This document shows positions 1 through 64,000 of a stretch of 64,000 nucleotides of DNA, piece after piece. The stretch covers positions 26,887 to 90,886 of the forward strand of contig CAZYST010000002.1 in NCBI GenBank assembly GCA_964650305.1, written 5' to 3'. Each line of letters opens with the position of its first letter. Position 1 is the first letter of the stretch. Made by a program: the position numbers and the translations under genes. The notes below the pieces were generated by a model that was given only the letters and a program-made list of their open reading frames with translations, searched no databases and was not told the origin of the DNA. Origin of the DNA: an uncultured Lachnospiraceae bacterium. Its GTDB lineage: Bacteria > Bacillota > Clostridia > TANB77 > CAG-508.

Positions 1-3000
1 TAATTGCATTTTGTACACCTTGACTATCTGTTGCTTTTGCTAATTTGAATGTTACATTTAATGTTACTTTTTCTCCTGGTTTAATTTTTACATTATCTAA
101 TGCGTTTGTACTCATTACTTTATATGTTTTACCATTTGCATCTGTAACTTTTTCACCAGTTTGTGTCCATGCTACACTATTTCCATTTCCATCTGTTGAT
201 GGCTCTGCTACTACTACTGTTTCTTCTTGTAATCCACTATCTGTTTTTGTTTGAACTAATTTCTTAACTTCTGTTTCAACTAATTCAAAACTATCATCAT
301 AATAATCTAAAACTTCATTTATTTCTGCATCATATATCTTAGAAGAGTTATATAAATCTATTCTGTATTTCAAGAACACATCTAATTCTCTATCTTCAAT
401 ATTTTCTAATCCTAAAGATTGATAATATGCATTTAAATCATCATATAGTTCTTGATTATCTTTATAAATTTCTGTTCTATAATAGTAGTCTGTATCATAT
501 AATTTTAAATCATATCCTGGTATTTGTTCTTTTGCTTGGAAGTACATAGTATCATCTATTGCTACTACTTCTCCATTTCCTGCTGTTCCACCATATAATT
601 TATCTAATAATTTATTGTATTTATATTCAACAACTTTTCCGTTTACAGCAACTTTAGCTGATACTAAATCTTTTGTTGCAAACATATCTGCATCTTCTCT
701 TAGTTTTAGTCCTAAATTAATATGTTGTGTATATCCATATGTTGCTGAATAAATATATTTTTGGTAAGCTCCTAATTCATCTATGCCTTTATCTATACTT
801 TCTAAATGAATTTTATTATCAAATGGATAATATAATCCACCTTGGCTTGTTCTAGCTGTTGCTTTAAATACATCTAATGCTACACCATTTTCGTCTCTTG
901 TTATAACTTCTGAAACTCTTGTTGTAGTATCTGAAACTGTTTGCTCTCTAGAAGTATAATCAATGCCTTGTTCTCCATTTTGTCCTACTACTTTACCATG
1001 TGTCATTCCTGTTGTTCCATCTATTGGTGTGTCACCTTTTACTTCTTGAATTCTATTGTCAACTTCTTCTCTATTTATATCTAATGCCATTGAATCATTT
1101 TGCCATTTGTCTCTTTCAGAAGTTGTAGCATTTATATATGCTGATGAATCTCCATTTGATGTAGCTAAGAATTTTGTTGGTTCATATGTTTGACCTTCAT
1201 ATATAAATTCTATATCATATTTTGCTTGTAACCCTTGTCCTTGTTCATCTGGATTTAATGCAGGTACTGACATTCTTGGTGCAAACCAATGACCAGCTTC
1301 TGTGTCTTCACCTGTCATTAACGGAAACTCTATTGGTGTTTTTTCTTCATCCAAATATCCTGTTGCAAGTTCTCTATAAAGTTCTTCATTTCCTTTATAT
1401 ACAACTCTATAAATATTTACTAAAACACCGTCTATTGGATTTTCTTGTCCTCTATCATAAATTCCGTTTTCTACTGAATTTTCTGTATTTTTATCATCTT
1501 CGTTTAGTGGAACATCCTCCCAAACATCACCAGCCATTTCCATTGTTAAATCTATTATAACTCTTGTTGTGAAAATGTTTGTTACTGTTACATCTATTGT
1601 ATTTCCTTCTTCTAGACTTCCATTTGATGATGAAATACTATCTAATTTCCAGCCTTGTGGCATTTCTGTTTCTGTTACATAATATGTTGGTGCTTCATCT
1701 CCATACCATTTTATTTCTGGAGTTTCAAAGCTTTCACCAGCTCTTACTGAATTTGTTATTGTTCTAGAACCATTTACTATACTTTCACCATTCATTTCGA
1801 ATGTTCCTGTTATTTTTACAGATATTGTAAATGTTCCTTCTATTGTTTCATTTACTTGCTTATCATCTGTTATAGCTTCTTTAGTTACTTTTATCTTTCC
1901 AGATTTTCCTTCAAGTTCATTTATTGCTATAACTTCTGCTGTACTATTTGATTTTAAAGATCCAGATTGATTTTCAATTTTTATAAGTTTTGATCCTTCT
2001 GGAATATCTATTTCTTCTACTTTATATGTAGGAGCTTCTGTACCTTTTAACCAAACAAAATCAGATGATTCATAAGTTTGATTTGCTTTTAAAGATACAT
2101 ATATTTCTTTATTTCCTATTAATCCACCATTTAATGTGATTTTGAATTTAAATGTGTCTGCTGAAGTTGCATTTCCATCTAATTTTTTAGTAATTCTTAT
2201 TTTTCCATGTTCGTATTCAGTTGTTACATCTTGACTGTTTATTGCTGTTACAGTTACTTGCGATGTAGAATCATTATCTTGTAAATATCCTGTTGATGGC
2301 GTTAAACTTATAAGTTTTGCACCTTCTGGAAGATTTACTTCTTGCACACTATATTTTGGTGCATTATCATCTGTCCAAGTATATTCTGGTGATACCCATG
2401 TCCATCCTGTTGCTTCACTAATTTTTACATTATGAATATCATTTCCTATAATAACTTTAAATTCATATTCTTTATCTTTTGTATTACCTTGAACTATTTT
2501 ATCAATTCTTAAAGTTCCTTTATGTGTATCTACAATTTGATTTATTGCTTTTACTTTTACTGTTCTACCGTTTTTTAAATCGCCTTTTGCATTTTCAATA
2601 TCTACAAGTTCTGTTCCTTCTTTTTCAACTTCTTCTACTCTATATGTTGGAACATCTTCATCTGCTCCCCATTTATATGTTCTAATTACAGTAGAATTCG
2701 CTTTTACTGAAACAGTTTCTTTATATTTATCATTTATATAGATTTTGAATTTAAATCTTGCATTTGAATCTACTTTTTCTCCATCTTTATTAACAACTAC
2801 TTTTTGTATTTTTAATTTACCAGAATTGTCTGGCATTTCACCTTCCCAATGAAGTTCTGTTTTAAATTTTACTTTTGCTGCTGAAAGACCTAATGCTAAT
2901 AATTGGGCTTTATTTTCTTCTAAAGATGTAAGTTCTATCCAATATGTAGTTGATTTAATATGATATCTATATTCACCATGTGAACAACTTTTTCCATCAC

Positions 3001-4228
3001 AAGCATTTTCTCCTGAACCATGTGGTCTATGGACACCTGATACTCTACACCAGTTATCTTTTGAATCTGCTTCCCACGTTGCTGTAAAATATGTACCATC
3101 TAAGTATTCATATTTTCCAGCTGCATTCATATATTCAAAGAAAAATGCTAAATCTGTGACTTTTGTTGCACCTTCTATATAATTTAATTTTATATAGAAA
3201 ACTTCATTTTTATGTGGAAATTCTGATTCATCATCATTATCTCTTTCTCCATGTAACCATAAGAATTCCCAATCTTTTCCTCTTTCTAATGGTTCTTCAG
3301 AAGCATCTGTATAAAGTTTTGCATCTGTTATACCTGCAAACATTACTTCTGCTCTTTCGCCTGCTTTAATTTTACTTTCAATATAGTCTATAGAAAATGG
3401 ACCTATTTTGTATACTTGTTCATCAGAATCCCAAGCAACTGTTGGTCTATCTGCTCCTTCTTCTTCTCTTTCGATTTTTCCGTCTTGGTTTGAATCTTCA
3501 TTATATTTTGGTTCATATTTTATATCAAATCCACAATCTAATGATTTTTCTTGACCATTGAATGTATAATTTATTACTGTGTTTTTACCAAGTTCATCAA
3601 CACTTGAAACTCCTGCTGCTTCTAATATATATGCTTCAAAAGCTTCTGCTTCAATTGTTAAATCATTTGGTGCAACTGGAATAGCACCTTTGCTACCAGC
3701 TTCTGTTGTCCACCATGCATTTTGCACATATGATGGATAAGGCATATTGTACATCATTTCAGATAATATATAAGCTTCTTTAGGTCCGCATATTTCTGAA
3801 CTTTGTACTTTAAACATACCATATGTATAATTTTGATAAGTACCTTCTTTAAATGGTGTTTCTGTATTTTCACCATCTAAAGTTACTTCGAAATTCTTTT
3901 TACCAATATCTTTATATGTTAAATATGGTTCTTCTGTACTTCCTTGTTCTGTTGTTAAAGTTACATCTTTTACCCCAGGAAGTTTTGAATCTACACCACC
4001 ATGATAGCAGCAGAAGTAATCATAAAAGTTTGCTAAATCTGCCATTGTTATATATCTTCCACCATTTACTTCATGTGCTGGATCATGTTCTGCTGATTCT
4101 ATAGTTGTAGTTTCTTCAGGAGTTACTTTTCCTGAATCTGTTGCAAATATATTACTTACGAAAAGTGTGCTTAATATTGTTAATGTTATTGCTAATGCAA
4201 TTAATATTTTATTTTTAGTTTTGTTCAT
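1..4228 (-). CDS. Giant secreted surface protein, B-type paralogue (B2). Start is at 4228 and the ORF is still open at the window edge (1409 codons visible). It is absent from the supplied ORF track because it is truncated.
   Basis: ATG at 4226-4228 with RBS GGAGGTG (4235-4241) 6 nt upstream, inside the end of the upstream gene. Manual reverse translation gives MNKTKNKILIALAITLTILSTLFVSNIFATDSGKVTPEE... (signal peptide). Frame hand-checked stop-free at 4228-3961, 3060-2941, 2880-2761, 2220-1921, 1620-1501, 660-620 and 58-2. Contains thioester-like C/Q motifs, four ~105-aa Ig modules and a D-rich SdrD-B-like region. Confidence 0.8.
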   Translation of the reverse strand, partial: MNKTKNKILIALAITLTILSTLFVSNIFATDSGKVTPEETTTIESAEHDPAHEVNGGRYITMADLANFYDYFCCYHGGVDSKLPGVKDVTLTTEQGSTEEPYLTYKDIGKKNFEVTLDGENTETPFKEGTYQNYTYGMFKVQSSEICGPKEAYILSEMMYNMPYPSYVQNAWWTTEAGSKGAIPVAPNDLTIEAEAFEAYILEAAGVSSVDELGKNTVINYTFNGQEKSLDCGFDIKYEPKYNEDSNQDGKIEREEEGADRPTVAWDSDEQVYKIGPFSIDYIESKIKAGERAEVMFAGITDAKLYTDASEEPLERGKDWEFLWLHGERDNDDESEFPHKNEVFYIKLNYIEGATKVTDLAFFFEYMNAAGKYEYLDGTYFTATWEADSKDNWCRVSGVHRPHGSGENACDGKSCSHGEYRYHIKSTTYWIELTSLEENKAQLLALGLSAAKVKFKTELHWEGEMPDNSGKLKIQKVVVNKDGEKVDSNARFKFKIYINDKYKETVSVKANSTVIRTYKWGADEDVPTYRVEEVEKEGTELVDIENAKGDLKNGRTVKVKAINQIVDTHKGTLRIDKIVQGNTKDKEYEFKVIIGNDIHNVKISEATGWTWVSPEYTWTDDNAPKYSVQEVNLPEGAKLISLTPSTGYLQDNDSTSQVTVTAINSQDVTTEYEHGKIRITKKLDGNATSADTFKFKITLNGGLIGNKEIYVSLKANQTYESSDFVWLKGTEAPTYKVEEIDIPEGSKLIKIENQSGSLKSNSTAEVIAINELEGKSGKIKVTKEAITDDKQVNETIEGTFTISVKITGTFEMNGESIVNGSRTITNSVRAGESFETPEIKWYGDEAPTYYVTETEMPQGWKLDSISSSNGSLEEGNTIDVTVTNIFTTRVIIDLTMEMAGDVWEDVPLNEDDKNTENSVENGIYDRGQENPIDGVLVNIYRVVYKGNEELYRELATGYLDEEKTPIEFPLMTGEDTEAGHWFAPRMSVPALNPDEQGQGLQAKYDIEFIYEGQTYEPTKFLATSNGDSSAYINATTSERDKWQNDSMALDINREEVDNRIQEVKGDTPIDGTTGMTHGKVVGQNGEQGIDYTSREQTVSDTTTRVSEVITRDENGVALDVFKATARTSQGGLYYPFDNKIHLESIDKGIDELGAYQKYIYSATYGYTQHINLGLKLREDADMFATKDLVSAKVAVNGKVVEYKYNKLLDKLYGGTAGNGEVVAIDDTMYFQAKEQIPGYDLKLYDTDYYYRTEIYKDNQELYDDLNAYYQSLGLENIEDRELDVFLKYRIDLYNSSKIYDAEINEVLDYYDDSFELVETEVKKLVQTKTDSGLQEETVVVAEPSTDGNGNSVAWTQTGEKVTDANGKTYKVMSTNALDNVKIKPGEKVTLNVTFKLAKATDSQGVQNAI

Positions 4229-4229
4229 A

Positions 4230-7200
4230 TTAAGCACCTCCTTTCCTTTTCTTAATTATCAGTTTGTTGTATGCTATAAATATTACTATGCTTCCTAATA
4301 ATATACTTGTAATTATTACAGATATATGAATAAATACTTCACCAGTTTTTACAGTTAACATTGTATCTGCAGAGCTCATATCATTTTCATTTTGAACTTT
4401 ATTTCCCGGTGTTGAATTTTTATCTGATATACCATAAATATTGTAATCTTCATAAATTTCTGCTACGTTGTTCACAATTCCTGTATTTTCTTCTGTCATT
4501 TGTTTTGTAAGTACTAATTTAATTTCTTTTGTTTCACCTTTTTGAAGTTCTGTGTTTTCTAAAGCTGTTGTATATAACATTCCATCTGTACCTGTATACC
4601 AGTCTGGGTTAAGTTCAGATTTAAATGTCATTCCTTCTGGAATATAATCAACTATCTTTTTAGCATATCCTGCAATATCACCAATGTTTGAAACTGCAAT
4701 GTTATATTCGATATATACTACTGATGTTGATAAATGTTTTCCAGCAATATCCATTTTTGCAAGTTGTGTTTTATCAAATGTTTGATTTGTTGTTCCAGCC
4801 TTATTTTGTACTGTAACTTTTGTTATTGTTTTATCTAATTTTAAATCAAATGTATCTGCTAATACTAAACCAATATCTATATTAGAAACACTTCCATTTT
4901 TTACAGAAATTGTATCTGTAACAGCTGCATTTCTCTTTCTACCATTTTGTTCTACTTGTGTTATGATTGCATCTGAATTAACATTTGCTTCTACATCTGA
5001 TTTTTGATATGTAGTAACTGTATATTTTACAGTATCATATTCAAACATTACAAGGTAATCTCCTTCTTCAACTCCTGAGAAAGTATATGTACCTTTACTA
5101 TCTGTTGTAACATTTTTTACAATATAACCTGTATTTACATCTACTAAACTTACTTTTATATCATTTAATCTTGGTTCATATTCATCTCTTTTTCCATCTT
5201 TATTGTCATCTAACCATGCTGTACCTGTTAATTTATATGTTTTAACAACATTACTATTATTTGATGAATAATTATTGTTTGTTCCTAAAGATGTATTTGA
5301 TTTTTCTACTACTGTTTGACCTCTACTTGTATCTGCTTCTATTATATGTGTTATAGAATTTGTTTCTGTTTCTTCTATTCCATCTCCTGAAACTTTTCCT
5401 ATGTTTGTTACTGTTCTTTCTTGAACGCCATCTAATCTTACTGCTAAAGCTTCTATATTAACAACAAGTTCGTTGTTAGGAGAAATTGTTCCAGATATTT
5501 CAGCTTCATAATTTGCTGATACTCTTTTTTCTGATTGAACACCATTTAATACATAACTTATCTTTCTTATGATTAATCCTTCTGGAATTTCATCTGTCAA
5601 TTTAACTGTTTTTGCAGAAGCAGAACCTGTATTTTTTATTGTAAATGTATAGAAAATTGATTCTCCTTCTTTTACATATGTATTTGTTGTTGTACTTGTT
5701 TGTGTTATATCTAAACTTGGTTTTCCAATATTTGTTTGTACTGTATTAGATTCATATGTTTTACAACCATCTGCTGTAACTTTTGAAGTTGTAAATAATT
5801 CTTTGTATGTATTTCCATCTGTAATATTTCCAACTTTTACTTTTACAACAACTTGTTTTGGAACTTTTGATTCTAATTCATCTATTTTCCATGTTACTGT
5901 TCTTGTTGTTTCATCATATGTTGCATTATTTATTTCATGTGATGTTATTCCATCTTCTTCATATTCTAATGTATATGCATTACTAAATATAAGTTCTTCT
6001 GGAATTTGTTTTGTTACTACTACATTTGTTTTTGTTTTTTCTGTTAAATTTCTAATAATTATATTGTATTTTAATTCTTGTTTTGGTTGATGTATTACAT
6101 CTAATGTTTCTGTAGTTTCTTTAATTTCTAATTCTGCACCAGTTATTTCTACACTCTTTACTTCAGATTTTAATTCTTTTTGTAAATCTTTAGCTTTAAC
6201 TGTTGAATACACTTCTAAGTTAACTGCTGGGTCTTTTATTACCTCGTCTGTATATTTAGCGTTTTCATCATGCATATCTTCTTGATTTTCATATGTTCTT
6301 ATTACATATGTTCCATCATCTAATTCTATAAATCCTTCTGTATTTCTATAATATTCTTCTATTGAAGGATAATCATTTACTAATACATTTATAGAAACTT
6401 CAACTTCTTTTTCTGTTTCTAATGAATCTATATAAAATACTACATTTTCATTATTTACTGTATATTGTAAATCTGTTCCTTGTTCTACTGTTGCAAATTT
6501 TGTATATTTTGGTATAGGAATATTAATTTCAATATTTTCTACTAAACTTGTTCCTGTATTTTTTACTTTTGAAGTTATTTTTAATTCTTCAAATTCACTT
6601 AGTTTTTCAACATCTGTAGATGTTTCTATATTAACTTCTGGTCCTTCACCTGTTGTAAGACCTACAATATCAGGTGTAGATGTTTCATCTGTTATTGCTA
6701 TTTCTGAATTATTTTTATAATATGCTAAGAACGTTCCATATATATTTTCATTATGTTCTAGATTTGCTGGTATTTCATATACATATGTAAATCTTAATAT
6801 TTCTGTTTCTATCATTTGGTAATCTGAATCTACTGGAACTATTAAATATGATTTCATATTTTCTAAACTTTCAGGATTTTCAACCCATCCATTATCAGAA
6901 CTACTCAAATCGTTTGTTGCTTCTTCATTTTCAGAATAGTAAACTTTAAATTCTCCTCTATTTCTAGCATCTGCTACTATTCCTTGAACCATTTTTGTAT
7001 CTACTGTTGTTCCTAAATCTGTTCCTGTTTCAATATCTTTTACTCCTTTGAAAGGTATTCTACCTAATATTGAAACTTCAGATACTGTATTTTTATTGTT
7101 ATTCATAACAATAATTTCCATTGTTGCTTGTTTAGCATCTGTATATATTTCTAAGGTATCTTCTTTTTTACCTTGTCTTACAGATGTAAGTACACTTCCA

Positions 7201-9446
7201 ACATTATTGTAATTTGCTGTACTATTTACTGCTACAAGTCCTGTTGGTGCTGAATAATTTACTAATACCTCTTTGTATTCTTCTTCAATATTTGTTGTTT
7301 CTGAATTTGAAGTATATAGTTTTATGATTTCTTCTTTTGCTGGTGCATAAATGTCTATATCTATATTTGCATATATTTCTATATTTGTACCATTTGTTAA
7401 AACACCACTATTCAAAGCTTCTTGTCTTCCATCTATTGTTATTCTTAATTTATATATACCATTTTCATTTATTATTTCTGTATTTGTTAAATTTAAACCT
7501 TCACCATAAACTATTGTTGCATCTAGAATTTCTATATTTGTAATATAATTTGGCATTACAATTTCAAAAACTGAATTTCCAAATATATCTGATGTATCTT
7601 TATGGTTGTTAAGTTCTATTCTTAATTCAACATTTTCATTTCTTGTTATTGTTGATAAATTATCTCTATCTATAACTAAATTTACATCTGTTTTTGTATC
7701 ATTTAGTTTTGTTTCTGAAATAGCTTCTCCTATTTCTACTGCATCTACTACATAATCATATTTTGCACTTAATTTTAATTTTGAACTTATAGCTGATAAA
7801 TTTTTATATTCTTCTTTGCTTATTCCTGCATCTTTAGAAACTTTAGTATAATTTATGCTTAAGTTTCCTTCATTTACCGGTCTTGATGTTTTTAATACTA
7901 TTTTTTCATATCTATTTTCAAAATTTACAATTGCTTTTCCATCTTCTGTTATTGGATAATCTTTATTTATTGATGTTATTATATTTCCTTCTGTGTCATA
8001 AATATCTATAGTACCATTTTCTCCTAAGATATTATTTAAGTTTTCTTTGCTCATAGAAATTTCTTTATAGTATAGATCTGATGTTTGAATTACATTTCCA
8101 TCTTTTGATATATAATTTTCTTCTAAATCTTCTAAGATAATTTCTTGAACAATTTCTTTGTATGAAACATTTATTATGTTTTTAAATTTATATTCTATTT
8201 CATAATCATTTTCTGTATTGTAATTTAAGTATGTATAAGCTTTTGAAACTTCATTTGTTTCATTTTCTATATTATAAGATACTATGTCACCAGTTTGCCC
8301 TGATAATTCATATTCATATGTTTGGCTATCTTTTACAACATATATATAGTCATCATTTTCCACACCACTAAATGTTGTTAATTCTGCTGATATATTTGAG
8401 GTTGTATTCATAACATCTTGTATCTCGATATTTTCATAAGTGTATGTAATTAAAAATTCATCCACACCAGACTTACTATAATATCTTTCTTCTTCTACTA
8501 TTTCCTTATCTATATCTTTTAAATATTCATCTTCAAATTCATCTACTTTTACAAGTTCTTTTTCATTTTGAAGTTTAATATTTATTGTATTTGTTTCTTC
8601 ATTATATTCCCAATTTGAAGAATCAAATTTTACTTCTTCAGCAAATTTTCCATTAGTTCCTTGTGTAGATGATGCAACTAATGTTATGTTTGTTGGTAAA
8701 ACATCATTTATTTTCGGAACTTCTACACTTACTTTTGTTTCTTTAGCAGGTAATGTATTGTTTTCTGATGTTCCATCAACTTTTACTACTGTTTGTAAAA
8801 TTACTCCTTTTTTATCATTTCCAAATTGAATATATTTTGAGAGTGAACTTTCTAATTTAACTTCTCTTTCATCTTTCCAAGATACATTTAATGTTATTTC
8901 TTTTGAAACAGCGATTTCTTCACCATCATTATCTATATATGTACCTGTGAAAATAATTTTACTGTCTTGAGAAAGTTTATTTTCATTAATGTATTCTTCA
9001 TTTTTATATTCAATTGGTAATTGAATATTAAGTTCAGAATTACAATTTACTTGTCTAAATTCTAAAATATTATCTTCAAATTTTTGAATCATTTCAGATA
9101 ATTCTCCATCCTTCTTTAGACTATAATTTAACCCTGCACCTTCTTCAGATTCCTTAATTTCAACTTTTGCATCTTTTAAATATCCTGATTTTAAGACATT
9201 TAAATTTAGATTGATTAATAAATCCTTGTTATTTACATCACTTACAACCGAATAAGATTTATCTTCTCCAGTTCCAAAATATGCTTCAAATTCGACATTT
9301 TCATGTCCAGTATCTGCACTATTACCAAAGATTGTTTCAATCATTGATACGGCCAAACACTCTGTAACGAAAGCAAAATTTGCAAATGTTAATGTAAATA
9401 TTAGAATTATTGCCAACAATTTTTCTAGAATTTTGTTTTTTAGCAT
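4230..9446 (-). CDS. Giant surface protein, A-type paralogue (A', 1738 aa): signal peptide, ~1000 aa of unassigned beta-rich sequence, three DUF11-like repeats, one SdrD-B-like (Cna-B type) domain, C-terminal TM helix plus basic tail
   Basis: Uninterrupted 1738-codon ORF with GGAGG 9 nt upstream of ATG 9446. Hydrophobic N-terminus LAIILIFTLTFANFAFV. DUF11-like strings (KLTDEIPEGLI, VVTKQIPEELI). SdrD-B-like GTAWLDDNKDGKRDEYEPRLNDIKVSLVD...DSKGTYTFSGVEEGDYLV. C-terminus VFIHISVIITSILLGSIVIFIAYNKLIIKKRKGGA. Confidence 0.85.
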   Translation of the reverse strand: MLKNKILEKLLAIILIFTLTFANFAFVTECLAVSMIETIFGNSADTGHENVEFEAYFGTGEDKSYSVVSDVNNKDLLINLNLNVLKSGYLKDAKVEIKESEEGAGLNYSLKKDGELSEMIQKFEDNILEFRQVNCNSELNIQLPIEYKNEEYINENKLSQDSKIIFTGTYIDNDGEEIAVSKEITLNVSWKDEREVKLESSLSKYIQFGNDKKGVILQTVVKVDGTSENNTLPAKETKVSVEVPKINDVLPTNITLVASSTQGTNGKFAEEVKFDSSNWEYNEETNTINIKLQNEKELVKVDEFEDEYLKDIDKEIVEEERYYSKSGVDEFLITYTYENIEIQDVMNTTSNISAELTTFSGVENDDYIYVVKDSQTYEYELSGQTGDIVSYNIENETNEVSKAYTYLNYNTENDYEIEYKFKNIINVSYKEIVQEIILEDLEENYISKDGNVIQTSDLYYKEISMSKENLNNILGENGTIDIYDTEGNIITSINKDYPITEDGKAIVNFENRYEKIVLKTSRPVNEGNLSINYTKVSKDAGISKEEYKNLSAISSKLKLSAKYDYVVDAVEIGEAISETKLNDTKTDVNLVIDRDNLSTITRNENVELRIELNNHKDTSDIFGNSVFEIVMPNYITNIEILDATIVYGEGLNLTNTEIINENGIYKLRITIDGRQEALNSGVLTNGTNIEIYANIDIDIYAPAKEEIIKLYTSNSETTNIEEEYKEVLVNYSAPTGLVAVNSTANYNNVGSVLTSVRQGKKEDTLEIYTDAKQATMEIIVMNNNKNTVSEVSILGRIPFKGVKDIETGTDLGTTVDTKMVQGIVADARNRGEFKVYYSENEEATNDLSSSDNGWVENPESLENMKSYLIVPVDSDYQMIETEILRFTYVYEIPANLEHNENIYGTFLAYYKNNSEIAITDETSTPDIVGLTTGEGPEVNIETSTDVEKLSEFEELKITSKVKNTGTSLVENIEINIPIPKYTKFATVEQGTDLQYTVNNENVVFYIDSLETEKEVEVSINVLVNDYPSIEEYYRNTEGFIELDDGTYVIRTYENQEDMHDENAKYTDEVIKDPAVNLEVYSTVKAKDLQKELKSEVKSVEITGAELEIKETTETLDVIHQPKQELKYNIIIRNLTEKTKTNVVVTKQIPEELIFSNAYTLEYEEDGITSHEINNATYDETTRTVTWKIDELESKVPKQVVVKVKVGNITDGNTYKELFTTSKVTADGCKTYESNTVQTNIGKPSLDITQTSTTTNTYVKEGESIFYTFTIKNTGSASAKTVKLTDEIPEGLIIRKISYVLNGVQSEKRVSANYEAEISGTISPNNELVVNIEALAVRLDGVQERTVTNIGKVSGDGIEETETNSITHIIEADTSRGQTVVEKSNTSLGTNNNYSSNNSNVVKTYKLTGTAWLDDNKDGKRDEYEPRLNDIKVSLVDVNTGYIVKNVTTDSKGTYTFSGVEEGDYLVMFEYDTVKYTVTTYQKSDVEANVNSDAIITQVEQNGRKRNAAVTDTISVKNGSVSNIDIGLVLADTFDLKLDKTITKVTVQNKAGTTNQTFDKTQLAKMDIAGKHLSTSVVYIEYNIAVSNIGDIAGYAKKIVDYIPEGMTFKSELNPDWYTGTDGMLYTTALENTELQKGETKEIKLVLTKQMTEENTGIVNNVAEIYEDYNIYGISDKNSTPGNKVQNENDMSSADTMLTVKTGEVFIHISVIITSILLGSIVIFIAYNKLIIKKRKGGA

Positions 9447-9510
9447 AATTCAAATCCTCCTAACAAACTTTGTTTTTGACATAGTATGACATTACTATCA
9501 TATAATATAT

Positions 9511-9538
9511 ATTTTACTACTTTTTGCATAGTAGTCAA
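9511..9538 (-). promoter_or_regulatory. Candidate sigma-A type promoter for the A'-B2 gene pair
   Basis: On the minus strand, TTGACT (9533-9538), a 16-nt spacer and TAAAAT (9511-9516), about 65 nt upstream of ATG 9446. The background is AT-rich, so specificity is limited. Confidence 0.3.
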
Positions 9539-10020
9539 TACCCTTAAACTATTGATATTTCTATATTTTCCCAACTTTTTCTTTAAGGCTTTACGGAATC
9601 AAATAATCTTAATTTTAAGTTTTAAAATATAAAATTTTAATTACAATTTTTATTGGTAAATAAGCACTTTGTCAAAAATATATTAATACATATTATATAT
9701 CATTATGTAAACCTTTTCAACATAATTATATCATTTTTTTGACTTTTTTTCAATATTTTAACCGCTTATTTTTCGCTTTTTTAAAGGTTTTTTTGACTTT
9801 TTTTGTCGAAATGTACATTTTTGTTTTTTTATTTCTTTTTTTCACTCAATTTTCATCAAATATATTTTTTTAATTCCTTATATCAAGAATATAATATATT
9901 CTTAGGGCAAGTAGACTTTCAAGCATTTTGTTTATTTGTGGATAAAATAATAAAAAGCCCAAATTTTGTAAGTAAACTTAATATAAAATAATTGTGCACA
10001 ACTTTTAAAATCTTATATAC

Positions 10021-10045
10021 CAAAAGAAGAGCTATTTCTAGCTCT
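10021..10045 (-). terminator. Rho-independent terminator after the 2731-aa gene. It separates the two gene pairs into two transcription units.
   Basis: 7-bp stem AGAGCTA/TAGCTCT with a 4-nt loop, followed on the minus strand by TCTTTTG, 12 nt downstream of the stop at 10057. Confidence 0.45.
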
Positions 10046-10056
10046 CCTTTTATTTA

Positions 10057-13000
10057 TTATTTTATAGGTCTTTTCTTAATCTTAGTTATAATAAATTTTG
10101 TTGTGAATACTATTATCACTAATACTACTGCAATTATTCCTATTACCATTAATCCACTTGATGTTTTTTCCACAACATCTTTTATTACTCTGTCAGTCTT
10201 TGTTAAACCTGTAGGTGGTGTAAATGTTATTCTTTCTGCTGCACTTGTGTCTGTCTCTTCTGTTGAAGTTTTCCACTCACCGTTCTCTATCTTAGCATTA
10301 CCTATTGTTGTAATAAAGTTTGTTCTTCTACCACTTGTAACTGTGAATTGAATAACTTCTGCTACGTTTTCATATGTCATATCTTTTGATTCTGTTTCTT
10401 GTGCTACAAGTTTAGATAATGTTAATAATATTTGACCTTCATATGCTTCTGGATTCTCTTTAATACCTGAAACTGTTTTCTTACCTGCTGTACCTTCTGT
10501 TACATTATATGTAAGTGGTGTTAAGAATCTTGAAATTGATTTGTTTTTAATTTCTAATGCTTGTTCTCCATATTCATCATCTTTTGTTCTATCAGATACT
10601 GAAACTGCTAAGTTTGTTCTTAATATATCTGTACCTTTTACGCTATCATATGATACTCCATTTCTATCTAATAGTCCAACTCTTGTATTTGTATCTTCTG
10701 ATATGTCTGTAAATACATTATTTCTTTTTAATTTTCCTAGATATCCATCATCATATAGTTCTTTTGCTGTTGTAGTTCCCCAATATCCATTTGTATCACT
10801 ATTTTCTGTTGATTTAAATACTAAGTCATTATCTACATAGTCTAATATCTTATCAAACTTAATTTGTGCAATTTCATCATTATCTGATACTGTTGAATTG
10901 TAATAGTAATCACCTAAATATCTACCATAATATCCATTACCTCTTCCTGCATCAACATCTGTTGGATAATATGCTTTCTTCAAGCCAACTCTATAGATAT
11001 CTTTATTTTCGTCAACCCTATACATTTCATTTACTAAGATGTTACTTGCTGTTCCTGCTGCTGTGTATTCTGTATCATATAAACTATATGATCCTGATGT
11101 TGCATTTGCATTTGTTATTCTATTTGTACCTACAATCTTCTTACTGCTTTCGTTTACCATATATAATTTATCTGATACTAATGCACTAGATATAAATCCA
11201 AATCTCTTATTGTAATCTTTTTCAGTGTATTCTTCATCTGTTAGCATTTCTTTTAAAGTACCACTCTCTACATTTGTGTATGCTGCAGGATTATTATCTT
11301 TAAATCTTAATTCATCTAAATTAACACCTATTCTGTCTATCTCACTTACGTTTTCTGCTGTAAATCTATATTGAATTGTTACTGTAGAACCTTGTAAAAT
11401 TTCCTCATCTATATTTATAAATACAAATCCTTGTCCAATAAGTTTTTCATCTATTATGTTTCTATCTACGAAGTCTGTATATTCATTGCTTAAGAATTGT
11501 GTATTTTCTAATCCTATAGATCTAGTTCTATCTATACTATGAACTCTACTTATAATCTCACCTGCTGCGTTTCTTTCTATTTCCGTATTTACATAAATTC
11601 TTAGTAATTCTGTTCCATCAGATGTTACTAAACTAATATTGTCAATTTCTTTTACTAAATTTACTTGAGATTCTGGTCTATATTCAATACCAAAGTTTAC
11701 ATTGTTTATTGCGAAGTTTCTTTGACTTATGTGTTCATTCAACATGTTTGTTAATTTCTCATACATAAATGTTGCACTTGACATTGGTTTTACTGAAAGA
11801 TAATTGTTCATTTGAGTACTTGTCATCTTTTCAGGTTTTACTATAAATCTTACTGTTTCTGCATTCATTGCTGTATTTCTTAATAATGTTTCTATTAAAC
11901 CATCTGCTTCTGATTTTTCTTCTGCTGTCATATCATCATAATCATAGTTACTTCTTAATATTTCTGCTTTTTCATTTATCATTTTCTCAGAGTAAGCTAT
12001 AGTATTTAATCTATCAATTTCATCATCTCTAGCATCATTGTTTGTTTCTTCTTCTAGCTTTTGAATTATAGTATCATTGTCATCTGTATCTAAAGCTGAT
12101 GTATATTTTGTTGATTTGTAATCTTGACCGTTGAATATTGCCATATCTGTTATTATCTCATTTTCTCCTTCAACATAGTCACCATATCCAAATCTTACAA
12201 TATAGTATCCAGGTTTAAATCCATATAATACATATTCACCATCATCATTTGTTCTTGTTGTAAATTGTTTTAATGTAAAGTCTTCTGATGTTCCTGTTAT
12301 TTGTTTTAGATATGTATCTGTATTAATAACTTCTTCATAATATCTATCAGGTTCTGTTCCATTACCTTCTACATATACAATTTCTACTAAATCTACTCTT
12401 GCATTTCTAACCATAATATCATTTTCTTCTGATTGAGCTGTACCTTTTAGTTTGTAGTTTTTATCAATATTATCATTAGATTTAGCAAAAGCATTCTTTT
12501 TATCTTCTGCTTGTAAGTAACCATTACCACTATATTGTTCATTTGTTTCGCCAGCACTTCCTGGTTCAGATCTAGAATCATCCCAAACAAGTCCTCTTAT
12601 TGTTCTTATAAATTCTTTTGTGTTTGGATCCGGATCTGGATTTTCAGGAGTTGTTGGTGTTGGAACTGGATTTCTAGGAACTGTCATTGTTACACCTATT
12701 TTATATGTATCATCTTCATAAAATTCTACATTATCTATTGATTCATTTGCTTGTTGACTTGCTCCTGTATTTGGCTCTGCATTTCCAAGTCCTAAGTTAT
12801 CTGGATTTGAATTTCTATCTACTAAACCTGCTGGTCTTACATCAAATCCTAAAGGTGTTGTTTTTACTGTTGCTGTTTGACCTGTTGTGTCATAGTTCTT
12901 GTACCATGTAGAGTATGCACTTATTTCACCAATTCCTTCCGTTCCCCTACCATATTTGTCTTTTAATCTATCTTTAACTTCTTCTGTTATCTTTAAGTTT

Positions 13001-16000
13001 CTAGAATCTGTACTGTCTAAAGGAGTTAAAATATTTCTTGCTTCTTCTTTTCCTTCTTTATCAACTATATATTTAATAAAGATTTCTACACTTTCGCCTT
13101 CTTCTAATTGTACATTGTTAAATCCTCTAATATATAGTTTATTGTATCCATCAGCATCATATATTGAATCTCTGCTTGTTAATTCTCTGTTGTAATTGCT
13201 TGTATTAGATAATTTTAATCCAGTTGGTTCTGTTTCGCCTTCTTTATAATACCAAGCTTTAGCAATTTCAAGTTTCTTATCTACTAGTTTTACAGCATTT
13301 ACATCTTCTGCATCTTCTGCATTTTCAGCAACTTTAATTGTTACAACTTCATTTTCACCTAGTCTATTAATTTGTTCTTCTGTCATTGATGGATAATCTG
13401 CTGTTTCATTATCTTTGTCTGTGTATCCACTTCCTGATTCTAGTACATTTTTGTATGCATTTTCTACTTCTTGAGTATATTCTATAAAGTTTTCATCATA
13501 GTAGTCTGCAACTTCATCGATTGTTACTAAAACCTCTCTATCTGGATCTTTCATGTTTAATTCATCTTGTATAATTTCTTCATTTGTTATTGTTATTTTG
13601 AATGTTACTTCTATATTTAGCTCACTATTTTGTGTCTTGTAATCTCTTACTACTTTATGTTCATAGTCTTCATATCTATAGTAGTAATCTGATTCATATA
13701 ACTCTAATTCATAATTTTTATTGTCTATGTACTTACCATTTGTTTCATTAAATTCTTCGCCTGTTGCTCCTTGTGCTTCTTCATCTGTTAAGTACTTACC
13801 ATCTTTAATTAATATTTCATTATTCTTTACTCCGTTTTGATTATAATCATATGTTATTTGCTCACCATTTACTGTTGTTGTTATAGAATATAAATCTTTT
13901 GCAAGAGAAACATTTACATCTTCACGTTTTACTAAACCTAAGTTCATGTATTTTAAGTATTCTGTTTCTGGTAATTTGTAATCATTTCCTTGTTTGAATA
14001 AGAATAATGTTTTTGTATTTTCTAGACTCTTATTTACTCCTCTATCTTTATAGCTATTTATTTCACCATCTACTGGAATTACATCTTTCTTGATAAATGT
14101 TCTAGCTGTCATAACTCTTTCAATGTGATTTTCTGAATTTGGAGCATCAATTGCATCTAGTAATGATGTATGTCCTGTTTTTGAATATGTAAGTTCAGAT
14201 GTATCTTTGCCTGTTCTTTCATCTATTGTTTTATTATCTTCATTTTCATCTGCTTTGTATGCTTTGTTGTATCCTATTGTTTCGAAGTTTTCATCAAATT
14301 CATCTCTTACATCTGTAAATTCAAATGCATTTGAATCTTTTATGTATTTTTCAGCATCAGAATTTGTTGGAAGCCATTTTTCATCTATATTGTTTTGACC
14401 ATAGTTTGGATTTACTTCTTCTGTTCTTCCACCATAGTTTTCTGTTGCTTTATATGTTACACCATCATATTCAAATTCAATATAGTATTCATAATATTTG
14501 CTAGAATCTGAATATCTACCACCTGATTGATAGTAATCTGTTACTTTGTTTCCATATTCTTTTCCGTCAGCTTTATCTACTCTTTCAAATGTATAGAATC
14601 CATTTTCTCCTAATTTATTTGCCTTTGTCTTTGTTGTACCTATTTTTTCTTCATTGCCATTATGTACTCTATATAGATTTACTGTTATGTCATTAAATCT
14701 ATTCTCATCATTTTCATCTTCCATATATCCGTCTTTATCATCATCTAAGAATACTTTACCAGCCATAACTAAATCTTTTAATCTTACATATTCTTGTGTT
14801 ATTTCTTCATCATTGATATTTCTATCAATTTCTGGATTATTTAATGTTGGTCTTTCATACACAATTCTATCTTTAGCAGCTTCGTCTTTCTTTTTCTCTC
14901 CATCTAATTCTTTATGGTTTATATTAGTTAATTCTGTAAAGAAAGATGTGTTTTCTAAGTTTAGTAAGAACATGTTATTTTCTTCTATTTCTACTTTTAC
15001 AAAGTAAATTAACATATCTCCTGGATCTAGTATAGTTTTATTATCTATTTCAAATTCATATGTATTATTTCCTAAATCATGTTGTGTGAATTTTACATTA
15101 TCATTTTTTACTTCTCCACCAGATCCAAATATCATAGCTTTTACATCAATTAGTTTTAATCCTGTGTCTAAAATTTCTCTAACTTTTGTTGGCCTTACTT
15201 GTGTTCCTTGTTTTCCACCATATGCTACTTGATCTGCCGAAATTTCTTTATCTTCATTTGTTAATCTAATTGAGTAAACAATTTGCTCTGTTTTTTCAAC
15301 TTCAAATGGTTGTGCAAATCTTTCAGATTCGTCTATTCCAAATCTTACTGTATCTTCATAGTCGTCTCTATTTCCGCCTGGATTATTGAAGAATTTATCT
15401 CCTACTGTTGATGTTTCATTTTCTGTAAATCCAATCTTATTATTTTCGTTCATCATTGATGCATCATATGAACTTACATATTTATCTATTTGTAAATCGT
15501 AATCATTTAAAATATATGAATCTTTTGATTCCCATTTAGTTTGCTCATTTCCATTCTTATCTACAACTACTATTGGTCCATTATCATCTATAGTTCTTAC
15601 GTAATCTTTCCACTCAGAGTCTGTAGTTCTATTTCTTGTAATTAACTTAGCAGTATTTGTATACGTTCCTTCTAAGCTTTCTACTACCATCGTTACTGTA
15701 AATGATGCCTTACCTTTAGGATTTATTTCAATTATAACTTTTTCTAAGTCATCCATTGATGTTATTTCTTTTTTATTTCCATTTGAAGTAAATTGTCCAT
15801 CAATACTTGAAGAAAAATTAGCTTTAACAAAAGTAGCATCTTTTGGTAATTCATCTGTTGCTCTTACTTTTACACCAAAAGCTGAATTATTTTCTATTTC
15901 AATCTTAAATGTTACATAATCGCCAAATTCTGAATATACAGGTTTTGCATTCTTTTCATCTTCTGATAATTTACTTCTAAAATCTCCTTTTTTCATCGTA

Positions 16001-18252
16001 GAATCATAACCTGTTATTGTTCTACCATTTATATGATTTACATCATATATATATTTATTTATTTCTACATTTGCTATTAATGGAATATCCTTTAATAAAC
16101 ATTCTAATCTATTATCTTTAACTTTGGCTTCTTTTACAGCCAATAATTTCTGAGCATGTTTCATTCCCAAGTCTTCACATGTCCAGTCAAATTTTACACA
16201 TGTAAAATGTCCATGTGCACATTTTGTTCCTTCTTTTCCATTATTATCTCCTTGTTTATATGTAGAATTACCATAGCATTTATGTTTTCCATTACAAGAA
16301 AAATTTCCTGTTCCACTTTTACAATTTCTTTCTCCATACACTCCAGCATGATTTCCATTATAATGTCCATGTGAACAATAATTTTTTCTACATGGATCAC
16401 ACTTACAAGAATCTTCGTGTTCATGTCTAGTATAGTGCCATCCTGTTTTTACTCCATTTGAATCATAATCATATTCCTTTCCTGCATTAAGTTCTCCATC
16501 ACAATTACAATATCTTCTGTCAAATCCATTATGACATGAATAATGATCTTGAGAATATCCATGTTGACAATAGCTAGGACTTCCATATTGTGAACAAAAA
16601 TATGAATGATATTTATTTGTTGTAATTTCTTTACCATCTACTACTTGTGCTGATTTAGAATATCTAGAAAGAGTTCTTGGTTGATATCCACAAAAATCAC
16701 AATAATATTTACAATTTGTATATTCTCCCATTGCAAAATCAGACATTGCTTCTCCATCTTCATCATCATCATCTTTTAATGTAATATTGGTTGTTCTTGG
16801 TATTAATTTTCCATCCCATTCTAATAGTCTAAATTCGCCATTCAAATCCCATCCAGAACCTTCTGCTGTTAAATATTTATATGTAAATTTTAGTTCTTTT
16901 ACTTTAGTTGCATTTCCACATTCTGCTCTATTTACTTTTACATAGAATTTTGAACCTGGAGCTGGATATTGATAATTTCCTGTCATATCTGGAGATACCC
17001 ATGTTTCTTTATTATCATAACGACTCCCTGTAATATGCATTGACGGTACATCTGAATATCCTTCTACATATTCAAAATTATCTTTTTTTAGTTCTATGGT
17101 TGTTCCATTATCTAATACAAGTTCTGCTTTTACAATTCCACAAATTAAGCCATTATAAAAATCTTTTTCACTTGTAGACATATTCTTTACAAATTCTGCA
17201 TTTATTTCAGACTCCTTAGAAAATTGTTGCACATCTGAAGACCAAGCATATGTATATTCAGCTACTTTTATTGGACCTATCTTGTATTTTGAATCTTCTT
17301 TTTCATCTATTATTGTTCCTGTATTTTTTATATTTGTTTCATCTGTTGTAGTAGACAAATCAGGAGTCACTATATTTTCAAGTTTAAATTCTTCTACAGC
17401 TTTTGCTGCTCTATATAATGCTTGACCATTAGTTAGCGCTGCACTATCATTTATCGTATTTCCACCCAAAGTTCCTTTTTCATTTAACCAATTTGCAATT
17501 TGTGCTCTATCATTTTTATAATATGCTCTTTGTGAATAAGCCATAATATATGCTGTGGAAGTACTAAATTTTCTAGAAGAAAATTCATAATTCAACCTTG
17601 TTTTTGTAAATTGTTTATATACAACTTCTCTTACAATATCTCTTTCATGTACAGTCTTTGTCTCTGATTCAACGCTTCCACCTGTAACTGTACCACTTTG
17701 ATCGACATCAACTTCCAAAACTAATCCTTTACTACAAGAGTAAGGTCTATAATCTTCTATTGCATCATGATATACATCATCAGTATTTTTGTCGTTTGTA
17801 TCTGTATTTGTATCTTCTAGTGCATGAAACATATTTATCTTTCTACTTTTATATGCTGGCAAAGGTTTACCTGGCTCTGAACAAAATATAGATGTATTAT
17901 ATTTTAATGAGTCAAGCCATCCATATTTGCTTCCATATGTTTGTGCATTAATCTCACTTTTTACTGCACCATAATTTTTTATACCTGTATTTCCAGCAGC
18001 TGATTCATAAGATGTTCCTGTACTGCCATCACTTGCATATATAGCATATCCTCTATGTTCTCTAATTACAGAATTTTCAGCTATTCTATTTCCTGATGTT
18101 ATTTTCTCTACTGTATTTAAATTTATATTATCTTCTTTTGCTTCTAAAGCTTCTACATTTGGAGCAGAGATATATGCAATAATCGAATACATCACTGCTA
18201 CTGTTAACATTAATATTGATATTTTAACTCTTTTATTTTTCATATTCTCCAC
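10057..18252 (-). CDS. Giant surface protein, B-type paralogue (B1, up to 2731 aa): signal peptide, thioester-domain-like N-region, Cys/His-rich segment, DUF11-like Ig domains, two SdrD-B-like domains, Pro-rich linker, C-terminal TM plus basic tail
   Basis: Uninterrupted ORF. The track start 18252 is GTG; ATG at 18243 preceded by GGGGGTGGAG is the more likely start. Motifs: IFCSEPGKPLP and RAQIANW; VFLDDDKDGYMEDENDENRFNDITVNLYRV; PVPTPTTPENPDPDPN; GLVWDDSRSEPG...DDGEYVLYGFKPGYYIVRF. C-terminus GLMVIGIIAVVLVIIVFTTKFIITKIKKRPIK. Confidence 0.85.
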   Translation of the reverse strand: MENMKNKRVKISILMLTVAVMYSIIAYISAPNVEALEAKEDNINLNTVEKITSGNRIAENSVIREHRGYAIYASDGSTGTSYESAAGNTGIKNYGAVKSEINAQTYGSKYGWLDSLKYNTSIFCSEPGKPLPAYKSRKINMFHALEDTNTDTNDKNTDDVYHDAIEDYRPYSCSKGLVLEVDVDQSGTVTGGSVESETKTVHERDIVREVVYKQFTKTRLNYEFSSRKFSTSTAYIMAYSQRAYYKNDRAQIANWLNEKGTLGGNTINDSAALTNGQALYRAAKAVEEFKLENIVTPDLSTTTDETNIKNTGTIIDEKEDSKYKIGPIKVAEYTYAWSSDVQQFSKESEINAEFVKNMSTSEKDFYNGLICGIVKAELVLDNGTTIELKKDNFEYVEGYSDVPSMHITGSRYDNKETWVSPDMTGNYQYPAPGSKFYVKVNRAECGNATKVKELKFTYKYLTAEGSGWDLNGEFRLLEWDGKLIPRTTNITLKDDDDEDGEAMSDFAMGEYTNCKYYCDFCGYQPRTLSRYSKSAQVVDGKEITTNKYHSYFCSQYGSPSYCQHGYSQDHYSCHNGFDRRYCNCDGELNAGKEYDYDSNGVKTGWHYTRHEHEDSCKCDPCRKNYCSHGHYNGNHAGVYGERNCKSGTGNFSCNGKHKCYGNSTYKQGDNNGKEGTKCAHGHFTCVKFDWTCEDLGMKHAQKLLAVKEAKVKDNRLECLLKDIPLIANVEINKYIYDVNHINGRTITGYDSTMKKGDFRSKLSEDEKNAKPVYSEFGDYVTFKIEIENNSAFGVKVRATDELPKDATFVKANFSSSIDGQFTSNGNKKEITSMDDLEKVIIEINPKGKASFTVTMVVESLEGTYTNTAKLITRNRTTDSEWKDYVRTIDDNGPIVVVDKNGNEQTKWESKDSYILNDYDLQIDKYVSSYDASMMNENNKIGFTENETSTVGDKFFNNPGGNRDDYEDTVRFGIDESERFAQPFEVEKTEQIVYSIRLTNEDKEISADQVAYGGKQGTQVRPTKVREILDTGLKLIDVKAMIFGSGGEVKNDNVKFTQHDLGNNTYEFEIDNKTILDPGDMLIYFVKVEIEENNMFLLNLENTSFFTELTNINHKELDGEKKKDEAAKDRIVYERPTLNNPEIDRNINDEEITQEYVRLKDLVMAGKVFLDDDKDGYMEDENDENRFNDITVNLYRVHNGNEEKIGTTKTKANKLGENGFYTFERVDKADGKEYGNKVTDYYQSGGRYSDSSKYYEYYIEFEYDGVTYKATENYGGRTEEVNPNYGQNNIDEKWLPTNSDAEKYIKDSNAFEFTDVRDEFDENFETIGYNKAYKADENEDNKTIDERTGKDTSELTYSKTGHTSLLDAIDAPNSENHIERVMTARTFIKKDVIPVDGEINSYKDRGVNKSLENTKTLFLFKQGNDYKLPETEYLKYMNLGLVKREDVNVSLAKDLYSITTTVNGEQITYDYNQNGVKNNEILIKDGKYLTDEEAQGATGEEFNETNGKYIDNKNYELELYESDYYYRYEDYEHKVVRDYKTQNSELNIEVTFKITITNEEIIQDELNMKDPDREVLVTIDEVADYYDENFIEYTQEVENAYKNVLESGSGYTDKDNETADYPSMTEEQINRLGENEVVTIKVAENAEDAEDVNAVKLVDKKLEIAKAWYYKEGETEPTGLKLSNTSNYNRELTSRDSIYDADGYNKLYIRGFNNVQLEEGESVEIFIKYIVDKEGKEEARNILTPLDSTDSRNLKITEEVKDRLKDKYGRGTEGIGEISAYSTWYKNYDTTGQTATVKTTPLGFDVRPAGLVDRNSNPDNLGLGNAEPNTGASQQANESIDNVEFYEDDTYKIGVTMTVPRNPVPTPTTPENPDPDPNTKEFIRTIRGLVWDDSRSEPGSAGETNEQYSGNGYLQAEDKKNAFAKSNDNIDKNYKLKGTAQSEENDIMVRNARVDLVEIVYVEGNGTEPDRYYEEVINTDTYLKQITGTSEDFTLKQFTTRTNDDGEYVLYGFKPGYYIVRFGYGDYVEGENEIITDMAIFNGQDYKSTKYTSALDTDDNDTIIQKLEEETNNDARDDEIDRLNTIAYSEKMINEKAEILRSNYDYDDMTAEEKSEADGLIETLLRNTAMNAETVRFIVKPEKMTSTQMNNYLSVKPMSSATFMYEKLTNMLNEHISQRNFAINNVNFGIEYRPESQVNLVKEIDNISLVTSDGTELLRIYVNTEIERNAAGEIISRVHSIDRTRSIGLENTQFLSNEYTDFVDRNIIDEKLIGQGFVFINIDEEILQGSTVTIQYRFTAENVSEIDRIGVNLDELRFKDNNPAAYTNVESGTLKEMLTDEEYTEKDYNKRFGFISSALVSDKLYMVNESSKKIVGTNRITNANATSGSYSLYDTEYTAAGTASNILVNEMYRVDENKDIYRVGLKKAYYPTDVDAGRGNGYYGRYLGDYYYNSTVSDNDEIAQIKFDKILDYVDNDLVFKSTENSDTNGYWGTTTAKELYDDGYLGKLKRNNVFTDISEDTNTRVGLLDRNGVSYDSVKGTDILRTNLAVSVSDRTKDDEYGEQALEIKNKSISRFLTPLTYNVTEGTAGKKTVSGIKENPEAYEGQILLTLSKLVAQETESKDMTYENVAEVIQFTVTSGRRTNFITTIGNAKIENGEWKTSTEETDTSAAERITFTPPTGLTKTDRVIKDVVEKTSSGLMVIGIIAVVLVIIVFTTKFIITKIKKRPIK

Positions 18253-18256
18253 CCCC

Positions 18257-21200
18257 TTATTTATATACTTTCTTCAGTTTAGATTTTTCTTTCGACTTGT
18301 TTTTGTACGTTATGTTTATTTTAAATTTGCTTAAATCTACTTTTCCAGTCTTATCTAGCATTATAGCTATTAGTATTAGTAGCACCGCTATTGCTAATAG
18401 TATCTGTGGTGCTCTACCTGTACTTACAGTAACAATTAATTCTTGTGTTGCTGTATTTCCTTCTTTATTTTCCTCTAATCCTTCTTTTGTTACCAATGAT
18501 GCAATTTCTGCTTTATTGCTAAATGTTCCTGTATTATCTGTTGTCATTTGTTTTTCTAATATTATTGTTAATTCTTTCTTCTCACCAGGTTTTATTTCTG
18601 TATTTTTTAATGTTTCATTATATAAATTTCCATCTGTACCTTTATACCAACCATTATTTTCTTTTTCATTAAATATCATATCTTTTGGCATATAGTCTAA
18701 TACTTTTTCTGCAGTTCCAGAAACATTTCCTGTATTTTCTACTACTATTTTGTATTCTAATTTTATTTTTGTATTTTTTAAATTTTTAGATTTTATTTCA
18801 AGTTTTGCTATTTCTTTATTTTCAAATTCTTCTGTTTTGTCTTTGCAATTTGTTGTTACTATTGCTTTTGTTATATATTTGCTTACTTTTAAATCAAATT
18901 TATCTTTACTCTTTAATCCAAAATCTATATTTGTAATATCTGAATCTGTTATAGTTAATGTATTTGTCATAGCAACACCATCAACATTTTCAGAAGCATC
19001 TGAATTTTTATCTTCATCTACACCAGATTTTTTATACACCGTACCTACATATTTATTTGAATCATATATAAATGTTAATGTATATTTACCTACTGATAAT
19101 CCTTCAAATCTATATGTCCCTGTGCTATCTGTTGTGCAAGCTTTTATCATCTTCCCATCTTTATTTAATTGCACTTTTACTCCTGAAAGTTTTTCTTCAT
19201 TTTCGTCTTTTTTGCCATCTTGATTTTTATCAAACCAAGTTTGACCTGTTATTTTATATGTTTTTTCTTCTACTTTTGTTTCCTCTTTTTTGTTTGTTGT
19301 ACTATTGGCATTATTGTTATTAGTGTTGTTATTATTATTTGTATTTTCAGAACTATTTAAATAACTATCATCAACAACAGGATTTTTTATAGTATTATTT
19401 TTTTCTTCTTCTTTTTCTTCTTCGTTTGTTAATGGTCTATTTGGATTTTTAGCTATAGTAATATCTAAATTATTTACTTCTATTTCACCTGTTGTTTTTT
19501 CTGTTAGTTGTCCATAAACTGTTATCTTTTTAAAACTTTCACTTTCTGATAAAACTTTTGGTATTACTTTTATTATTAAAGATGATTTTCTATCAATATC
19601 TAATTTTGATAATTTACCTATTACAACATTATCGTTTATTTCTGTCCTTATTTGTGAATTTCCTTCATAAGATACTCTTTTTATTTCTAATTCTTCTGGT
19701 ATTTTTATTTTTGTTTCTATTTCGTTTGCCATTCCTTTTCCATCATTGGAAATATTTAGCACAATACTAAATTCTTCACCCTCTAAAGCATTTTCATTTC
19801 CTAAACTTGATGATTGTGCTACTATTAGTTTAGGTCCAAAAACTTCAAATGCTATTTTAGTTCCTAGTTCATCTTTATTGTCTTTTGATTTTACTACTAC
19901 TTGATTTGTTAATTCTTCACTTCCTGTGTTTATCATTCTTGTAATTTTACATTTAATATACATTCTTGTTGTAGCATCTACTTCTAAATCCCCTAAATTT
20001 ATTGTTAATAAATTAGTTTCTTCATCATAAGTATATTCATGTTCTTCATCATTTACTTCTAAACCTGTAACTATAATTTCTTTTGGTAATTTATCTTCTA
20101 TTAATATATCTTTTTGAATTGTTTCAGAAATATTTTTAATTGATACAGTATAATCAAATTCATCTCCTACTTCTAAATCCACTTTTGAATATTTTTCTAC
20201 AGCTGTACGTATATCAAAATTACATTTCTTTAATTTATTTTTAACTGTATTTGTTGTAATTTCTTTTGCCAAATTTCCAATTGTGACTTTAGCTGTATTT
20301 TCTACATATAATTCTGGTATTTCTGTTATATATTGTTTATTTCCGTTTTCGTCTATTTCAAATACACCTGTTTCATCCCAAGATTTATTATATAATATTT
20401 TATATTCATCCAATGTTTTTGGTAATTCTTGTGTTCTTACAATAAATGATTTTTCTACTACTTCACCAGCTTTTATTTCATCTATATTCCATTTTGCTTC
20501 TGCATCATTTGTCTCTTGATATCCATCATCTGTTAAGTCAGCATATATACCTTTTCCACAAATTCTAGTTAATTTTGGTGTTTCATTTATTATAGTTACA
20601 TCTTTTGCATCTATACTTCCTATATTGCTAACTATAATTGTATATTTTAAGAATTTTGCTTCATATACATCAGCTCCGTCTCCAATGTCAACATTCATTA
20701 TAGCTTCTACTTTTGGACCAGCTTCTGTTTCTAGCACAATTTTATCAGCAGATGAGCTTTCATATACTACTGCTACATCTGTTATATTGTTATAATATGC
20801 TCCAAAACTTCCTACTAATTTTGATTCATATGGTAGATTTTCAGGTATTTCAAAATCATAAGAATATTGTAATGAAGCACCATTTTCTACTAATCCATTT
20901 ACCACTATCAAGAAAGATTTTACATGTGTTAAATCTTCTACTTGTGTTGTCCAACCATTTGATTCATCATTTAAATTTTTATTTGCTTTTTCATTCGCTG
21001 AATAGTAAATTGTTGCTCCAGCTGAATTTGATGGATCTGTTTGTATTAGATCTTTTAATGTTATATTTATATTTGTTCCTAATTCTTCACCACTTATTAC
21101 ATCTGTATTTCCTTTAAATGGTACTCTTCCTAGCATTACTATATCTGTACATTTATTTCCTGTATTATTTAATACTACTAAATCCATTGTTGCTGTTATT

Positions 21201-23791
21201 GCACCATTATTTATATTTATTCTTCTTGTCATTTCACCTTGTTTTACAGAATTTACTTCTGATCCTTGTCCGTCATAATTTCTTATTCCATTTATTGCAA
21301 GTAAACCAACTGGTGCTTGATATTCTACTACTGCAACATCAAATCCATTTGTTTGTTTTAATATATTTGCTGGTACAGATTTATTTACTCTCCATAATGT
21401 TTGTGTTTGATAATTACTTACCCCTTCATTATAATAATATAATTTAATTTGATCTTCTTTTCTTGGTGTATATTCATCTAATTTCATTCTTGTATTTAAA
21501 ATAATATTTGTTCCATTTGTTATTTGATTATCTACAAATCTTGTTTGCGTTCCTTCAAGTTCTAATCTTGTTTTTAAATTTTCTCCATCCATATATGTTT
21601 CAAAGTGTTTTATTGTTAATCCATTTTCATATAGCATATTTACACTTTCTAAAACTACTTCTTTAATATATTTAGGATATACAATCTCAAATGTTGGATT
21701 TATGTATAAATCACTTTCAAAATTGTTGTTATTTAATTCTATTTTTAATTCAACATTTTCATTTTCTTGCATTGTTGTTAATTGTTCTTTGTTTATATTT
21801 AATGTTGCTTTTGTATAACTTTCTTTAAATTCTTTTCTCGTTCCTATTGTTGGTAATGTTAATGTTTCTTCTATATTTGCATATTTAACTTCAGCTGTTA
21901 TTCTACTTTCTATTGATTTAAATGTTGCAAATAATGCTTTATCTAATTCTGGTCTTGCGATTGCTTTTGTTATTTCAATATCTATTTTTCCATTTGCAGA
22001 AACATTTTTTACATTAATTATTACACCAGATTCATTATTCATATTTATTGTGCAATCTTCTTCTGATGATACTAAATCTTTTGTTAATGTATATAGTAAT
22101 GTTCCATCTAATGAATATATTTCAATAGCTCCACCATTTTCTAATGTTGATTTTATATCATTATAATTAAATTTTATTGTTTTGTATCTTATTCCACTTG
22201 CTTGGAATTCCATTTCGTTTTTATCTATAAATACTTCTTTTGAAGAATCTATTTTTAATTCTTCTAACATATCACTTGTAAGTATATTTAATCTTATATT
22301 ACTTGTATATTCTGTTTCATAAGGAATTTCATCTGAATTATAGTTTGCATATGTTTTTGCTTTATTTATTTTGTCTTCTGAAGTTCCTATGCTATATGTT
22401 ATTAATTCTCCTCTATTTGTTTCAATTTCATTTTCTTCTGATATCTGTTTTGTTATAGTATTTAAAGCATTTCCACTATATTCTTCTACATTTAATTCTA
22501 ATTCATTTTTTAATGTTACTTTTTCTTCTTCTGTATATTCATCAAATCTATATATAATAACGTATTCATCTTCACCCAAAGAGTTTATGGCTTTTCCATC
22601 TTTTTCATTTTTTACATTTATTGTAATTATTCCTTCATCTTTATTATATGTCCAATTTTCTTTATCAAATTCTACATATCCACTATCTTGACCTTTTGTT
22701 ACCATTAATTTATTTGCTTGAACATCAACACTTATTGGAGCTTTTCCATTAAATGTTGGAACTTTTATTTCTATGTTCATATTTTTAACTGGTAAATATT
22801 TTTCTTCAACAGTATTTCTTGATACTATTATTTTATTTTCTGCAATAATACCTGTTGTTTCACCTATTTTAAATGGAGAAAATTTTGTATATTCACTTGT
22901 TATTCCTATATCTTGTGTATAGGTCCAAGCTATATTTAATTTTTGTTCTTTAGCAACTTCTCTTTCTTTTAGATTTACATCTATATATTTTCCTTGTAAT
23001 CTAAAACTTATTTCTTGTGCTAAGCTTGAAATATCTATTTCAGATGAATTTGTATATTCAATCTCTGCTTCTATTTCAGTTTCTTCTAGTATATTTACAA
23101 GCTCAATTTCACTTTCTGAAATTATTCTGATATCTGAAACTAAAACTTCTTCTACTTCTTCCTGCTCTTGTTTTATATATTCTTCTTCATCAATAATTTC
23201 TTCTTGTTCTTGAACTACATTTTCTGAAATTTCATTTTTTTCTTCTACTTTTGGTAATTTAGTTTGTGTTTCAGGCATAACGCTAAATACTTCATTTACA
23301 ACATTTTCTGATGTAACTAAAGTATTTTCTACTGAGTTTTCTGAAATTTCATTTACATCTCCTACTAACTCTAGATTTTTATTATCTTCTACATCTAGTA
23401 TTTCTTCTGGTTCTTTTGTCTCTCCAGTGCTTATCGATGTAAATTTAAATCTTAATACACTACCATCTGTAGGTACTGCCGTTATTTTGGCATTTTTTAA
23501 ATACCCTTCTACTTGTGGGGTAATTTTAAACTTTACCTTTACTTTTTGGTTTACCTCACTTGTAATTTGGTCTGTTTCTTTTCCTTCTGTGTCCTCAAAA
23601 TAAGATGCAAACTTTACTTCATCTTTTTTGAAAAATCCATAAGAAATTTCTTTGAATTCTTCTGAAGATGCTATTGCTTGAATAGTAAAGCCAAAATTTG
23701 AAAACATTATCATGAAAATTATCATTGATATCAGGGTTTTTCTAATTTTTCTCTCCATCTTTTTTCTCTCCTTCTCTTTGGTTTTAGACAT
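18257..23791 (-). CDS. Giant surface protein, A-type paralogue (A, up to 1844 aa): signal peptide, acidic low-complexity stretch, unassigned beta-rich region, DUF11-like repeats, Asn-rich linker, SdrD-B-like domain, C-terminal TM plus long Lys-rich tail
   Basis: Uninterrupted ORF. Likely true start is ATG 23758 (MERKIRKTLISMIIFMIMF...) with AAGGAGAG 7 nt upstream. Colinear with the 1738-aa protein. SdrD-B-like GQTWFDKNQDGKKDENEEKLSGVKVQLNKDGK...DSTGTYRFEGLSVGKYTL. C-terminus APQILLAIAVLLILIAIML plus a K-rich tail. Confidence 0.85.
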   Translation of the reverse strand: MSKTKEKERKKMERKIRKTLISMIIFMIMFSNFGFTIQAIASSEEFKEISYGFFKKDEVKFASYFEDTEGKETDQITSEVNQKVKVKFKITPQVEGYLKNAKITAVPTDGSVLRFKFTSISTGETKEPEEILDVEDNKNLELVGDVNEISENSVENTLVTSENVVNEVFSVMPETQTKLPKVEEKNEISENVVQEQEEIIDEEEYIKQEQEEVEEVLVSDIRIISESEIELVNILEETEIEAEIEYTNSSEIDISSLAQEISFRLQGKYIDVNLKEREVAKEQKLNIAWTYTQDIGITSEYTKFSPFKIGETTGIIAENKIIVSRNTVEEKYLPVKNMNIEIKVPTFNGKAPISVDVQANKLMVTKGQDSGYVEFDKENWTYNKDEGIITINVKNEKDGKAINSLGEDEYVIIYRFDEYTEEEKVTLKNELELNVEEYSGNALNTITKQISEENEIETNRGELITYSIGTSEDKINKAKTYANYNSDEIPYETEYTSNIRLNILTSDMLEELKIDSSKEVFIDKNEMEFQASGIRYKTIKFNYNDIKSTLENGGAIEIYSLDGTLLYTLTKDLVSSEEDCTINMNNESGVIINVKNVSANGKIDIEITKAIARPELDKALFATFKSIESRITAEVKYANIEETLTLPTIGTRKEFKESYTKATLNINKEQLTTMQENENVELKIELNNNNFESDLYINPTFEIVYPKYIKEVVLESVNMLYENGLTIKHFETYMDGENLKTRLELEGTQTRFVDNQITNGTNIILNTRMKLDEYTPRKEDQIKLYYYNEGVSNYQTQTLWRVNKSVPANILKQTNGFDVAVVEYQAPVGLLAINGIRNYDGQGSEVNSVKQGEMTRRININNGAITATMDLVVLNNTGNKCTDIVMLGRVPFKGNTDVISGEELGTNINITLKDLIQTDPSNSAGATIYYSANEKANKNLNDESNGWTTQVEDLTHVKSFLIVVNGLVENGASLQYSYDFEIPENLPYESKLVGSFGAYYNNITDVAVVYESSSADKIVLETEAGPKVEAIMNVDIGDGADVYEAKFLKYTIIVSNIGSIDAKDVTIINETPKLTRICGKGIYADLTDDGYQETNDAEAKWNIDEIKAGEVVEKSFIVRTQELPKTLDEYKILYNKSWDETGVFEIDENGNKQYITEIPELYVENTAKVTIGNLAKEITTNTVKNKLKKCNFDIRTAVEKYSKVDLEVGDEFDYTVSIKNISETIQKDILIEDKLPKEIIVTGLEVNDEEHEYTYDEETNLLTINLGDLEVDATTRMYIKCKITRMINTGSEELTNQVVVKSKDNKDELGTKIAFEVFGPKLIVAQSSSLGNENALEGEEFSIVLNISNDGKGMANEIETKIKIPEELEIKRVSYEGNSQIRTEINDNVVIGKLSKLDIDRKSSLIIKVIPKVLSESESFKKITVYGQLTEKTTGEIEVNNLDITIAKNPNRPLTNEEEKEEEKNNTIKNPVVDDSYLNSSENTNNNNNTNNNNANSTTNKKEETKVEEKTYKITGQTWFDKNQDGKKDENEEKLSGVKVQLNKDGKMIKACTTDSTGTYRFEGLSVGKYTLTFIYDSNKYVGTVYKKSGVDEDKNSDASENVDGVAMTNTLTITDSDITNIDFGLKSKDKFDLKVSKYITKAIVTTNCKDKTEEFENKEIAKLEIKSKNLKNTKIKLEYKIVVENTGNVSGTAEKVLDYMPKDMIFNEKENNGWYKGTDGNLYNETLKNTEIKPGEKKELTIILEKQMTTDNTGTFSNKAEIASLVTKEGLEENKEGNTATQELIVTVSTGRAPQILLAIAVLLILIAIMLDKTGKVDLSKFKINITYKNKSKEKSKLKKVYK

Positions 23792-24191
23792 AATACGCCT
23801 TATTTTTATTAATATATAATATAATACTACGATATTTATTTTTATTTGTACATACCCTAAATTCCTTCATTTCCAATTGTTACAGAGTTTTTCAAAAAGT
23901 TTTTTTACGGAAATTATAGGTTTGCAACCATAATTTTTCTTTATTAAATTTTGATTACATTTTGTTTTTAAGGTATATTATCCACATTTTTTTAACTTTT
24001 TGTGGAAAAGGGCGTAGCTATCCATAATATTATTATACCACTTTTTCAAGCTTATGTAAACTTTTCCTCCCTACATTTTTATTCTTCTTTAATACCTATA
24101 ATTTTTGTTAGTATTTTAGAGTTTTTTAGCAACTTTTTTTAGTTTCCTACATATATTAATATAAAGAAAATTTATACAGGGGGTTTTTCTA

Positions 24192-24329
24192 ATGAATAAT
24201 ATGGATATAAATAAGCTTTTATCTGTAATTTCAAAAATGGATAAAGAAGAATTAGAAAAGAACATTTATAAAGCTCAACAAATATTAGAAAATTCTGATA
24301 TTAAAAAGAATTTTGAAAATAAAGAATAG
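24192..24329 (+). CDS. Small hypothetical protein (45 aa, helical and charged). Below the ORF-track size cut-off.
   Basis: ATG 24192 is preceded by AGGGGG (24176-24183 region). Translation MNNMDINKLLSVISKMDKEELEKNIYKAQQILENSDIKKNFENKE. Stop TAG at 24327-24329, 14 nt before the next gene. Confidence 0.4.
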   Translation: MNNMDINKLLSVISKMDKEELEKNIYKAQQILENSDIKKNFENKE

Positions 24330-24343
24330 ATATAGAGGTTATT

Positions 24344-24727
24344 ATGAACGAAGATTTCTCAGAGGTTTTAAATAAATTTTCAGACATTTTGAAAGATAAA
24401 AACATTAATTTAAATGATATTATAAATAATTCTAATACAGATTCTTCTGATAATTCTAATAATAGTGATTTTTCTTTTGATGTAGAAACTATAATGAAAA
24501 TTAAAGATGTTCTTTCTATTATGAACAAATCAAAAGATTGTCCTAGGAATAAACTTTTATATTCTTTAAAACCTTATCTTGAGAATACTAAAAAAGAAAA
24601 AATAGAGCAGTATATAAAGATTGCTAATCTTTTAACTGCTCTAGATTCTATGAATACTATAGAATTTAATAAAAACTCAGACTACGATTTTATTCTTATT
24701 ATAATTCTTGTGCTTCTTATACTATAG
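24344..24727 (+). CDS. Hypothetical tail-anchored protein (127 aa): Asn/Ser/Asp-rich N-half, conserved-looking helical core, C-terminal hydrophobic segment
   Basis: ORF with AGAGG 6 nt upstream. C-terminus DFILIIILVLLIL. A strong terminator follows. Confidence 0.6.
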   Translation: MNEDFSEVLNKFSDILKDKNINLNDIINNSNTDSSDNSNNSDFSFDVETIMKIKDVLSIMNKSKDCPRNKLLYSLKPYLENTKKEKIEQYIKIANLLTALDSMNTIEFNKNSDYDFILIIILVLLIL

Positions 24728-24766
24728 ATTTTAAACTTTAAAGATGCTGGCATTGCTTATCTTTTT

Positions 24767-24798
24767 TATATCTAGTATTAAAAACTAGATATATTTTT
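24767..24798 (+). terminator. Rho-independent terminator of the 24192-24727 small-gene pair
   Basis: 10-bp perfect stem TATATCTAGT/ACTAGATATA, 7-nt loop, then TTTTTG. Confidence 0.6.
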
Positions 24799-25052
24799 GT
24801 AAATTTTTTATTACAGAAAATTTTTTATTACTTTTTCTTATCAAAAAAATTTTAAACTTAATATTTTAAATTCAAAGTTTCATTTTTAGTTGAAATTTAG
24901 CATATTTTACCGCAACTAGTTTTTAAAACTAGATATATCTATCAAAATTTATATTACTTTTTTTAAAATTACTACAGAACTTTCCTTTCACTTGCTTTAT
25001 TTTTTACATTTTCTTTTAAATTTGTAATAATCTTATATTAAATCTTCTTTAC

Positions 25053-25091
25053 AAAAAAATATCTAGCTTATTTTTTATTTAAGCTAGATAT
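25053..25091 (-). terminator. Rho-independent terminator directly after minC (end of the radC-mreBCD-pbp-minC gene string)
   Basis: 12-bp perfect stem ATATCTAGCTTA/TAAGCTAGATAT, followed on the minus strand by T7. Confidence 0.7.
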
Positions 25092-25120
25092 TATATATTT
25101 CATTTTTGTTAAATTTTAAT

Positions 25121-25726
25121 TTATGATATTGATATTTCATTTGAATTAATTTTGCATATTGGACATTTTTCTATTCTTTCACTAACTTCTTTTACAAGAT
25201 TAGCAATTCTTATTTGTGTAACTTCTATACAATTTGCAGATATTAATGCTTTTTTATTTCCATTTGCTCCTGCATGTGCTAAGCCTCTAAGAGTTCCTAA
25301 TATCATTATATTTCCACCTGCTATTACTTCTGCTCCTGCATTTACATCTCCACATATAACTATACTTCCTGTATATTCTTCTTTTTGGCCTGACCTTATT
25401 GAATTTTGCACAAATTTAGTTTCAGATATTTCAGTGTTTGTTTCAAATGTTTTTTTAATTGCATGTAATCCCAAAAGGTCTGATACATCATCAAATTTTA
25501 CTTCTACATCAATCTCTGAATTAATCATTTTCTTAATTACATCCATTTCTGTTTCTGTAAATAATTTACCTGTAACTCTAATTGGAATTTTTGATGACTT
25601 ATAAAAATCTCTAAGTCTTGGTATCTTTGTTTGCAATTCTTCAATTATTTCATGCATATCAGCAATTACATTAACATTTAATATTATTTCTTCTATTGTT
25701 TGGCTTATTTTAATATTGTTTAACAT
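25121..25726 (-). CDS. minC: Septum site-determining protein MinC
   Basis: C-terminal beta-helix signature GDVNAGAEVIAGGNIMILGTLRGLAHAGANGNKKALISA. Its position after mreBCD-PBP2 is typical of Clostridia. Confidence 0.85.
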   Translation of the reverse strand: MLNNIKISQTIEEIILNVNVIADMHEIIEELQTKIPRLRDFYKSSKIPIRVTGKLFTETEMDVIKKMINSEIDVEVKFDDVSDLLGLHAIKKTFETNTEISETKFVQNSIRSGQKEEYTGSIVICGDVNAGAEVIAGGNIMILGTLRGLAHAGANGNKKALISANCIEVTQIRIANLVKEVSERIEKCPICKINSNEISIS

Positions 25727-25739
25727 ATTTACCTCTTTT

Positions 25740-27884
25740 CTATCTAAATGATTCCACTTCTGTTCTAGCAGACATATTTTCCATTACATTTTGAATATTC
25801 ATTCCAAAATATTCTGAAACTATATCTCTTACTACTTCTGCTGTATATGAACCATGTCTACCATTTTCAACCATTACAACTACTGCTATTTCTGGATTGT
25901 CATATGGAGCAAATCCAGCAAACCATGCATATACATCTGCACCTTCTTTTCTAGATGTTTCTGCTGAACCTGTTTTACCTCCAACTGCAATATCAAAATC
26001 TTTAAATACATTATATGCTGTTCCTCCAGGTTCATCTGTTGCTGCTCTCATTCCTTCTTTTACAGCTTTTATATTTTCTTCTTTAATATCAAAATTATTT
26101 GATGTATCTTCTGGAATTTGTAATTTTTTATTTACAAATTGTTCTATTTCATCTTTGGAAATTTGTGTTCCGTTTGAATCTATAACACTTTTTATAAGTG
26201 TCATATCAATTTTGTTTCCACCATTTGCTATCATAGAAATATATTTTACCATTTGTAATGGTGAAAAACTATTCAAACTTTGCCCTATTGATGCATATGC
26301 AGTTTTGGCTGCAGACCACCATTTTTCTGAAGTCTTTTGCGCTGCTTCTTTTCCTGCTAATGTACCAGCTGTTTCTCCAGGTAATTCTATTCCTGTTTTA
26401 GTACCAAGTCCAAAATATTTAGAATATTCATTAAGTTTATCAATCCCCATTCTTATACTTACTTCAAAAAAGAAATAGTTACAAGAATTTTGAATTGCTT
26501 CTGATATATTTAATCTACCATGCCCGTGTCCATATTGATTATAATACCAGCAAGCTGGTGGACTAACATTATCATCTGTAATACCATAATATGGTCCATT
26601 ATCATTGATTTTTTCAGTTGTATTTGTTACCTCTGACTCTAATGCTGCCACAGCTGTAACCATCTTAAAAATTGATCCTGGTGGATATGCGCTTATAGCT
26701 TTATTCATAAATGGAAAATATGGATTATCTTTATACTCATTATATTTTTCTTGGCTTATTCCATTATAGAATAATTCTGGTTCATAATCTGGATAACTTG
26801 CCATTGCTAATATTTCACCAGTATTTACATTTGCTACAACTACTGCTCCACCTTTTGCTTCTGCTTGTTCAGAAAATCTGCCACTTCTAATTTTCTCTAT
26901 GTTTTTTTCTAATGCATCTTCTGCTACTCTTTGAAGATTAGCATCGATTGTAAGAACTATATTAGCACCACCTATTGCTTCTTTTGTAGTATATTCTCCA
27001 GTTACAGTTCCATCAACTGACATATCTATTTGCTTTTCTCCATCTTCTCCTCTTAGGTACTCTTCGAAAACTTTTTCTACTCCTGTTTGTCCTACCTTGT
27101 CATCATTTTCATATTCATAGGTATCTCCTCTTTCTGTAAATTCTTCTTGATTTGCTTTTGTTATTTTACTTGTATATCCTAAAATATGTGATGCTAAACT
27201 TCCCATGTGATATTTTCTTATTGGTTCTGTTACTATTGTAACACCAATCAAGTCATTTGACATTTCTTGCAGTTCAACAGCAGTTTCTCTTTTTATTTCT
27301 TTGGATATCTGAATAGATTTTTTATTAGAATATCCTACTGTTGAAATAGCATATCTTATTGCTAAAATTTGTCTTATTTCTTTTGGATCTTCATTTTTTA
27401 TATTATATTTATCTCTAAACAAATAAAAAGCTTCTTCTGCTGCAGCAGTCTCAGGTATTTTGTATGTTTTTTTCCATTCTGCAAGTTCTTCTTCAGAATC
27501 AAAGTGATATTCAAATGGATCTATACTAATTGGAAAAGTATCTATATAGCTATCCTCATTTTTTTCAAGTATATTTGTCATTAAAAGTATAGAATTATTT
27601 AATTGCTCATCTTCTACCTTGGTTTTATACATTTCTAAAGAAAATCCTTGCTCTGTACTTACCAACAAGTTTCCTGTTCTATCTGTTATGCTCCCTCTTG
27701 CAGCTTCTATTTTTGCTTCTCGAGTAAGCTTTTTATTTGAATTTTCTCTATATTCTTCTCCATGTACTATTTGTAAATTAAAAAGTTGCATAAGTATTAT
27801 AATACCTATTAAATATACAATTGTAGTTATTATATTATATCTAAAATTTGATTTCTCAACATCAGTTTTTCTCAGCTTATTCAC
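25740..27884 (-). CDS. mrdA: Penicillin-binding protein 2 (class B transpeptidase, elongasome)
   Basis: N-terminal TM. SxxK (GSIFK), SxN (NSCN) and KTG (GGKTGSAE) boxes. Lies in the mre operon. Confidence 0.85.
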   Translation of the reverse strand: MNKLRKTDVEKSNFRYNIITTIVYLIGIIILMQLFNLQIVHGEEYRENSNKKLTREAKIEAARGSITDRTGNLLVSTEQGFSLEMYKTKVEDEQLNNSILLMTNILEKNEDSYIDTFPISIDPFEYHFDSEEELAEWKKTYKIPETAAAEEAFYLFRDKYNIKNEDPKEIRQILAIRYAISTVGYSNKKSIQISKEIKRETAVELQEMSNDLIGVTIVTEPIRKYHMGSLASHILGYTSKITKANQEEFTERGDTYEYENDDKVGQTGVEKVFEEYLRGEDGEKQIDMSVDGTVTGEYTTKEAIGGANIVLTIDANLQRVAEDALEKNIEKIRSGRFSEQAEAKGGAVVVANVNTGEILAMASYPDYEPELFYNGISQEKYNEYKDNPYFPFMNKAISAYPPGSIFKMVTAVAALESEVTNTTEKINDNGPYYGITDDNVSPPACWYYNQYGHGHGRLNISEAIQNSCNYFFFEVSIRMGIDKLNEYSKYFGLGTKTGIELPGETAGTLAGKEAAQKTSEKWWSAAKTAYASIGQSLNSFSPLQMVKYISMIANGGNKIDMTLIKSVIDSNGTQISKDEIEQFVNKKLQIPEDTSNNFDIKEENIKAVKEGMRAATDEPGGTAYNVFKDFDIAVGGKTGSAETSRKEGADVYAWFAGFAPYDNPEIAVVVMVENGRHGSYTAEVVRDIVSEYFGMNIQNVMENMSARTEVESFR

Positions 27885-27892
27885 CTACTTTT

Positions 27893-28426
27893 CTAAAAAT
27901 ATCTTGTAAGTATGTTATTTCTTTTGAATGTTCTATCTATTGAAAATCCTACTTTTTGAATTAATGGATAAATTATAATTGTAATTAATATATTGTAAAC
28001 TATTTCTATTAGTAAAATCTTTAAAAATTTAAAAATTTCTCTATCAAAATTAATTATTAATGATGAAAGCATATAATATCCTAATTCGTATATAGCTGTT
28101 GCTCCTGCACACATTAATATAATTGTAAATTTATTTTCTTTTGAAAAATTTTTATCAAAATATGTACCTAAATATCCAATAATGCAATACATTACAGCAC
28201 TTATTCCTATACTTTTTCCATAAAGGAAATCTAATACAAGTCCTACAAATATTCCCATTGCAATTCCTAGTGTAGAATTTGCAAATAACCCTACAAACAA
28301 AACAAAAATTACAAATAAGTTTGGTTTTATTCCAGCTATAGTTAGGTTATTAAATATGTTTATTTGTAAAAAATATATTAAGAAAAAAGTTAATATTAAA
28401 CTTACTATTATCAAAAATTTTTTCAT
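27893..28426 (-). CDS. mreD: Rod shape-determining protein MreD
   Basis: 177-aa polytopic membrane protein immediately downstream of mreC. Confidence 0.7.
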   Translation of the reverse strand: MKKFLIIVSLILTFFLIYFLQINIFNNLTIAGIKPNLFVIFVLFVGLFANSTLGIAMGIFVGLVLDFLYGKSIGISAVMYCIIGYLGTYFDKNFSKENKFTIILMCAGATAIYELGYYMLSSLIINFDREIFKFLKILLIEIVYNILITIIIYPLIQKVGFSIDRTFKRNNILTRYF

Positions 28427-28443
28427 ATTAAATCCTTTCTAAA

Positions 28444-29259
28444 TTATTCTGTTATAACAAGTACTGTATTTAATTCTGAAAAATCAACAGCTGGTTTTAC
28501 TATAGCATATCTATCTATAATATTGCTTGTTGTTATTATTTCTTCGATTGTTCCTATGTGAATTCCTTTTGGATATATTCCTCCAAGACCTGATGTTTCA
28601 ATACTATATCCTTTTATTAATTCTGCATCTGTTGGAATATATGTTGCTCTTAAAACTTGATCATTATCTAATGTACCTTTGCATATTATGCTTTCATTTG
28701 AAGTACTCATTTTTGCACTAACTGTACTAGCAGGATCTATTATAACTTGTACTTTTGCAGTTTTTTCTGTTACAGATATTATATGACCTACTAATCCTTT
28801 ATCTGCAATTACTGTCATGTTTTTTTGAACACCATCATTTGTACCAACATTTATAACTAAATTACTGCTATAATTGCTTACATCTTTATTTATTATATAA
28901 GCTGGAACAGTTGAATAAGAAGCATATTTTTGTGTTAAGTTCATATATTCTTGAAGTGTTACATTATCAGCTTTTATTCTTTCAAGCTCTCTTAATTGTG
29001 TTTCAAGTTCGCTATTTTTAACTTTTAAATCTTCATTTTCTTGTTTTATTGCATCCATATCTGCAAAATACGCTGTATTTCCTTGTATCTTATTTTTTAT
29101 ATCTGTTATAACTCTTTGCACAGAAGATATAATTGAATTTGCTGCAGTTTCCAAATATGAAAGTTTATTTACTTCAACATTTGAAAGAAATATAAGTAAA
29201 ATTAGTATTATTAAAGTAATTATTCCACCTAACAATTCTGTTTGCTTATTTCTATTCAT
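28444..29259 (-). CDS. mreC: Rod shape-determining protein MreC
   Basis: N-terminal TM, coiled coil (NEDLKVKNSELETQLRELERIKADN), beta-barrel repeats (GLVGHIISVTEKTAKVQVIIDPAS). Overlaps the mreB stop. Confidence 0.85.
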   Translation of the reverse strand: MNRNKQTELLGGIITLIILILLIFLSNVEVNKLSYLETAANSIISSVQRVITDIKNKIQGNTAYFADMDAIKQENEDLKVKNSELETQLRELERIKADNVTLQEYMNLTQKYASYSTVPAYIINKDVSNYSSNLVINVGTNDGVQKNMTVIADKGLVGHIISVTEKTAKVQVIIDPASTVSAKMSTSNESIICKGTLDNDQVLRATYIPTDAELIKGYSIETSGLGGIYPKGIHIGTIEEIITTSNIIDRYAIVKPAVDFSELNTVLVITE

Positions 29260-30278
29260 TAATTACCATTCCTTTTTAAAATATTTTTAAGTTTATCTAA
29301 GTCTTCCAATATCATTTGTGTTCCTTTTACAACACATTCTAAAGGATCGTCTGCTATATATACGGGTGTCTCGGTTTTTTCAGTCATTAATTTATCTAAG
29401 TTTTTTATTAAAGCTCCTCCTCCAGTAACTGTAATTCCTGTTACTGAAATATCAGATATAAGCTCTGGTGGCGTTTGCTCTAATGTGTTTTTTACAACAT
29501 CTATTATTTTTAAAACTGATTCTTTTATTGCAATTTCTATATCATTTGATGAAACTACTATATTTGTTGGTAAACCATTTGAAAGGTCTCTACCTCTTAT
29601 TTCCATTGTAAGTTCTGTCATAAGAGGAGTTGCACAACCTATTTGTTGCTTAATATTTTCTGCTGTAACTTCACCTATTATTAAATTATACCTTCTTTTT
29701 ATATAATTTATAATATCTTCTGTTATTTCATCTCCAGCTATTCTTAAAGATTCACTAACAACTATTCCACCCAAAGAAATAACTGCTACTTCTGTTGTTC
29801 CTCCACCTATATCTACTACAATATTTCCTTTAGCATCTGATATATCTAATCCAGATCCTATTGCTGCTGCCATTGGTTCATCAATTAAATATACTGCTCT
29901 TGCACCACTTGATAATATTGACTCTTCTACTGCTCTTTCTTCTACTTCTGTTATTCCAGATGGAACTCCTACTACAACTCTAGGTTTTAATATTCTGTAT
30001 TTGTTACATATATGTTCCATTATTGATTTTAACATTAACTTAGTTGCTGTAAAATCTGCTATCACTCCATCTTTTAATGGTCTAATAGCTTTTATATTTG
30101 TTGGTGTTCTACCTAGCATTTCTCTTGCTTCCAAACCATATGCTATAACTTCATTTGTTCTTTCATTTATAGCTACAACTGATGGTTCTCTATATACTAT
30201 TCCTTTTCCTTTTATTGCAACTAATATATTTGCTGTACCTAAATCTATTCCAATATCTTTACTAAAATTAAAATTCAT
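29259..30278 (-). CDS. mreB: Rod shape-determining actin homologue MreB
   Basis: DIGIDLGTANILVA, VVDIGGGTTEVAVISLGG and other actin/Hsp70 fold motifs. Confidence 0.95.
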   Translation of the reverse strand: MNFNFSKDIGIDLGTANILVAIKGKGIVYREPSVVAINERTNEVIAYGLEAREMLGRTPTNIKAIRPLKDGVIADFTATKLMLKSIMEHICNKYRILKPRVVVGVPSGITEVEERAVEESILSSGARAVYLIDEPMAAAIGSGLDISDAKGNIVVDIGGGTTEVAVISLGGIVVSESLRIAGDEITEDIINYIKRRYNLIIGEVTAENIKQQIGCATPLMTELTMEIRGRDLSNGLPTNIVVSSNDIEIAIKESVLKIIDVVKNTLEQTPPELISDISVTGITVTGGGALIKNLDKLMTEKTETPVYIADDPLECVVKGTQMILEDLDKLKNILKRNGN

Positions 30279-30289
30279 TATTCCTCCTG

Positions 30290-30955
30290 CTATATTATAC
30301 TTTTGTACTCTCCATCTCCAATTATTATATGATCCACAAGTTCTATTCCTAATATTTGCGCAGTTTCTTTTATTTTCTTAGTTGCAAGTATATCTTCATT
30401 ACTTGGACTACAACTTCCACTTGGATGATTGTGTAATAATATAATTTTAGGTATTTCTAATTTTATTGGCTCTGATAATATTTGTTTAATATCAAAAACA
30501 ACTTTATTTGAATTTCCACTTGCTATATTTACAACTTTTTTTACAATATTATTTGAATTTAAAAGTATTACTTTTACTATTTCTTGTTTTTCATATCTTA
30601 ATTCTTGCATAAAAACATTTGCCACATCAAAGCTTGATTTTAAACAAATTTTATCAATTTTTGTAGGTGTCATCATTCTTTTTGCTAATTCACCTACTGT
30701 TTTTAATTGAATTGCTTTTTTTATTCCTATGCCATTTATTTTCATTAATTCTTGTATAGAAACTTCTTGCAAAAATCTTATTCCATTATATTCTTCCATA
30801 TATGTGTTTATAAGATTCCACGCTATTTCTAAAGCATTTTTTTCTTTAGTACCAGTGTTTATTATAATAGCTAATAATTCTGCTACATTTAAGCTTTTCT
30901 CACCATAAAAAATAAATTTTTCTATTGGTCTTTCACTTTTGGGTAAGCTTTTCAA
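30290..30955 (-). CDS. radC: RadC-family JAB/MPN domain protein
   Basis: HhH-like N-domain and the JAMM motif LLHNHPSGSCSPSNEDI. Canonical position upstream of mreB. Confidence 0.85.
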   Translation of the reverse strand: MKSLPKSERPIEKFIFYGEKSLNVAELLAIIINTGTKEKNALEIAWNLINTYMEEYNGIRFLQEVSIQELMKINGIGIKKAIQLKTVGELAKRMMTPTKIDKICLKSSFDVANVFMQELRYEKQEIVKVILLNSNNIVKKVVNIASGNSNKVVFDIKQILSEPIKLEIPKIILLHNHPSGSCSPSNEDILATKKIKETAQILGIELVDHIIIGDGEYKSII

Positions 30956-30985
30956 AATTTTCCTTTCTGTTTACCCTATGTCTTA

Positions 30986-31255
30986 TTAGACTTTTCTATA
31001 TATAAAAATTGATATTGCCATTCCTATTATACTAGCGATATTAATTTTAAATAATACACTAAATGATACTTTTAATATATTTATATCCACTGTTACTGGG
31101 TTTGTTAATCCAAATTCTTCTCCATAACCTAGCCACCATAACCAATTTACTTGTTTGGCTAATTCTCCCAATAATCCACCTACTACTAATCCTGATAGAA
31201 TAAATATTAATAATATCCATATATTTTTATCTTTTGTTGCCATATTTACCTCCAT
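30986..31255 (-). CDS. DUF4321-family small membrane protein
   Basis: Two hydrophobic segments. The likely real start is ATG 31243 (MATKDKNIW...), because the GGAGG RBS overlaps the first ATG. Confidence 0.6.
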   Translation of the reverse strand: MEVNMATKDKNIWILLIFILSGLVVGGLLGELAKQVNWLWWLGYGEEFGLTNPVTVDINILKVSFSVLFKINIASIIGMAISIFIYRKV

Positions 31256-31458
31256 TTTTTCTTACGGAACTTTGTATTTTTTTACTTAACTATTATATAT
31301 TGATACCCTTTTTTTTTCAAGTAATTTATACACATTTTTTATTGTTTTATGAATAGAATTATTTTATAAATTTTAAGTTCTTTTCTTATACATTTTTTGA
31401 CATTTACTTTTACTGTATTTCTATTATAATTAATTTATACTAGTTTTGGAGGATTTAT

Positions 31459-32046
31459 ATGATTATAGAAAAAATTAAAGAAAACAAATTCAAAATTCTA
31501 CTTTCTTTAAAGGATTTAGAAAATAAAAATATTGATTTTCACTCTTTTATGTCTTCAAATATTGAAAATCAATCTATTTTTAAAGAAATTATTAAGCAGT
31601 TAAAATCTGAATATAATTTTTGTGCAGATATATCAAGCTTTTCAATAAGTACTTTTTATATTTACAATAAATCTTTTATTATAATCATAACAAGTTATCA
31701 AAAAAATGATACGTTTTCTCGTGTTATTACAAATAGGCATATTCCTGCTCTAAATGATATAAATATTTATAGATTTGAAAATTATAATGAAATGAAAATC
31801 TTTTTTGATTTTATAAAATCAGAATCGAATTTTCTATATAATTCATTATTAGATTGTTTAGTGTTTAATTATAACAATTTATTCTTTCTTGTAATAAATG
31901 AAAATGAAATTTCAGACGTTTTTTATACTACAATAGATAAATATCTTTCTGAATTTAGTTTTAAGATAAATAACCCCAATAATTTTTATATAAAGCTTAT
32001 TGAATATGGAAATAAAATTACACTTAAAAAAGCGATTTTAGAATAA
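31459..32046 (+). CDS. MecA-like adaptor protein (ClpC adaptor family)
   Basis: N-terminus MIIEKIKENKFKILLSLKDLENKNIDFHSF resembles the MecA N-domain. The C-terminus (LSEFS...IKLIEYGNKITLKKAI) resembles the MecA ClpC-binding domain. Confidence 0.6.
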   Translation: MIIEKIKENKFKILLSLKDLENKNIDFHSFMSSNIENQSIFKEIIKQLKSEYNFCADISSFSISTFYIYNKSFIIIITSYQKNDTFSRVITNRHIPALNDINIYRFENYNEMKIFFDFIKSESNFLYNSLLDCLVFNYNNLFFLVINENEISDVFYTTIDKYLSEFSFKINNPNNFYIKLIEYGNKITLKKAILE

Positions 32047-32071
32047 TCTAAAATCGCCTTTGTTTTATATC

Positions 32072-33085
32072 TTAATATAAATAATTTTGTGGATTTTTGG
32101 CTACACCATTTACTCTTACTTCTAAATGTAAATGTGGGCCAGTTGAATTTCCTGTAGACCCCACTGCTGCAATTACATCCCCTTGATTTACATATGTTCC
32201 AGCAGGATAATTTAATTTGCTACAATGTGCATAGTATGTTTGAACACCATTTCCGTGATCTATTACTATTAATTTTCCATATGAACCTTTTGTTCCAGAA
32301 TATATTATAGTTCCAGAAGCAGCTGCTTTTATTGGAACTCCTTTTGATGTTGCTATATCTAAACCTGTATGTGTTCCTCTTGATCTTCTACCAAATCTTG
32401 ATGTTATTGTTCCAGATATTGGTTTTATAAGATTTATACCTAATGCTGTATTTGAATAATCCATTGTTTTTTGTGTATTTATTTTTTTATTTAAACTTGT
32501 TTTTGCTTTTTCTACATATAGCCCACTTACTGCAAGTTCTGTTGTTGTAAATTCTTTTAATTCTGTTTCATATTTTAATGCATATGTTACATCATCTTTA
32601 TTTTTACTATTCTTATCTTTTAATGTTTGAAGAATTTGTTCACATTCTTCATATGTAGCTACATAATATTTTTCTACATTATTTTCCATTATTGCATAAT
32701 ATTTATAATATGGTATACCAGAAGCTATTACTTTATCAAATATTTCAGTATCATTTGAAGTTAAACCTTTTTTTAGAAAACATATACTATATTCTGGCAT
32801 ATTTTCTATTTCTACAAAAGCTACTGTTTTTCCATCACCATTTTTTCTATATGTATTAATCTTTTTTTGAAGCTGACTTTTGTTTTCTGTATATCCTATT
32901 TCTTCTCCATTAAATTCAACTACATACATTGGTTTATATACCACAAATAGTAGGAAAGCTATTGTTCCTAAAGCAATTAATAAAAGTATTATAAATTTTG
33001 TCCACATTCTTAAGTGAATTATAACATTTTTAAACATACTTGCTATGATAAACACTCCTTTTACACCTTTTCTTTTGCTTCTCAT
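32072..33085 (-). CDS. Membrane-anchored M23 (LytM-type) metallopeptidase
   Basis: N-terminal TM. HTGLDIA (HxxxD) and GPHLHLEVRVNG (HxH) motifs are intact. Confidence 0.85.
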   Translation of the reverse strand: MRSKRKGVKGVFIIASMFKNVIIHLRMWTKFIILLLIALGTIAFLLFVVYKPMYVVEFNGEEIGYTENKSQLQKKINTYRKNGDGKTVAFVEIENMPEYSICFLKKGLTSNDTEIFDKVIASGIPYYKYYAIMENNVEKYYVATYEECEQILQTLKDKNSKNKDDVTYALKYETELKEFTTTELAVSGLYVEKAKTSLNKKINTQKTMDYSNTALGINLIKPISGTITSRFGRRSRGTHTGLDIATSKGVPIKAAASGTIIYSGTKGSYGKLIVIDHGNGVQTYYAHCSKLNYPAGTYVNQGDVIAAVGSTGNSTGPHLHLEVRVNGVAKNPQNYLY

Positions 33086-33300
33086 ATTTTATATATTTTT
33101 TTAAAAAATTTCAATATCTAATATTACTTTTTTTTACATTTTTTTATTGTTAATCTTTCTTTTACTCATTTTTACTTTTATTTTTAATTTTTTTCACATT
33201 TCCCTATACAAATTTATATATTAACTTTATTCTATTTAAAATATTTATACTATGACTGTTATCTTCTTAATTTAAGAACATTAATTTCTAAATTTATTCA

Positions 33301-33336
33301 TAAAAGAGCCTTCCTAATATCAGGAAGGCTCTTTTA
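33301..33336. terminator. Bidirectional-looking rho-independent terminator downstream of the CotF-like pair
   Basis: 11-bp perfect stem AGAGCCTTCCT/AGGAAGGCTCT with T-rich flanks on both strands. Confidence 0.6.
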
Positions 33337-33415
33337 AACTTTAGCATAATATTATAAACTTTTTTCTATACTTTGTAATAAATTTATATATAATTTTGTT
33401 TTTTCAATAAAATGC

Positions 33416-33661
33416 TTATGCTTTTAAATCATTTTTTACTTTTTCTATTTCTTCTGGTTTAGCATTTTCTGCAGGTACATAATAACCTTTTGCTTCTGCA
33501 AGCTTGAATAATTCATACTGAAAACTTTCATCTGCATTTCTTAAATTTTGAAAAGTTTGCCTTAATTCTAAATTTGCTGTTTCAGTAATAGCTCCAGAAT
33601 AGTCCTTTATTGAATTTTTTACACATGATAAAACATCATTCACAATAGCTTTTTCTTCCAT
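33416..33661 (-). CDS. Spore coat protein, CotF-family
   Basis: Coat-F-like pattern VNDVLSCVKNSIKDYSGAITETANLELRQTFQN...AKGYYVP. Confidence 0.6.
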   Translation of the reverse strand: MEEKAIVNDVLSCVKNSIKDYSGAITETANLELRQTFQNLRNADESFQYELFKLAEAKGYYVPAENAKPEEIEKVKNDLKA

Positions 33662-33669
33662 TTTTCCTC

Positions 33670-33855
33670 CTAATTAAAAAAAGATAACAATTTTTGTTTT
33701 GAATTTAAAGTATCTTGTGCTGCTTTATTTAAAATTTGCTTAATTTGTGGATCTACAGCCATATCCGCATAATTTGTAAATTTACTATAGTTTGTTTCCT
33801 TAGCACCTATAAAACTCCTTAAATTTTGTAATTCCATTTGATTTAAAGTTCCCAT
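33670..33855 (-). CDS. Small spore-coat-associated protein, partner of the CotF-like gene
   Basis: 61-aa helical ORF with GGAGG upstream, 8 nt from the CotF-like gene. Pattern MELQNLRSFIGAKETNYSKFTNYADMAVDPQIKQIL. Confidence 0.4.
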   Translation of the reverse strand: MGTLNQMELQNLRSFIGAKETNYSKFTNYADMAVDPQIKQILNKAAQDTLNSKQKLLSFFN

Positions 33856-33976
33856 TATATTCCTCCTTTTTGTTTTCTTTTTATATTATTGTTCAAATTC
33901 TAAAATTTATTCAAAAACAATTATAGTTATAAAAAAAGGACTTAGATGTTTTCATCTAAGTCCTTTTTTTATTTTC

Positions 33977-35875
33977 TTATGATAATTTTTTTCTATACGC
34001 TTCTATAAAATCTTTTACTTTCTCTCTATTATATGCTTGTTGTTTTGTAAGTTCTGTTGTAACTTCTTTTATATTGCTTAATTCTTCTCTTAATTCTTTG
34101 TTTATATCTACACTGCTATTTTTATCTATCATTTCTTTTATGTTTTCAATTTCAATTTTTAATTCATTAAATTCTGTAACAGAAATTGTTTTATTGTTCA
34201 TAACATATTGTATAAATAAATTCTTTATATTGCTTATTTCATTACTTATATTTTCCATTTTATATTGCATAAAGTTTACATCTGACAAAGCTTCATTTTC
34301 TGATGTTGTAACAGCCATTGGTGCATTTTCAACTGGTTTATTAGTGATATTTACATTATTTTCCATTTCAAATGATGAAATATCTACTTTTTCTTTATTT
34401 TTTTCTGCTTCATCAATAAGTTCTTTTACTGTTCTTATTCTTTTATCTTTATCGTTTTCTTCAAGAACTCCTGTCTTTTGATCACTATAATAATATTTTT
34501 CTTTATAAGAACTTTCTTCCATAGGGTATTTATTCAATACTACACCTGTTATTTTAGCACCAACATTTTCTAGAAGTTTTTTTACTTTTAACAGATTATC
34601 TATCTTTGTAACTTTATGTGCAACAACAATAATAACATTATCTACGAATTTTGCTATTGCCACACTATCTGATACAAGTATTGATGGTGTTCCATCTATA
34701 ATTACCATATCATAAATTTCATCTAAAACTTGTAGTAATTCTATCATTTTTCTTGAAGATAATAATTCAGAAGGATTTGTTGGTCTATCTCCAGAAGTTA
34801 TTATATGTACATCTGGAATTGAAGTTGTTTTTATATATCTTGAAACTGTTTCTGCATTAACAACTTTAGTTTCAGATAAGAAATTTGAAAGACCTTTTGA
34901 GTTACCAACTTTAAATATTGTATTTTGTCTACCTTTTCTCATATCAGCATCTATTATTAAGATTTTTTTATTTGATCTTGCAAGAGCTACTGCTAAGTTA
35001 GAAGAAACATAACTTTTTCCTTCACCACTATAACTGCTTGTTACTAATATATTTTTTATTTTTTGATTTTTTTGTGCAAAAGTTAAATTTGTTCTTAATG
35101 TTCTAAAAGCTTCTGTTGTTGGCATATCCACACCATTTAATCTTTTTTCTGCTCTTTTTTCTCTTCTATTTTTTGTTTTTGATGTTATATCATCTTTTTC
35201 TAATAATGGTATTGTTCCAAGCGAAGGTAATTGTGCACTTTCTTCTATATCTTCTTCTTGTTTTATAGTTGTATCTAGCATATATACTATTAATACTACA
35301 CCTACTGAAGCAAAAATTCCTATTACTGTAAATATTAGCATATCTTTAACATGATTTATATTATATGGCTCTTCTGCTTTTTCAGCTTCATCTAAAATAT
35401 TAACATTACTTATATTATAAATTTCTTTTACTTGTTTAGAAAATACTTTAGCAATTTCATTTGCAACATCTTTAGAAAATTGAGAAGTTAAGCTTGATAC
35501 TTCGATTTTTAAAATTGTTGAATTATCTGCTGTTGAAGTTGATATCATTTTTGCAAGTTCTTCATGATCAACATCTAATGCTAGATTTTGTATAACTTCT
35601 CTTAAAACCTTTTTAGATTTTATAACTTCTGTATATGTATCTAATAGATTTTTATTCATTGTGATATCTGTTTGCGTTATAGAATTTGTAGAATCTAAAT
35701 CATTTTCATTAGATACTTGAGTAAGTGCAATTTTCGTATACGATTTATACTTTGGTTTATTATATGCAAATGAATATACAATTCCTACGCAACTGAAGAA
35801 TACCATTATAATAACTAAATATAATTTTAAAGTATACGCTGTTTTTGTTAATCTTTTTAAATCAATTTCTTCCAT
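33977..35875 (-). CDS. Fused Wzz-type modulator and BY-type protein tyrosine autokinase (CpsC+CpsD-like) with a ~165-aa coiled-coil C-terminal extension
   Basis: Two TM helices flank a Wzz-like domain. Walker A SSYSGEGKS, A' IIDADMRKG, B VIIDGTP. Tyr cluster SSYKEKYYYSD. Confidence 0.85.
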   Translation of the reverse strand: MEEIDLKRLTKTAYTLKLYLVIIMVFFSCVGIVYSFAYNKPKYKSYTKIALTQVSNENDLDSTNSITQTDITMNKNLLDTYTEVIKSKKVLREVIQNLALDVDHEELAKMISTSTADNSTILKIEVSSLTSQFSKDVANEIAKVFSKQVKEIYNISNVNILDEAEKAEEPYNINHVKDMLIFTVIGIFASVGVVLIVYMLDTTIKQEEDIEESAQLPSLGTIPLLEKDDITSKTKNRREKRAEKRLNGVDMPTTEAFRTLRTNLTFAQKNQKIKNILVTSSYSGEGKSYVSSNLAVALARSNKKILIIDADMRKGRQNTIFKVGNSKGLSNFLSETKVVNAETVSRYIKTTSIPDVHIITSGDRPTNPSELLSSRKMIELLQVLDEIYDMVIIDGTPSILVSDSVAIAKFVDNVIIVVAHKVTKIDNLLKVKKLLENVGAKITGVVLNKYPMEESSYKEKYYYSDQKTGVLEENDKDKRIRTVKELIDEAEKNKEKVDISSFEMENNVNITNKPVENAPMAVTTSENEALSDVNFMQYKMENISNEISNIKNLFIQYVMNNKTISVTEFNELKIEIENIKEMIDKNSSVDINKELREELSNIKEVTTELTKQQAYNREKVKDFIEAYRKKLS

Positions 35876-35985
35876 AATCTTTTGTTATTTGAGTATAACT
35901 CTTTTCCTCCTTTTTTCTTCTGTAAAACATATTCCCGTAAATGTTACATAATTCAACTTTATTATACATATGATTTTTTTTTTAA

Positions 35986-36744
35986 TCAATAGTATTTACT
36001 TAAAAATTTTATTTTTGGTTCTTTAGTTATTAATTCGCTATTATTTAAAACTAATTTAGGATTTTCTTCTGTGTAGATATTAAAGTCTTTTTCACCAATA
36101 ATTTTCTTTATTTTTTTATTAATCTTATCCATTTCTAAATAAATAGTTTTATCTCTATGTGTATCTGTAGCTAATATATGTATTAAATTTCTTTTCAATA
36201 ATTTTTTTATTGTTTTTTTAGCTTCTCTACCATAAAAACCTAAAATGCTAGCATAATTTCCTTGAAAATATATTCCTCTATTTATAAAATCAACAAAATA
36301 ATTTGGATTTTTTTGCACATATTTGTATCTTTCAGGATGTGCTATAATAATTTTATATCCTTTTTCTAAAATTTCTGTAAACGCTTCATGTAAGTATTTT
36401 ATTTCTTGAGTCATTGGCAATTCTATTAAAAGATATTTTGTATTTCCTATACACGAAATTTTTTTACTATCTAAGTTGTCTATTATTTTATCATTTATAT
36501 AAATTTCATTTCCTAAAACAATATTAATATCAATCTTTTCTTCAATTGCTTTTGCTCTTAAAGAGCTTATCTTATCTTCATTTTCTCTTTTATTTTTTAT
36601 AAATCTATTTTCAAAATAGTGTGGAGTACAACAAACTGTATTAAAACCTGCATTTTTAGCTTCTTTTAGCATATTTATCGATTGTTCCATACTTTTAGAT
36701 CCATCATCTGTTTCTGGTAGAATATGTGTATGCAAATCTATCAT
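35986..36744 (-). CDS. PHP-family protein-tyrosine phosphatase (CpsB/YwqE type)
   Basis: MIDLHTHILPETDDGSKS...CCTPHY...IAHPERY...LATDTH metal-binding motifs. Confidence 0.85.
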   Translation of the reverse strand: MIDLHTHILPETDDGSKSMEQSINMLKEAKNAGFNTVCCTPHYFENRFIKNKRENEDKISSLRAKAIEEKIDINIVLGNEIYINDKIIDNLDSKKISCIGNTKYLLIELPMTQEIKYLHEAFTEILEKGYKIIIAHPERYKYVQKNPNYFVDFINRGIYFQGNYASILGFYGREAKKTIKKLLKRNLIHILATDTHRDKTIYLEMDKINKKIKKIIGEKDFNIYTEENPKLVLNNSELITKEPKIKFLSKYY

Positions 36745-36771
36745 TTATTTTTCCTCCTATATATTTTTTTA

Positions 36772-36800
36772 TTGACAAAACAATTTCATTGTTTTATAAT
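36772..36800 (+). promoter_or_regulatory. Consensus sigma-A promoter of tRNA-Lys
   Basis: TTGACA (36772-36777), a 17-nt spacer and TATAAT (36795-36800), 19 nt upstream of the tRNA 5' end. Confidence 0.7.
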
Positions 36801-36819
36801 GTACTAAGTTATTAATAAT

Positions 36820-36895
36820 GCGCCATTAGCTCAGTTGGTAGAGCAGTTGACTCTTAATCAAATGGTCGGAGGTTCGATTCCTCTATGGCGCACCA
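36820..36895 (+). tRNA. tRNA-Lys: tRNA-Lys (anticodon CUU), CCA encoded
   Basis: Hand-folded cloverleaf: acceptor GCGCCAT/ATGGCGC, D arm GCTC-AGTTGGTA-GAGC, anticodon loop CTCTTAA, T arm GGAGG-TTCGATT-CCTCT, ACCA end. Confidence 0.95.
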
Positions 36896-36927
36896 AAGAG
36901 TTCTTGTAAAAGAACTCTTTTTTATTT
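36896..36927 (+). terminator. Rho-independent terminator of tRNA-Lys
   Basis: 10-bp perfect stem AAGAGTTCTT/AAGAACTCTT, GTAA loop, then TTTTATTTT. Confidence 0.8.
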
Positions 36928-36955
36928 TAAACAAGCAGTATTTTAAAATACTGCT

Positions 36956-38860
36956 TTATGGTCCTACTCTTACTATTGATTTCATAGCATTATATGTATC
37001 ATTTGATATTATTTCTTTTGACAATACAACACCATTTAATCTAGTTTCTTTATATGTTGTAACTTTACATCCACTACTACCTTTTTGAGTAACTATTCTG
37101 CTTCCTGGCGCTAAACTTGCATCAACTATTTCTTGTGTTGTGTATGGTATTGTTTGTGTTATAACTGGTAATATTTTTATTTCGTATTCATTTTCTTCTT
37201 TAATTCCATATATTACAAATTCTAATATTCCACTTTGTACTGTAACATCAATCTTTACTGGATAATTTCTTGTATTAGTAAATTTTAAATCCTTAACTCC
37301 ATATACAACTGTTGCATCTTTTCCAGCTGCTAAATATGAAGTTTTAAAAGAATGGTTATATCTTTCATCTATTTTCAAATTCGCAAGTAATACTGCATTA
37401 TATAATGTAGAAGAAACTTGGCATATTCCTCCTGCTAATCCATCCACAACTTCTCCGTTTTGATATATCTTTGCATTTTTATAACCTTCTTCTATTGTTC
37501 TTTTTCCAACAACAGCATTAAAAGAAAAACTTTCTCCTGGCATTAATACTGTTCCTTTTATTTTATTTGCTGAAATTTCCAAATTTCCAGTTCTGTTTGT
37601 GTTTGTGATATCATATCTTGTTGAAAACTTAGATATTGTATATGGAAAAGCTTCTGCTCCTAACTCTTTTACTGTTTTTTGTGGTTTGGTTATTTTAAGT
37701 TTAAATCTATATTCATCTTGTTCTTCTTTATCCACTATATTTTGTAATTCTTCTACTGAATTTTCTAAATCTATCCCATCAGATTCTGATACTATTTGAA
37801 AAGGTTCTTGTATAAAATACGCATCTTGTGGTTCTTTATATATTTCTTCTTGAATTTTTTCCATATCTATTTTTTCTGGTTCAGAATATTCCACAGGTAT
37901 TTCTAAAATTTCATAATTTTGATTTTCTAACACTATATTTGATGCATTTCTATTCTTTATAGTTTCTAATATTTTTTTCTTTAATTCTTCTTTATTTACT
38001 TTTACTCCAGCAGTTCCTCTATTTACAACAAGTTCTCCTTCTTCTATGTAATAACTTGGATTTACTACAACATCTGGTATTGTTGCTGCAATATTGTCTA
38101 TAGCTAAATTAAAAATTTCATCATTATATAAAGGTTCTAAATCTATATTTTTTTCAAAAAAAGCTGTGAATAATATTTTGTAATTATTTATTAAAATATT
38201 TTCACTTCTACCAGTTTGATATGCTTCTTTTATAGCGTTTTCTATATCATAAGAATATTCAATACTATTAGGTTTTAATGTTGTTTCAAAAGTTTTATAT
38301 TGTAGTTTAATTTCTGGTAATAATTCTATATTTATACTCTCATTTACTTTATTTTTAGCATCTTCTATTGATAAATTTGATACATCTATGTTTTTTATTT
38401 TTATACCTTTTATTATTGTAGTGCAATTTAAATTTATTAAAGCAAATATAGTTGAGAAAACAATAATTATTATCACTGTTAAAAATATATTTAATGCTAT
38501 ATATGTTCTTTTTTTGCTTTGACATTCTCTGTTTTTTATTAATTCTATTTGCTTTTCTTCCACATTAATTAGTTTTTTAGATGCACTTTCGTCTTTTTTT
38601 TCAGTATCTTCTTTAATATCAACTCCTTCTATTTTTTCATTTTCACTATCTTCTTCTACTTTTTGCTTTTCCTTATTTTTAGACTTTGATTCTTTTGTTT
38701 CAACATTTTTATTATCTTTTGAACTAGTATTTTCTTTTCCCTGTTTTTTTGAAGATTTATCTATTTCCTTTTTATCATCTATATTATTTATTTCTTGAAC
38801 TTTTAATCCTTCTTCTATTTCTTCTATATTTTTTCTACTTTTATTTTTTTTAGAAGCCAT
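36956..38860 (-). CDS. VanW-family protein with C-terminal G5 domain and a Lys/Glu-rich N-terminal cytoplasmic tail
   Basis: ~110-aa K/E/S-rich N-terminus, one TM, VanW core (GGICQVSSTLYNAVLLANL), G5-like C-terminus (TQTIPYTTQEIVDASLAPGSRIVTQKGSSG). Confidence 0.8.
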   Translation of the reverse strand: MASKKNKSRKNIEEIEEGLKVQEINNIDDKKEIDKSSKKQGKENTSSKDNKNVETKESKSKNKEKQKVEEDSENEKIEGVDIKEDTEKKDESASKKLINVEEKQIELIKNRECQSKKRTYIALNIFLTVIIIIVFSTIFALINLNCTTIIKGIKIKNIDVSNLSIEDAKNKVNESINIELLPEIKLQYKTFETTLKPNSIEYSYDIENAIKEAYQTGRSENILINNYKILFTAFFEKNIDLEPLYNDEIFNLAIDNIAATIPDVVVNPSYYIEEGELVVNRGTAGVKVNKEELKKKILETIKNRNASNIVLENQNYEILEIPVEYSEPEKIDMEKIQEEIYKEPQDAYFIQEPFQIVSESDGIDLENSVEELQNIVDKEEQDEYRFKLKITKPQKTVKELGAEAFPYTISKFSTRYDITNTNRTGNLEISANKIKGTVLMPGESFSFNAVVGKRTIEEGYKNAKIYQNGEVVDGLAGGICQVSSTLYNAVLLANLKIDERYNHSFKTSYLAAGKDATVVYGVKDLKFTNTRNYPVKIDVTVQSGILEFVIYGIKEENEYEIKILPVITQTIPYTTQEIVDASLAPGSRIVTQKGSSGCKVTTYKETRLNGVVLSKEIISNDTYNAMKSIVRVGP

Positions 38861-38971
38861 TTTTTATCTTCCTTCCGTACAAAAAATTCTTTTTAAATAT
38901 TATCATATGTACCTTTTTTCTGCAATATAAATTTACACTAGACAACAAAAAAATTTATATATATAATTATT

Positions 38972-39568
38972 TTGACAAATAATTTAAGTGAGGTAAGAAA
39001 AATGATAGGTGAAATGATTTCAAGAGTAAGAAAAGAAAAAGGCATTACAAAAACAAAACTATCTCAAGTCACAGAGATAAACATTGGTCATTTAACGCAT
39101 ATTGAAAAGGGTGAAAGAAATCCTAGTCATAAAGCATTAAAATCCATTTGCTCAGCTCTAAATATTCCTTACCAACAGTTATTATATACATATGATAAAG
39201 ATCTTACAGAAGAACAAAAAGATTATAATTATATTGATAAAATATCTTATAACACTATTCCTGCAATATCTAAAATAGATGATTATATAGGCTGTCCTGC
39301 AGAATATTCAAATGCATCTTTCGCATACAAAGTAAGTGATAATTCAATGTCACCAGTTATAAAAGAAAACACATATGTGTATGTAGAACTATGTGGATTA
39401 CTTTCTAATAAAGACATAGGTATCTTTAAATATGAAAATCAAATATTAATTAGAAGATTAATTTATAAAAGAAAGAAATTCGTTTTAAGGGCTGATAATA
39501 AAGAATTTGAGGATATTAATATAGCTAATAATTCAGATTTTCAAATTATTGGAAAAATATATATCTAA
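38972..39568 (+). CDS. XRE-family HTH repressor fused to an S24 (LexA/CI-like) peptidase domain
   Basis: HTH KGITKTKLSQVTEINIGHLTHIEKGERNPS. S24 nucleophile context VSDNSMSPVI and a downstream Lys (RRLIYKRK). The likely real start is ATG 39002 with GTGAGGT upstream; the track start 38972 is TTG. Confidence 0.75.
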   Translation: MTNNLSEVRKMIGEMISRVRKEKGITKTKLSQVTEINIGHLTHIEKGERNPSHKALKSICSALNIPYQQLLYTYDKDLTEEQKDYNYIDKISYNTIPAISKIDDYIGCPAEYSNASFAYKVSDNSMSPVIKENTYVYVELCGLLSNKDIGIFKYENQILIRRLIYKRKKFVLRADNKEFEDINIANNSDFQIIGKIYI

Positions 39569-39682
39569 AAAGAAAGCAGATCTGCTTTCTTTTATTTTAC
39601 ATTTTTATTACATTTGTCTTTTCTATTGAATTAACTTTAGATTAAATATATAATAATCATAGTTATTTACAGAGGAGAAATT

Positions 39683-40153
39683 ATGGAATTAGTAAAAAAT
39701 ATATTCTTTAACACAGATAAACTAACACCTAATACAAAGGTTAAAATTTCATATACAGGCAAATTTTTTCAAGATGGTTCAACCAATGTTTATATCCACT
39801 ATGGTTTTGGTAATAACTGGGAAAATCTAGTAGATGGAGAAATGACTAAAACTGAATTAGGATTTCAAATTGAAGTTGAACTTTTAGATAAAGATACATT
39901 TAATTTTTGTTTAAAAAACGAAAAAGATGAATGGGATAATAACAATAACCAAAATTATGTATTTTTAATAGAACATCCTGAAACTTCTTTAATCTTACTT
40001 GATGAATTTGATGTACCAACTATAAGAAGACTTAGAAAATCATATATAATATCTAAAAAAATAAAACTTGCTATATATAAAATGCTTATATACGTTCCTA
40101 GACTTATTTCTGGAAACTATAGAAAAAAACATAAACAAGAAAATAATTCTTAA
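39683..40153 (+). CDS. Hypothetical protein with a possible CBM25/CBM53-like (starch-binding type) beta-sandwich and a basic C-terminal tail
   Basis: GAGGAG RBS. Pattern VYIHYGFGNNWENL...FCLKNEKDEWDNNNNQNYVF recalls the W...W...DNNxGxNY motif of CBM25/53. Assigned from memory only. Confidence 0.45.
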   Translation: MELVKNIFFNTDKLTPNTKVKISYTGKFFQDGSTNVYIHYGFGNNWENLVDGEMTKTELGFQIEVELLDKDTFNFCLKNEKDEWDNNNNQNYVFLIEHPETSLILLDEFDVPTIRRLRKSYIISKKIKLAIYKMLIYVPRLISGNYRKKHKQENNS

Positions 40154-40186
40154 AAAGCTCTAGATTTTTCTAGAGCTTTTGCTTTG

Positions 40187-40906
40187 CTAAATTACCATAC
40201 CACCATTTGGAGAAATAACCTGCCCTGTTGTAAATTCGTCTTCTACAAGCCATTTCACACATCTAGCAATATCTATGCCTTCCCCTATTTTTTGAAGTGG
40301 TGTTTCTTCTTTTATTTCATTTAATTCTTCTTCTGTTAGATATGAATTCATATCTGTGTTTATACATCCCGGTGCTACTGAATTTATTCTGATATTTGAT
40401 GGTCCTAATTCTTTTGCTAAAGATTTTGTTATTGCATCTACACCTGCCTTTGTAGCAGAATAAATACTTGCACAAGATCCTCCATTTATTCCATATATTG
40501 AAGATATATTTATTATACTTCCATTTTTTTCTCTTAACATATATTTTAGTGTTTCTTGTATCATACAATATACAGAATATAAATTTACTTGAATTATATT
40601 ATTAAAGTCTTCATCTGTAATATCTTGTATCATTTTTTCTTGTGAAATTCCTGCATTATTTACTAATACATCTATTTTTCCATATTTATTTATTACATAT
40701 TCTACCATAGATACTATTTCATTACGTTTTGAAACATCTGCTTTATATATTTCTATATTTTCATTTAAATTTGCTAATTCTATAGCTTCTTTTTCAGATT
40801 TATTGTAGTTTGCTATTATTATATTTCCATTCTCAGATAACATTTCTGCAATAGCTTTACCTATTCCTCTGCTTGCCCCTGTTATTAGTATTACTTTTTT
40901 TTCCAT
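40187..40906 (-). CDS. Short-chain dehydrogenase/reductase (FabG-like 3-oxoacyl reductase family)
   Basis: TGASRGIGKA cofactor motif, NNAG, catalytic S...YSATKAG (YxxxK). Confidence 0.85.
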   Translation of the reverse strand: MEKKVILITGASRGIGKAIAEMLSENGNIIIANYNKSEKEAIELANLNENIEIYKADVSKRNEIVSMVEYVINKYGKIDVLVNNAGISQEKMIQDITDEDFNNIIQVNLYSVYCMIQETLKYMLREKNGSIINISSIYGINGGSCASIYSATKAGVDAITKSLAKELGPSNIRINSVAPGCINTDMNSYLTEEELNEIKEETPLQKIGEGIDIARCVKWLVEDEFTTGQVISPNGGMVI

Positions 40907-41125
40907 GTTAACTCCTTTAATCGTTATTATGTGATAATTATACTATTTTAGATAACTTTTTTCAACTTTCTTAGTTTTTCAATATTTAAATTGTCATTTT
41001 TTAATAATTCATATTGCTTAGTTTTAGTAGTTAATTTACAATTTATATATAAATTATAAATAAAAAATTATTTTTTGGAACTTTTTAATAAAAAAAATTC
41101 ACATATAAAGTGAAAGGTGGAAAAA

Positions 41126-41456
41126 ATGAGTACTTTAATTCAAAAAAAATTTGAAGAAATTTATAGAAGGACTTATAGACATGTATTGAAATACATTGTT
41201 TGTAAATGTCAAAATTTAGATGATGTAAATGATTTAATACAAGATGTTTATGTAGAATTATATGAAACTTTGGAAAAAAACATTTTATTAAATTAAATTA
41301 AGTAAAATTTTTTATTTATATTATTCATATGGACTTAAAATATCTGAAATTTCAAAAGAACTTTCAATAAGTGAAACAAATGTAAAACATTATATATACA
41401 GAACTTTAAAAGAACTAGAAAAAAATTTTGGAAAGGAGGTAAATCATGAAGAATAA
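41126..41456 (+). pseudogene. Decayed ECF-type sigma-70 factor: a region-2 fragment (41126-41296) and a region-4 fragment in another frame (41292-41456), with the middle deleted
   Basis: Fragment 1: MSTLIQKKFEEIYRRTYRHVLKYIVCKCQNLDDVNDLIQDVYVELYETLEKNILLN, then a stop. Fragment 2: ...KIFYLYYSYGLKISEISKELSISETNVKHYIYRTLKELEKNFGKEVNHEE. Together ~105 aa versus ~160-190 for intact ECF sigmas. The end overlaps the downstream ATG, as in sigma/anti-sigma pairs. Confidence 0.6.
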
Positions 41457-42567
41457 AGTTTATGAAGACTTTTCAAATGAGAAAATTAATGAAAATTCTA
41501 ATTTTAATGCAATTATTTTTAAAGTAAATGAGAGAAAAAATATGAAAAAATTTAAAATATTAAATTTGGTAGCTAGTTTACTTATTATAATAACAATATG
41601 CTTTGCAACTCAAACAATTTATGCAGGAATTCAGTGGAACATTCAATTTAAAGAATATCAAAATAGAGAATATGAATGTGGATATGCAACCATAACAGAT
41701 GCAACAGAAACAGGCTATATAGAAGATATTAAAATGGATTATATTACTCAAAATAATATTGCTGTAAAAGTAGATTCTCTTTTAATTGTTAATGATTATT
41801 TAGAAGTAAAAATGAATTTTAAATTACCAGAAAATATAAAAATTGACTCTGAAAATTTTTCTTATGGTTTTGCAATATATGATGAAAATAAAAATATATA
41901 TGGAATAGTTCCAAGAACACATATAGATAACAATAAATCATTCATTAATTATACAAAAAGTATGTATAAGGAATTAGGAGTAAAATATGATAAATATAAT
42001 ATTTTTAGTGTACAATTAAATGGAGGAGCTGAAATAGTGAACCTATCTGCTAAAGATTATAATATTATTTCTAAAATTACTATGAATGGACTAAGAAATT
42101 TCCCAAAAACTAATAAATTATTTGTAAGAATATTTGATTTAGGATTTTATACTTATAACGAAGAGGAAATATATGATAAAGATTTTGTTGTATCAGATTC
42201 AGAATGGATTTTTGAGCTAAATATTCCAGAAAAGTTTTATGAATTAAACAATATAGAATTAGCTTTAAAAAATGAACTTTCAGTAATAACACTTCAAAAA
42301 ATAACAGTAGATGATATTAGAATGAAAGTAGAATTAGAAATAGAAGGATATGAAGATTATATTATAGGTAAAGATGCAGATACTATTAACAAAATTATAA
42401 ATATAACTGATGCAAAAGGGAACATTTATTACTCCATATCTGGACGTAGTAATGGTAATAATACACTAGATTACTTTGCAATTAATAAAAATATGTTAGA
42501 TAAAAGTTTATTCTTAAATGTACAACTTAATGATAAAATATATACTAGCGAATTAATTCAAAAATAA
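41446..42567 (+). CDS. Single-pass membrane protein, putative anti-sigma factor (DUF4179-like topology) with a large extracytoplasmic domain
   Basis: Short cytoplasmic N-terminus, TM ILNLVASLLIIITICFATQTIYAG, ~310-aa external domain. Start overlaps the sigma pseudogene end. Confidence 0.5.
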   Translation: MKNKVYEDFSNEKINENSNFNAIIFKVNERKNMKKFKILNLVASLLIIITICFATQTIYAGIQWNIQFKEYQNREYECGYATITDATETGYIEDIKMDYITQNNIAVKVDSLLIVNDYLEVKMNFKLPENIKIDSENFSYGFAIYDENKNIYGIVPRTHIDNNKSFINYTKSMYKELGVKYDKYNIFSVQLNGGAEIVNLSAKDYNIISKITMNGLRNFPKTNKLFVRIFDLGFYTYNEEEIYDKDFVVSDSEWIFELNIPEKFYELNNIELALKNELSVITLQKITVDDIRMKVELEIEGYEDYIIGKDADTINKIINITDAKGNIYYSISGRSNGNNTLDYFAINKNMLDKSLFLNVQLNDKIYTSELIQK

Positions 42568-42571
42568 AAAA

Positions 42572-42595
42572 AGACAGATAGAAATATCTGTCTTT

Positions 42596-42596
<1 letters not shown>
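42572..42596 (+). terminator. Rho-independent terminator of the anti-sigma-like gene
   Basis: 9-bp stem AGACAGATA/TATCTGTCT, GAAA loop, T-run. Confidence 0.6.
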
Positions 42597-42671
<75 letters not shown>

Positions 42672-42691
42672 ATATCCCAATATAAAAAAAT

Positions 42692-42766
42692 TGGTGACCC
42701 CTACGGGAATCGAACCCATGTCTCCGCCGTGAAAGGGCGATGTCTTAACCGCTTGACCAAGGGGCC
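42692..42766 (-). tRNA. tRNA-Glu: tRNA-Glu (anticodon UUC), CCA encoded
   Basis: Reverse complement GGCCCCTTGGTCAAGCGGTTAAGACATCGCCCTTTCACGGCGGAGACATGGGTTCGATTCCCGTAGGGGTCACCA. Anticodon loop CTTTCAC. Confidence 0.95.
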
Positions 42767-42805
42767 TTATATAAACAACTGCTAATGAATCATTAGCAGT
42801 TGTTT

Positions 42806-42881
42806 TGGTGAGCTATCCGCGACTCGAACGCGGGACAACTTGATTAAAAGTCAAGTGCTCTACCACCTGAGCTAATAGCCC
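42806..42881 (-). tRNA. tRNA-Lys: tRNA-Lys (anticodon UUU), CCA encoded
   Basis: Reverse complement GGGCTATTAGCTCAGGTGGTAGAGCACTTGACTTTTAATCAAGTTGTCCCGCGTTCGAGTCGCGGATAGCTCACCA. Anticodon loop CTTTTAA. Confidence 0.95.
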
Positions 42882-43021
42882 ATATTTCTATGGAATGTTG
42901 CTGTGCTAATTGCGACTGCTTTTATATATTACACTATTTTTTAAAATCTGTCAACATTTTTTTAAAATTTTTTTAATTTTTTTCTTAAAAACTTAATATA
43001 TGCTGTTTTTATTTATAAATT

Positions 43022-43058
43022 ACACCCTAATTATTAGATTTTTTAATAATTAGGGTGT
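43022..43058 (-). terminator. Terminator hairpin downstream of the 995-aa fusion gene
   Basis: 14-bp perfect stem ACACCCTAATTATT/AATAATTAGGGTGT 17 nt after the stop. The T-tract on the minus strand is interrupted. Confidence 0.5.
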
Positions 43059-43074
43059 AGATTATATTTTTATA

Positions 43075-46062
43075 TTATTCAGATAGTCCTGCCATTGCTC
43101 TTTTTAAGTCTTCTAATTTTTCTTCACTATCTTTCATTGATTTTCCTTTTACTCCCATATAGAATTTAACTTTTGGTTCTGTTCCAGATGGTCTTACACA
43201 GCACCATGCTGCATCTTCTAAATCAAAATATAAAACATTTGATTCTGGAAGTCCTGTTTCACTTTCTTTTCCTGTTTTTGTATCTACAATCTTTCCTGTT
43301 TTATAATCTCTAATTTTTGTTACTTTATATTCTCCTAATTTTTTAGGTGGATTTTTTCTTATATTTTCCATTAATTCTTTTATTTTTTCTGCTCCGTCAG
43401 CACCTTTTAATGTAATTGTAGAAATTCCTTCTTTATAGAATCCATATTTTTCATATATTTTTATCATTTGATCCCATAAAGTTAAACCTTTTTTCTTATA
43501 GTACGCTGCTGCTTCACAAAGCATCATTACTGCTGTTATAGCATCTTTATCTCTTGCATGTGTTCCTACTAAACATCCATAGCTTTCTTCATATCCAAAT
43601 AGATATTCATGACTACCTGTTGCTTCAAAATTTCTAATTTGTTCTCCTATATATTTAAATCCTGTTAAAACTTCTATAAAATCTACATTATATTCTTTAG
43701 CAATTGCAATAGCTAAGTTTGAAGATACTATTGTAGAAATTAATGCTCCATTATTTGGAAGTAATCCTTTTTCTTTCTTTTGAGATAATATATATTCAGC
43801 AATTAATAATCCTGACATATTTCCTGTAAATGACTTATATTCTCCTGTTTTGCTATCTTTTGCAAAAACACCTAATCTGTCTGCATCTGGATCTGTAGCT
43901 AAAACAACATCAGCATCTACCTTATTTGCTAATTTTAATGCAAGATCAAAAGCTTTTATATCTTCTGGATTTGGATAATCTACAGTTGGAAAGCTTCCAT
44001 TTGGTAATTCTTGTTCAGGAACTACATATACATTTGTAAATCCAAGTTCTGAAAGAACTCTTTGAACTGGTATATTTCCTGTTCCATGTAAAGGTGTATA
44101 TACAATATTTAAATCTTTTTCTACTTCTTTTATAATTTCTGGATTTAATACTTGTTTTTTTATAGCTGATAAATATAATTTATCCATTGCACTACCTATA
44201 ACATTATATAATCTTTGAGAAGTAGCTTCTTTTAATGTCATTTTTCTAATTAAAGAATAATCTTTAACTTTATTTACTTCTGCTATTATTTCTTTATCTA
44301 CTGGTGAAACTATTTGTGCTCCATCATCCCAATAAACTTTATATCCATTATATTCTGGTGGATTATGACTTGCTGTAATCATAATTCCTGCTGTACATCC
44401 TAATTCTCTTACAGCAAATGAAAGCTCTGGTACTGGTCTTAATGATTCAAAAATATATGTTTTTATTCCATTTGCATTCAAGCAAAGAGCTGTAGCTTCT
44501 GCAAATTCTGGTGACATATTTCTAGAATCATAGCTTATTGCAACACCTTTGTTTTCTGTTCCTTTTTTTAATATATAGTTTGCTAATCCTTGAGTAGCTT
44601 TTGTAACAGTATAAATATTCATTCTATTTGTACCATTTCCTATAACTCCTCTTAGTCCTGCTGTTCCAAATTCTAAATCTTTATAAAATCTATCTTTTAT
44701 TTCTTCTTCATTTCCTGTTATTAATAAAAGTTCTTTTCTTGTTTCTTCATCAAAAACAGGACTTGTTGACCACTCTTTATATTTTTTATGATATTCAACT
44801 TTGTTCATATAATCTCTATATAATTTTCTAGCTGTTTCAGGTGAATCTTGACCTTCTGCATTTTTGATTGGTGCAAATTCTTCTTCTCTTTTTACTCTTA
44901 AAACAACTACATCATCAAACCTCTCATATGAATCAAATATAAACATTTCAAATTTATATGCATTTGGTTTTTCTGCTTTTACTATTTTTCCATTTTCATC
45001 CATATAATTTGCTTTTTTTACTGCTGTATGATATGGAAGTTTACATTCACTTACTTTTTCTAAACCTTTTATATTGTATAAGTGGAATATAGCATTTGCA
45101 TCTCCAAAAACAAGTGAACCATAATCATCTCTTTGATTTGCCATTTGTTCTGAAATTTCTGTATATTCAACTACACCAACTTTTTTATTTTTTCTACAAA
45201 ATACACCAACTTTTTCTTTAGGATCTGTTTTTTCTATTGATTTAACTGCTCCTAATACTTTATTGTGTATAGACATTCCTATTAATAATGGGTCAACAGG
45301 TTTTACTAATACGTTATCCACACCATTTATAAACACCCATTCAATTCCATTTTTCTTCATTTCTTCTATAACTTTTGATTTATCCATTGACTGTAATGTT
45401 CCACCATGTCCATTAGCAGCTTCTTTTACTAAACCTTCTTCTGTTAATAATATTTTTCCATCTAATCCAATCATTGGTAATTGACCTTGTATGAAAAATT
45501 TAACAGCTTCTTTTGGATATCCAAAATAATTATTTTTTTCAAAGAATTCAACAGTTGCTTTATTATTTTCTCTACTAGTCATTAAATACCATGGTATTAC
45601 TGTGTCATATTTCATCCATGCTTCTCTTAAAGTATCGCATAAAGCTTCAAATATTGATTTATTTAAGCTTGGCTCAAATATATATGTTCCTTTTGGACCT
45701 GTATGACCAAGTCTTGTCCCTTGGCCTCCTGCCATTGTTACAACTGCAAATTTATTATATTTTATTGCTTCTATACCTTTTTTTGTATACATTTCTTTTT
45801 CGCTAACTGTTAATTTAGATTTATCCACATGTTCAATTGGTTCTATTGTAACCTTTCCTAAATCTACTGGTTTTTTAGCATTTTCGTATAATTCATTCAT
45901 TAAATCAAAATCTATATTTTCTATTTGACCTAATAATTCTTCTTTTTTTGCATCATCTAATTTATCATAATTAATTAATAGATGTTCTTGATTATATTTC
46001 TTTAGTAATTCTTTTACTTTTTTTAATCTTTCTTCCATTTTGGATATTAATGCTCCTTTCAT
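43075..46062 (-). CDS. Bifunctional fusion: UDPGP-family UDP-sugar (UDP-N-acetylhexosamine/UDP-hexose) pyrophosphorylase (N, ~425 aa) joined to alpha-D-phosphohexomutase (PgcA/PGM-PMM type, C, ~570 aa)
   Basis: N-part: MAGGQGTRLGHTGPKGT (UDPGP signature). C-part: FGTAGLRGVIG, phosphoserine loop TASHNPPEYNGYK, Mg site DPDADR. The junction ...YRDYMNKVEYHKKYKEWSTSPVFDEETRKEL (about 44775-44800) has no stop or frame change. An alternative start is ATG 46038. Confidence 0.85.
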   Translation of the reverse strand: MKGALISKMEERLKKVKELLKKYNQEHLLINYDKLDDAKKEELLGQIENIDFDLMNELYENAKKPVDLGKVTIEPIEHVDKSKLTVSEKEMYTKKGIEAIKYNKFAVVTMAGGQGTRLGHTGPKGTYIFEPSLNKSIFEALCDTLREAWMKYDTVIPWYLMTSRENNKATVEFFEKNNYFGYPKEAVKFFIQGQLPMIGLDGKILLTEEGLVKEAANGHGGTLQSMDKSKVIEEMKKNGIEWVFINGVDNVLVKPVDPLLIGMSIHNKVLGAVKSIEKTDPKEKVGVFCRKNKKVGVVEYTEISEQMANQRDDYGSLVFGDANAIFHLYNIKGLEKVSECKLPYHTAVKKANYMDENGKIVKAEKPNAYKFEMFIFDSYERFDDVVVLRVKREEEFAPIKNAEGQDSPETARKLYRDYMNKVEYHKKYKEWSTSPVFDEETRKELLLITGNEEEIKDRFYKDLEFGTAGLRGVIGNGTNRMNIYTVTKATQGLANYILKKGTENKGVAISYDSRNMSPEFAEATALCLNANGIKTYIFESLRPVPELSFAVRELGCTAGIMITASHNPPEYNGYKVYWDDGAQIVSPVDKEIIAEVNKVKDYSLIRKMTLKEATSQRLYNVIGSAMDKLYLSAIKKQVLNPEIIKEVEKDLNIVYTPLHGTGNIPVQRVLSELGFTNVYVVPEQELPNGSFPTVDYPNPEDIKAFDLALKLANKVDADVVLATDPDADRLGVFAKDSKTGEYKSFTGNMSGLLIAEYILSQKKEKGLLPNNGALISTIVSSNLAIAIAKEYNVDFIEVLTGFKYIGEQIRNFEATGSHEYLFGYEESYGCLVGTHARDKDAITAVMMLCEAAAYYKKKGLTLWDQMIKIYEKYGFYKEGISTITLKGADGAEKIKELMENIRKNPPKKLGEYKVTKIRDYKTGKIVDTKTGKESETGLPESNVLYFDLEDAAWCCVRPSGTEPKVKFYMGVKGKSMKDSEEKLEDLKRAMAGLSE

Positions 46063-46204
46063 TATTTCATCTTCAATATTGATAAAAATAAACTTTGGTA
46101 TATATTATATCATTTTTATTCTTAAGTCAACATTGATTTTCTTTTGCACTCTTACGGATTCATTTATTATCAAGTTTTATAATGCCATAAATTTTAATGA
46201 TATA

Positions 46205-46699
46205 CTATTTCATAATTGTGATTTCTTTGTTACATTTTCTTGCTTTTTGTGTAAATTGTGTGAACAATTCTTCTTTAGAAATTTCTCCTTTTGTATTTAC
46301 CACTTTTGAATGCATTCTTAATATCTCTAGTATTTCTTCTTCTGTTTTATTATATTCAAAACAATCTATTATAATATCATTTTTTTCTAAATTATTTTCT
46401 AATTCTTTCTTTATTTTTTTCATATATTCATAAGATCCTATAATTGTTATCACTTTTTTGCTTTTCTTATTTATTTTTTCTTTATTTTCTTTCCATTCTA
46501 TTTTTCTTAAGTCTTTATCTTTTTCTTTTGTTAAAATATTATTTATAATTTTATTTGATACTTCTGTTAAATCTTTTTCTGAATAGATTTTTATACTGTA
46601 TCTTTCTTCCATCTTTTGTTTCATATATGGTAAAAGCATTGTTATTAAATGAGCTTCATTTGCATAAAAACTACAAAAACATTTTGTATTCATTTTCAT
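46205..46699 (-). CDS. Hypothetical cytoplasmic protein (164 aa), divergent from spoIIR
   Basis: ORF with GGAGG upstream. No motif recognised (MKMNTKCFCSFYANEAHLITMLLPYMKQ...). Confidence 0.5.
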   Translation of the reverse strand: MKMNTKCFCSFYANEAHLITMLLPYMKQKMEERYSIKIYSEKDLTEVSNKIINNILTKEKDKDLRKIEWKENKEKINKKSKKVITIIGSYEYMKKIKKELENNLEKNDIIIDCFEYNKTEEEILEILRMHSKVVNTKGEISKEELFTQFTQKARKCNKEITIMK

Positions 46700-46867
46700 T
46701 CCTCCATATATTTATTTGATATATTGATTTTATTGCTAAACTATATATGCGTCAAGCAAAATCGTCCTTCCTTTTTCGACATGAATAATTTTTAAAATTT
46801 TGCAAATAATTTATTTTATAGATAATTTTTACAAAATTGTTTAATCTTAATTTAAAAGGAGATTTTT

Positions 46868-47494
46868 ATGAAAAAGCAATTCAAATCATTTGTATTATTA
46901 TTAATTTTATTTACATGTTTTATAATTATTACTATAAAATCTTATGCCACAACTGTTTTTAATGATTTAAATAACAGTTTTTTTAGACTTCATATAATTG
47001 CTAATAGTGATTCTGAAATAGATCAAAATTTAAAATTAAAAGTAAGAGATGCAATTATTGAATATATGAATACCTTAACTCAAAACATTTCTTCAAAATC
47101 TGACGCTATTAATATCTGCAACAATCATTTAGCTGATTTTGAAAATATTGCTAAAGAAGTTATAAATCAAGAAGGATTTGATTATCCTGTTTCCTTAAAA
47201 ATAGGAAATTTTTATTTTCCAACTAAATATTATGGAAATATATCTTTACCTGCTGGAAATTATGATGCTTTAAAAATAGAAATTGGAAAAGCACAAGGAA
47301 AAAATTGGTGGTGTTCTCTTTTTCCACCTTTATGTTTTGTTGATATGTCTTCTGGAATTATAGATGATGAATCAAAAGAATTATTAGAAGAAAATCTTTC
47401 AAAAGAAGATTTTGCCATTATAACAAGTAATTCAGGCGATATTCATATTAAATTTAAAATTATTGAATTTTTAAATAACAAAAAGATATTGTAA
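46868..47494 (+). CDS. spoIIR: Stage II sporulation protein R
   Basis: Signal/TM N-terminus, then [30 protein letters not shown] and [14 protein letters not shown], characteristic of SpoIIR. Confidence 0.85.
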
Positions 47495-47570
47495 ATATTT
47501 TCTTTTTATGATATATTCCATATTGAGTAAATTTTTGCTCATTAATACGAAAAATATGGGGGTATATATT

Positions 47571-48830
47571 TTGGAAAAATTAGTTATTACAGGAGGAACA
47601 CCTTTAAAAGGTGAAGTTGTTATAAGTGGTGCAAAAAATGCAGCTATAGCTATAATTCCAGCAACTTTACTAATTAATGGAATTTGTACAATTGAAAATT
47701 TACCAAATATTAGCGATGTAAAATTATATTGTGATATATTAAAAGATTTAGGTGCAATAATTACTTGGAAATCAGAACACGAAGTAACTATTGATACTAG
47801 AAATATAGATTCTAAAAAAACACCTTTAGATGTTACTAGAAAATTTAGAGCATCTTATTATTTAATCGGTGCATTACTTGGAAGAAGTAAATTTGCACAA
47901 GTTGGTAGTCCAGGTGGATGTAATTTAGGTGCAAGACCTATTGATCAACATATAAAAGGATTTGAAGCTTTAGGAGCTACTGTTGATGTATCAAGTGGAA
48001 ATATTACAGCAACTGCAAAAAAATTAGTAGGTACATCAATATATATGGACGTTGTATCTGTTGGTGCAACAATTAATATTATGCTTGCAAGTGTTCTAGC
48101 AGAAGGTACAACTATTATAGATAATGCTGCAAAAGAACCTCATATTGTTGATGTTGCAAACTTTTTAAACACTATGGGTGCTGATATTCGTGGTGCAGGA
48201 ACAGATATTATAAAAATAAATGGAGTAAAGGAATTAAAAGGAAATGCTACATACTCTATTGTTCCAGATCAAATCGAAGCTGGTACTTTTATGATTGCTG
48301 CTGTTGCTTCAAAAGGTGATATTATAATAAAAAATTGTATTACAAAACATTTAGAATCAATTATTGCAAAAGTAATTGAAATTGGTGGAAATGTTGATGC
48401 AAATGGTGATCATTTACGTGTGTGGTGTAATAAAAGAACAACAAAAGCAAATATTAAAACTTTACCATATCCTGGTTTTCCTACAGATTTACAACCTCAA
48501 ATGGGTGTAGCTCTTGCTATTTCTGATGGAACAAGTATTATAAATGAAAGTATATGGGAATCAAGATTTCAATATACTGCTGAACTTAATAAAATGGGAG
48601 CAAAAATTACAGCAACAGGAAAAACAGCTATATTTGAAGGTGTAAAATCTTTAAATGCTTCTCCTGTATATGCTTCTGATTTAAGAGCTGGTGCTGCTTT
48701 AGTAATTGCTGGAATTGTTGCAAAAGGAAAAACAGAAATATACAATTTAAACCACATTGATCGTGGATATGAAAATATAGAAGAAAAATTCAGAAAACTT
48801 GGTGCAAAAATAGAAAGAGTTACTGAATAA
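47571..48830 (+). CDS. murA: UDP-N-acetylglucosamine 1-carboxyvinyltransferase
   Basis: [25 protein letters not shown]..., active-site Cys loop [14 protein letters not shown]. The ORF opens at 47508, but TTG 47571 (or ATG 47556) with a GGGGG RBS matches the usual MurA N-terminus. Confidence 0.9.
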
Positions 48831-48842
48831 AGGATAATTAAT

Positions 48843-49631
48843 ATGTTAAAATTTTGTAGTTTATATAGTGGAAGCTCTGGAAATTGTTTATTTGTAGATT
48901 CTAATAACACAAAATTGTTAATAGACTGTGGAACTAGTGGAAAGAAAATTTCTACTGCATTAGCATCAATTAATTCATCAATAGAAGAAATTGATGCTAT
49001 TTTAGTTACACATGAACATTCTGATCATATACAAAGTTTAGGACTTTTATCTAGTAAATATAATATTCCTGTATATGCTAATCTAGAAACATGGAATGCT
49101 ATGGAATCTCAAAAGAAAAAAATTTCAGAAAATAATATTAAGACATTTGAAAATGATAAGGATTTTGTTTTAAATGATTTAACAATACATCCTTTTTCAA
49201 CTCCACATGATGCAGCAAATCCTTGTGGATTTAATATACATAACGGAAAAAGAAAATTAAGTATAGCAACTGATTTAGGTCATATGAATAATGAAATATT
49301 AGACAACTTAAAAGAAAGTTCTTTTCTTCTTTTAGAATCTAATTATGATCCAAATATTTTGCAACTTTCAAAATATCCATATATGCTAAAAGAACGTATT
49401 AAAGGTCCTAATGGTCATCTTTCAAATTCCACTGCTGGAAAAACAATATCTGCTCTTTTTAATAAGGAGCTAAAACAAGTTATGTTGGGACATTTAAGTA
49501 AAGAAAACAATTTTCCTGAACTTGCATATCAAACCGTCTTAAACGAACTTATGAATTCAAATATTGATACAAATAAAATAAATATAAATGTTGCTAGTAG
49601 ATCAATGCCTAGTAATATTATAGAAATATAA
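48843..49631 (+). CDS. MBL-fold metallo-hydrolase (YycJ/WalJ-like)
   Basis: LLIDCG...VTHEHSDH metallo-beta-lactamase motif; 262 aa. Confidence 0.8.
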   Translation: MLKFCSLYSGSSGNCLFVDSNNTKLLIDCGTSGKKISTALASINSSIEEIDAILVTHEHSDHIQSLGLLSSKYNIPVYANLETWNAMESQKKKISENNIKTFENDKDFVLNDLTIHPFSTPHDAANPCGFNIHNGKRKLSIATDLGHMNNEILDNLKESSFLLLESNYDPNILQLSKYPYMLKERIKGPNGHLSNSTAGKTISALFNKELKQVMLGHLSKENNFPELAYQTVLNELMNSNIDTNKININVASRSMPSNIIEI

Positions 49632-49655
49632 AGAACCAAGATTAAATCTTGGTTC

Positions 49656-50492
49656 TTATTTATTTATAAAATATTGATAAATTTCATTTTTATTTACATT
49701 TCTATCTTTTGCTATTCTTTTTATTATTTCTTTTTTCTCCAATCCTTGATTTTCATAGTATTGATAATGCTCTTCTAATTTTAATTTATTTATATTTTCT
49801 TTTTCTTTCATTTCTTTTGATACTTCATTTCCTTGTATCAAAAGAACAAATTCACCTTTTATATTTTCTATATTCTTTAAAATATTACTTACATTATCTC
49901 TTATAAATTCTTCATGTATTTTAGTTATTTCTTTTGCTAAAACAATTTTTCTGTCACCTAATACTTCTAATATATCTTCCAAAGTATTTTGTAATTTATG
50001 TGGTGCTTCATATAATATAATTGTTCTTGTCTCATATACTAAACTTTGAAGTTTCTCTTTTTTTTCTTTTTTATTAGCAGATAAAAATCCTATAAAGCAA
50101 AATTCTCTTGTACTTAATCCTGATGCAATTAGCGCATTTACAAAAGCACATGCTCCAGGAATTGGTATAATTTCAATATCATTTTCTATTGCAACTTTAA
50201 CAATTTCTTCTCCTGGATCTGAAATTCCTGGTGTCCCTGCATCTGAAATAACTGCAATATTTTTCCCATTTAATAATTCTTTTATTAAAATATTACTTTT
50301 AGTTTTTTCGTTTTGTTTATAATAACTAATTAATCTCTTTGAAATTCCAAAATGATTTAATAAACCTAATGAATGTCTTGTATCTTCTGCTGCAATAATA
50401 TCAACTTCTTTTAGAATATTTAAAGCTCTTATAGTTATATCTTCTAAATTTCCTATTGGAGTAGCTACTAAATATAATTTTCCTTTCATCAT
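49656..50492 (-). CDS. rsmI: 16S rRNA (cytidine1402-2'-O)-methyltransferase
   Basis: GKLYLVATPIGNLEDITIRALNILKEVDIIAAEDTRHS and the SDAGTPGISDPG tetrapyrrole-methylase-fold motifs. Confidence 0.9.
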   Translation of the reverse strand: MMKGKLYLVATPIGNLEDITIRALNILKEVDIIAAEDTRHSLGLLNHFGISKRLISYYKQNEKTKSNILIKELLNGKNIAVISDAGTPGISDPGEEIVKVAIENDIEIIPIPGACAFVNALIASGLSTREFCFIGFLSANKKEKKEKLQSLVYETRTIILYEAPHKLQNTLEDILEVLGDRKIVLAKEITKIHEEFIRDNVSNILKNIENIKGEFVLLIQGNEVSKEMKEKENINKLKLEEHYQYYENQGLEKKEIIKRIAKDRNVNKNEIYQYFINK

Positions 50493-50498
50493 TTCTCC

Positions 50499-51254
50499 TT
50501 ATTTTTTACTATATATTTTTAATATTTCATCTGTGTATGTTCCATCTTCATTATATATTATTAATGGATTATCTATTTTTAAAAATTCATTTGCATCTTT
50601 TACACATTTTATTAGTATCAATTTAGGTTTTTCTTTTTCTTTAGAATGTACGAATCGTATATTTTTAGGTTCTAATTTATATTTTCTCAAAAGGTACATT
50701 ATATCTACTAATCGCTCTGCTCTATGCACCATATAAAATTCACCTTTACTTTTTAAAAGTTTATAACTTGTTTTTATAATATCTTCTAAAGTACACTTTA
50801 TTTCATGCCTAGATATTAATTGTTTTTCTTCATTACTTAACACACCTGTATTTATTTTTTTATATGGTGGATTTGTTACTATAGCATCAAAAGTATTGTT
50901 TTCAAATTCTTCATTTATAGATTTTATATCTTTATTTATTATTTCAAATTTATCTTCCAAATTATTTAATTTTACGCTTCTATTTGCCATTTCTGCAACA
51001 TCTTTTTGTATTTCTATACCATATATCTTTTTTAAATTTGTTTTTTTACAAAGTAATAATGATATTATTCCTGTTCCTGTGCCTATATCCATTACTACCG
51101 AATTGTTTCTTATAGATTTAGCATAATCTGATAATAATATACTATCTATTCCAAAACAAAAACCTTTTTCATTTTGGATTATTTTTAAGCCTTTAAATTC
51201 TAAATCATCAATTCTTTCATTTCCCTTTAATTCCATATTACTATTTCCCATCAT
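50499..51254 (-). CDS. SAM-dependent methyltransferase, tRNA1(Val) m6A37 (YfiC/TrmN6) type
   Basis: DIGTGTGIISLLL SAM motif and the NPPY catalytic motif (VTNPPYKK). Confidence 0.75.
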   Translation of the reverse strand: MMGNSNMELKGNERIDDLEFKGLKIIQNEKGFCFGIDSILLSDYAKSIRNNSVVMDIGTGTGIISLLLCKKTNLKKIYGIEIQKDVAEMANRSVKLNNLEDKFEIINKDIKSINEEFENNTFDAIVTNPPYKKINTGVLSNEEKQLISRHEIKCTLEDIIKTSYKLLKSKGEFYMVHRAERLVDIMYLLRKYKLEPKNIRFVHSKEKEKPKLILIKCVKDANEFLKIDNPLIIYNEDGTYTDEILKIYSKK

Positions 51255-51311
51255 TATTGTAATTTAGATTATAATTATACTACATTTCTATAAAAAAGTA
51301 AATTAAAGGCA

Positions 51312-51842
51312 TTATAACATTATATAAGCTAATTTATCAGTTATTTCATTATTAATATTATTTTCATTTTTTTCTTCTTCATTATTATTTTCCACTTCTA
51401 TTACAACATTTTGTATTTCATTTAATTGCGTTAATGTTTTAGTTATACTATCTACTACATCAGAAGAAATTTCTTCATTTATTAAGACTTCTTTATTAAA
51501 TTTTATTGTAAGAGTTTCTTTTTCTAATTTTGCATCCAAAATTTTTACATTTTCTGGAATCACTCTTTGCAATTCATCTGATTCAGGTCCATCTATTAAA
51601 AATTGTACTAATTTATAATATGGATCTTTTAAAAGCTCTTTTGAATCTATTAGCCTTTGCTCCTCTTGTATTTCTTGATTTTCTTTATTCTTATAATATA
51701 ATTTTATCATCGTTTTTCTTAAATCAAGACTGCTTATTTCTTCTTCTGGTATATATTCAGTTTCTATTTTCACATTAAAAAAAATTATACCTGTACATAT
51801 TATAATTAAAATAATTATTCCTATTATTATCCATTTTTGCAT
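51312..51842 (-). CDS. GerMN-domain (germination protein M-like) lipoprotein/membrane protein
   Basis: The ORF opens at 51932, but ATG 51842 (MQKWIIIGIIILIII...) has AAAGGAGG 7 nt upstream. GerM-like LYYKNKENQEIQEE...LVQFLIDGPESDELQRVIPENVKILDAKLEKETLTIKFN. Confidence 0.65.
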   Translation of the reverse strand: MQKWIIIGIIILIIICTGIIFFNVKIETEYIPEEEISSLDLRKTMIKLYYKNKENQEIQEEQRLIDSKELLKDPYYKLVQFLIDGPESDELQRVIPENVKILDAKLEKETLTIKFNKEVLINEEISSDVVDSITKTLTQLNEIQNVVIEVENNNEEEKNENNINNEITDKLAYIML

Positions 51843-51992
51843 AATTTTACCTCCTTTGTACAATACTATTCTTGTACAATAAAAATATGACCATATTATT
51901 ATATTTTTAAACTTATATAACACATGTTTCATTGACTTTTAGCATATTCTGTAATAATATATAGTAATCTTTAATAAGAAAGGATATTAATT

Positions 51993-52652
51993 ATGGCAAA
52001 AGTAAGAAATTTAGTTAGTGGACTTACTCATTGCATCGCTGCTGCATTGTCAATTGCAGGGCTTGTTGTTTTAATTGTTTTTTCATCTTTAAAAGGTGAT
52101 GCATTTGATGTAGTTTCATTTACAATTTTTGGAGTTGCTTTATTTTTACTCTACTTATTTAGCACTTTGTATCATTGGTTAAATATTAGTGAAAAAGCAC
52201 TTACTGTTTTTAGAAAATTTGATCATATTATGATATATATATTAATTGCTGCTAGTTACACTCCTATTTGTTTAGGACCAATGAGAGGTCCTTGGGGTTG
52301 GAGTATTTTTGGAGTAATATGGGGATTCGCAATCTTAGGTACAATATTAACTTCAATCTGGATTAAAGCTCCACGTATGCTTACAACTTCTATATATCTT
52401 GCTATGGGATGGACAGTTATAATTGCAATCTTTCCTTTAATTAATGCTTTTAAAAATGCTAACATGTTATATTCTTTATGGTGGCTAGTTTTAGGCGGCA
52501 TTTTCTATACAATCGGAGGAATACTATATGCTTTCAAATGGCCAAAAAAGAATTTTAAATGCTTTGGATTTCATGAAATCTTTCATATATTTGTTATGCT
52601 TGGCAGTTTTTGTCATTACTGGTTTATACTAAAATATGTATTAATTGTTTAA
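51993..52652 (+). CDS. Hemolysin III / PAQR-family channel protein
   Basis: Seven hydrophobic segments. Motifs FRKFDHIMIYILIAASYTP and GFHEIFHIFVMLGSFCHY. Confidence 0.85.
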   Translation: MAKVRNLVSGLTHCIAAALSIAGLVVLIVFSSLKGDAFDVVSFTIFGVALFLLYLFSTLYHWLNISEKALTVFRKFDHIMIYILIAASYTPICLGPMRGPWGWSIFGVIWGFAILGTILTSIWIKAPRMLTTSIYLAMGWTVIIAIFPLINAFKNANMLYSLWWLVLGGIFYTIGGILYAFKWPKKNFKCFGFHEIFHIFVMLGSFCHYWFILKYVLIV

Positions 52653-52706
52653 ATTTATAATATATTATTGATAAATATATCCCTTACACATAGATTTATC
52701 AAAAAT

Positions 52707-52746
52707 AAAAGTCAAAATTTTCAAAAATTTTGACTTTTATTTTTAC
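52707..52746 (+). terminator. Strong rho-independent terminator of the hemolysin III gene
   Basis: 14-bp perfect stem AAAAGTCAAAATTT/AAATTTTGACTTTT, 4-nt loop, T-rich tail. Confidence 0.8.
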
Positions 52747-54002
52747 TTTTATTCTCCTTGTAGCAAGCTTTTTTGAGCTTTGATTTTCGTGGAACAATTG
52801 ATTTCCCTATATTTTTAAAATTTTAAATTTTTTCTATTTTTAGTTCTTTTTATTAAATTTTATAATTTATTTTTTGTCTTATGTTAACTCAGTTTTTTCT
52901 TTACTCTTTTATATTATTTTTTTATATTTTTTTATATTTTTTTATAAAAACATTAATTTTACAAAAATCTTTTCATTAAATTTTTATCAATTTTACTATT
53001 GAAAAAATTTAAATTTTAATTTTATTTTTTATTATTTTTTTATTCCAGTATTTTCAAGGGTTTGAAAAAATCAATTTTTAAAATAAAATTTGATTTTATA
53101 ATTCTTTTAAATATTTTCTTCAAAAAAACTTCTAAAAAAATCTTGCTACATTATGTAAAGTTTACTTTTTCTTGTTTTAACATTTATATTTTTCTATCTT
53201 TTTCATCTTTATTTTTGTCGTTTTTCTTTCATTTTCTTACTTTTTTTCATCATTTTATATGATTTTTTTGTTAAATAAATCCATCAAAAGCCTTTCCCTC
53301 TAAGAATAGATTTTTTTACATTTTTTAGTAAAAATTTTCTGTTTTTTTTATTGTTTTTTCTCTTATCTAAAAAGTTTTTCTAATCATTTTTTTATTTTAT
53401 GATCAATTTTTAAATAAAAAAATCTTTTTAAAAATACTTTTTTTTAAATTTATTTTTTTTATTAATTTTTATTTTAGATATATTTATTATTTATTATCTT
53501 AAAATTATGTTTTTTCACTTTAATAAATTTTTTCTTAATTTCATTTTTTAGTAATCATTCCTAATTTAAAGCTTTTTATATAAAGTTTTAAAACTACTTT
53601 TTTTAAGCTTTTTATTGTTGTTATGTCTACCATTTTTTTAAAGTTTTAATCATTTTTATTTTTCTACTTTTCCTTTATTTGCCTAGTAAATTACGCTTTT
53701 ATTTTTCACTTTATCTAACTAAATTTGATAAATTTACTAATTTTTTTAAATCTTATTTTTTTCTAAGTATACATTTTCTCATTATGTATTTTTTTATTGT
53801 TTTTTAAAAAACTATTTTTACATTTTTTAATTTATAATTATTTTTTTATAATCTTTATGCGTTATTTTGAGATATAAAACATTTTTTACTGTTTTAATAT
53901 AATTTCATTATAAATAAATAAAAACCTTTTATTTTTCATTCTAAAGCTTCGTTTTTAATTATAATAATTTGAATTACTAGTTGTCATTTTTAAAGAAAAT
54001 AT
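52747..54002. other. ~1.25 kb ORF-poor, extremely AT-rich non-coding desert (T-rich on the plus strand)
   Basis: The only ORF of 60 aa or more is one low-complexity plus-strand ORF (53062-53262). Homopolymer and short tandem tracts such as TATATTTTTTT x3 at ~52915-52947. Confidence 0.7.
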
Positions 54003-54030
54003 AAAAAAACATCAGATTTTTATCTGATGT
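54003..54030 (-). terminator. Rho-independent terminator of the tRNA-Ser pair
   Basis: 8-bp stem ACATCAGA/TCTGATGT, followed on the minus strand by T7. Confidence 0.75.
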
Positions 54031-54032
54031 TT

Positions 54033-54125
54033 TGGCGGAGATTGAGGGATTTGAACCCTCGCGGCCACTTACGCAACCCTAACGGTTTAGCAAACCGTCC
54101 CCTTCAACCACTTGGGTAAATCTCC
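54033..54125 (-). tRNA. tRNA-Ser: tRNA-Ser (anticodon GCU), long variable arm, CCA encoded
   Basis: Reverse complement: acceptor GGAGATT/AATCTCC, anticodon arm ACGGT-TTGCTAA-ACCGT, T arm GAGGG-TTCAAAT-CCCTC. Confidence 0.95.
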
Positions 54126-54167
54126 ATATATATATAATGCTAGATATTTCTATCTAGCATATTTATT

Positions 54168-54259
<92 letters not shown>

Positions 54260-54287
54260 AATTCATTACTATTTTAGCAACACATAT

Positions 54288-54317
54288 ATATTAGCACATT
54301 TTTATTATTCTTGTCAA
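54288..54317 (-). promoter_or_regulatory. Sigma-A promoter of the tRNA-Ser pair (extended -10)
   Basis: On the minus strand, TTGACA (54312-54317), an 18-nt spacer ending in TGC, and TAATAT (54288-54293), ~25 nt upstream of the tRNA. Confidence 0.6.
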
Positions 54318-54865
54318 CACATTTATTTCATTTTTTTTATTTTTTTATATAATCATTTATCACTATTATATTTTATATTTTATTTTTTATTTTATTTTTT
54401 ATTTTATTATTTTAATAGTATATTTTTATATAATAAATAACATTTTTTATATTATTTGAATTTATTTTTTTATTACATAAAAAAATCTTTTATTTTATAC
54501 AACAAATTTATTTTTTAATCAAAAATTAATTAAATTTTTTTAAGCAAAACTCTTTTCCAAAAATTATCAATAAGCATTTTTTGTTTATTTATAGCACATT
54601 TTCAGTTTTAAAATATATTTTTTATATTTTAATTTTTACTTTTGTTTTTATTTTTTATTTTATTATTATTATTTTTTTATATTATTATTTTTTTTATTTT
54701 ATTTTTAATTGTTATTGTTATTTATATATTTTTTTCAGAATCGTCATATTTGCATTTTACACTTATTTAAACAAGTTATATTGTTGTTTTTTAAAAACGT
54801 CTTATTTTTTATTTTAAAGCTTCATTTTTAAATATTAAATATTATTTTTATACCTAAATTTTTAT
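54318..54865. other. ~0.55 kb ORF-poor, extremely AT-rich non-coding desert
   Basis: The only ORF is low-complexity (54581-54817). Short tandem tracts such as ATTTTATTTTTT x3 near 54380-54415. Confidence 0.7.
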
Positions 54866-54893
54866 AAAAAAAATTGACTAAAGAATAGTCAAT
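54866..54893 (-). terminator. Rho-independent terminator of the parA-parB-DUF4446 operon
   Basis: 8-bp stem ATTGACTA/TAGTCAAT, followed on the minus strand by T8. Confidence 0.75.
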
Positions 54894-54906
54894 CTTTTCC
54901 TATTTT

Positions 54907-55437
54907 TTAATTTTTGTGTTTTGCGAAAAAATTTTTATTTTGTTCTGCAATTTCTAAAGCATATTTTTCTTCTTCTGACAATTGATAAGTAGATTCTCCA
55001 TTTTTTATTGGTTTTGCATAAATATTTGAAGATTCAGTTCCATATAAACCATTTAATACAACTCCATTGTTTTCTCTATCTAATAAAGCTACAGCAAAAC
55101 TTAGATCACTTCCTACATCTTTAAACGCATTATATCTAACTAAACCTGTTTTTTGTATACAAGAAGCTATGTCTTTATCTAATTTTATATAATATGCTTT
55201 AATTTCTTCATTATCTTTTTTTATTTCTCTTACATCTTCTAAATATTTTTTTAACATAGAATCTATATTATTACCATCTCCTAATTTTGTCATAAAGTCT
55301 AAATATTTTTTCTTTGCACTTATATTTAAACATATATTAACTATTACTAATATAAAAAGTACTATATTTATCACAAAAGATATAAGAATAAAATTATCTG
55401 ATTTTAAAATTTCTAAAATATCATTCATTTCTATCAC
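54907..55437 (-). CDS. DUF4446-family protein (conserved partner downstream of parB in Firmicutes)
   Basis: N-terminal TM, then LVRYNAFKDVGSDLSFAVALLDRENNGVVLNGLYG. The position after spo0J/parB is characteristic. Confidence 0.7.
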   Translation of the reverse strand: MIEMNDILEILKSDNFILISFVINIVLFILVIVNICLNISAKKKYLDFMTKLGDGNNIDSMLKKYLEDVREIKKDNEEIKAYYIKLDKDIASCIQKTGLVRYNAFKDVGSDLSFAVALLDRENNGVVLNGLYGTESSNIYAKPIKNGESTYQLSEEEKYALEIAEQNKNFFAKHKN

Positions 55438-55439
55438 CT

Positions 55440-56285
55440 TTATTTTATTAATCCTAAAATACGCTCCAAATCATCATTTGAACTATATTGTATTATTATT
55501 TTTCCTTTTTTTTCTCCTGCATCTAGTTTTACTTTTGTTCCAAAAAAGCTTTGAAAAGAACTTTCTATATCTCTATATATTGGTATATATCTATCTTGTT
55601 TTTTACTAACTTTTTTTCTAACTTTCATTTTCTTTTCTGCTTCTCTTACAGAATCTCCAGATTCTATTATACATGTAGCCATTTGATATTGTCTTTCTGG
55701 ATCGTCTATTGACATTAATGATTTGCAGTGTCCTTCTGTTAGTTTTCCCTGAAGAGCCATTTCTATTACTCTTTCATCTAAATTTAATATTCTAACAGTA
55801 TTTGCTATACTACTTCTACTTTTTCCTAATAAATCGGCTACTTTTTGTTGTGTTAAATCATATTCATCCATTAACAATTTAATTCCTCTTGCTTTTTCAA
55901 TTGGATTTAAATCTTCTCTTTGAATATTTTCTATTAAAGATATTTCTTTATTTCTTTTTTCATCGTCTTCTCTTACAATAGCTGGTATATCTTCCATTCC
56001 AGCTTTTTTAGAAGCTCTCCATCTTCTTTCTCCTGCTATTATTTCATAAAAATTTTCTTTTTTTGCAACTATAATTGGTTGTATTACACCATATTCTTTT
56101 ATTGAATTTGCTAAATCTTCTATTGCTTCTTCATCAAAAATTTTCCTTGCTTGTGCTTTATTTGGTTCTATTTCTGTTAATTTAAGTCTTTGGACCGTTT
56201 CTCCTGTTTGTATTTTTTCTTCTTCAATCATTGGCGTAGAAAATAATGCGTCTAATCCCTTACCTAATCCTGTTTTTTTAGCCAT
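55440..56285 (-). CDS. parB: Chromosome partitioning protein ParB/Spo0J
   Basis: GERRWRASKKAG, ENIQREDLNPIE and the HTH LTQQKVADLLGKSRSSIANTVR. Confidence 0.9.
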   Translation of the reverse strand: MAKKTGLGKGLDALFSTPMIEEEKIQTGETVQRLKLTEIEPNKAQARKIFDEEAIEDLANSIKEYGVIQPIIVAKKENFYEIIAGERRWRASKKAGMEDIPAIVREDDEKRNKEISLIENIQREDLNPIEKARGIKLLMDEYDLTQQKVADLLGKSRSSIANTVRILNLDERVIEMALQGKLTEGHCKSLMSIDDPERQYQMATCIIESGDSVREAEKKMKVRKKVSKKQDRYIPIYRDIESSFQSFFGTKVKLDAGEKKGKIIIQYSSNDDLERILGLIK

Positions 56286-57075
56286 TTGTTACTTCCTCCT
56301 TTTCTTTATTTCTTTCATCATTTTCTTTTAATACTTCTTTCGCAAGTTTTTCATAGCATCTAGCACCTTTTGACTTTGGATCATATAAAGAAATAGGCAT
56401 TCCGAAACTTGGTGCCTCACTAAGCTTTATGTTTCTAGGTATAACTGTTTTATATACTTTATCATCAAAATATCTTTTTACTTCTTTTACTACTTGATTT
56501 GAAAGATTTGTTCTAATATCATACATTGTTAAAACAGCACCTTCTACTTCTAAATTTTTATTTAAATGTTTTTTTACTAAATTAACAGTATTTAGTAATT
56601 GTCCTAATCCTTCAAGTGCATAATATTCGCACTGTACAGGGATTAACACAGAATCAGAAGCTGTGAATGCATTTAATGTTATTAGTCCTAATGATGGAGG
56701 ACAATCTATGATTATAAAATCAAAATCATTTCTTACTAAATCTATTTTTTCCTTTAATCTTTGCTCTCTTGACATTAGAGTTACAAGCTCAACTTCAGCT
56801 CCTGCAAGATCCATATTAGAAGGACATACTTTTAAAGTTTTAACACAAGTATCTTGTAACGTTTTGTTTATGTCAACTTCATTTATTAATACATCATATA
56901 AAGAATATTCAACATCTTTATCTATTCCTAATCCACTTGTAGCATTTCCTTGTGGATCACCATCTATTAACATTACTTTTTTCCCTTTTTTAGCTAAAAT
57001 AGTACTTAAATTTATTGCTGTTGTTGTTTTTCCAACTCCACCTTTTTGATTTGCTATAGATATTACTCTACTCAA
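56278..57075 (-). CDS. parA: Chromosome partitioning ATPase ParA/Soj
   Basis: Deviant Walker A NQKGGVGKTT. The ORF opens at 57099, but TTG 57075 lies 6 nt after AAAGGAGGG. Overlaps the parB start by 8 nt. Confidence 0.9.
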   Translation of the reverse strand: MSRVISIANQKGGVGKTTTAINLSTILAKKGKKVMLIDGDPQGNATSGLGIDKDVEYSLYDVLINEVDINKTLQDTCVKTLKVCPSNMDLAGAEVELVTLMSREQRLKEKIDLVRNDFDFIIIDCPPSLGLITLNAFTASDSVLIPVQCEYYALEGLGQLLNTVNLVKKHLNKNLEVEGAVLTMYDIRTNLSNQVVKEVKRYFDDKVYKTVIPRNIKLSEAPSFGMPISLYDPKSKGARCYEKLAKEVLKENDERNKEKEEVTNG

Positions 57076-57345
57076 GAAAATCCCTCCTTTTTTTACCATA
57101 TAATAATATAAAAATTTTCATAATATGTCAATTGATTTTATAAATTTATTTAATTTTTATACCAATAAAAAACATTGTAACAATTTTAAAATATCTATTA
57201 TTTTATATAAATTTATTTATTCAAAATTTTATTAACTAGAATTTATATACATTAATTACTTTCAAGACTTTATAATAATATTTCATTTTTCTTTTTTTTA
57301 TTATATAAAAAAAGAATGTTCTTCAAAGAACATTCTTTTAAAACA

Positions 57346-58065
57346 CTATTTAATTGGCTCTTTTTGAGGTTTTCCTTTTCCTCTTGGATATTGTTTTGGT
57401 GTTGAATTTATTTTATTTACAATTATTAAATTTCTTTCTATTTCATTATTTATAAAAACAGTTTCAATTTTTTCAATCTTTCCTCCAAGTATTTTTATTG
57501 CTTTTTTACTTTCTTCTAATTCATCTTGAAAATTAGGTCCTTTCATACAAATAGCTTTTCCTCCAATTTTTACAAATGGTAGCATATATTCCATAATTGT
57601 AGAAAAATTAGAAACAGCTCTAGTAATTGCAATATCATATTTTTCTCTATATTCTTTATTTATAGCTAAATCTTCAGCTCGTGTATGAATAATTTCTAAT
57701 TCATTTAAATTATATTTATCTGTAATATTCTTTATAACATTTAATTTTTTATTTACAGAATCAATTAATGTTATTTTTTTATTAGGATAATTTAATTTTA
57801 ATGGAATTCCTGGAAATCCTGCTCCCGTTCCTATATCTATTATTGATTTACAATCTTCTATTTTTCTTGCAGCTGTAAGCGAATCTATAAAATGTTTCAC
57901 GATAAACTCTTTTTCATCAACAATTGCTGTTACATTTATTTTATCATTCCATTCTATTATTTCTTTCATGTAATTATAAAATTTTTCTATATTTTCTTCG
58001 TTTAAATAAATATTATTATTTAAAGCTTGCAATTTTATTTCATTTTTAAATTCTTCAAAATTCAT
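57346..58065 (-). CDS. rsmG: 16S rRNA (guanine527-N7)-methyltransferase
   Basis: DIGTGAGFPGIPLKL SAM motif. GidB position next to mnmG. Confidence 0.9.
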   Translation of the reverse strand: MNFEEFKNEIKLQALNNNIYLNEENIEKFYNYMKEIIEWNDKINVTAIVDEKEFIVKHFIDSLTAARKIEDCKSIIDIGTGAGFPGIPLKLNYPNKKITLIDSVNKKLNVIKNITDKYNLNELEIIHTRAEDLAINKEYREKYDIAITRAVSNFSTIMEYMLPFVKIGGKAICMKGPNFQDELEESKKAIKILGGKIEKIETVFINNEIERNLIIVNKINSTPKQYPRGKGKPQKEPIK

Positions 58066-59951
58066 TATTTATTTCCTTTATTTTTATTATATTGTTCTAA
58101 GAATATTAGTAAAACTGATATATCAGCTGGTGAAACACCTGATATTCTTGAAGCCTGACCTATTGAATATGGTCTATATTTATTTAATTTTTGTCTTGCT
58201 TCTAGTCTAATTCCTTTGATTTCATTATAATCAACATCTTCTGGTAATAATTTCTTTTCTAATTTCTTAAAACTTTCAACTTGTCTTTTCTGCATTTCGA
58301 TATAGCCTTCATATTTTACCATTATTTCTACTTCTTCTTTTACTTGTCTTTCAAGTTCTGGTCTTTCTACATCTATTTTACTTATATTTTCATATGTTAT
58401 TTCTGTTCTTTTTAATAAATCTGAAATTTTTGTACCCGCTGATATTGGCGTTGTTCCAAGACTTTCTAATAATTTATTAACATCTTCTGTTGGTTTAATA
58501 TTAGTTTTATTTAATCTTTCTATTTCTTTTTCTATTTGTTGTTTTTTATTTAAAAACTTTTTATATCTTTCTTCAGAAATTAAACCTATTTCATGTCCAA
58601 TTTCTGTTAATCTTAAATCTGCATTATCTTGTCTTAATAAAAGCCTATATTCTGCTCTAGAAGTCATCATTCTATATGGCTCTAATGTGCTTTTTGTTAC
58701 AATATCATCTATCAAAACACCTATATAAGCTTGTGATCTATCTAAAATTATTGGTTCTTTTCCTTTAATTTTTTGTGCTGCGTTTATTCCGGCAATTAAT
58801 CCTTGTGCTGCTGCTTCTTCATATCCTGAAGTTCCATTTATTTGACCAGCACAAAATAATCCACTAATATTTTTTAATTCTAAAGAACTTTTTAATTGTG
58901 ATGGTTCAATAGAATCATATTCTATCGCATATGCAGGTCGTGTAAACTCAGCATTTTCAAGACCAGGAAGAGTTCTATACATTTCTATTTGTACATCTTC
59001 TGGTAAAGATGAACTCATACCTTGTATATACATTTCATCTGTATCTTTTCCAATTGGTTCTACAAATATTTGATGTCTTTCTTTATCCGCAAAACGAACA
59101 ACTTTATCTTCAATAGAAGGACAATATCTTGGACCAGTTCCTTCTATTAATCCTGCATATAATGGTGATCTATGCAAGTTTTTTCTTATTATTTCATGTG
59201 TTTTTTCATTAGTATATGTAAGCCAACAAGGAACTTGTTCTACTTTAGGACTTTCATCATCAAAAGAAAAAGGAACTAAATCTTCATCTCCTTCTTGTAT
59301 TTCCATTTTAGAAAAATCTATACTTTTTTTATTAATTCTAGCAGGTGTTCCTGTTTTAAATCTTTGTATTTCTATTCCTAAAGATTTTATACAATCAGAT
59401 AGTCTATTTGCTGCAAACACTCCATCTGGCCCACTTTCAAAGCTATTCTCACCTATAAATATTTTTCCTTTTAAATATGTTCCTGTTGCAATTATTAAGC
59501 ATTTTATATTATATATTGCCCCTAAATTTGTTTCTATAGATTTAACTTTTCCATCTTCAACTTTAATATCTACTATTTCTGCTTGTTTTAAAAACACATT
59601 TTCTTCTTTTTCCAAAGTATGTTTCATTTCAGCTTGATATTTTTTTCTATCAGCTTGTGCTCTTAAAGAATGTACAGCTGGTCCTTTAGATGTATTTAAC
59701 ATTCTTAATTGTATTAGCGTTTTATCTATATTCTTTCCCATTTCACCACCAAGGCTATCTATTTCTCTTACTAAATGTCCTTTTGATGTTCCACCTATAT
59801 GTGGATTACATGGCATATTTGCAACAGCTTCAAGACTTATTGAAAATATTAATGTTTTCATTCCTAGTCTTGCTGCTGCTAATGCTGCTTCACAACCTGC
59901 ATGACCTGCACCTATGACAGCTATATCATAATCTCCCGCATTATAACTCAT
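58065..59951 (-). CDS. mnmG: tRNA uridine 5-carboxymethylaminomethyl modification enzyme MnmG (GidA)
   Basis: FAD motif [46 protein letters not shown]. Confidence 0.95.
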
Positions 59952-59998
59952 TTTTTATCTCCTATAATTGTTTTTTGTGAAACAATAAACAAATGTTT

Positions 59999-61366
59999 TT
60001 ATTTTCCCAAACAGAATTTTGAAAAAATTTCTTTTATAACATCGTCTGTAACAGTTTCACCTGTAACCTTTCCAAGTTCTTCAATAATTTCTTTCATATA
60101 TGAAGATATTATATCAATTGGCATTGAATTTTTAATAGTTTCTTTTGCTTTTTCTAAATTTTTTCTTGAATTTATTATTAAATTTTTATGTCTTAAATTA
60201 CTTACTATTATTTCTCCATCATTTGCAACTTCTTTTAATTTAAGCATTTTAGATATTTCTTCATATAATTTATCTATATTTTCTCTTGTTTTTGTTGATA
60301 TTTCAACAATTGGCTTGTTTAATTTTTTTATTTTATCTATATTTTTTCTTTCATTTAAGTCTATTTTATTTAATACTATTACAGCATTTTTTTCTTTTAA
60401 TAATTCTAATATATCTTCATCTTCTTTATTTAATTCTCTGGTTACATCAAAAATTGCTATAACAATATCACTTTTTTTAGCTATTTCAATAGCTTTTTTT
60501 ACACCGATTTTTTCAACTTCATCTTTTGCATCTCTAATTCCAGCCGTATCTATTATTTTTAAAGGAACTCCATCAATATTTATAAATTCTTCTATTGTAT
60601 CTCTTGTTGTTCCTTCAAATTCTGTTACAATCGCTCTTTCTTCATTTAATATAACATTAAGTAGTGAAGATTTTCCAGCATTAGGTCTTCCTATAATTGC
60701 TGTACTTACCCCTTCTCTTAAAATTTTGCCATTATAAAAGCTTTTTTCTAAAAGGTATAGGTCATTATCCACCTCATCTAATATTTTTGAAATTTGGGCT
60801 GTTGTAACTTCTTCTATGTCATATTCTGGATAATCTATGGTTGCTTCTATATCTGCCAAAACTGATATTATTTTTTTTCTAATATTTTCTATTTTTTCTG
60901 ATAAATTTCCTTTTAATTGTTCTAATGAAACTTTAGCTTCTTTATCTGTTTTAGCATTTATTATATCAATTACAGATTCTGCTTGTGTTAAATCTAATCT
61001 TCCATTTAAAAATGCCCTTTTAGTAAATTCTCCTGGTTCTGCTAATTCTGCACCATTTTTTATGCAAAGATCTAATATTTCTTTCATTATAATAATTCCA
61101 CCATGTGAATTAATTTCACACATATTCTCTGCTGTATAACTTTTAGGTGCTTTAAAATATGAAACTAGTACTTCATCTATTATCTTACAATTTTCATCTA
61201 TAATATTTCCATATTTTATAGTATATCCTTTAATTTGTTCTATATTTTGATGATTTTTTTGTTTAAATACTTTTTCTAAAATATCAAAACAATTTTCACC
61301 ACTCATTCTTATTATTCCGATTCCTCCAACACCTGGTGCTGTTGAGATAGCAACTATTGTACTCAT
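59999..61366 (-). CDS. mnmE: tRNA modification GTPase MnmE (TrmE)
   Basis: STIVAISTAPGVGGIGIIRMSG, G1 GRPNAGKSSLLN, DTAGIR, C-terminal FCLGK. Confidence 0.95.
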   Translation of the reverse strand: MSTIVAISTAPGVGGIGIIRMSGENCFDILEKVFKQKNHQNIEQIKGYTIKYGNIIDENCKIIDEVLVSYFKAPKSYTAENMCEINSHGGIIIMKEILDLCIKNGAELAEPGEFTKRAFLNGRLDLTQAESVIDIINAKTDKEAKVSLEQLKGNLSEKIENIRKKIISVLADIEATIDYPEYDIEEVTTAQISKILDEVDNDLYLLEKSFYNGKILREGVSTAIIGRPNAGKSSLLNVILNEERAIVTEFEGTTRDTIEEFINIDGVPLKIIDTAGIRDAKDEVEKIGVKKAIEIAKKSDIVIAIFDVTRELNKEDEDILELLKEKNAVIVLNKIDLNERKNIDKIKKLNKPIVEISTKTRENIDKLYEEISKMLKLKEVANDGEIIVSNLRHKNLIINSRKNLEKAKETIKNSMPIDIISSYMKEIIEELGKVTGETVTDDVIKEIFSKFCLGK

Positions 61367-61460
61367 TTTTTCTCCTCTTTATAAAAAATCTTAATTATTA
61401 TATCATAGTCTACATAATAAATCAAGAAGTCTTTCTTTTATAAATTCTATATTTTGAGCA

Positions 61461-61486
61461 TAAAAAAACACCATTTTACTGGTGTT
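61461..61486 (-). terminator. Rho-independent terminator after jag
   Basis: Stem AACACC/GGTGTT with an 8-nt loop, followed on the minus strand by T7. Confidence 0.55.
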
Positions 61487-61494
61487 TTAAAATC

Positions 61495-62184
61495 TTATTT
61501 TAAAGATACAACTATTTTCCTATATGGTTCTTCTCCAACGCTATATGTTTTTATTTTATTATTTGTTTGTAATTTTGTATGAATGATTTTTCTTTCATAA
61601 GCTGTCATTGGCTCTAAAGTAATTGATTTTTTAGTTTTTATAACAGAACCTGCTATTTTCACTGCTAATGTTTCTAAATCTTTTTTTCTTTTTTCTCTAT
61701 ATCCACCTATATTTAATAAAACTTTAACTTTTTCATGTGAATCTTTTGAAGCTATATTAGAGATTATTGTTTGTATACTATTTAATACTTCTCCTCTATA
61801 TCCTATTAAATATCCTGTATCTTCACCTTCTATATCTATTTTTATAATTCCATTTTCTTCTTCTATTTTATATTTTAAATCTTTTGAAGGTAATTTAGAT
61901 ATAAATTCATCTAAAAACTTTTTAATTTTTTCTTCTGCTTTTTCTTTTTCTTCTTCTGTTATAACAGCTTTTTTTACTGTTTTCTTTTCTTCTACTTTTT
62001 CTTCTTCTTTTAACTTCATTTCTACTTTAACAACTCTTGGTGTTAATATACTAAAAAAACTTCTTTTTTCTTCATTTTCTAATACTTTTATATCTACTTT
62101 ATTTTTAGAAACTTTTAATTCACTAAGTCCTTTTTCAATAGCTTCATTTGTAGTCTTTCCTTCGAATATATATGTTTTTTCCAT
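61495..62184 (-). CDS. jag: Jag/KhpB RNA-binding protein (Jag_N, KH, R3H)
   Basis: GYLIGYRGEVLNSIQ (KH-like) and MTAYERKIIHTKL (R3H). Lies downstream of yidC. Confidence 0.85.
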   Translation of the reverse strand: MEKTYIFEGKTTNEAIEKGLSELKVSKNKVDIKVLENEEKRSFFSILTPRVVKVEMKLKEEEKVEEKKTVKKAVITEEEKEKAEEKIKKFLDEFISKLPSKDLKYKIEEENGIIKIDIEGEDTGYLIGYRGEVLNSIQTIISNIASKDSHEKVKVLLNIGGYREKRKKDLETLAVKIAGSVIKTKKSITLEPMTAYERKIIHTKLQTNNKIKTYSVGEEPYRKIVVSLK

Positions 62185-63035
62185 TATTCTTCCTCCTCAT
62201 CTTTGAAAAACTTATTTAAAACAACTCTTTCTAATATCATTAGTAAATTACTTGTAAGCCAATATAAAGCTAATCCCAAAGGAGCAATAAGTGCAATACT
62301 TACAGACATTATTGGCATCATCAAAGACATATTTCTGTTCATTTCTTCCATAGCATCTACTTCATCATCTTGTTTCTTTTCTATTTTTTCATCATTTACG
62401 ATAATTTCTTTTTCATCTTTTTTCTTTTTGTTCATATTATTTGTTATTTTCATTGATATTAATGATGTAGCTACATATAAAGCTGGTATTATAAATACTT
62501 TAAAATCTGAATAATCTTGTGATGGAATATCACTTAAATCTAATCCAAAAAATTCCATATTTATTTTTACATTTTCGTCTTCTGTTGATTTCGCTTTTAT
62601 TATTGCAATTTCAGGATAGTTTACTCTTTCTCCAGATTGTTTTATTTCTTCTGTATATTTATTTATAGTATCTGCATCAACATGTTTCATATATGTTAAA
62701 GGTCTACTAACTAAATAAAATATTGATAATATTATAACAAATTGAACAATAGAACTTAAACATCCGCTAAATGGACTCATATTTTCTTTTTTATATAAAT
62801 CCATAAGTTCTTGACTAAGTCTTACTTGATCTGAAGCATATTTTTCTTGTAATTCTTTTGATTTTTCTTGTATTTTTACTGATTTTTTTAAAGTTTTTTG
62901 TTGCTTAATAGAAATTGGTAACATTATAAGTTTTAGAAGAATTGTAAAAATAATTATAGCTATACCATAATTATTTACTAAATTATAGATCATGTTTAAA
63001 ACATAACCAAATGCGTTTGCACAAAAATTAAACAT
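62184..63035 (-). CDS. yidC: Membrane protein insertase YidC/SpoIIIJ family
   Basis: Multi-TM protein with an LKLIMLPISIKQQKTLKK-type first cytoplasmic helix and PIMSVSIALIAPLGLALYWLTSN. Confidence 0.85.
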   Translation of the reverse strand: MFNFCANAFGYVLNMIYNLVNNYGIAIIIFTILLKLIMLPISIKQQKTLKKSVKIQEKSKELQEKYASDQVRLSQELMDLYKKENMSPFSGCLSSIVQFVIILSIFYLVSRPLTYMKHVDADTINKYTEEIKQSGERVNYPEIAIIKAKSTEDENVKINMEFFGLDLSDIPSQDYSDFKVFIIPALYVATSLISMKITNNMNKKKKDEKEIIVNDEKIEKKQDDEVDAMEEMNRNMSLMMPIMSVSIALIAPLGLALYWLTSNLLMILERVVLNKFFKDEEEE

Positions 63036-63043
63036 TTCTCCTC

Positions 63044-63262
63044 CTATTTTAACGGGTCATAACCTCCCTTTGAAAAAGGATTACATTTTAATATTCTTTT
63101 TATTCCTAATAAAACTCCTTTTATAAATCCATATTTTTCAACAGCTTGCTTCATATATTCTGAACACGTTGGTTCATATTTACAATGAATTCCTAAATGT
63201 TCTAAATATGAAGATATATGTTTTTTATAAAAATCTATTAATGCTATTATGATTTTTTTCAT
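63044..63262 (-). CDS. yidD: Membrane protein insertion efficiency factor YidD
   Basis: LIDFYKKHIS...CKYEPTCSEYMKQAVEKYG signature. Confidence 0.85.
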   Translation of the reverse strand: MKKIIIALIDFYKKHISSYLEHLGIHCKYEPTCSEYMKQAVEKYGFIKGVLLGIKRILKCNPFSKGGYDPLK

Positions 63263-63606
63263 TATTTTTCTATCACATCTGCTTTTTTTAATATTTTTTC
63301 AAAATCCTTATATATTTCTATATATTTTACATTTTCAATATTAATATTTTTATTTATAATAATCAAAATATTTGTCCCGTTTTTAATATTGTTTTCAAAA
63401 TTTTTATAATTTTCCCTTATCAATCTTTTAATTCTATTTCTTTTTACTGCTTTTCCACTTTTTCTTGAAACAGCAATTCCAAGTTTTTTATAAGAATTTT
63501 TTGTTCTATGAATATACATATTTATACATTCACCAGAAAAAAACTTTCCTTTAGAAAAAAATTTTTTAAATTCATAATTTTTTTTAATAATTATCGTATT
63601 CTTCAC
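63262..63606 (-). CDS. rnpA: Ribonuclease P protein component
   Basis: KAVKRNRIKRLIRE (RNR motif); 114 aa basic protein between rpmH and yidD. Confidence 0.85.
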   Translation of the reverse strand: MKNTIIIKKNYEFKKFFSKGKFFSGECINMYIHRTKNSYKKLGIAVSRKSGKAVKRNRIKRLIRENYKNFENNIKNGTNILIIINKNINIENVKYIEIYKDFEKILKKADVIEK

Positions 63607-63650
63607 AAATTTTCACTTTTCTTTCTTAAAAATTTAAAATTAAAAGACTT

Positions 63651-63674
63651 AAAAAAAGGGCGCTATGCGTCCCC
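63651..63674 (-). terminator. GC-rich hairpin plus T-run between rpmH and rnpA (attenuator/partial terminator)
   Basis: On the minus strand, GGGACGC-ATA-GCGCCC (one bulge) followed by T7. Confidence 0.4.
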
Positions 63675-63682
63675 ATTTTTAT

Positions 63683-63817
63683 TTAAGCACAAATTTCTTT
63701 TCTACCTTTATTTCTTCTTGCTTTTAAAACTTTTCTTCCTGCTCTTGTTTGCATTCTTTTTCTAAAGCCATGAACTTTATTTCTTTGTCTCTTTTTTGGT
63801 TGATATGTTCTTTTCAT
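63683..63817 (-). CDS. rpmH: 50S ribosomal protein L34 (44 aa; below the ORF-track cut-off)
   Basis: Reverse translation gives [56 protein letters not shown] at 63821-63829. Confidence 0.95.
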
Positions 63818-64000
63818 TTTGCACCTCCTAATTTATATATATTTATTTTATTTTTTGTTTTTATTAACAATTAAATTAAAAACTATTCACAAGCAATATA
63901 GATTATACTATAAAGTTTCTAAAAAAGTCAAGTATCTCGCAAAATTTCTACTATTATTATATATTTTTTTATTTTTCATATTATTAAGAAGAAAGTATTT

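Follow-up and report, generated by a model that had tools for sequence, protein, structure and literature searches.

Fibrillar adhesins have isopeptide-type stalk domains, among them CLIPPER, SdrD_B, and related families (10.1101/2025.04.25.650565). In a 64,000-nucleotide stretch of DNA (the window), we analyzed four giant genes of two types, ordered A1-B1-A2-B2, whose products show the secretion signal, Ig-like stalk, and anchor that mark fibrillar adhesins; no recognized adhesive domain was found. As in CLIPPER (DUF11) fibrillar adhesins, A1, A2, and B1 combine CLIPPER and SdrD_B domains with great length, a signal peptide, and an anchor. However, CLIPPER domains make up a minor share of each protein, no recognized adhesive domain was found in A with Pfam or Foldseek, and an obligate two-gene arrangement is undescribed for CLIPPER proteins.

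TIE proteins (SfbI, CpTIE, BaTIE, and TIEpLS20) share with B an N-terminal head on an isopeptide-type Ig-like stalk, the combination in that head of an F/Y-C-x-polar Cys motif with a Q-x-x-hydrophobic-W-like motif, and a C terminus composed of an LPXTG-like motif, a helix, and a basic tail. In contrast to TIE proteins, the B head has no detectable thioester-domain homology and no second conserved Gln, B carries a Cys/His-rich insert and invariably has an A-type partner gene, B1-type proteins have a long spacer between PPTG and the helix, and the present proteins are 3-5 times longer. The SrtB substrates of Clostridioides difficile (CD2831, CD3392, and CbpA) end in (S/P)PxTG or NVQTG, a helix, and a basic tail, which is resembled by the xPPTG of B and the x-V/I-x-TG of A, but at our locus no sortase was found, the leaders lack a c-di-GMP riboswitch, and the proteins are far larger and paired. 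In sortase-assembled Gram-positive pili, neighboring genes likewise encode surface proteins that are Ig-like and of isopeptide type and that have LPXTG-like ends; however, no pilus sortase was found in the present cluster, each subunit has a long stalk of its own, and the subunits measure 1700-2900 aa as against about 300-900 aa in pili. With the Sdr-family MSCRAMMs (SdrD, UafA), only the SdrD_B domain is held in common, and we rejected MSCRAMM membership because the A/B sequences contain no N2-N3 ligand-binding region, Ser-Asp repeats, or canonical LPXTG. The initial annotation of this DNA could not place the pairing in a described pilus, S-layer, or MSCRAMM system; our literature search likewise found no such match, and no description of the A-B pair.

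Gene arrangement and conservation of the A-B pair

All four genes lie on the minus strand and together fill 37% of the window. A1 (positions 18257-23791, 1844 aa), which we analyzed with Pfam, AF2, and Foldseek, is followed by B1 (10057-18252; 2731 aa counted from GTG 18252, with ATG 18243 the likely true start), A2 (4230-9446, 1738 aa), and B2 (1-4228), a stop-free frame that covers the N-terminal 1409 codons and extends past the window start. The ORF list and the open frame from 4228 bear out the earlier count of four giant ORFs in about this share of the DNA, and chance ORFs were ruled out by length in DNA of 26% G+C and by conservation. BLASTP aligned A1 and A2 in a single colinear match with 27.6% identity over 1657 aa (E 7.6e-154) and 39% identity in the final 320 aa. 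B1 and B2 are distant paralogs, with 24% identity over 392 aa (E 3.3e-12) and a second segment with 33% over 54 aa (E 5.5e-4). Both paralogies had been proposed from the sequence, and both held, that of the B genes as a distant one. Between A and B, BLASTP gave nothing significant outside SdrD_B-like stretches. By its arrangement, the region appears to consist of two tandem operons, each with one A-B pair.

The two junctions are tight and differ in layout. At the A1-B1 junction (18241-18259, minus strand), the A1 stop codon TAA (18259-18257) is followed by the Shine-Dalgarno sequence GGGGGTGGAG and by ATG 18243, for a gap of 13 nt, and this layout with a gap of 12-15 nt recurs in all 19 of 19 related loci. 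At the A2-B2 junction (4226-4241, minus strand), GGAGGT (4241-4236) lies inside the last codons of A2, followed by TAA (4232-4230), a single nucleotide, and ATG 4228; the corresponding layout, GGAGGTGTT-TAA-T-ATG with a 1-nt gap, was seen in 11 of 15 related loci. The claim that B starts 1-13 nt past the A stop with its ribosome-binding site inside the A gene was thus correct for the distances and for A2, but not for pair 1, in which the Shine-Dalgarno sequence comes after the A1 stop, outside A1.

Between the two pairs lies a 610-nt intergenic region (9447-10056, minus strand). It begins with a G+C-rich hairpin (10028-10045) directly after the B1 stop codon, which is likely a terminator between the pairs, and it contains a predicted sigma-70-like promoter (TTGACT-16-TAAAAT, 9538-9511) and a conserved CCGTAA element (9596-9591). 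Of the terminator and 0.6-kb leader noted at the outset, the gap is present; the scan scored the hairpin on the opposite (plus) strand; on the minus strand, TCTTTTGG comes next. The region upstream of A1 (23792-24191, minus strand) also carries CCGTAA (23910-23905) along with promoter-like sites, e.g., at 24060-24032, and the element is common to the upstream regions of A1-type and A2-type genes, in the longer form AAAAyTTwATAT...CCGTAA; conserved divergent genes of 45 and 127 aa are candidates in connection with its regulation. No Rfam family, and no c-di-GMP riboswitch, was found in either leader.

We compared the locus with related loci, all of them in metagenome-assembled genomes. The A-then-B order was present in 34 of 34 inspectable pairs from 21 species-level gut Clostridia genomes and in four further look-ups centered on A, which always revealed, 2-16 nt downstream, a giant gene with no Pfam match or only a faint SdrD_B. 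Wherever upstream DNA was visible, the B1-type gene comes after an A1-type gene. The full A1-B1-A2-B2 order was found in 14 of the 21 scan loci (L004-L024) and, by direct contig look-up, in one further relative (L002). Across species, the A1-, A2-, B1-, and B2-type genes form separate ortholog groups, by which the module duplication is old and predates these species. These groups and the 34 pairs agree with the earlier proposal of an old duplication that has kept the A-then-B order, and the neighborhood survey that had been suggested as a check found A and B linked, in the same order, in every pair examined. The conserved order and the tight junctions argue for co-expression and joint function. 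We also considered independent, merely neighboring adhesin genes, which are ruled out by the conserved junctions in 34 of 34 pairs. The locus has a conserved syntenic position after mreBCD-PBP-minC. In two relatives (L001 and L036), the genomic setting of the pair is different, in another (L038) SpoIIE comes after the module, and the window itself carries sporulation genes.

Architecture of the A and B proteins

Judged from the sequence by eye, all four proteins begin with a secretion signal consisting of a basic n-region, a hydrophobic core, and an A-x-A-like site. In A1, the signal is followed by a small N-terminal beta domain, a disordered acidic linker (about aa 124-218), some ten Ig-like sandwiches, and CLIPPER/DUF11 repeats, after which come SdrD_B and a CnaA-like domain and then TVSTG, a transmembrane helix, and a basic tail with terminal KKVYK; A2 ends in TVKTG, a transmembrane helix, and the tail KKRKGGA. 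A1 and A2 each contain three to four DUF11/CLIPPER stretches and one SdrD_B, all over the Pfam cut-offs (PF01345 scores of 49.8 bits in A1 and 60.3 bits in A2, against a gathering cut-off of 24.6 bits), and each has a hydrophobic C-terminal helix with a basic tail. The DUF11-like repeats, single SdrD-B-like domain, and C-terminal membrane anchor first described for the A type were accordingly recovered. The SdrD_B of A1 matches PDB chains of UafA (E 5e-10) and SdrD (E 3e-6).

The approximately 1000 N-terminal residues of A had been listed as unrecognizable. They indeed match no Pfam family, and most of A consists of Ig-like domains of this kind, but an AF2 model of A1 aa 1-1200 gave an all-beta chain of sandwiches (mean pLDDT 82.8), and Foldseek with this model returned only multi-Ig proteins (PrgB Ig-like domains, integrin legs, macroglobulin domains). 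On the basis of this model, the region is predicted to be a chain of Ig-like sandwiches. These distal residues are also the best-conserved part of A, with identity of 0.5-0.69 between homologs; such conservation is unusual for an adhesin and could instead indicate a structural role.

B1 is composed of a signal peptide, a hypervariable head, a Cys/His-rich insert, CLIPPER, and two SdrD_B-like plus CnaA-like modules that are interrupted by large inserts, and it ends in TPPTG, a transmembrane helix, and KKRPIK. Its homologs show 32-34% identity among the matches listed (at least six). A B1 fragment matched DUF11 with 33.8 bits, over the 24.6 cut-off; in the within-window part of B2, PF01345 had no match. 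B2 has a head, a short Cys/His element, four DUF7601/SpaA_4-type domains (Pfam: DUF7601 four times, and SpaA_4), an SdrD_B-like module, and an LYDTDYYYR block. The Cys/His-rich insert of B1 (aa 514-718; 16099-16713, minus strand) contains 19 Cys and 14 His, differs in length among homologs, and is unstructured in a low-confidence AF2 model. LYxxDYYYR occurs in both B1 and B2. The Cys...Gln N-domain, Cys/His element, and LYxxDYYYR block assigned to the B type are all present in the sequence, as are its D-rich SdrD-B-like domains, but for these Pfam support is weak or sub-threshold.

The A1 C-terminal module (aa 1510-1812; 18356-19264, minus strand) consists of SdrD_B, a CnaA/CLIPPER-like domain, TVSTG (18416-18430), and the transmembrane helix (18356-18403), and is 39% identical to its A2 counterpart. 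By hhalign, the A module is homologous to the final 860 aa of B (probability 95.5%, E 1.6e-8). The C-proximal part of B1, about 650 residues of which had matched nothing recognizable, is by this comparison an enlarged version of the A module. A and B have in common a membrane-proximal module of SdrD_B-like and CnaA/CLIPPER-like domains, x-x-x-T-G, a helix, and a basic tail.

The C termini of A1, A2, and B1 all carry the helix and basic tail; that of B2 lies beyond the window. In B1, TPPTG (10207-10221, minus strand) precedes an 18-aa spacer, the transmembrane helix (10099-10152), and the basic tail. [TISA]PPTG stands before the anchor in 27 of 27 B-type C termini; of 81 A proteins, 75 have x-x-x-TG before the helix, and 69 of these have the entire six-residue motif. 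The PPTG-to-helix spacer, roughly 18-30 aa in B1-type homologs, is long for a sorting signal; in L036 and L038 it is 4-8 aa. The B motif resembles the (S/P)PxTG of C. difficile SrtB (PMC4155245), and the A motif is without the Pro of xPPTG. No sortase was found among the 30 window ORFs scanned, which were of at least 90 aa and covered all but a few in the 59.9-64 kb stretch, nor did one appear in the gene tables of L001, L002, L036, L037, or L038, the five related loci.

The B head and competing readings

The B1 head (aa 60-345; 17218-18075, minus strand) contains Cys124 in IFCSEPG (17869-17889) and Gln251, Ala253, and Trp255 in AQIANW (17488-17505); in the B2 head (aa 30-285; 3374-4141, minus strand), the corresponding sequences are YFCCYHG (3998-4018) and VQNAWW (3710-3727). 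Across 33 B-type heads with a mean identity of 17%, the Cys and Q-x-A-x-W are at least 90% conserved, and they are invariant in 25 library relatives. The Cys context in most relatives is FC[AMQ]QHG, with IFCSE in B1 and YFCCY in B2. The head and the Cys/His-rich insert make up the hypervariable distal ~700 residues of B, and head identity between homologs is 0.11-0.24 compared with 0.5-0.69 for distal A. An exhaustive HMMER search of 1.84 billion representatives gave 31 relatives of the head, all B-type giants or fragments, with no other architecture among them; a homolog search from the 33-sequence alignment gave no match. No recognized adhesive domain was found in the head by family matching with Pfam, NCBIfam, or PDB, and its position and hypervariability suggest that it is the ligand-binding part.

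It is quite possible, if on balance doubtful, that the head of B represents a genuine but highly divergent thioester domain, which would make B a TIE-type covalent adhesin. Thioester domains carry the Cys motif [YFL]C-hydrophobic-hydrophilic and, on helix 2, TQxx-hydrophobic-W (PMC6194298). The head Cys, in [YF]-C-x-[QE]-[HK]-G..P, fits the former and has no accompanying conserved His or Asp, and Q-x-A-x-W, which is predicted to be helical, fits the latter, with the Thr not conserved and Asn at the hydrophobic position in B1; both motifs occur in at least 90% of heads. An AF2 model of B1 aa 1-1157 from an 8-sequence alignment puts three helices around Q-x-A-x-W, but at low confidence (mean pLDDT 44, and <50 over most of the head, aa 19-221), and Foldseek with this model gave generic Ig-like matches and a weak CBM3-like match. 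Against a thioester domain, the Pfam thioester-domain (TED) models matched 0 of 33 and 0 of 25 heads, the NCBIfam thioester (TQXA) models matched 0 of 33, a PDB profile search returned no thioester domain, and tblastn against plasmids gave no link. By hhalign, the heads scored a probability of 2.7% against 11 plasmid class II thioester domains, assembled from the pLS20 TIE protein and its relatives, and the sole aligned stretch was exactly their thioester Cys motif (P 0.017). These negative searches are weak evidence, because the proven pLS20 TIE thioester domain itself misses solved thioester domains by phmmer. In a low-identity alignment, no conserved bond-forming Gln was found from Q-x-A-x-W to 60 aa past Y-K-I-G-P; the candidate positions past the head helices, its expected place, hold Q, M, D, or N. 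The Cys-to-W spacing is about 95-190 aa, as against about 58 aa in EfmTIE86 (PMC6194298). The covalent tip adhesin suggested by the initial annotation is a hypothesis with two TED-like motifs in its favor, but with no link by Pfam, NCBIfam, PDB, or hhalign and no second conserved Gln. That the head is instead an enzyme or toxin with a catalytic Cys, such as a peptidase or a transglutaminase-like domain, carried on a long stalk would agree with a Cys that is invariant within an otherwise hypervariable domain. We consider this highly improbable, given that an invariant His or Asp is absent, no Pfam, NCBIfam, or PDB family matches, and no small immunity-like gene comes after B, the next gene being A2 or, in L038, SpoIIE.

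In a sortase-built two-subunit fiber, the enzyme would cut B at xPPTG and link it either to an A lysine or to the wall, with A as base and B as tip. The fixed gene order, the invariant xPPTG of B, so like the (S/P)PxTG cut by SrtB, and the related x-V/I-x-T-G directly before the A helix are all in keeping with such a fiber, but both proteins keep full anchors, and the A-like NVQTG-type motif is not cut by SrtB in vitro (PMC4155245). The scanned window ORFs and the five related loci contain no sortase gene near the module. Pilus clusters normally have their own sortase. We therefore hold a fiber to be improbable, and the base/stalk-plus-tip arrangement first proposed, taken in the pilus sense, fits poorly with two proteins that each have a signal peptide, a long stalk, and an anchor. 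Slightly more improbable to us is a structural role for A and B in the envelope or on the spore surface, as wall-spanning struts or appendages, for example, rather than as adhesins; the synteny after mreBCD-PBP-minC, the SpoIIE gene in L038 and the sporulation genes in the window, and a distal A that is conserved and without a head domain would suit such a role, but L001 and L036 carry the pair elsewhere, a hypervariable B head is what a diversifying binding surface would be expected to show, and fibrillar adhesins typically have stalk domains of these families. We also regard as unlikely, but as deserving more weight than either of these, an unrecognized two-protein surface device with a new covalent reactive-Cys head on B, an obligatory partner A, and two specificities after duplication. 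In such a device, the head would perhaps be a thioester domain too divergent for the models, maybe using the Gln of Q-x-A-x-W; A would pair with B through the membrane-proximal module or the conserved distal rod, and each cell would have two devices with different specificities under one regulator.

Proposed mode of action and significance

Taken together, these data favor, with somewhat better than even confidence, co-produced pairs of fibrillar, adhesin-like surface proteins anchored at their C termini; the surface location, A-B cooperation, adhesion, sortase processing, and any covalent chemistry are all predictions from sequence. For such co-produced pairs, each operon of this uncultured, spore-forming gut Clostridium would yield a co-translated A-B pair of giant, Sec-exported proteins, and the tight coupling would deliver A and B in fixed proportion to the same place at the membrane. 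There they would stand side by side on the surface, both held by a membrane helix, and a sortase reading xPPTG may also move B to the cell wall. B, the longer rod, would be the ligand-binding arm, with a specificity that diverges from species to species and from one copy to the other, and the reactive Cys of its head may form a thioester-type covalent bond with a target; A would be the conserved partner or scaffold. With two copies, the cell would then have two specificities, both controlled through an upstream element that the copies share.

In this clade of uncultured gut Clostridia, whose hosts include humans, chickens, mice, and ruminants, the A/B proteins occupy about 24 kb of each genome, and they probably make up much of the surface shown to the surroundings. 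Described fibrillar adhesins, TIE proteins, and pili do not have a strict A-B pairing of this kind, maintained through an old duplication, and the pairing suggests a two-protein mode of action. Even if the head is not reactive, the work would provide a useful annotation of a large, uncharacterized block of gut-microbiome sequence. If the head binds covalently, it would widen the known range of thioester-type adhesion and may offer a new protein-ligation scaffold.

Conservation of a duplicated two-gene module

Four giant minus-strand genes occupy the first part of the window: A1 (18257-23791, an ORF of 1844 aa), B1 (10057-18252, 2731 aa), A2 (4230-9446, 1738 aa), and B2, a stop-free frame of 1409 codons that extends from 4228 past the window's first nucleotide. 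With a G+C content of 24-30% in the window, frames of such length are not due to chance. A1 and A2 aligned colinearly by BLASTP (27.6% identity over 1657 residues, E 7.6e-154; 39% over the last 320 residues). B1 and B2 were far more distant, with 24% identity across 392 residues (E 3.3e-12) and 33% across 54, and no significant similarity between A and B was found by BLASTP apart from SdrD_B-like stretches. These ORFs and alignments confirm the duplicated A-B module proposed in the initial annotation. The separation it described between the pairs is also present, as a G+C-rich hairpin directly 3′ of the B1 stop followed by a 610-nt gap between B1 and A2. The spacing within both pairs is as tight as it had reported, but its placement of a ribosome-binding site inside each A gene holds only for A2: in the A2-B2 pair, stop and start are separated by 1 nt and GGAGGT lies within the last A2 codons, whereas in the A1-B1 pair the likely ATG (18243) lies 13 nt past the A1 stop and the Shine-Dalgarno sequence is also past the stop. 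We note that the last codons of A2-type genes (K-G-G-V/A) double as the B2 ribosome-binding site.

To define the distribution of the module, one genome per species was scanned with a B1-family alignment, yielding 21 loci in which ORFs were called and classed by comparison with the four window proteins. All hosts were gut metagenome-assembled Clostridia (Candidatus Scatovivens and other lineages, from human, chicken, mouse, sheep, and deer). An A1-type gene directly preceded every B1-type gene with visible upstream DNA, and the full A1-B1-A2-B2 order was found in 14 scan loci and, by direct look-up, in L002. One locus (L009) had the variant order B, A, B, and a single pair was present in L001, L010, L012, and probably L014. 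Across the 21 loci, A1- and A2-type genes, and likewise B1- and B2-type genes, were cleanly separable by score, which argues that the duplication predates these species. When the search started from A homologues, each of four look-ups showed a giant gene 2-16 nt past the A gene; this gene had no Pfam match or a faint SdrD_B match only. The A1-B1 gap was 12-15 nt with GGAGG past the stop in 19 of 19 loci. In 11 of 15 loci a single nucleotide separated A2 from B2, and the final A2 codons contained the ribosome-binding site. These kept layouts lend strong comparative support to the predicted co-expression of A and B and, together with the conserved gene order, support well the earlier suggestion that the two types act jointly.

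The module follows mreB-mreC-mreD-PBP2-minC; in L001 and L036 the pair sits in another genomic context. The mreB-minC cluster (25121-30278, minus strand) ends with minC and a strong hairpin terminator (25050-25085), neither minD nor minE follows minC in the window, and the module occupies the slot past minC in most related genomes. In L038 (23531-25076), a related locus that has only one A-B pair, spoIIE comes next, which hints at what lies downstream of B2, past the start of the window. The window also holds gidA, gidB, parA, parB, and sporulation genes, which places it close to the origin of the chromosome in a spore-forming Clostridium. The origin-proximal genes parB, parA, rsmG/gidB, and mnmG/gidA lie within 54907-63606, and GC skew is steadily negative across the window, which fits a single replication arm. 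Elsewhere, a 995-aa ORF (43075-46062, minus strand) joins a UDPGP (UTP-glucose-1-phosphate uridylyltransferase) domain with an entire phosphoglucomutase/phosphomannomutase, so that a single chain would act as a two-step sugar-nucleotide enzyme. In a collection of 5.8 billion proteins, A1 and B1 had no identical entry (best relatives retrieved, 84% and 34% identity, respectively), and the species of the window seems absent or thinly represented there.

Stalks and C-termini of the A and B proteins

In the C-terminal third of A, Pfam detected three to four DUF11/CLIPPER stretches and one SdrD_B domain, which matched PDB chains of UafA and SdrD. Both CLIPPER and SdrD_B belong to the isopeptide-type domains that form the stalks of fibrillar adhesins (10.1101/2025.04.25.650565). 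The N-terminal 1200 residues of A had no family match, and their structure model, built from an 82-sequence alignment (mean pLDDT 82.8), began with a small beta domain at aa 55-122, followed by a disordered, acidic linker (aa 124-218) and an uninterrupted beta-sandwich chain. Foldseek returned only multi-Ig proteins for this model (such as PrgB Ig-like domains, integrin legs, and complement/macroglobulin MG domains); flexibility of the rod kept the TM-scores low. Neither the model nor Foldseek showed a head domain in this region.

Full-length B proteins had no Pfam match, and fragment scans identified DUF11/CLIPPER in B1 (aa 767-880, 33.8 bits) and four DUF7601 domains plus one SpaA_4 in B2 (aa 470-890); SdrD_B-like signals in B were weak. 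Profile-profile alignment of the C-terminal 350 residues of A and the C-terminal 860 of B (probability 95.5%, E 1.6e-8) gave four colinear segments: a Y-x-I-x-G-x-V-W-x-D start, a T-D-x-x-G-x-Y..G-x-Y-x-V-x-F-x-Y core, an N-I-D-F-G-L...K-Y-I-T-K...L-E-Y-K-I-x-V-x-N block, and x-I-L-D-Y. This match points to a membrane-proximal SdrD_B-like plus CnaA/CLIPPER-like module common to A and B, which in B is enlarged by inserts. This module accounts for a large part of the ∼650 C-proximal B1 residues that had been left unplaced.

At the C-terminus, A proteins carry [IV][TLS][VI][SKRGQ]-T-G 1-5 residues ahead of a helix, and A1-type proteins end in KK[IV]YK, kept across species (18257-18355 in the window). 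In B, [TISA]PPTG precedes a helix in each of the 27 proteins examined, and the KKRR[IY]K-like tail is also kept across species (10057-10098). The xPPTG of B resembles the (S/P)PxTG cut by Clostridioides difficile SrtB (PMC4155245). Neither the scanned window ORFs nor the gene tables for five related loci contained a sortase gene.

In B1-type proteins, the head region is followed by a Cys/His-rich insert that precedes the first CLIPPER domain. In B1 (aa 514-718; 16099-16713) it has 19 Cys and 14 His, with many C-x-H and H-x-H runs. It is far longer in some homologues (among P0001-P0006) and spans ∼30 aa in B2. The insert had no structure in the low-confidence AF2 model of B1 and no family match, and might be metal binding or disulfide rich.

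The variable head of B

Among orthologues, the distal 1000 residues are the best-conserved part of A (pairwise identity 0.5-0.6 for A1-type and 0.5-0.7 for A2-type), whereas the first 700 residues of B1-type proteins, comprising the head and Cys/His insert, are hypervariable (0.11-0.24) and the remainder of B is intermediate (0.21-0.6, mostly 0.35-0.6). By this contrast, B looks like a diversifying binding arm and A like a conserved partner or scaffold. Mean identity among 33 aligned B1- and B2-type N-termini was 17%, and at least 90% keep a Cys (B1 Cys124, in [YF]-F-C-x-[QE]-[HK]-G..P) and Q-x-A-x-W (B1 Gln251 to Trp255). When 1.84 billion representative proteins were searched exhaustively by HMMER with the head profile, only 31 relatives were recovered. 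All long ones were 2276-2845 aa and the remainder (110-1239 aa) resembled contig-truncated fragments, sizes that suggest the head is confined to B-type giants. In 25 of the 31, the Cys, one Tyr, and Q-x-A-x-W were invariant, with no invariant His or Asp.

We considered whether the head is a thioester domain. Bacterial thioester domains carry [YFL]-C-hydrophobic-hydrophilic and, on helix 2, TQxx-hydrophobic-W motifs (PMC6194298); the head Cys motif and Q-x-A-x-W fit two of three thioester-domain motifs, and plasmid class II domains have a Cys context much like that of the head (e.g., AFCFQHGEQTP). However, Pfam and NCBIfam thioester models matched none of the heads, a PDB profile search with the head returned no solved thioester domain, and in an hhalign comparison with 11 class II domains the alignment was limited to the 26 columns around the Cys (P 0.017, probability 2.7%). 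No conserved Gln was present downstream of the head helices, the expected place of the bond-forming Gln. The AF2 model of the head, from only 8 sequences, had a pLDDT of 44, too low to bear on its fold. A control phmmer search with the pLS20 TIE thioester domain, which has experimental support (PMC8092201), likewise recovered no solved thioester domain, so the negative sequence searches are weak evidence. We consider a thioester domain possible but doubtful, and covalent chemistry of the head is suggested by motifs only.

Upstream elements and a model for the paired fibers

In most species, the layout 5′ of A1- and A2-type genes is an AAAAyTTwATAT box, ∼30 nt, TTCCGTAAA, 60-70 nt, and a sigma-70-like promoter. 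Of 36 upstream regions (L005-L024 and the window), 26 had CCGTAA at -116 to -185, a count inflated by shared ancestry, where ∼1.7 of 36 are expected by chance as estimated from base composition. In the window it lies on the minus strand at 9591-9596 before A2 and 23905-23910 before A1. The conserved layout suggests that one regulator may serve both pairs. Neither leader matched an Rfam family. Divergent from A1 on the plus strand are genes for 45 aa (24192-24329) and 127 aa (24344-24727), both lacking a Pfam match; the 127-aa protein has a C-terminal hydrophobic helix and a conserved PRNKLL-SLKPYL motif. By tblastn, 16 related loci encode it 5′ of A1-type genes (E 1e-12 to 5e-53); one of them is L036, which keeps the gene despite its different genomic context. 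These small genes could encode a factor that regulates or assists the module.

Taken together, these data suggest two co-regulated operons, each of which would yield a stoichiometric A and B pair of fibrillar, adhesin-like surface proteins, with A as the conserved member and B as the variable member with a putative reactive-cysteine head. Comparative genomics thus supports the cooperation of A and B put forward in the initial annotation; its base/stalk plus covalent tip arrangement is not established, as A and B are each predicted to be complete, separately anchored fibers. Membership among TIE proteins, pili, or MSCRAMMs was set aside, and the nearest broader class is the fibrillar, isopeptide-stalk surface proteins of Gram-positive bacteria. 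Current understanding of these proteins is not overturned; the A-B pairing and the rare B head are new and testable.

Follow-up and report, generated by a model that had tools for sequence, protein, structure and literature searches.

Why does a giant surface protein that nearly excludes cysteine carry a short segment crowded with cysteine and histidine? The question is raised by gene B1 in the window analysed here, a 64-kb stretch of DNA from an uncultured gut Clostridia bacterium. B1 is a giant wall-anchored surface protein that reads, from N- to C-terminus, as a signal peptide, a head resembling a thioester domain (TED) and bearing the Cys/His knob, a stalk of ~2000 aa, and a TPPTG sorting signal. 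Its C-terminal 2000 aa are ~25% identical to B-type proteins of 29 gut-MAG loci. The same window holds part of a paralogue, B2, for which the protein database yielded 21 homologues and the genomes 29 loci, and each B gene lies beside an A-type partner (Table 1). The A-B gene pair is kept in related genomes. These relatives come from gut MAGs; sporulation genes are present in the window.

Table 1. Features of the B1 and B2 genes and their neighbours, in window coordinates.
Feature	Position	Strand	Remarks
Gene B2	1..4228	minus	Partial, runs off window; paralogue with single-unit knob
B2 knob, residues 393-423	2960..3052	minus	WCRVSGVHRPHGSGENACDGKSCSHGEYRYH
Gene A	4230..9446	minus	A-type partner of B2
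Gene B1	10057..18252	minus	ORF, 2731 aa, GTG start
B1 C-terminal hydrophobic helix and basic tail	10060..10152	minus	
TPPTG sortase-type sorting motif	10207..10221	minus	C-termini of B-type proteins keep [ST]PPTG or TEPTG
HAQKLLAV, candidate thioester Gln701	16135..16158	minus	Returning strand; Q701 is 9 residues past last knob Cys
Putative knob unit 3, residues 636-692	16177..16347	minus	..NCKSGTGNFSCNGKHKC ... DNNGKEG ... KCAHGHFTCVKFDWTC
Putative knob unit 2, residues 571-635	16348..16542	minus	YSCHNG..YCNCDG ... YDSNGVKTGW ... CKCDPCRKNYCSHGHYNGNH
Putative knob unit 1, residues 514-570	16543..16713	minus	CKYYCDFC ... VVDGKE ... YCQHGYSQDH
Acidic linker, residues 480-513	16714..16815	minus	KDDDDEDGE; ahead of first knob Cys
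Outgoing hairpin strand, residues 456-479	16816..16887	minus	FTYKYLTAEG...EFRLLEW; aligns to family FxYMNAGG...TW
RAQIANW, TQxxΦW-like motif (Q251)	17488..17508	minus	Gln and final Trp 41/41
SIFCSEPG, candidate thioester Cys124	17869..17892	minus	[YFL]C-type motif; sole invariant Cys column of family
Signal peptide region, residues 1-35	18148..18252	minus	Basic and hydrophobic N-terminus; family N-termini align
Gene C	18257..23791	minus	A-type partner (DUF11, SdrD_B), directly upstream of B1

Composition of the Cys/His-rich segment

Residues 514-692 of B1 (179 aa; nt 16713-16177, minus strand) contain 18 Cys, 13 His, 21 Gly, 19 Tyr, 14 Asn, 6 Phe and 2 Trp. Our recount agrees with the Cys and His totals of an earlier sequence-only reading of this DNA; the counted segment does begin at C514, but the first residue written out in that reading, an N, is residue 513. 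The rest of the protein is nearly Cys-free, as had been claimed: its 2552 residues hold 5 Cys, and since these fall only at positions 124, 173, 371, 445 and 718, the last 2013 residues contain none. The probability of at least 18 Cys in 179 residues is ~1e-14 at the Cys rate of the window proteome (0.79%) and ~3e-25 at the rate of the rest of B1, and the His enrichment has P ~1e-8. Cys and His together make up 17% of the segment (31 ligands) and include HEHED, CKCDPC and CxH motifs. The recurrent C-[SA]-H-G-[HE]-[YF] unit is present in both of its reported copies, CSHGHY at residue 626 and CAHGHF at 678. In composition-preserving shuffles of the segment, the four occurrences of C-x-[HN]-G had p=0.00025, and the two of C[SA]HG were seen in 0/20000. 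GC content and codon-position pattern are the same as in the remainder of the gene, and the segment's nucleotides contain no DNA tandem repeat.

No homologue of the segment itself was detected. An exhaustive phmmer search of 1.84 billion representatives returned a spurious tandem-repeat match as its sole result, and profile searches found no characterised Cys-rich family that recognises the segment, in line with the earlier failure to assign it to a known domain family. The segment does not fit a multihaem cytochrome: it has no CxxCH motif, as the sequence-only reading had stated. Metallothionein was also rejected: there is one CKCDPC cluster, yet the segment has 19 Tyr, 6 Phe, 2 Trp and 13 His, and no profile match. 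The AlphaFold model of B1 is uninformative (pLDDT 46.9), and the sole stretch of the segment above 60 is a hairpin at residues 592-607.

Location of the segment within the head

Class II TEDs consist of a β-barrel, a three-helix bundle and a seven-stranded sandwich, with a slipknot; they are marked by a Cys in [YFL]CΦζ, by TQXXΦW on helix α2, and by a bond-forming Gln in ΦQζΦΦ on strand Q, within an extended P-Q hairpin that follows the β-sandwich insert (PMC6194298). The B1 head fits the B2-family profile, IFCSEPGKPLP aligning to ilCcqkGtalp and AQIANW to vQkAWW. Across 41 family sequences, the only invariant Cys is that of a [FLIV]C[CS]x motif, C73 in B2 and C124 in B1 (IFCSE). Just two columns are Gln-conserved, those of B2 Q169 (VQxAWW) and of Q442 directly after the hairpin. 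At the first of these (VQNAWW in B2, AQIANW in B1), the Gln and the last Trp are kept in 41/41 sequences, with V or A instead of T as the first residue. The second, an [AS]Q.L[AG] column directly past the long hairpin, has Gln in 38/38 sequences covering it. B1 is outside these 38, its post-loop region being unaligned in hmmalign with a gap at the Gln column, and its Q701 (HAQKLLAV) was matched by eye to KAQLLALG of B2 on the flanking strand.

The AlphaFold model of B2 (pLDDT 76, pTM 0.72) shows β strands, three helices, a sandwich of at least seven strands and a long hairpin (E357-396/E421-441), and this order of secondary-structure elements is the one described for class II TEDs (PMC6194298). 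VQNAWW lies in a model helix (H167-172). The strand equivalent to the outgoing hairpin strand of B1 is long and has high pLDDT; the hairpin tip (399-417) is disordered, and the B2 knob has pLDDT below 50. In Foldseek searches with this model, the top three matches were class II TEDs (6fwy and 6fwv), all of them weak (E 7e-3 to 4e-2, probability ≤0.28, TM ≤0.2). Pfam and NCBIfam TED profiles gave no match at E≤1 in any of 17 members and none at E≤10 in the B1 head (residues 1-513), and the A1 profile had 0 matches among PDB sequences. Taking motifs and model together, the B-family head is probably a divergent, class-II-like thioester domain. We infer that it forms a thioester, with candidate residues Cys124 and Gln701 making the bond.

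The segment had been described as an insertion after the head domain. Its identity as an expanded shared element stands, but its location does not: by family alignment and the B2 model, it is placed at a hairpin tip within the head, upstream of the conserved Gln and between the two strands of a long β-hairpin, and is not a free-standing module. As the conserved Gln belongs to the returning strand, the hairpin would deliver the reactive Gln and bear the knob at its distal end. The acidic linker ahead of the knob (residues 480-513) is similar to the acidic tips of Cys-free relatives.

Hairpin tips across the family

We surveyed the tips of the 41 family members, which derive from MAGs of gut Clostridia, and found lengths of 0-61 residues. 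A shared Cys/His clasp, [WY]C ... C-x-H-G-x-[YF]-x-x-H, is present in 10/41. Four ligand columns are conserved in the alignment of these ten: the first and last Cys are invariant, the His of CxH is kept in 9/10 (Tyr replaces it in L003) and the final His in 10/10, as is the Gly. The sequence-only reading had asked how widespread the C-x-H-G-x-[YF] unit is and whether the Cys count is always even. The unit closes the equivalent loop in the ten clasp members, with conserved Cys/His columns; the counts take the values 2, 3, 4, 5, 10 and 18 and so are not always even. Tips of relatives have 2, 2, 3, 3, 4, 4, 4, 5, 5, 5 and 10 Cys, to which P0009 adds a twelfth tip with three in the loop and one on the strand, and the number is odd (3 or 5) in 5/12 Cys-bearing tips, B1 being even at 18. 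Two members have other Cys patterns, among them P0017 with five CxxC pairs, and ~25/41 relatives have Cys-poor or Cys-free tips that are often acidic.

Histidine accounts for 8.0% of Cys-bearing tips versus 2.9% of Cys-free tips (Fisher p=2e-4). Elsewhere in these proteins of 1.7-2.7k aa, Cys occurs at 0.1-0.5 per 100 aa. Across ~460 kb of related loci, nearly every Cys-dense stretch found in a long ORF lies at this hairpin tip; the few exceptions are two unrelated ORFs and pieces of signal peptides or head motifs. Judged by these tips, the Cys/His element is dispensable in the family as a whole. The idea that the segment is a non-conserved insertion, raised as a possible outcome in the earlier reading, describes the family at large with its ~25/41 Cys-poor tips and does not describe the Cys/His subgroup.

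Putative repeated units in the B1 segment

A shorter element had been claimed for B2 at the equivalent position, and it is found there at residues 393-423 (nt 2960-3052). It has 3 Cys and, as written, 5 His, four of them in the delimited loop and the fifth H423. The B1 segment aligns to this element as three tandem units, which upholds the claim that B1 carries an expanded form of it. All three units beat composition-matched shuffles against family knobs, with z=2.4-3.0 and p 0.008-0.02 per unit (unit 1, z=2.5, p=0.015; unit 2, z=2.35; unit 3, z=3.0). Unit 2 aligns to the L023 knob with a score of 58 (p ~0.01), and unit 3 to the L013 knob with a score of 59 (p=0.003). In unit 3, CAHGHFTC places a Cys at or beside the final-His position of the clasp. 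A short-motif HMM performed no better than composition shuffles. On these modest statistics, the B1 segment is apparently three tandem copies of the clasp unit.

Proposed chemistry of the knob and alternative explanations

The explanation we propose, and hold with about even confidence, is that a Cys/His-braced, metal-tied hairpin knob on a TED-like head has been expanded three-fold in tandem. A small knob would crown a long two-stranded β-hairpin in the N-terminal head of giant sortase-anchored gut-Clostridia surface proteins. The head would run from the invariant Cys through the TQxxΦW-like helix and the inserted β-sandwich to the extended hairpin, with Gln on its returning strand. Each unit would start with [WY]C, turn in a D-x-[DN]-G loop and close with C-x-H-G-x-[YF]-x-x-H. 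Tetrahedral metal sites, with Zn2+ the likeliest metal, would join Cys and His of both arms, in preference to mainly disulfides. Such ties may yield a rigid, protease-resistant protrusion in the reducing gut habitat, and the protrusion could give the adhesin a variable surface for contact or specificity. We prefer Zn-type bracing because of the His co-enrichment, the odd Cys counts and the reducing habitat. The sequence evidence leans to metal over disulfides. The analysis itself shows where the segment lies, its homology, the conserved columns and the enrichment; the thioester, the metal, the three-unit reading and the binding role are inferred.

If cystines instead staple the hairpin arms, His would be incidental or used for ligand contact. 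The invariant first and last clasp Cys lie on opposite arms, which suits a loop-closing cystine, and Cys counts are even in B1 (18) and in some relatives (2, 4, 10), but the odd counts in 5/12 Cys-bearing tips and the co-enrichment of His in conserved columns beside Cys argue the other way. Bovine ultralong CDR-H3 Fabs (8ed1, 8cif, 4k3d, 6e9k) are among the weak Foldseek matches to the B2 model, though only at E 0.09-1.1. Functional DsbA/VKOR enzymes are found in some Clostridia (PMC12453122); against this, the habitat is reducing, exported Firmicute proteins mostly exclude Cys (PMC2823432), and the 64-kb window lacks a gene for a thiol-disulfide oxidoreductase. We regard a disulfide-knotted knob as rather unlikely. 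A functionless hypervariable insertion, in which the tip tolerates any sequence and B1 holds structureless filler of an AT-rich genome (TGT, CAT, TAT and AAT codons), is quite improbable. It would fit the range of tip lengths, the Cys-free or Cys-poor tips of most relatives, the lone spurious phmmer match, the very low AlphaFold confidence for the segment and the A/T-ending codons of all but three of its Cys, His, Tyr and Asn residues. It is opposed by the Cys/His columns kept in ten divergent relatives, by C-x-H-G recurrence above compositional expectation (p=0.00025), by the alignment of B1 units to family knobs better than shuffles, and by the near exclusion of Cys elsewhere in the family proteins, with an enrichment P of ~1e-14.

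As a metal-handling or redox module, the 31 Cys/His ligands might instead take up or buffer surface Zn, Ni, Fe or Cu, or turn adhesion on and off in response to metal or redox state. Ligand density and the HEHED, CKCDPC and CxH motifs favour such a role, and the strongly acidic Cys-free tips of relatives hint at cation binding as a general property of the site. Yet the segment lacks similarity to metallothioneins, Pht triads and metallochaperones, its many aromatics are unlike metallothionein, no metal transporter is adjacent, and most orthologous adhesins have a small version of the element or none; we consider this role very unlikely. A more ambitious form of the metal-tied knob, to which we give little credence, takes the clasp unit as a new extracellular metal-clasped hairpin fold and the B1 segment as a poly-metal knob of up to ~7 sites. 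In that form, the knob on the tip of the threading hairpin would be a mechanical stopper, or a metal/redox-dependent gate that exposes the reactive thioester.

Comparison with known systems

The B-family shares with the class II TEDs of TIE adhesins (BaTIE, SaTIE, EfmTIE86; 6fwv, 6fwy) an N-terminal place on a sortase-anchored stalk. Both have a [YFL]C-type motif with an invariant Cys, Q-x-x-Φ-W on the second helix, a sandwich (predicted in the B-family) inserted after the three-helix bundle, and an extended hairpin with a return strand whose conserved Gln lies in a ΦQζΦΦ-like motif. No structural match of the B-family head was better than class II TEDs, although these matches too are weak, and a sequence-profile relationship is undetected. 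The head is larger, at ~460 aa in B2 and 700 aa in B1 versus ~275 aa in class II TEDs, and its hairpin is lengthened and crowned by the Cys/His knob, a feature that PMC6194298 does not mention.

Zinc ribbons, zinc knuckles and the B-box resemble the knob in having Cys/His ligands on both hairpin arms and Gly after a ligand (CxCGG, CSGG, CxHG), and differ from it in that the B-family knob is extracellular. Zinc-finger and zinc-ribbon profiles did not match the B1, L023 or L013 knobs, and the P0017 knob scored 24.1 bits on the B-box model (cut-off 27). We know of no described finger type with the spacing C-x(3-6)-C-x-H-x5-H. The knobs of bovine ultralong CDR H3 loops are disulfide-bonded, have even Cys counts and are not His-rich. 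Their architecture is similar, with a β-ribbon that rises from an Ig-like sandwich and carries a Cys-rich hypervariable mini-domain of variable Cys number and spacing (4k3d). The likeness is an analogy of architecture only, not homology, and in the B-family odd Cys counts occur and His content co-varies with that of Cys.

Significance

Thioester-domain adhesins attach to host molecules covalently. Access to the buried thioester is proposed to require movement of strands P and Q (PMC6194298). Giant adhesins of gut Clostridia appear to place a variable Cys/His-rich knob on the P-Q-equivalent hairpin, in proteins otherwise nearly Cys-free. Were the knob braced by metal, it would represent a kind of extracellular Cys/His metal site that is uncommon in a Firmicute, and also a natural display scaffold of the stalk-and-knob type. 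A knob that gates or locks the hairpin would couple metal or redox state to covalent adhesion, and a true metal-clasped gate fold would represent a new way to regulate or reinforce covalent bacterial adhesion. The analysis also defines a family of TED-like heads that current profiles miss, which is relevant to the annotation of gut-microbiome surface proteins.

A Cys/His-rich segment in a Cys-poor surface protein

The window has a GC content of 25.9% and carries four very large consecutive genes on the minus strand: C, B1, A, and B2. B1 is a giant sortase-anchored surface protein, B2 is its partial paralogue, and A and C are the A-type partner genes of B2 and B1, respectively. The sequence-only reading had described a Cys/His-rich segment in an otherwise Cys-poor B1, and this description holds, with five further Cys residues in the protein (positions 124, 173, 371, 445, and 718). 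Measured against the frequencies of the window proteome (Cys 0.79%, His 0.89%), the segment is enriched in both Cys (P ~1e-14) and His (P ~1e-8). Four copies of the motif C-x-[HN]-G are present (p = 0.00025 when the segment is shuffled) and two of C[SA]HG, the latter count being seen in 0/20000 shuffles. The GC content and codon-position bias of the segment are like those of the remainder of the gene. Recent repeat expansion at the DNA level is ruled out by the absence of a DNA tandem repeat from the segment. The sole tandem repeat nearby is a plus-strand (CAT)6 trinucleotide run (window 16755-16773), possibly prone to slippage, that codes for the acidic residues DDDD(E)D shortly before the first Cys.

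Features of the B1 and B2 gene pairs and of the Cys/His-rich segment
Feature	Position	Strand	Details
Gene C	18257-23791	minus	
Gene B1	10057-18252	minus	2731 aa
Gene A	4230-9446	minus	
Gene B2	from 4228, incomplete at window edge	minus	
Cys/His-rich segment of B1	residues 514-692, nt 16713-16177	minus	18 Cys and 13 His
Knob unit 1	residues 514-570		joint alignment; turn VVDGKE, close CQHGY
Knob unit 2	residues 571-635		joint alignment; turn DSNGVK, close CSHGHY
Knob unit 3	residues 636-692		joint alignment; turn DNNGKE, close CAHGHF
Sorting signals	window 10207-10221 (B1), 4230-4460 (A)		C-termini also in loci L003-L031

By itself the segment is an orphan. Pfam searches at E<=10 with the segment, the B1 head, and the B1 stalk returned noise only, and PDB sequence searches with the segment, the B1 head, and the family profile returned no match, in keeping with the earlier failure to assign it to a known domain family. 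B1 residues 1-760 drew no match in a word-indexed search covering 5.8 billion proteins, nor did genome and metagenome scans with residues 330-760 and 1-513 or tblastn against plasmids give one, and B1 is absent from the assembly index. An exhaustive phmmer search of 1.84 billion representatives with residues 491-720 found no true relative; its single match, P0001, was rejected as a 32-fold tandem-repeat artefact.

B1 is a divergent member of the B2 family

The N-terminal 565 residues of B2 have 17 homologues, rising to 21 after a profile search, all of them metagenomic and with no Pfam domains found among the 21. A profile scan of genomes gave 29 loci, gut metagenome-assembled genomes (MAGs) throughout, labelled uncultured Clostridia or Candidatus Scatovivens except for one Erysipelotrichaceae and one Lachnospiraceae. 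Against the profile of this family the B1 head gives an i-Evalue of 2.8e-8 in a local search, in which IFCSEPGKPLP lines up with ilCcqkGtalp and AQIANW with vQkAWW; the 2000-residue B1 stalk is approximately 25% identical to the family stalks.

Several B2 homologues are interrupted, with homologous sequence resuming past the break (L001:2602-2780, L002:5235-5300, L032:12130-12175, and L033:6372-6394). P0007 has TAG-TCG-TAA at the returning hairpin strand, P0017 a TGA at a conserved Leu position, P0004 a TGA beyond the head, and P0016 a frameshift. Pseudogenes, phase variation, or assembly errors could account for these breaks. An alternative genetic code was rejected, as TAG, TAA, and TGA are all present and the genes of the window are uninterrupted when read with table 11.

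The segment crowns a hairpin within the head

The sequence-only reading had placed the element after the head domain; it proves instead to lie inside the head, at the tip of a hairpin. The outgoing strand reads FxYMNAGG...TW in the family and FTYKYLTAEG...EFRLLEW in B1, and the returning strand YWxELT...Q in the family and ...FDWTCEDLGMKHAQ in B1. The segment, or knob, falls between them, its last Cys (692) nine residues before Q701.

Tip length in the family ranges from 0 to 61 residues. Ten members (B2, L003, L004, L010, P0007/L001, L008, L013, and L023-25) share a Cys/His clasp with the pattern [WY]C ... (C) ... D-x-x-G turn ... C[SD]G ... C-x-H-G-x-[YF]-x-x-H. Its two outermost Cys never vary, the G and the final His are each present in 10/10 and the CxH His in 9/10, and clasp tips carry 2, 3, 4, or 5 Cys. 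Two members have other Cys patterns: P0009 with four Cys and P0017 with a B-box match close to the threshold and five CxxC pairs. Approximately 25 members have Cys-free or Cys-poor tips, many of them acidic. These tips are visibly homologous to Cys-bearing ones (L019 and L021 share YDDEGNFTGY with L024). Acidic character is strong in the Cys-free tips of L011, L012, L015, L030, P0004, and P0006 (DEDGD, EDEEDLEEDEEPE), and cations may thus bind at this position even in tips that lack Cys and His. Outside the tip, the family proteins (1.7-2.7k aa) contain 0.1-0.5 Cys per 100 aa, and Cys-dense windows in the long open reading frames of all fetched loci are almost only found at the hairpin tip. 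In a rough neighbour-joining tree, the clasp is found in the outgroup B1 as well as in several deep lineages and is missing from the crown clades, a distribution that suggests an ancestral origin followed by repeated loss.

In B1 the clasp appears to be repeated. Smith-Waterman local alignments, assessed against shuffles of the B1 segment, place the complete knob of L023 on residues 581-633 (score 58, p ~0.01) and that of L013 on residues 622-684 (score 59, p = 0.003). A joint alignment divides the segment into three tandem units, each with an aromatic-Cys start, a D-x-[DN]-G turn, and a C-x-H-G close. Compared with eight family knobs and tested against their own shuffles, units 1, 2, and 3 give z = 2.5, 2.35, and 3.0 (p = 0.015, 0.02, and 0.0075), values that are modest and consistent with a triple clasp unit. 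A short HMM built on the closing motif scored no higher than for composition-matched shuffles, and the recurrence of the motif therefore rests on shuffle tests with regular expressions and with Smith-Waterman alignments. The earlier proposal that B1 carries an expanded version of an element shared with B2 is thus supported, the family clasp occupying the same hairpin tip and B1 apparently having three units of it.

The head is probably a thioester domain

In an alignment of 41 head sequences, a single Cys is invariant (B2 C73, B1 C124), and Gln is conserved in only two columns, Q169 and Q442 in B2 numbering. Q169 lies in V-Q-x-A-W-W, with the Gln and last W present in 41/41, and Q442 in [AS]-Q-x-L-[AG], with the Gln present in 38/38 sequences covering the column. 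B1 Q701 (HAQKLLAV) was paired with B2 KAQLLALG by eye because B1 is gapped at that hmmalign column.

An AlphaFold2 model of B2 (pLDDT 76, pTM 0.72) runs from N-terminal strands through three helices, the second bearing the QxxWW motif, into a sandwich of at least seven strands and a very long hairpin (E357-396/E421-441), whose tip (residues 399-417, pLDDT <50) is the Cys/His element. Class II thioester domains are described as having this order: their Cys is part of a [YFL]CΦζ motif, alpha2 bears TQXXΦW, and alpha3 is followed by an inserted beta-sandwich. Their P-Q hairpin, extended and twisted, has the Gln that forms the bond on its strand Q and passes back through the N-lobe (PMC6194298). 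The three best Foldseek matches to the model are to the class II thioester domain structures 6fwy and 6fwv, and are weak (E 7e-3 to 4e-2, probability <=0.28); no sequence-profile support for this assignment of the head was found. We consider the head a probable thioester domain of class II type. A papain-like or NlpC/P60 peptidase was rejected, as an invariant His is absent.

The model of B1 residues 301-760 has a mean pLDDT of 46.9, with the segment mostly below 40 except for a hairpin at residues 592-607. It was built from an alignment of the pre-loop part only because MAFFT failed to place the B1 post-loop strand against the family. The B2-family beta-sandwich also contains a conserved EF-hand-like loop, NEDANQDGxIxxxDE (window 3461-3496, B2 residues 245-256; weak EF-hand_5 match), a possible Ca2+ site with no obvious equivalent in B1.

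Gene pairs and sorting signals

The window comes from the chromosome, close to the origin, with the markers mnmG, mnmE, parB, and yidC. It also encodes MreBCD, PBP2, MinC, SpoIIR, and GerM, and the organism is therefore a rod-shaped spore-former. The gene order is MreC-MreD-PBP2-MinC-[C-B1]-[A-B2]. The A-B pair is kept in nearly all loci, and since L032 has MinC followed directly by A-B, C-B1 represents an additional and strongly diverged copy of the conserved adhesin cassette of two genes. Upstream of its A gene, locus L003 opens with TTRFITIKIKKRRIK*, the C-terminus of a B1-like protein; MAG JAAVXQ01 accordingly has a B1 orthologue, situated beyond the fetched stretch. Loci L004, L007, L010, L026, and L030 likewise have C-termini of B1 type on their upstream side.

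B-type proteins end in [ST]PPTG or TEPTG followed by a hydrophobic helix and basic tail, and A-type proteins in [IV]KTGE (VKTGE). These two distinct conserved signals may reflect different sortases or a pilus-like pairing of A and B proteins. The GTG start of B1 lies 4 nt past the gene C stop (window 18252-18259) and the B2 ATG 1 nt past the gene A stop, spacing that suggests co-translation of each pair from one operon. Between B1 and A are a terminator-like hairpin and a 610-nt AT-rich spacer (9447-10056).

Bracing of the knob and its possible role

The Cys and His of the two arms would brace the protruding hairpin, either through metal ligation or through disulfides. For cystines, some Clostridia have a working DsbA/VKOR (PMC12453122), and the Cys count of B1 is even. 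The sequence-only reading had asked whether this count is always even; across homologues it is odd in 5/12 Cys-bearing tips, which favours metal. So do the co-enrichment of His with Cys in the tips (8.0% vs 2.9%, p = 2e-4), the position of His in conserved columns beside Cys, the Cys at or beside the final-His position in B1 unit 3, and the classical CxxC pairs of P0017. The gut Clostridia habitat is moreover reducing, and Firmicutes tend to keep Cys out of exported proteins (PMC2823432). The residue patterns thus lean towards Zn-type ligation over cystines. Haem binding was rejected because CxxCH is absent, a metallothionein because the segment is too aromatic, and a SCIFF/ranthipeptide-type precursor on context, the segment being a domain of a secreted protein of 2731 residues.

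Bovine ultralong CDR H3 antibodies, which are among the weak Foldseek matches to the B2 model, have a stalk-and-knob architecture resembling the B1/B2 hairpin and knob, a likeness that we take as an analogy only. The class II hairpin has been proposed to move for receptor access (PMC6194298), and a gating or stopper role for the knob is the more speculative reading. The feature is probably a variant among thioester-type Gram-positive adhesins, with a head family missed by current profiles. Because the knob crowns a hairpin with a putative reactive Gln, we infer that it gives the adhesin a contact or specificity surface that is rigid and variable.
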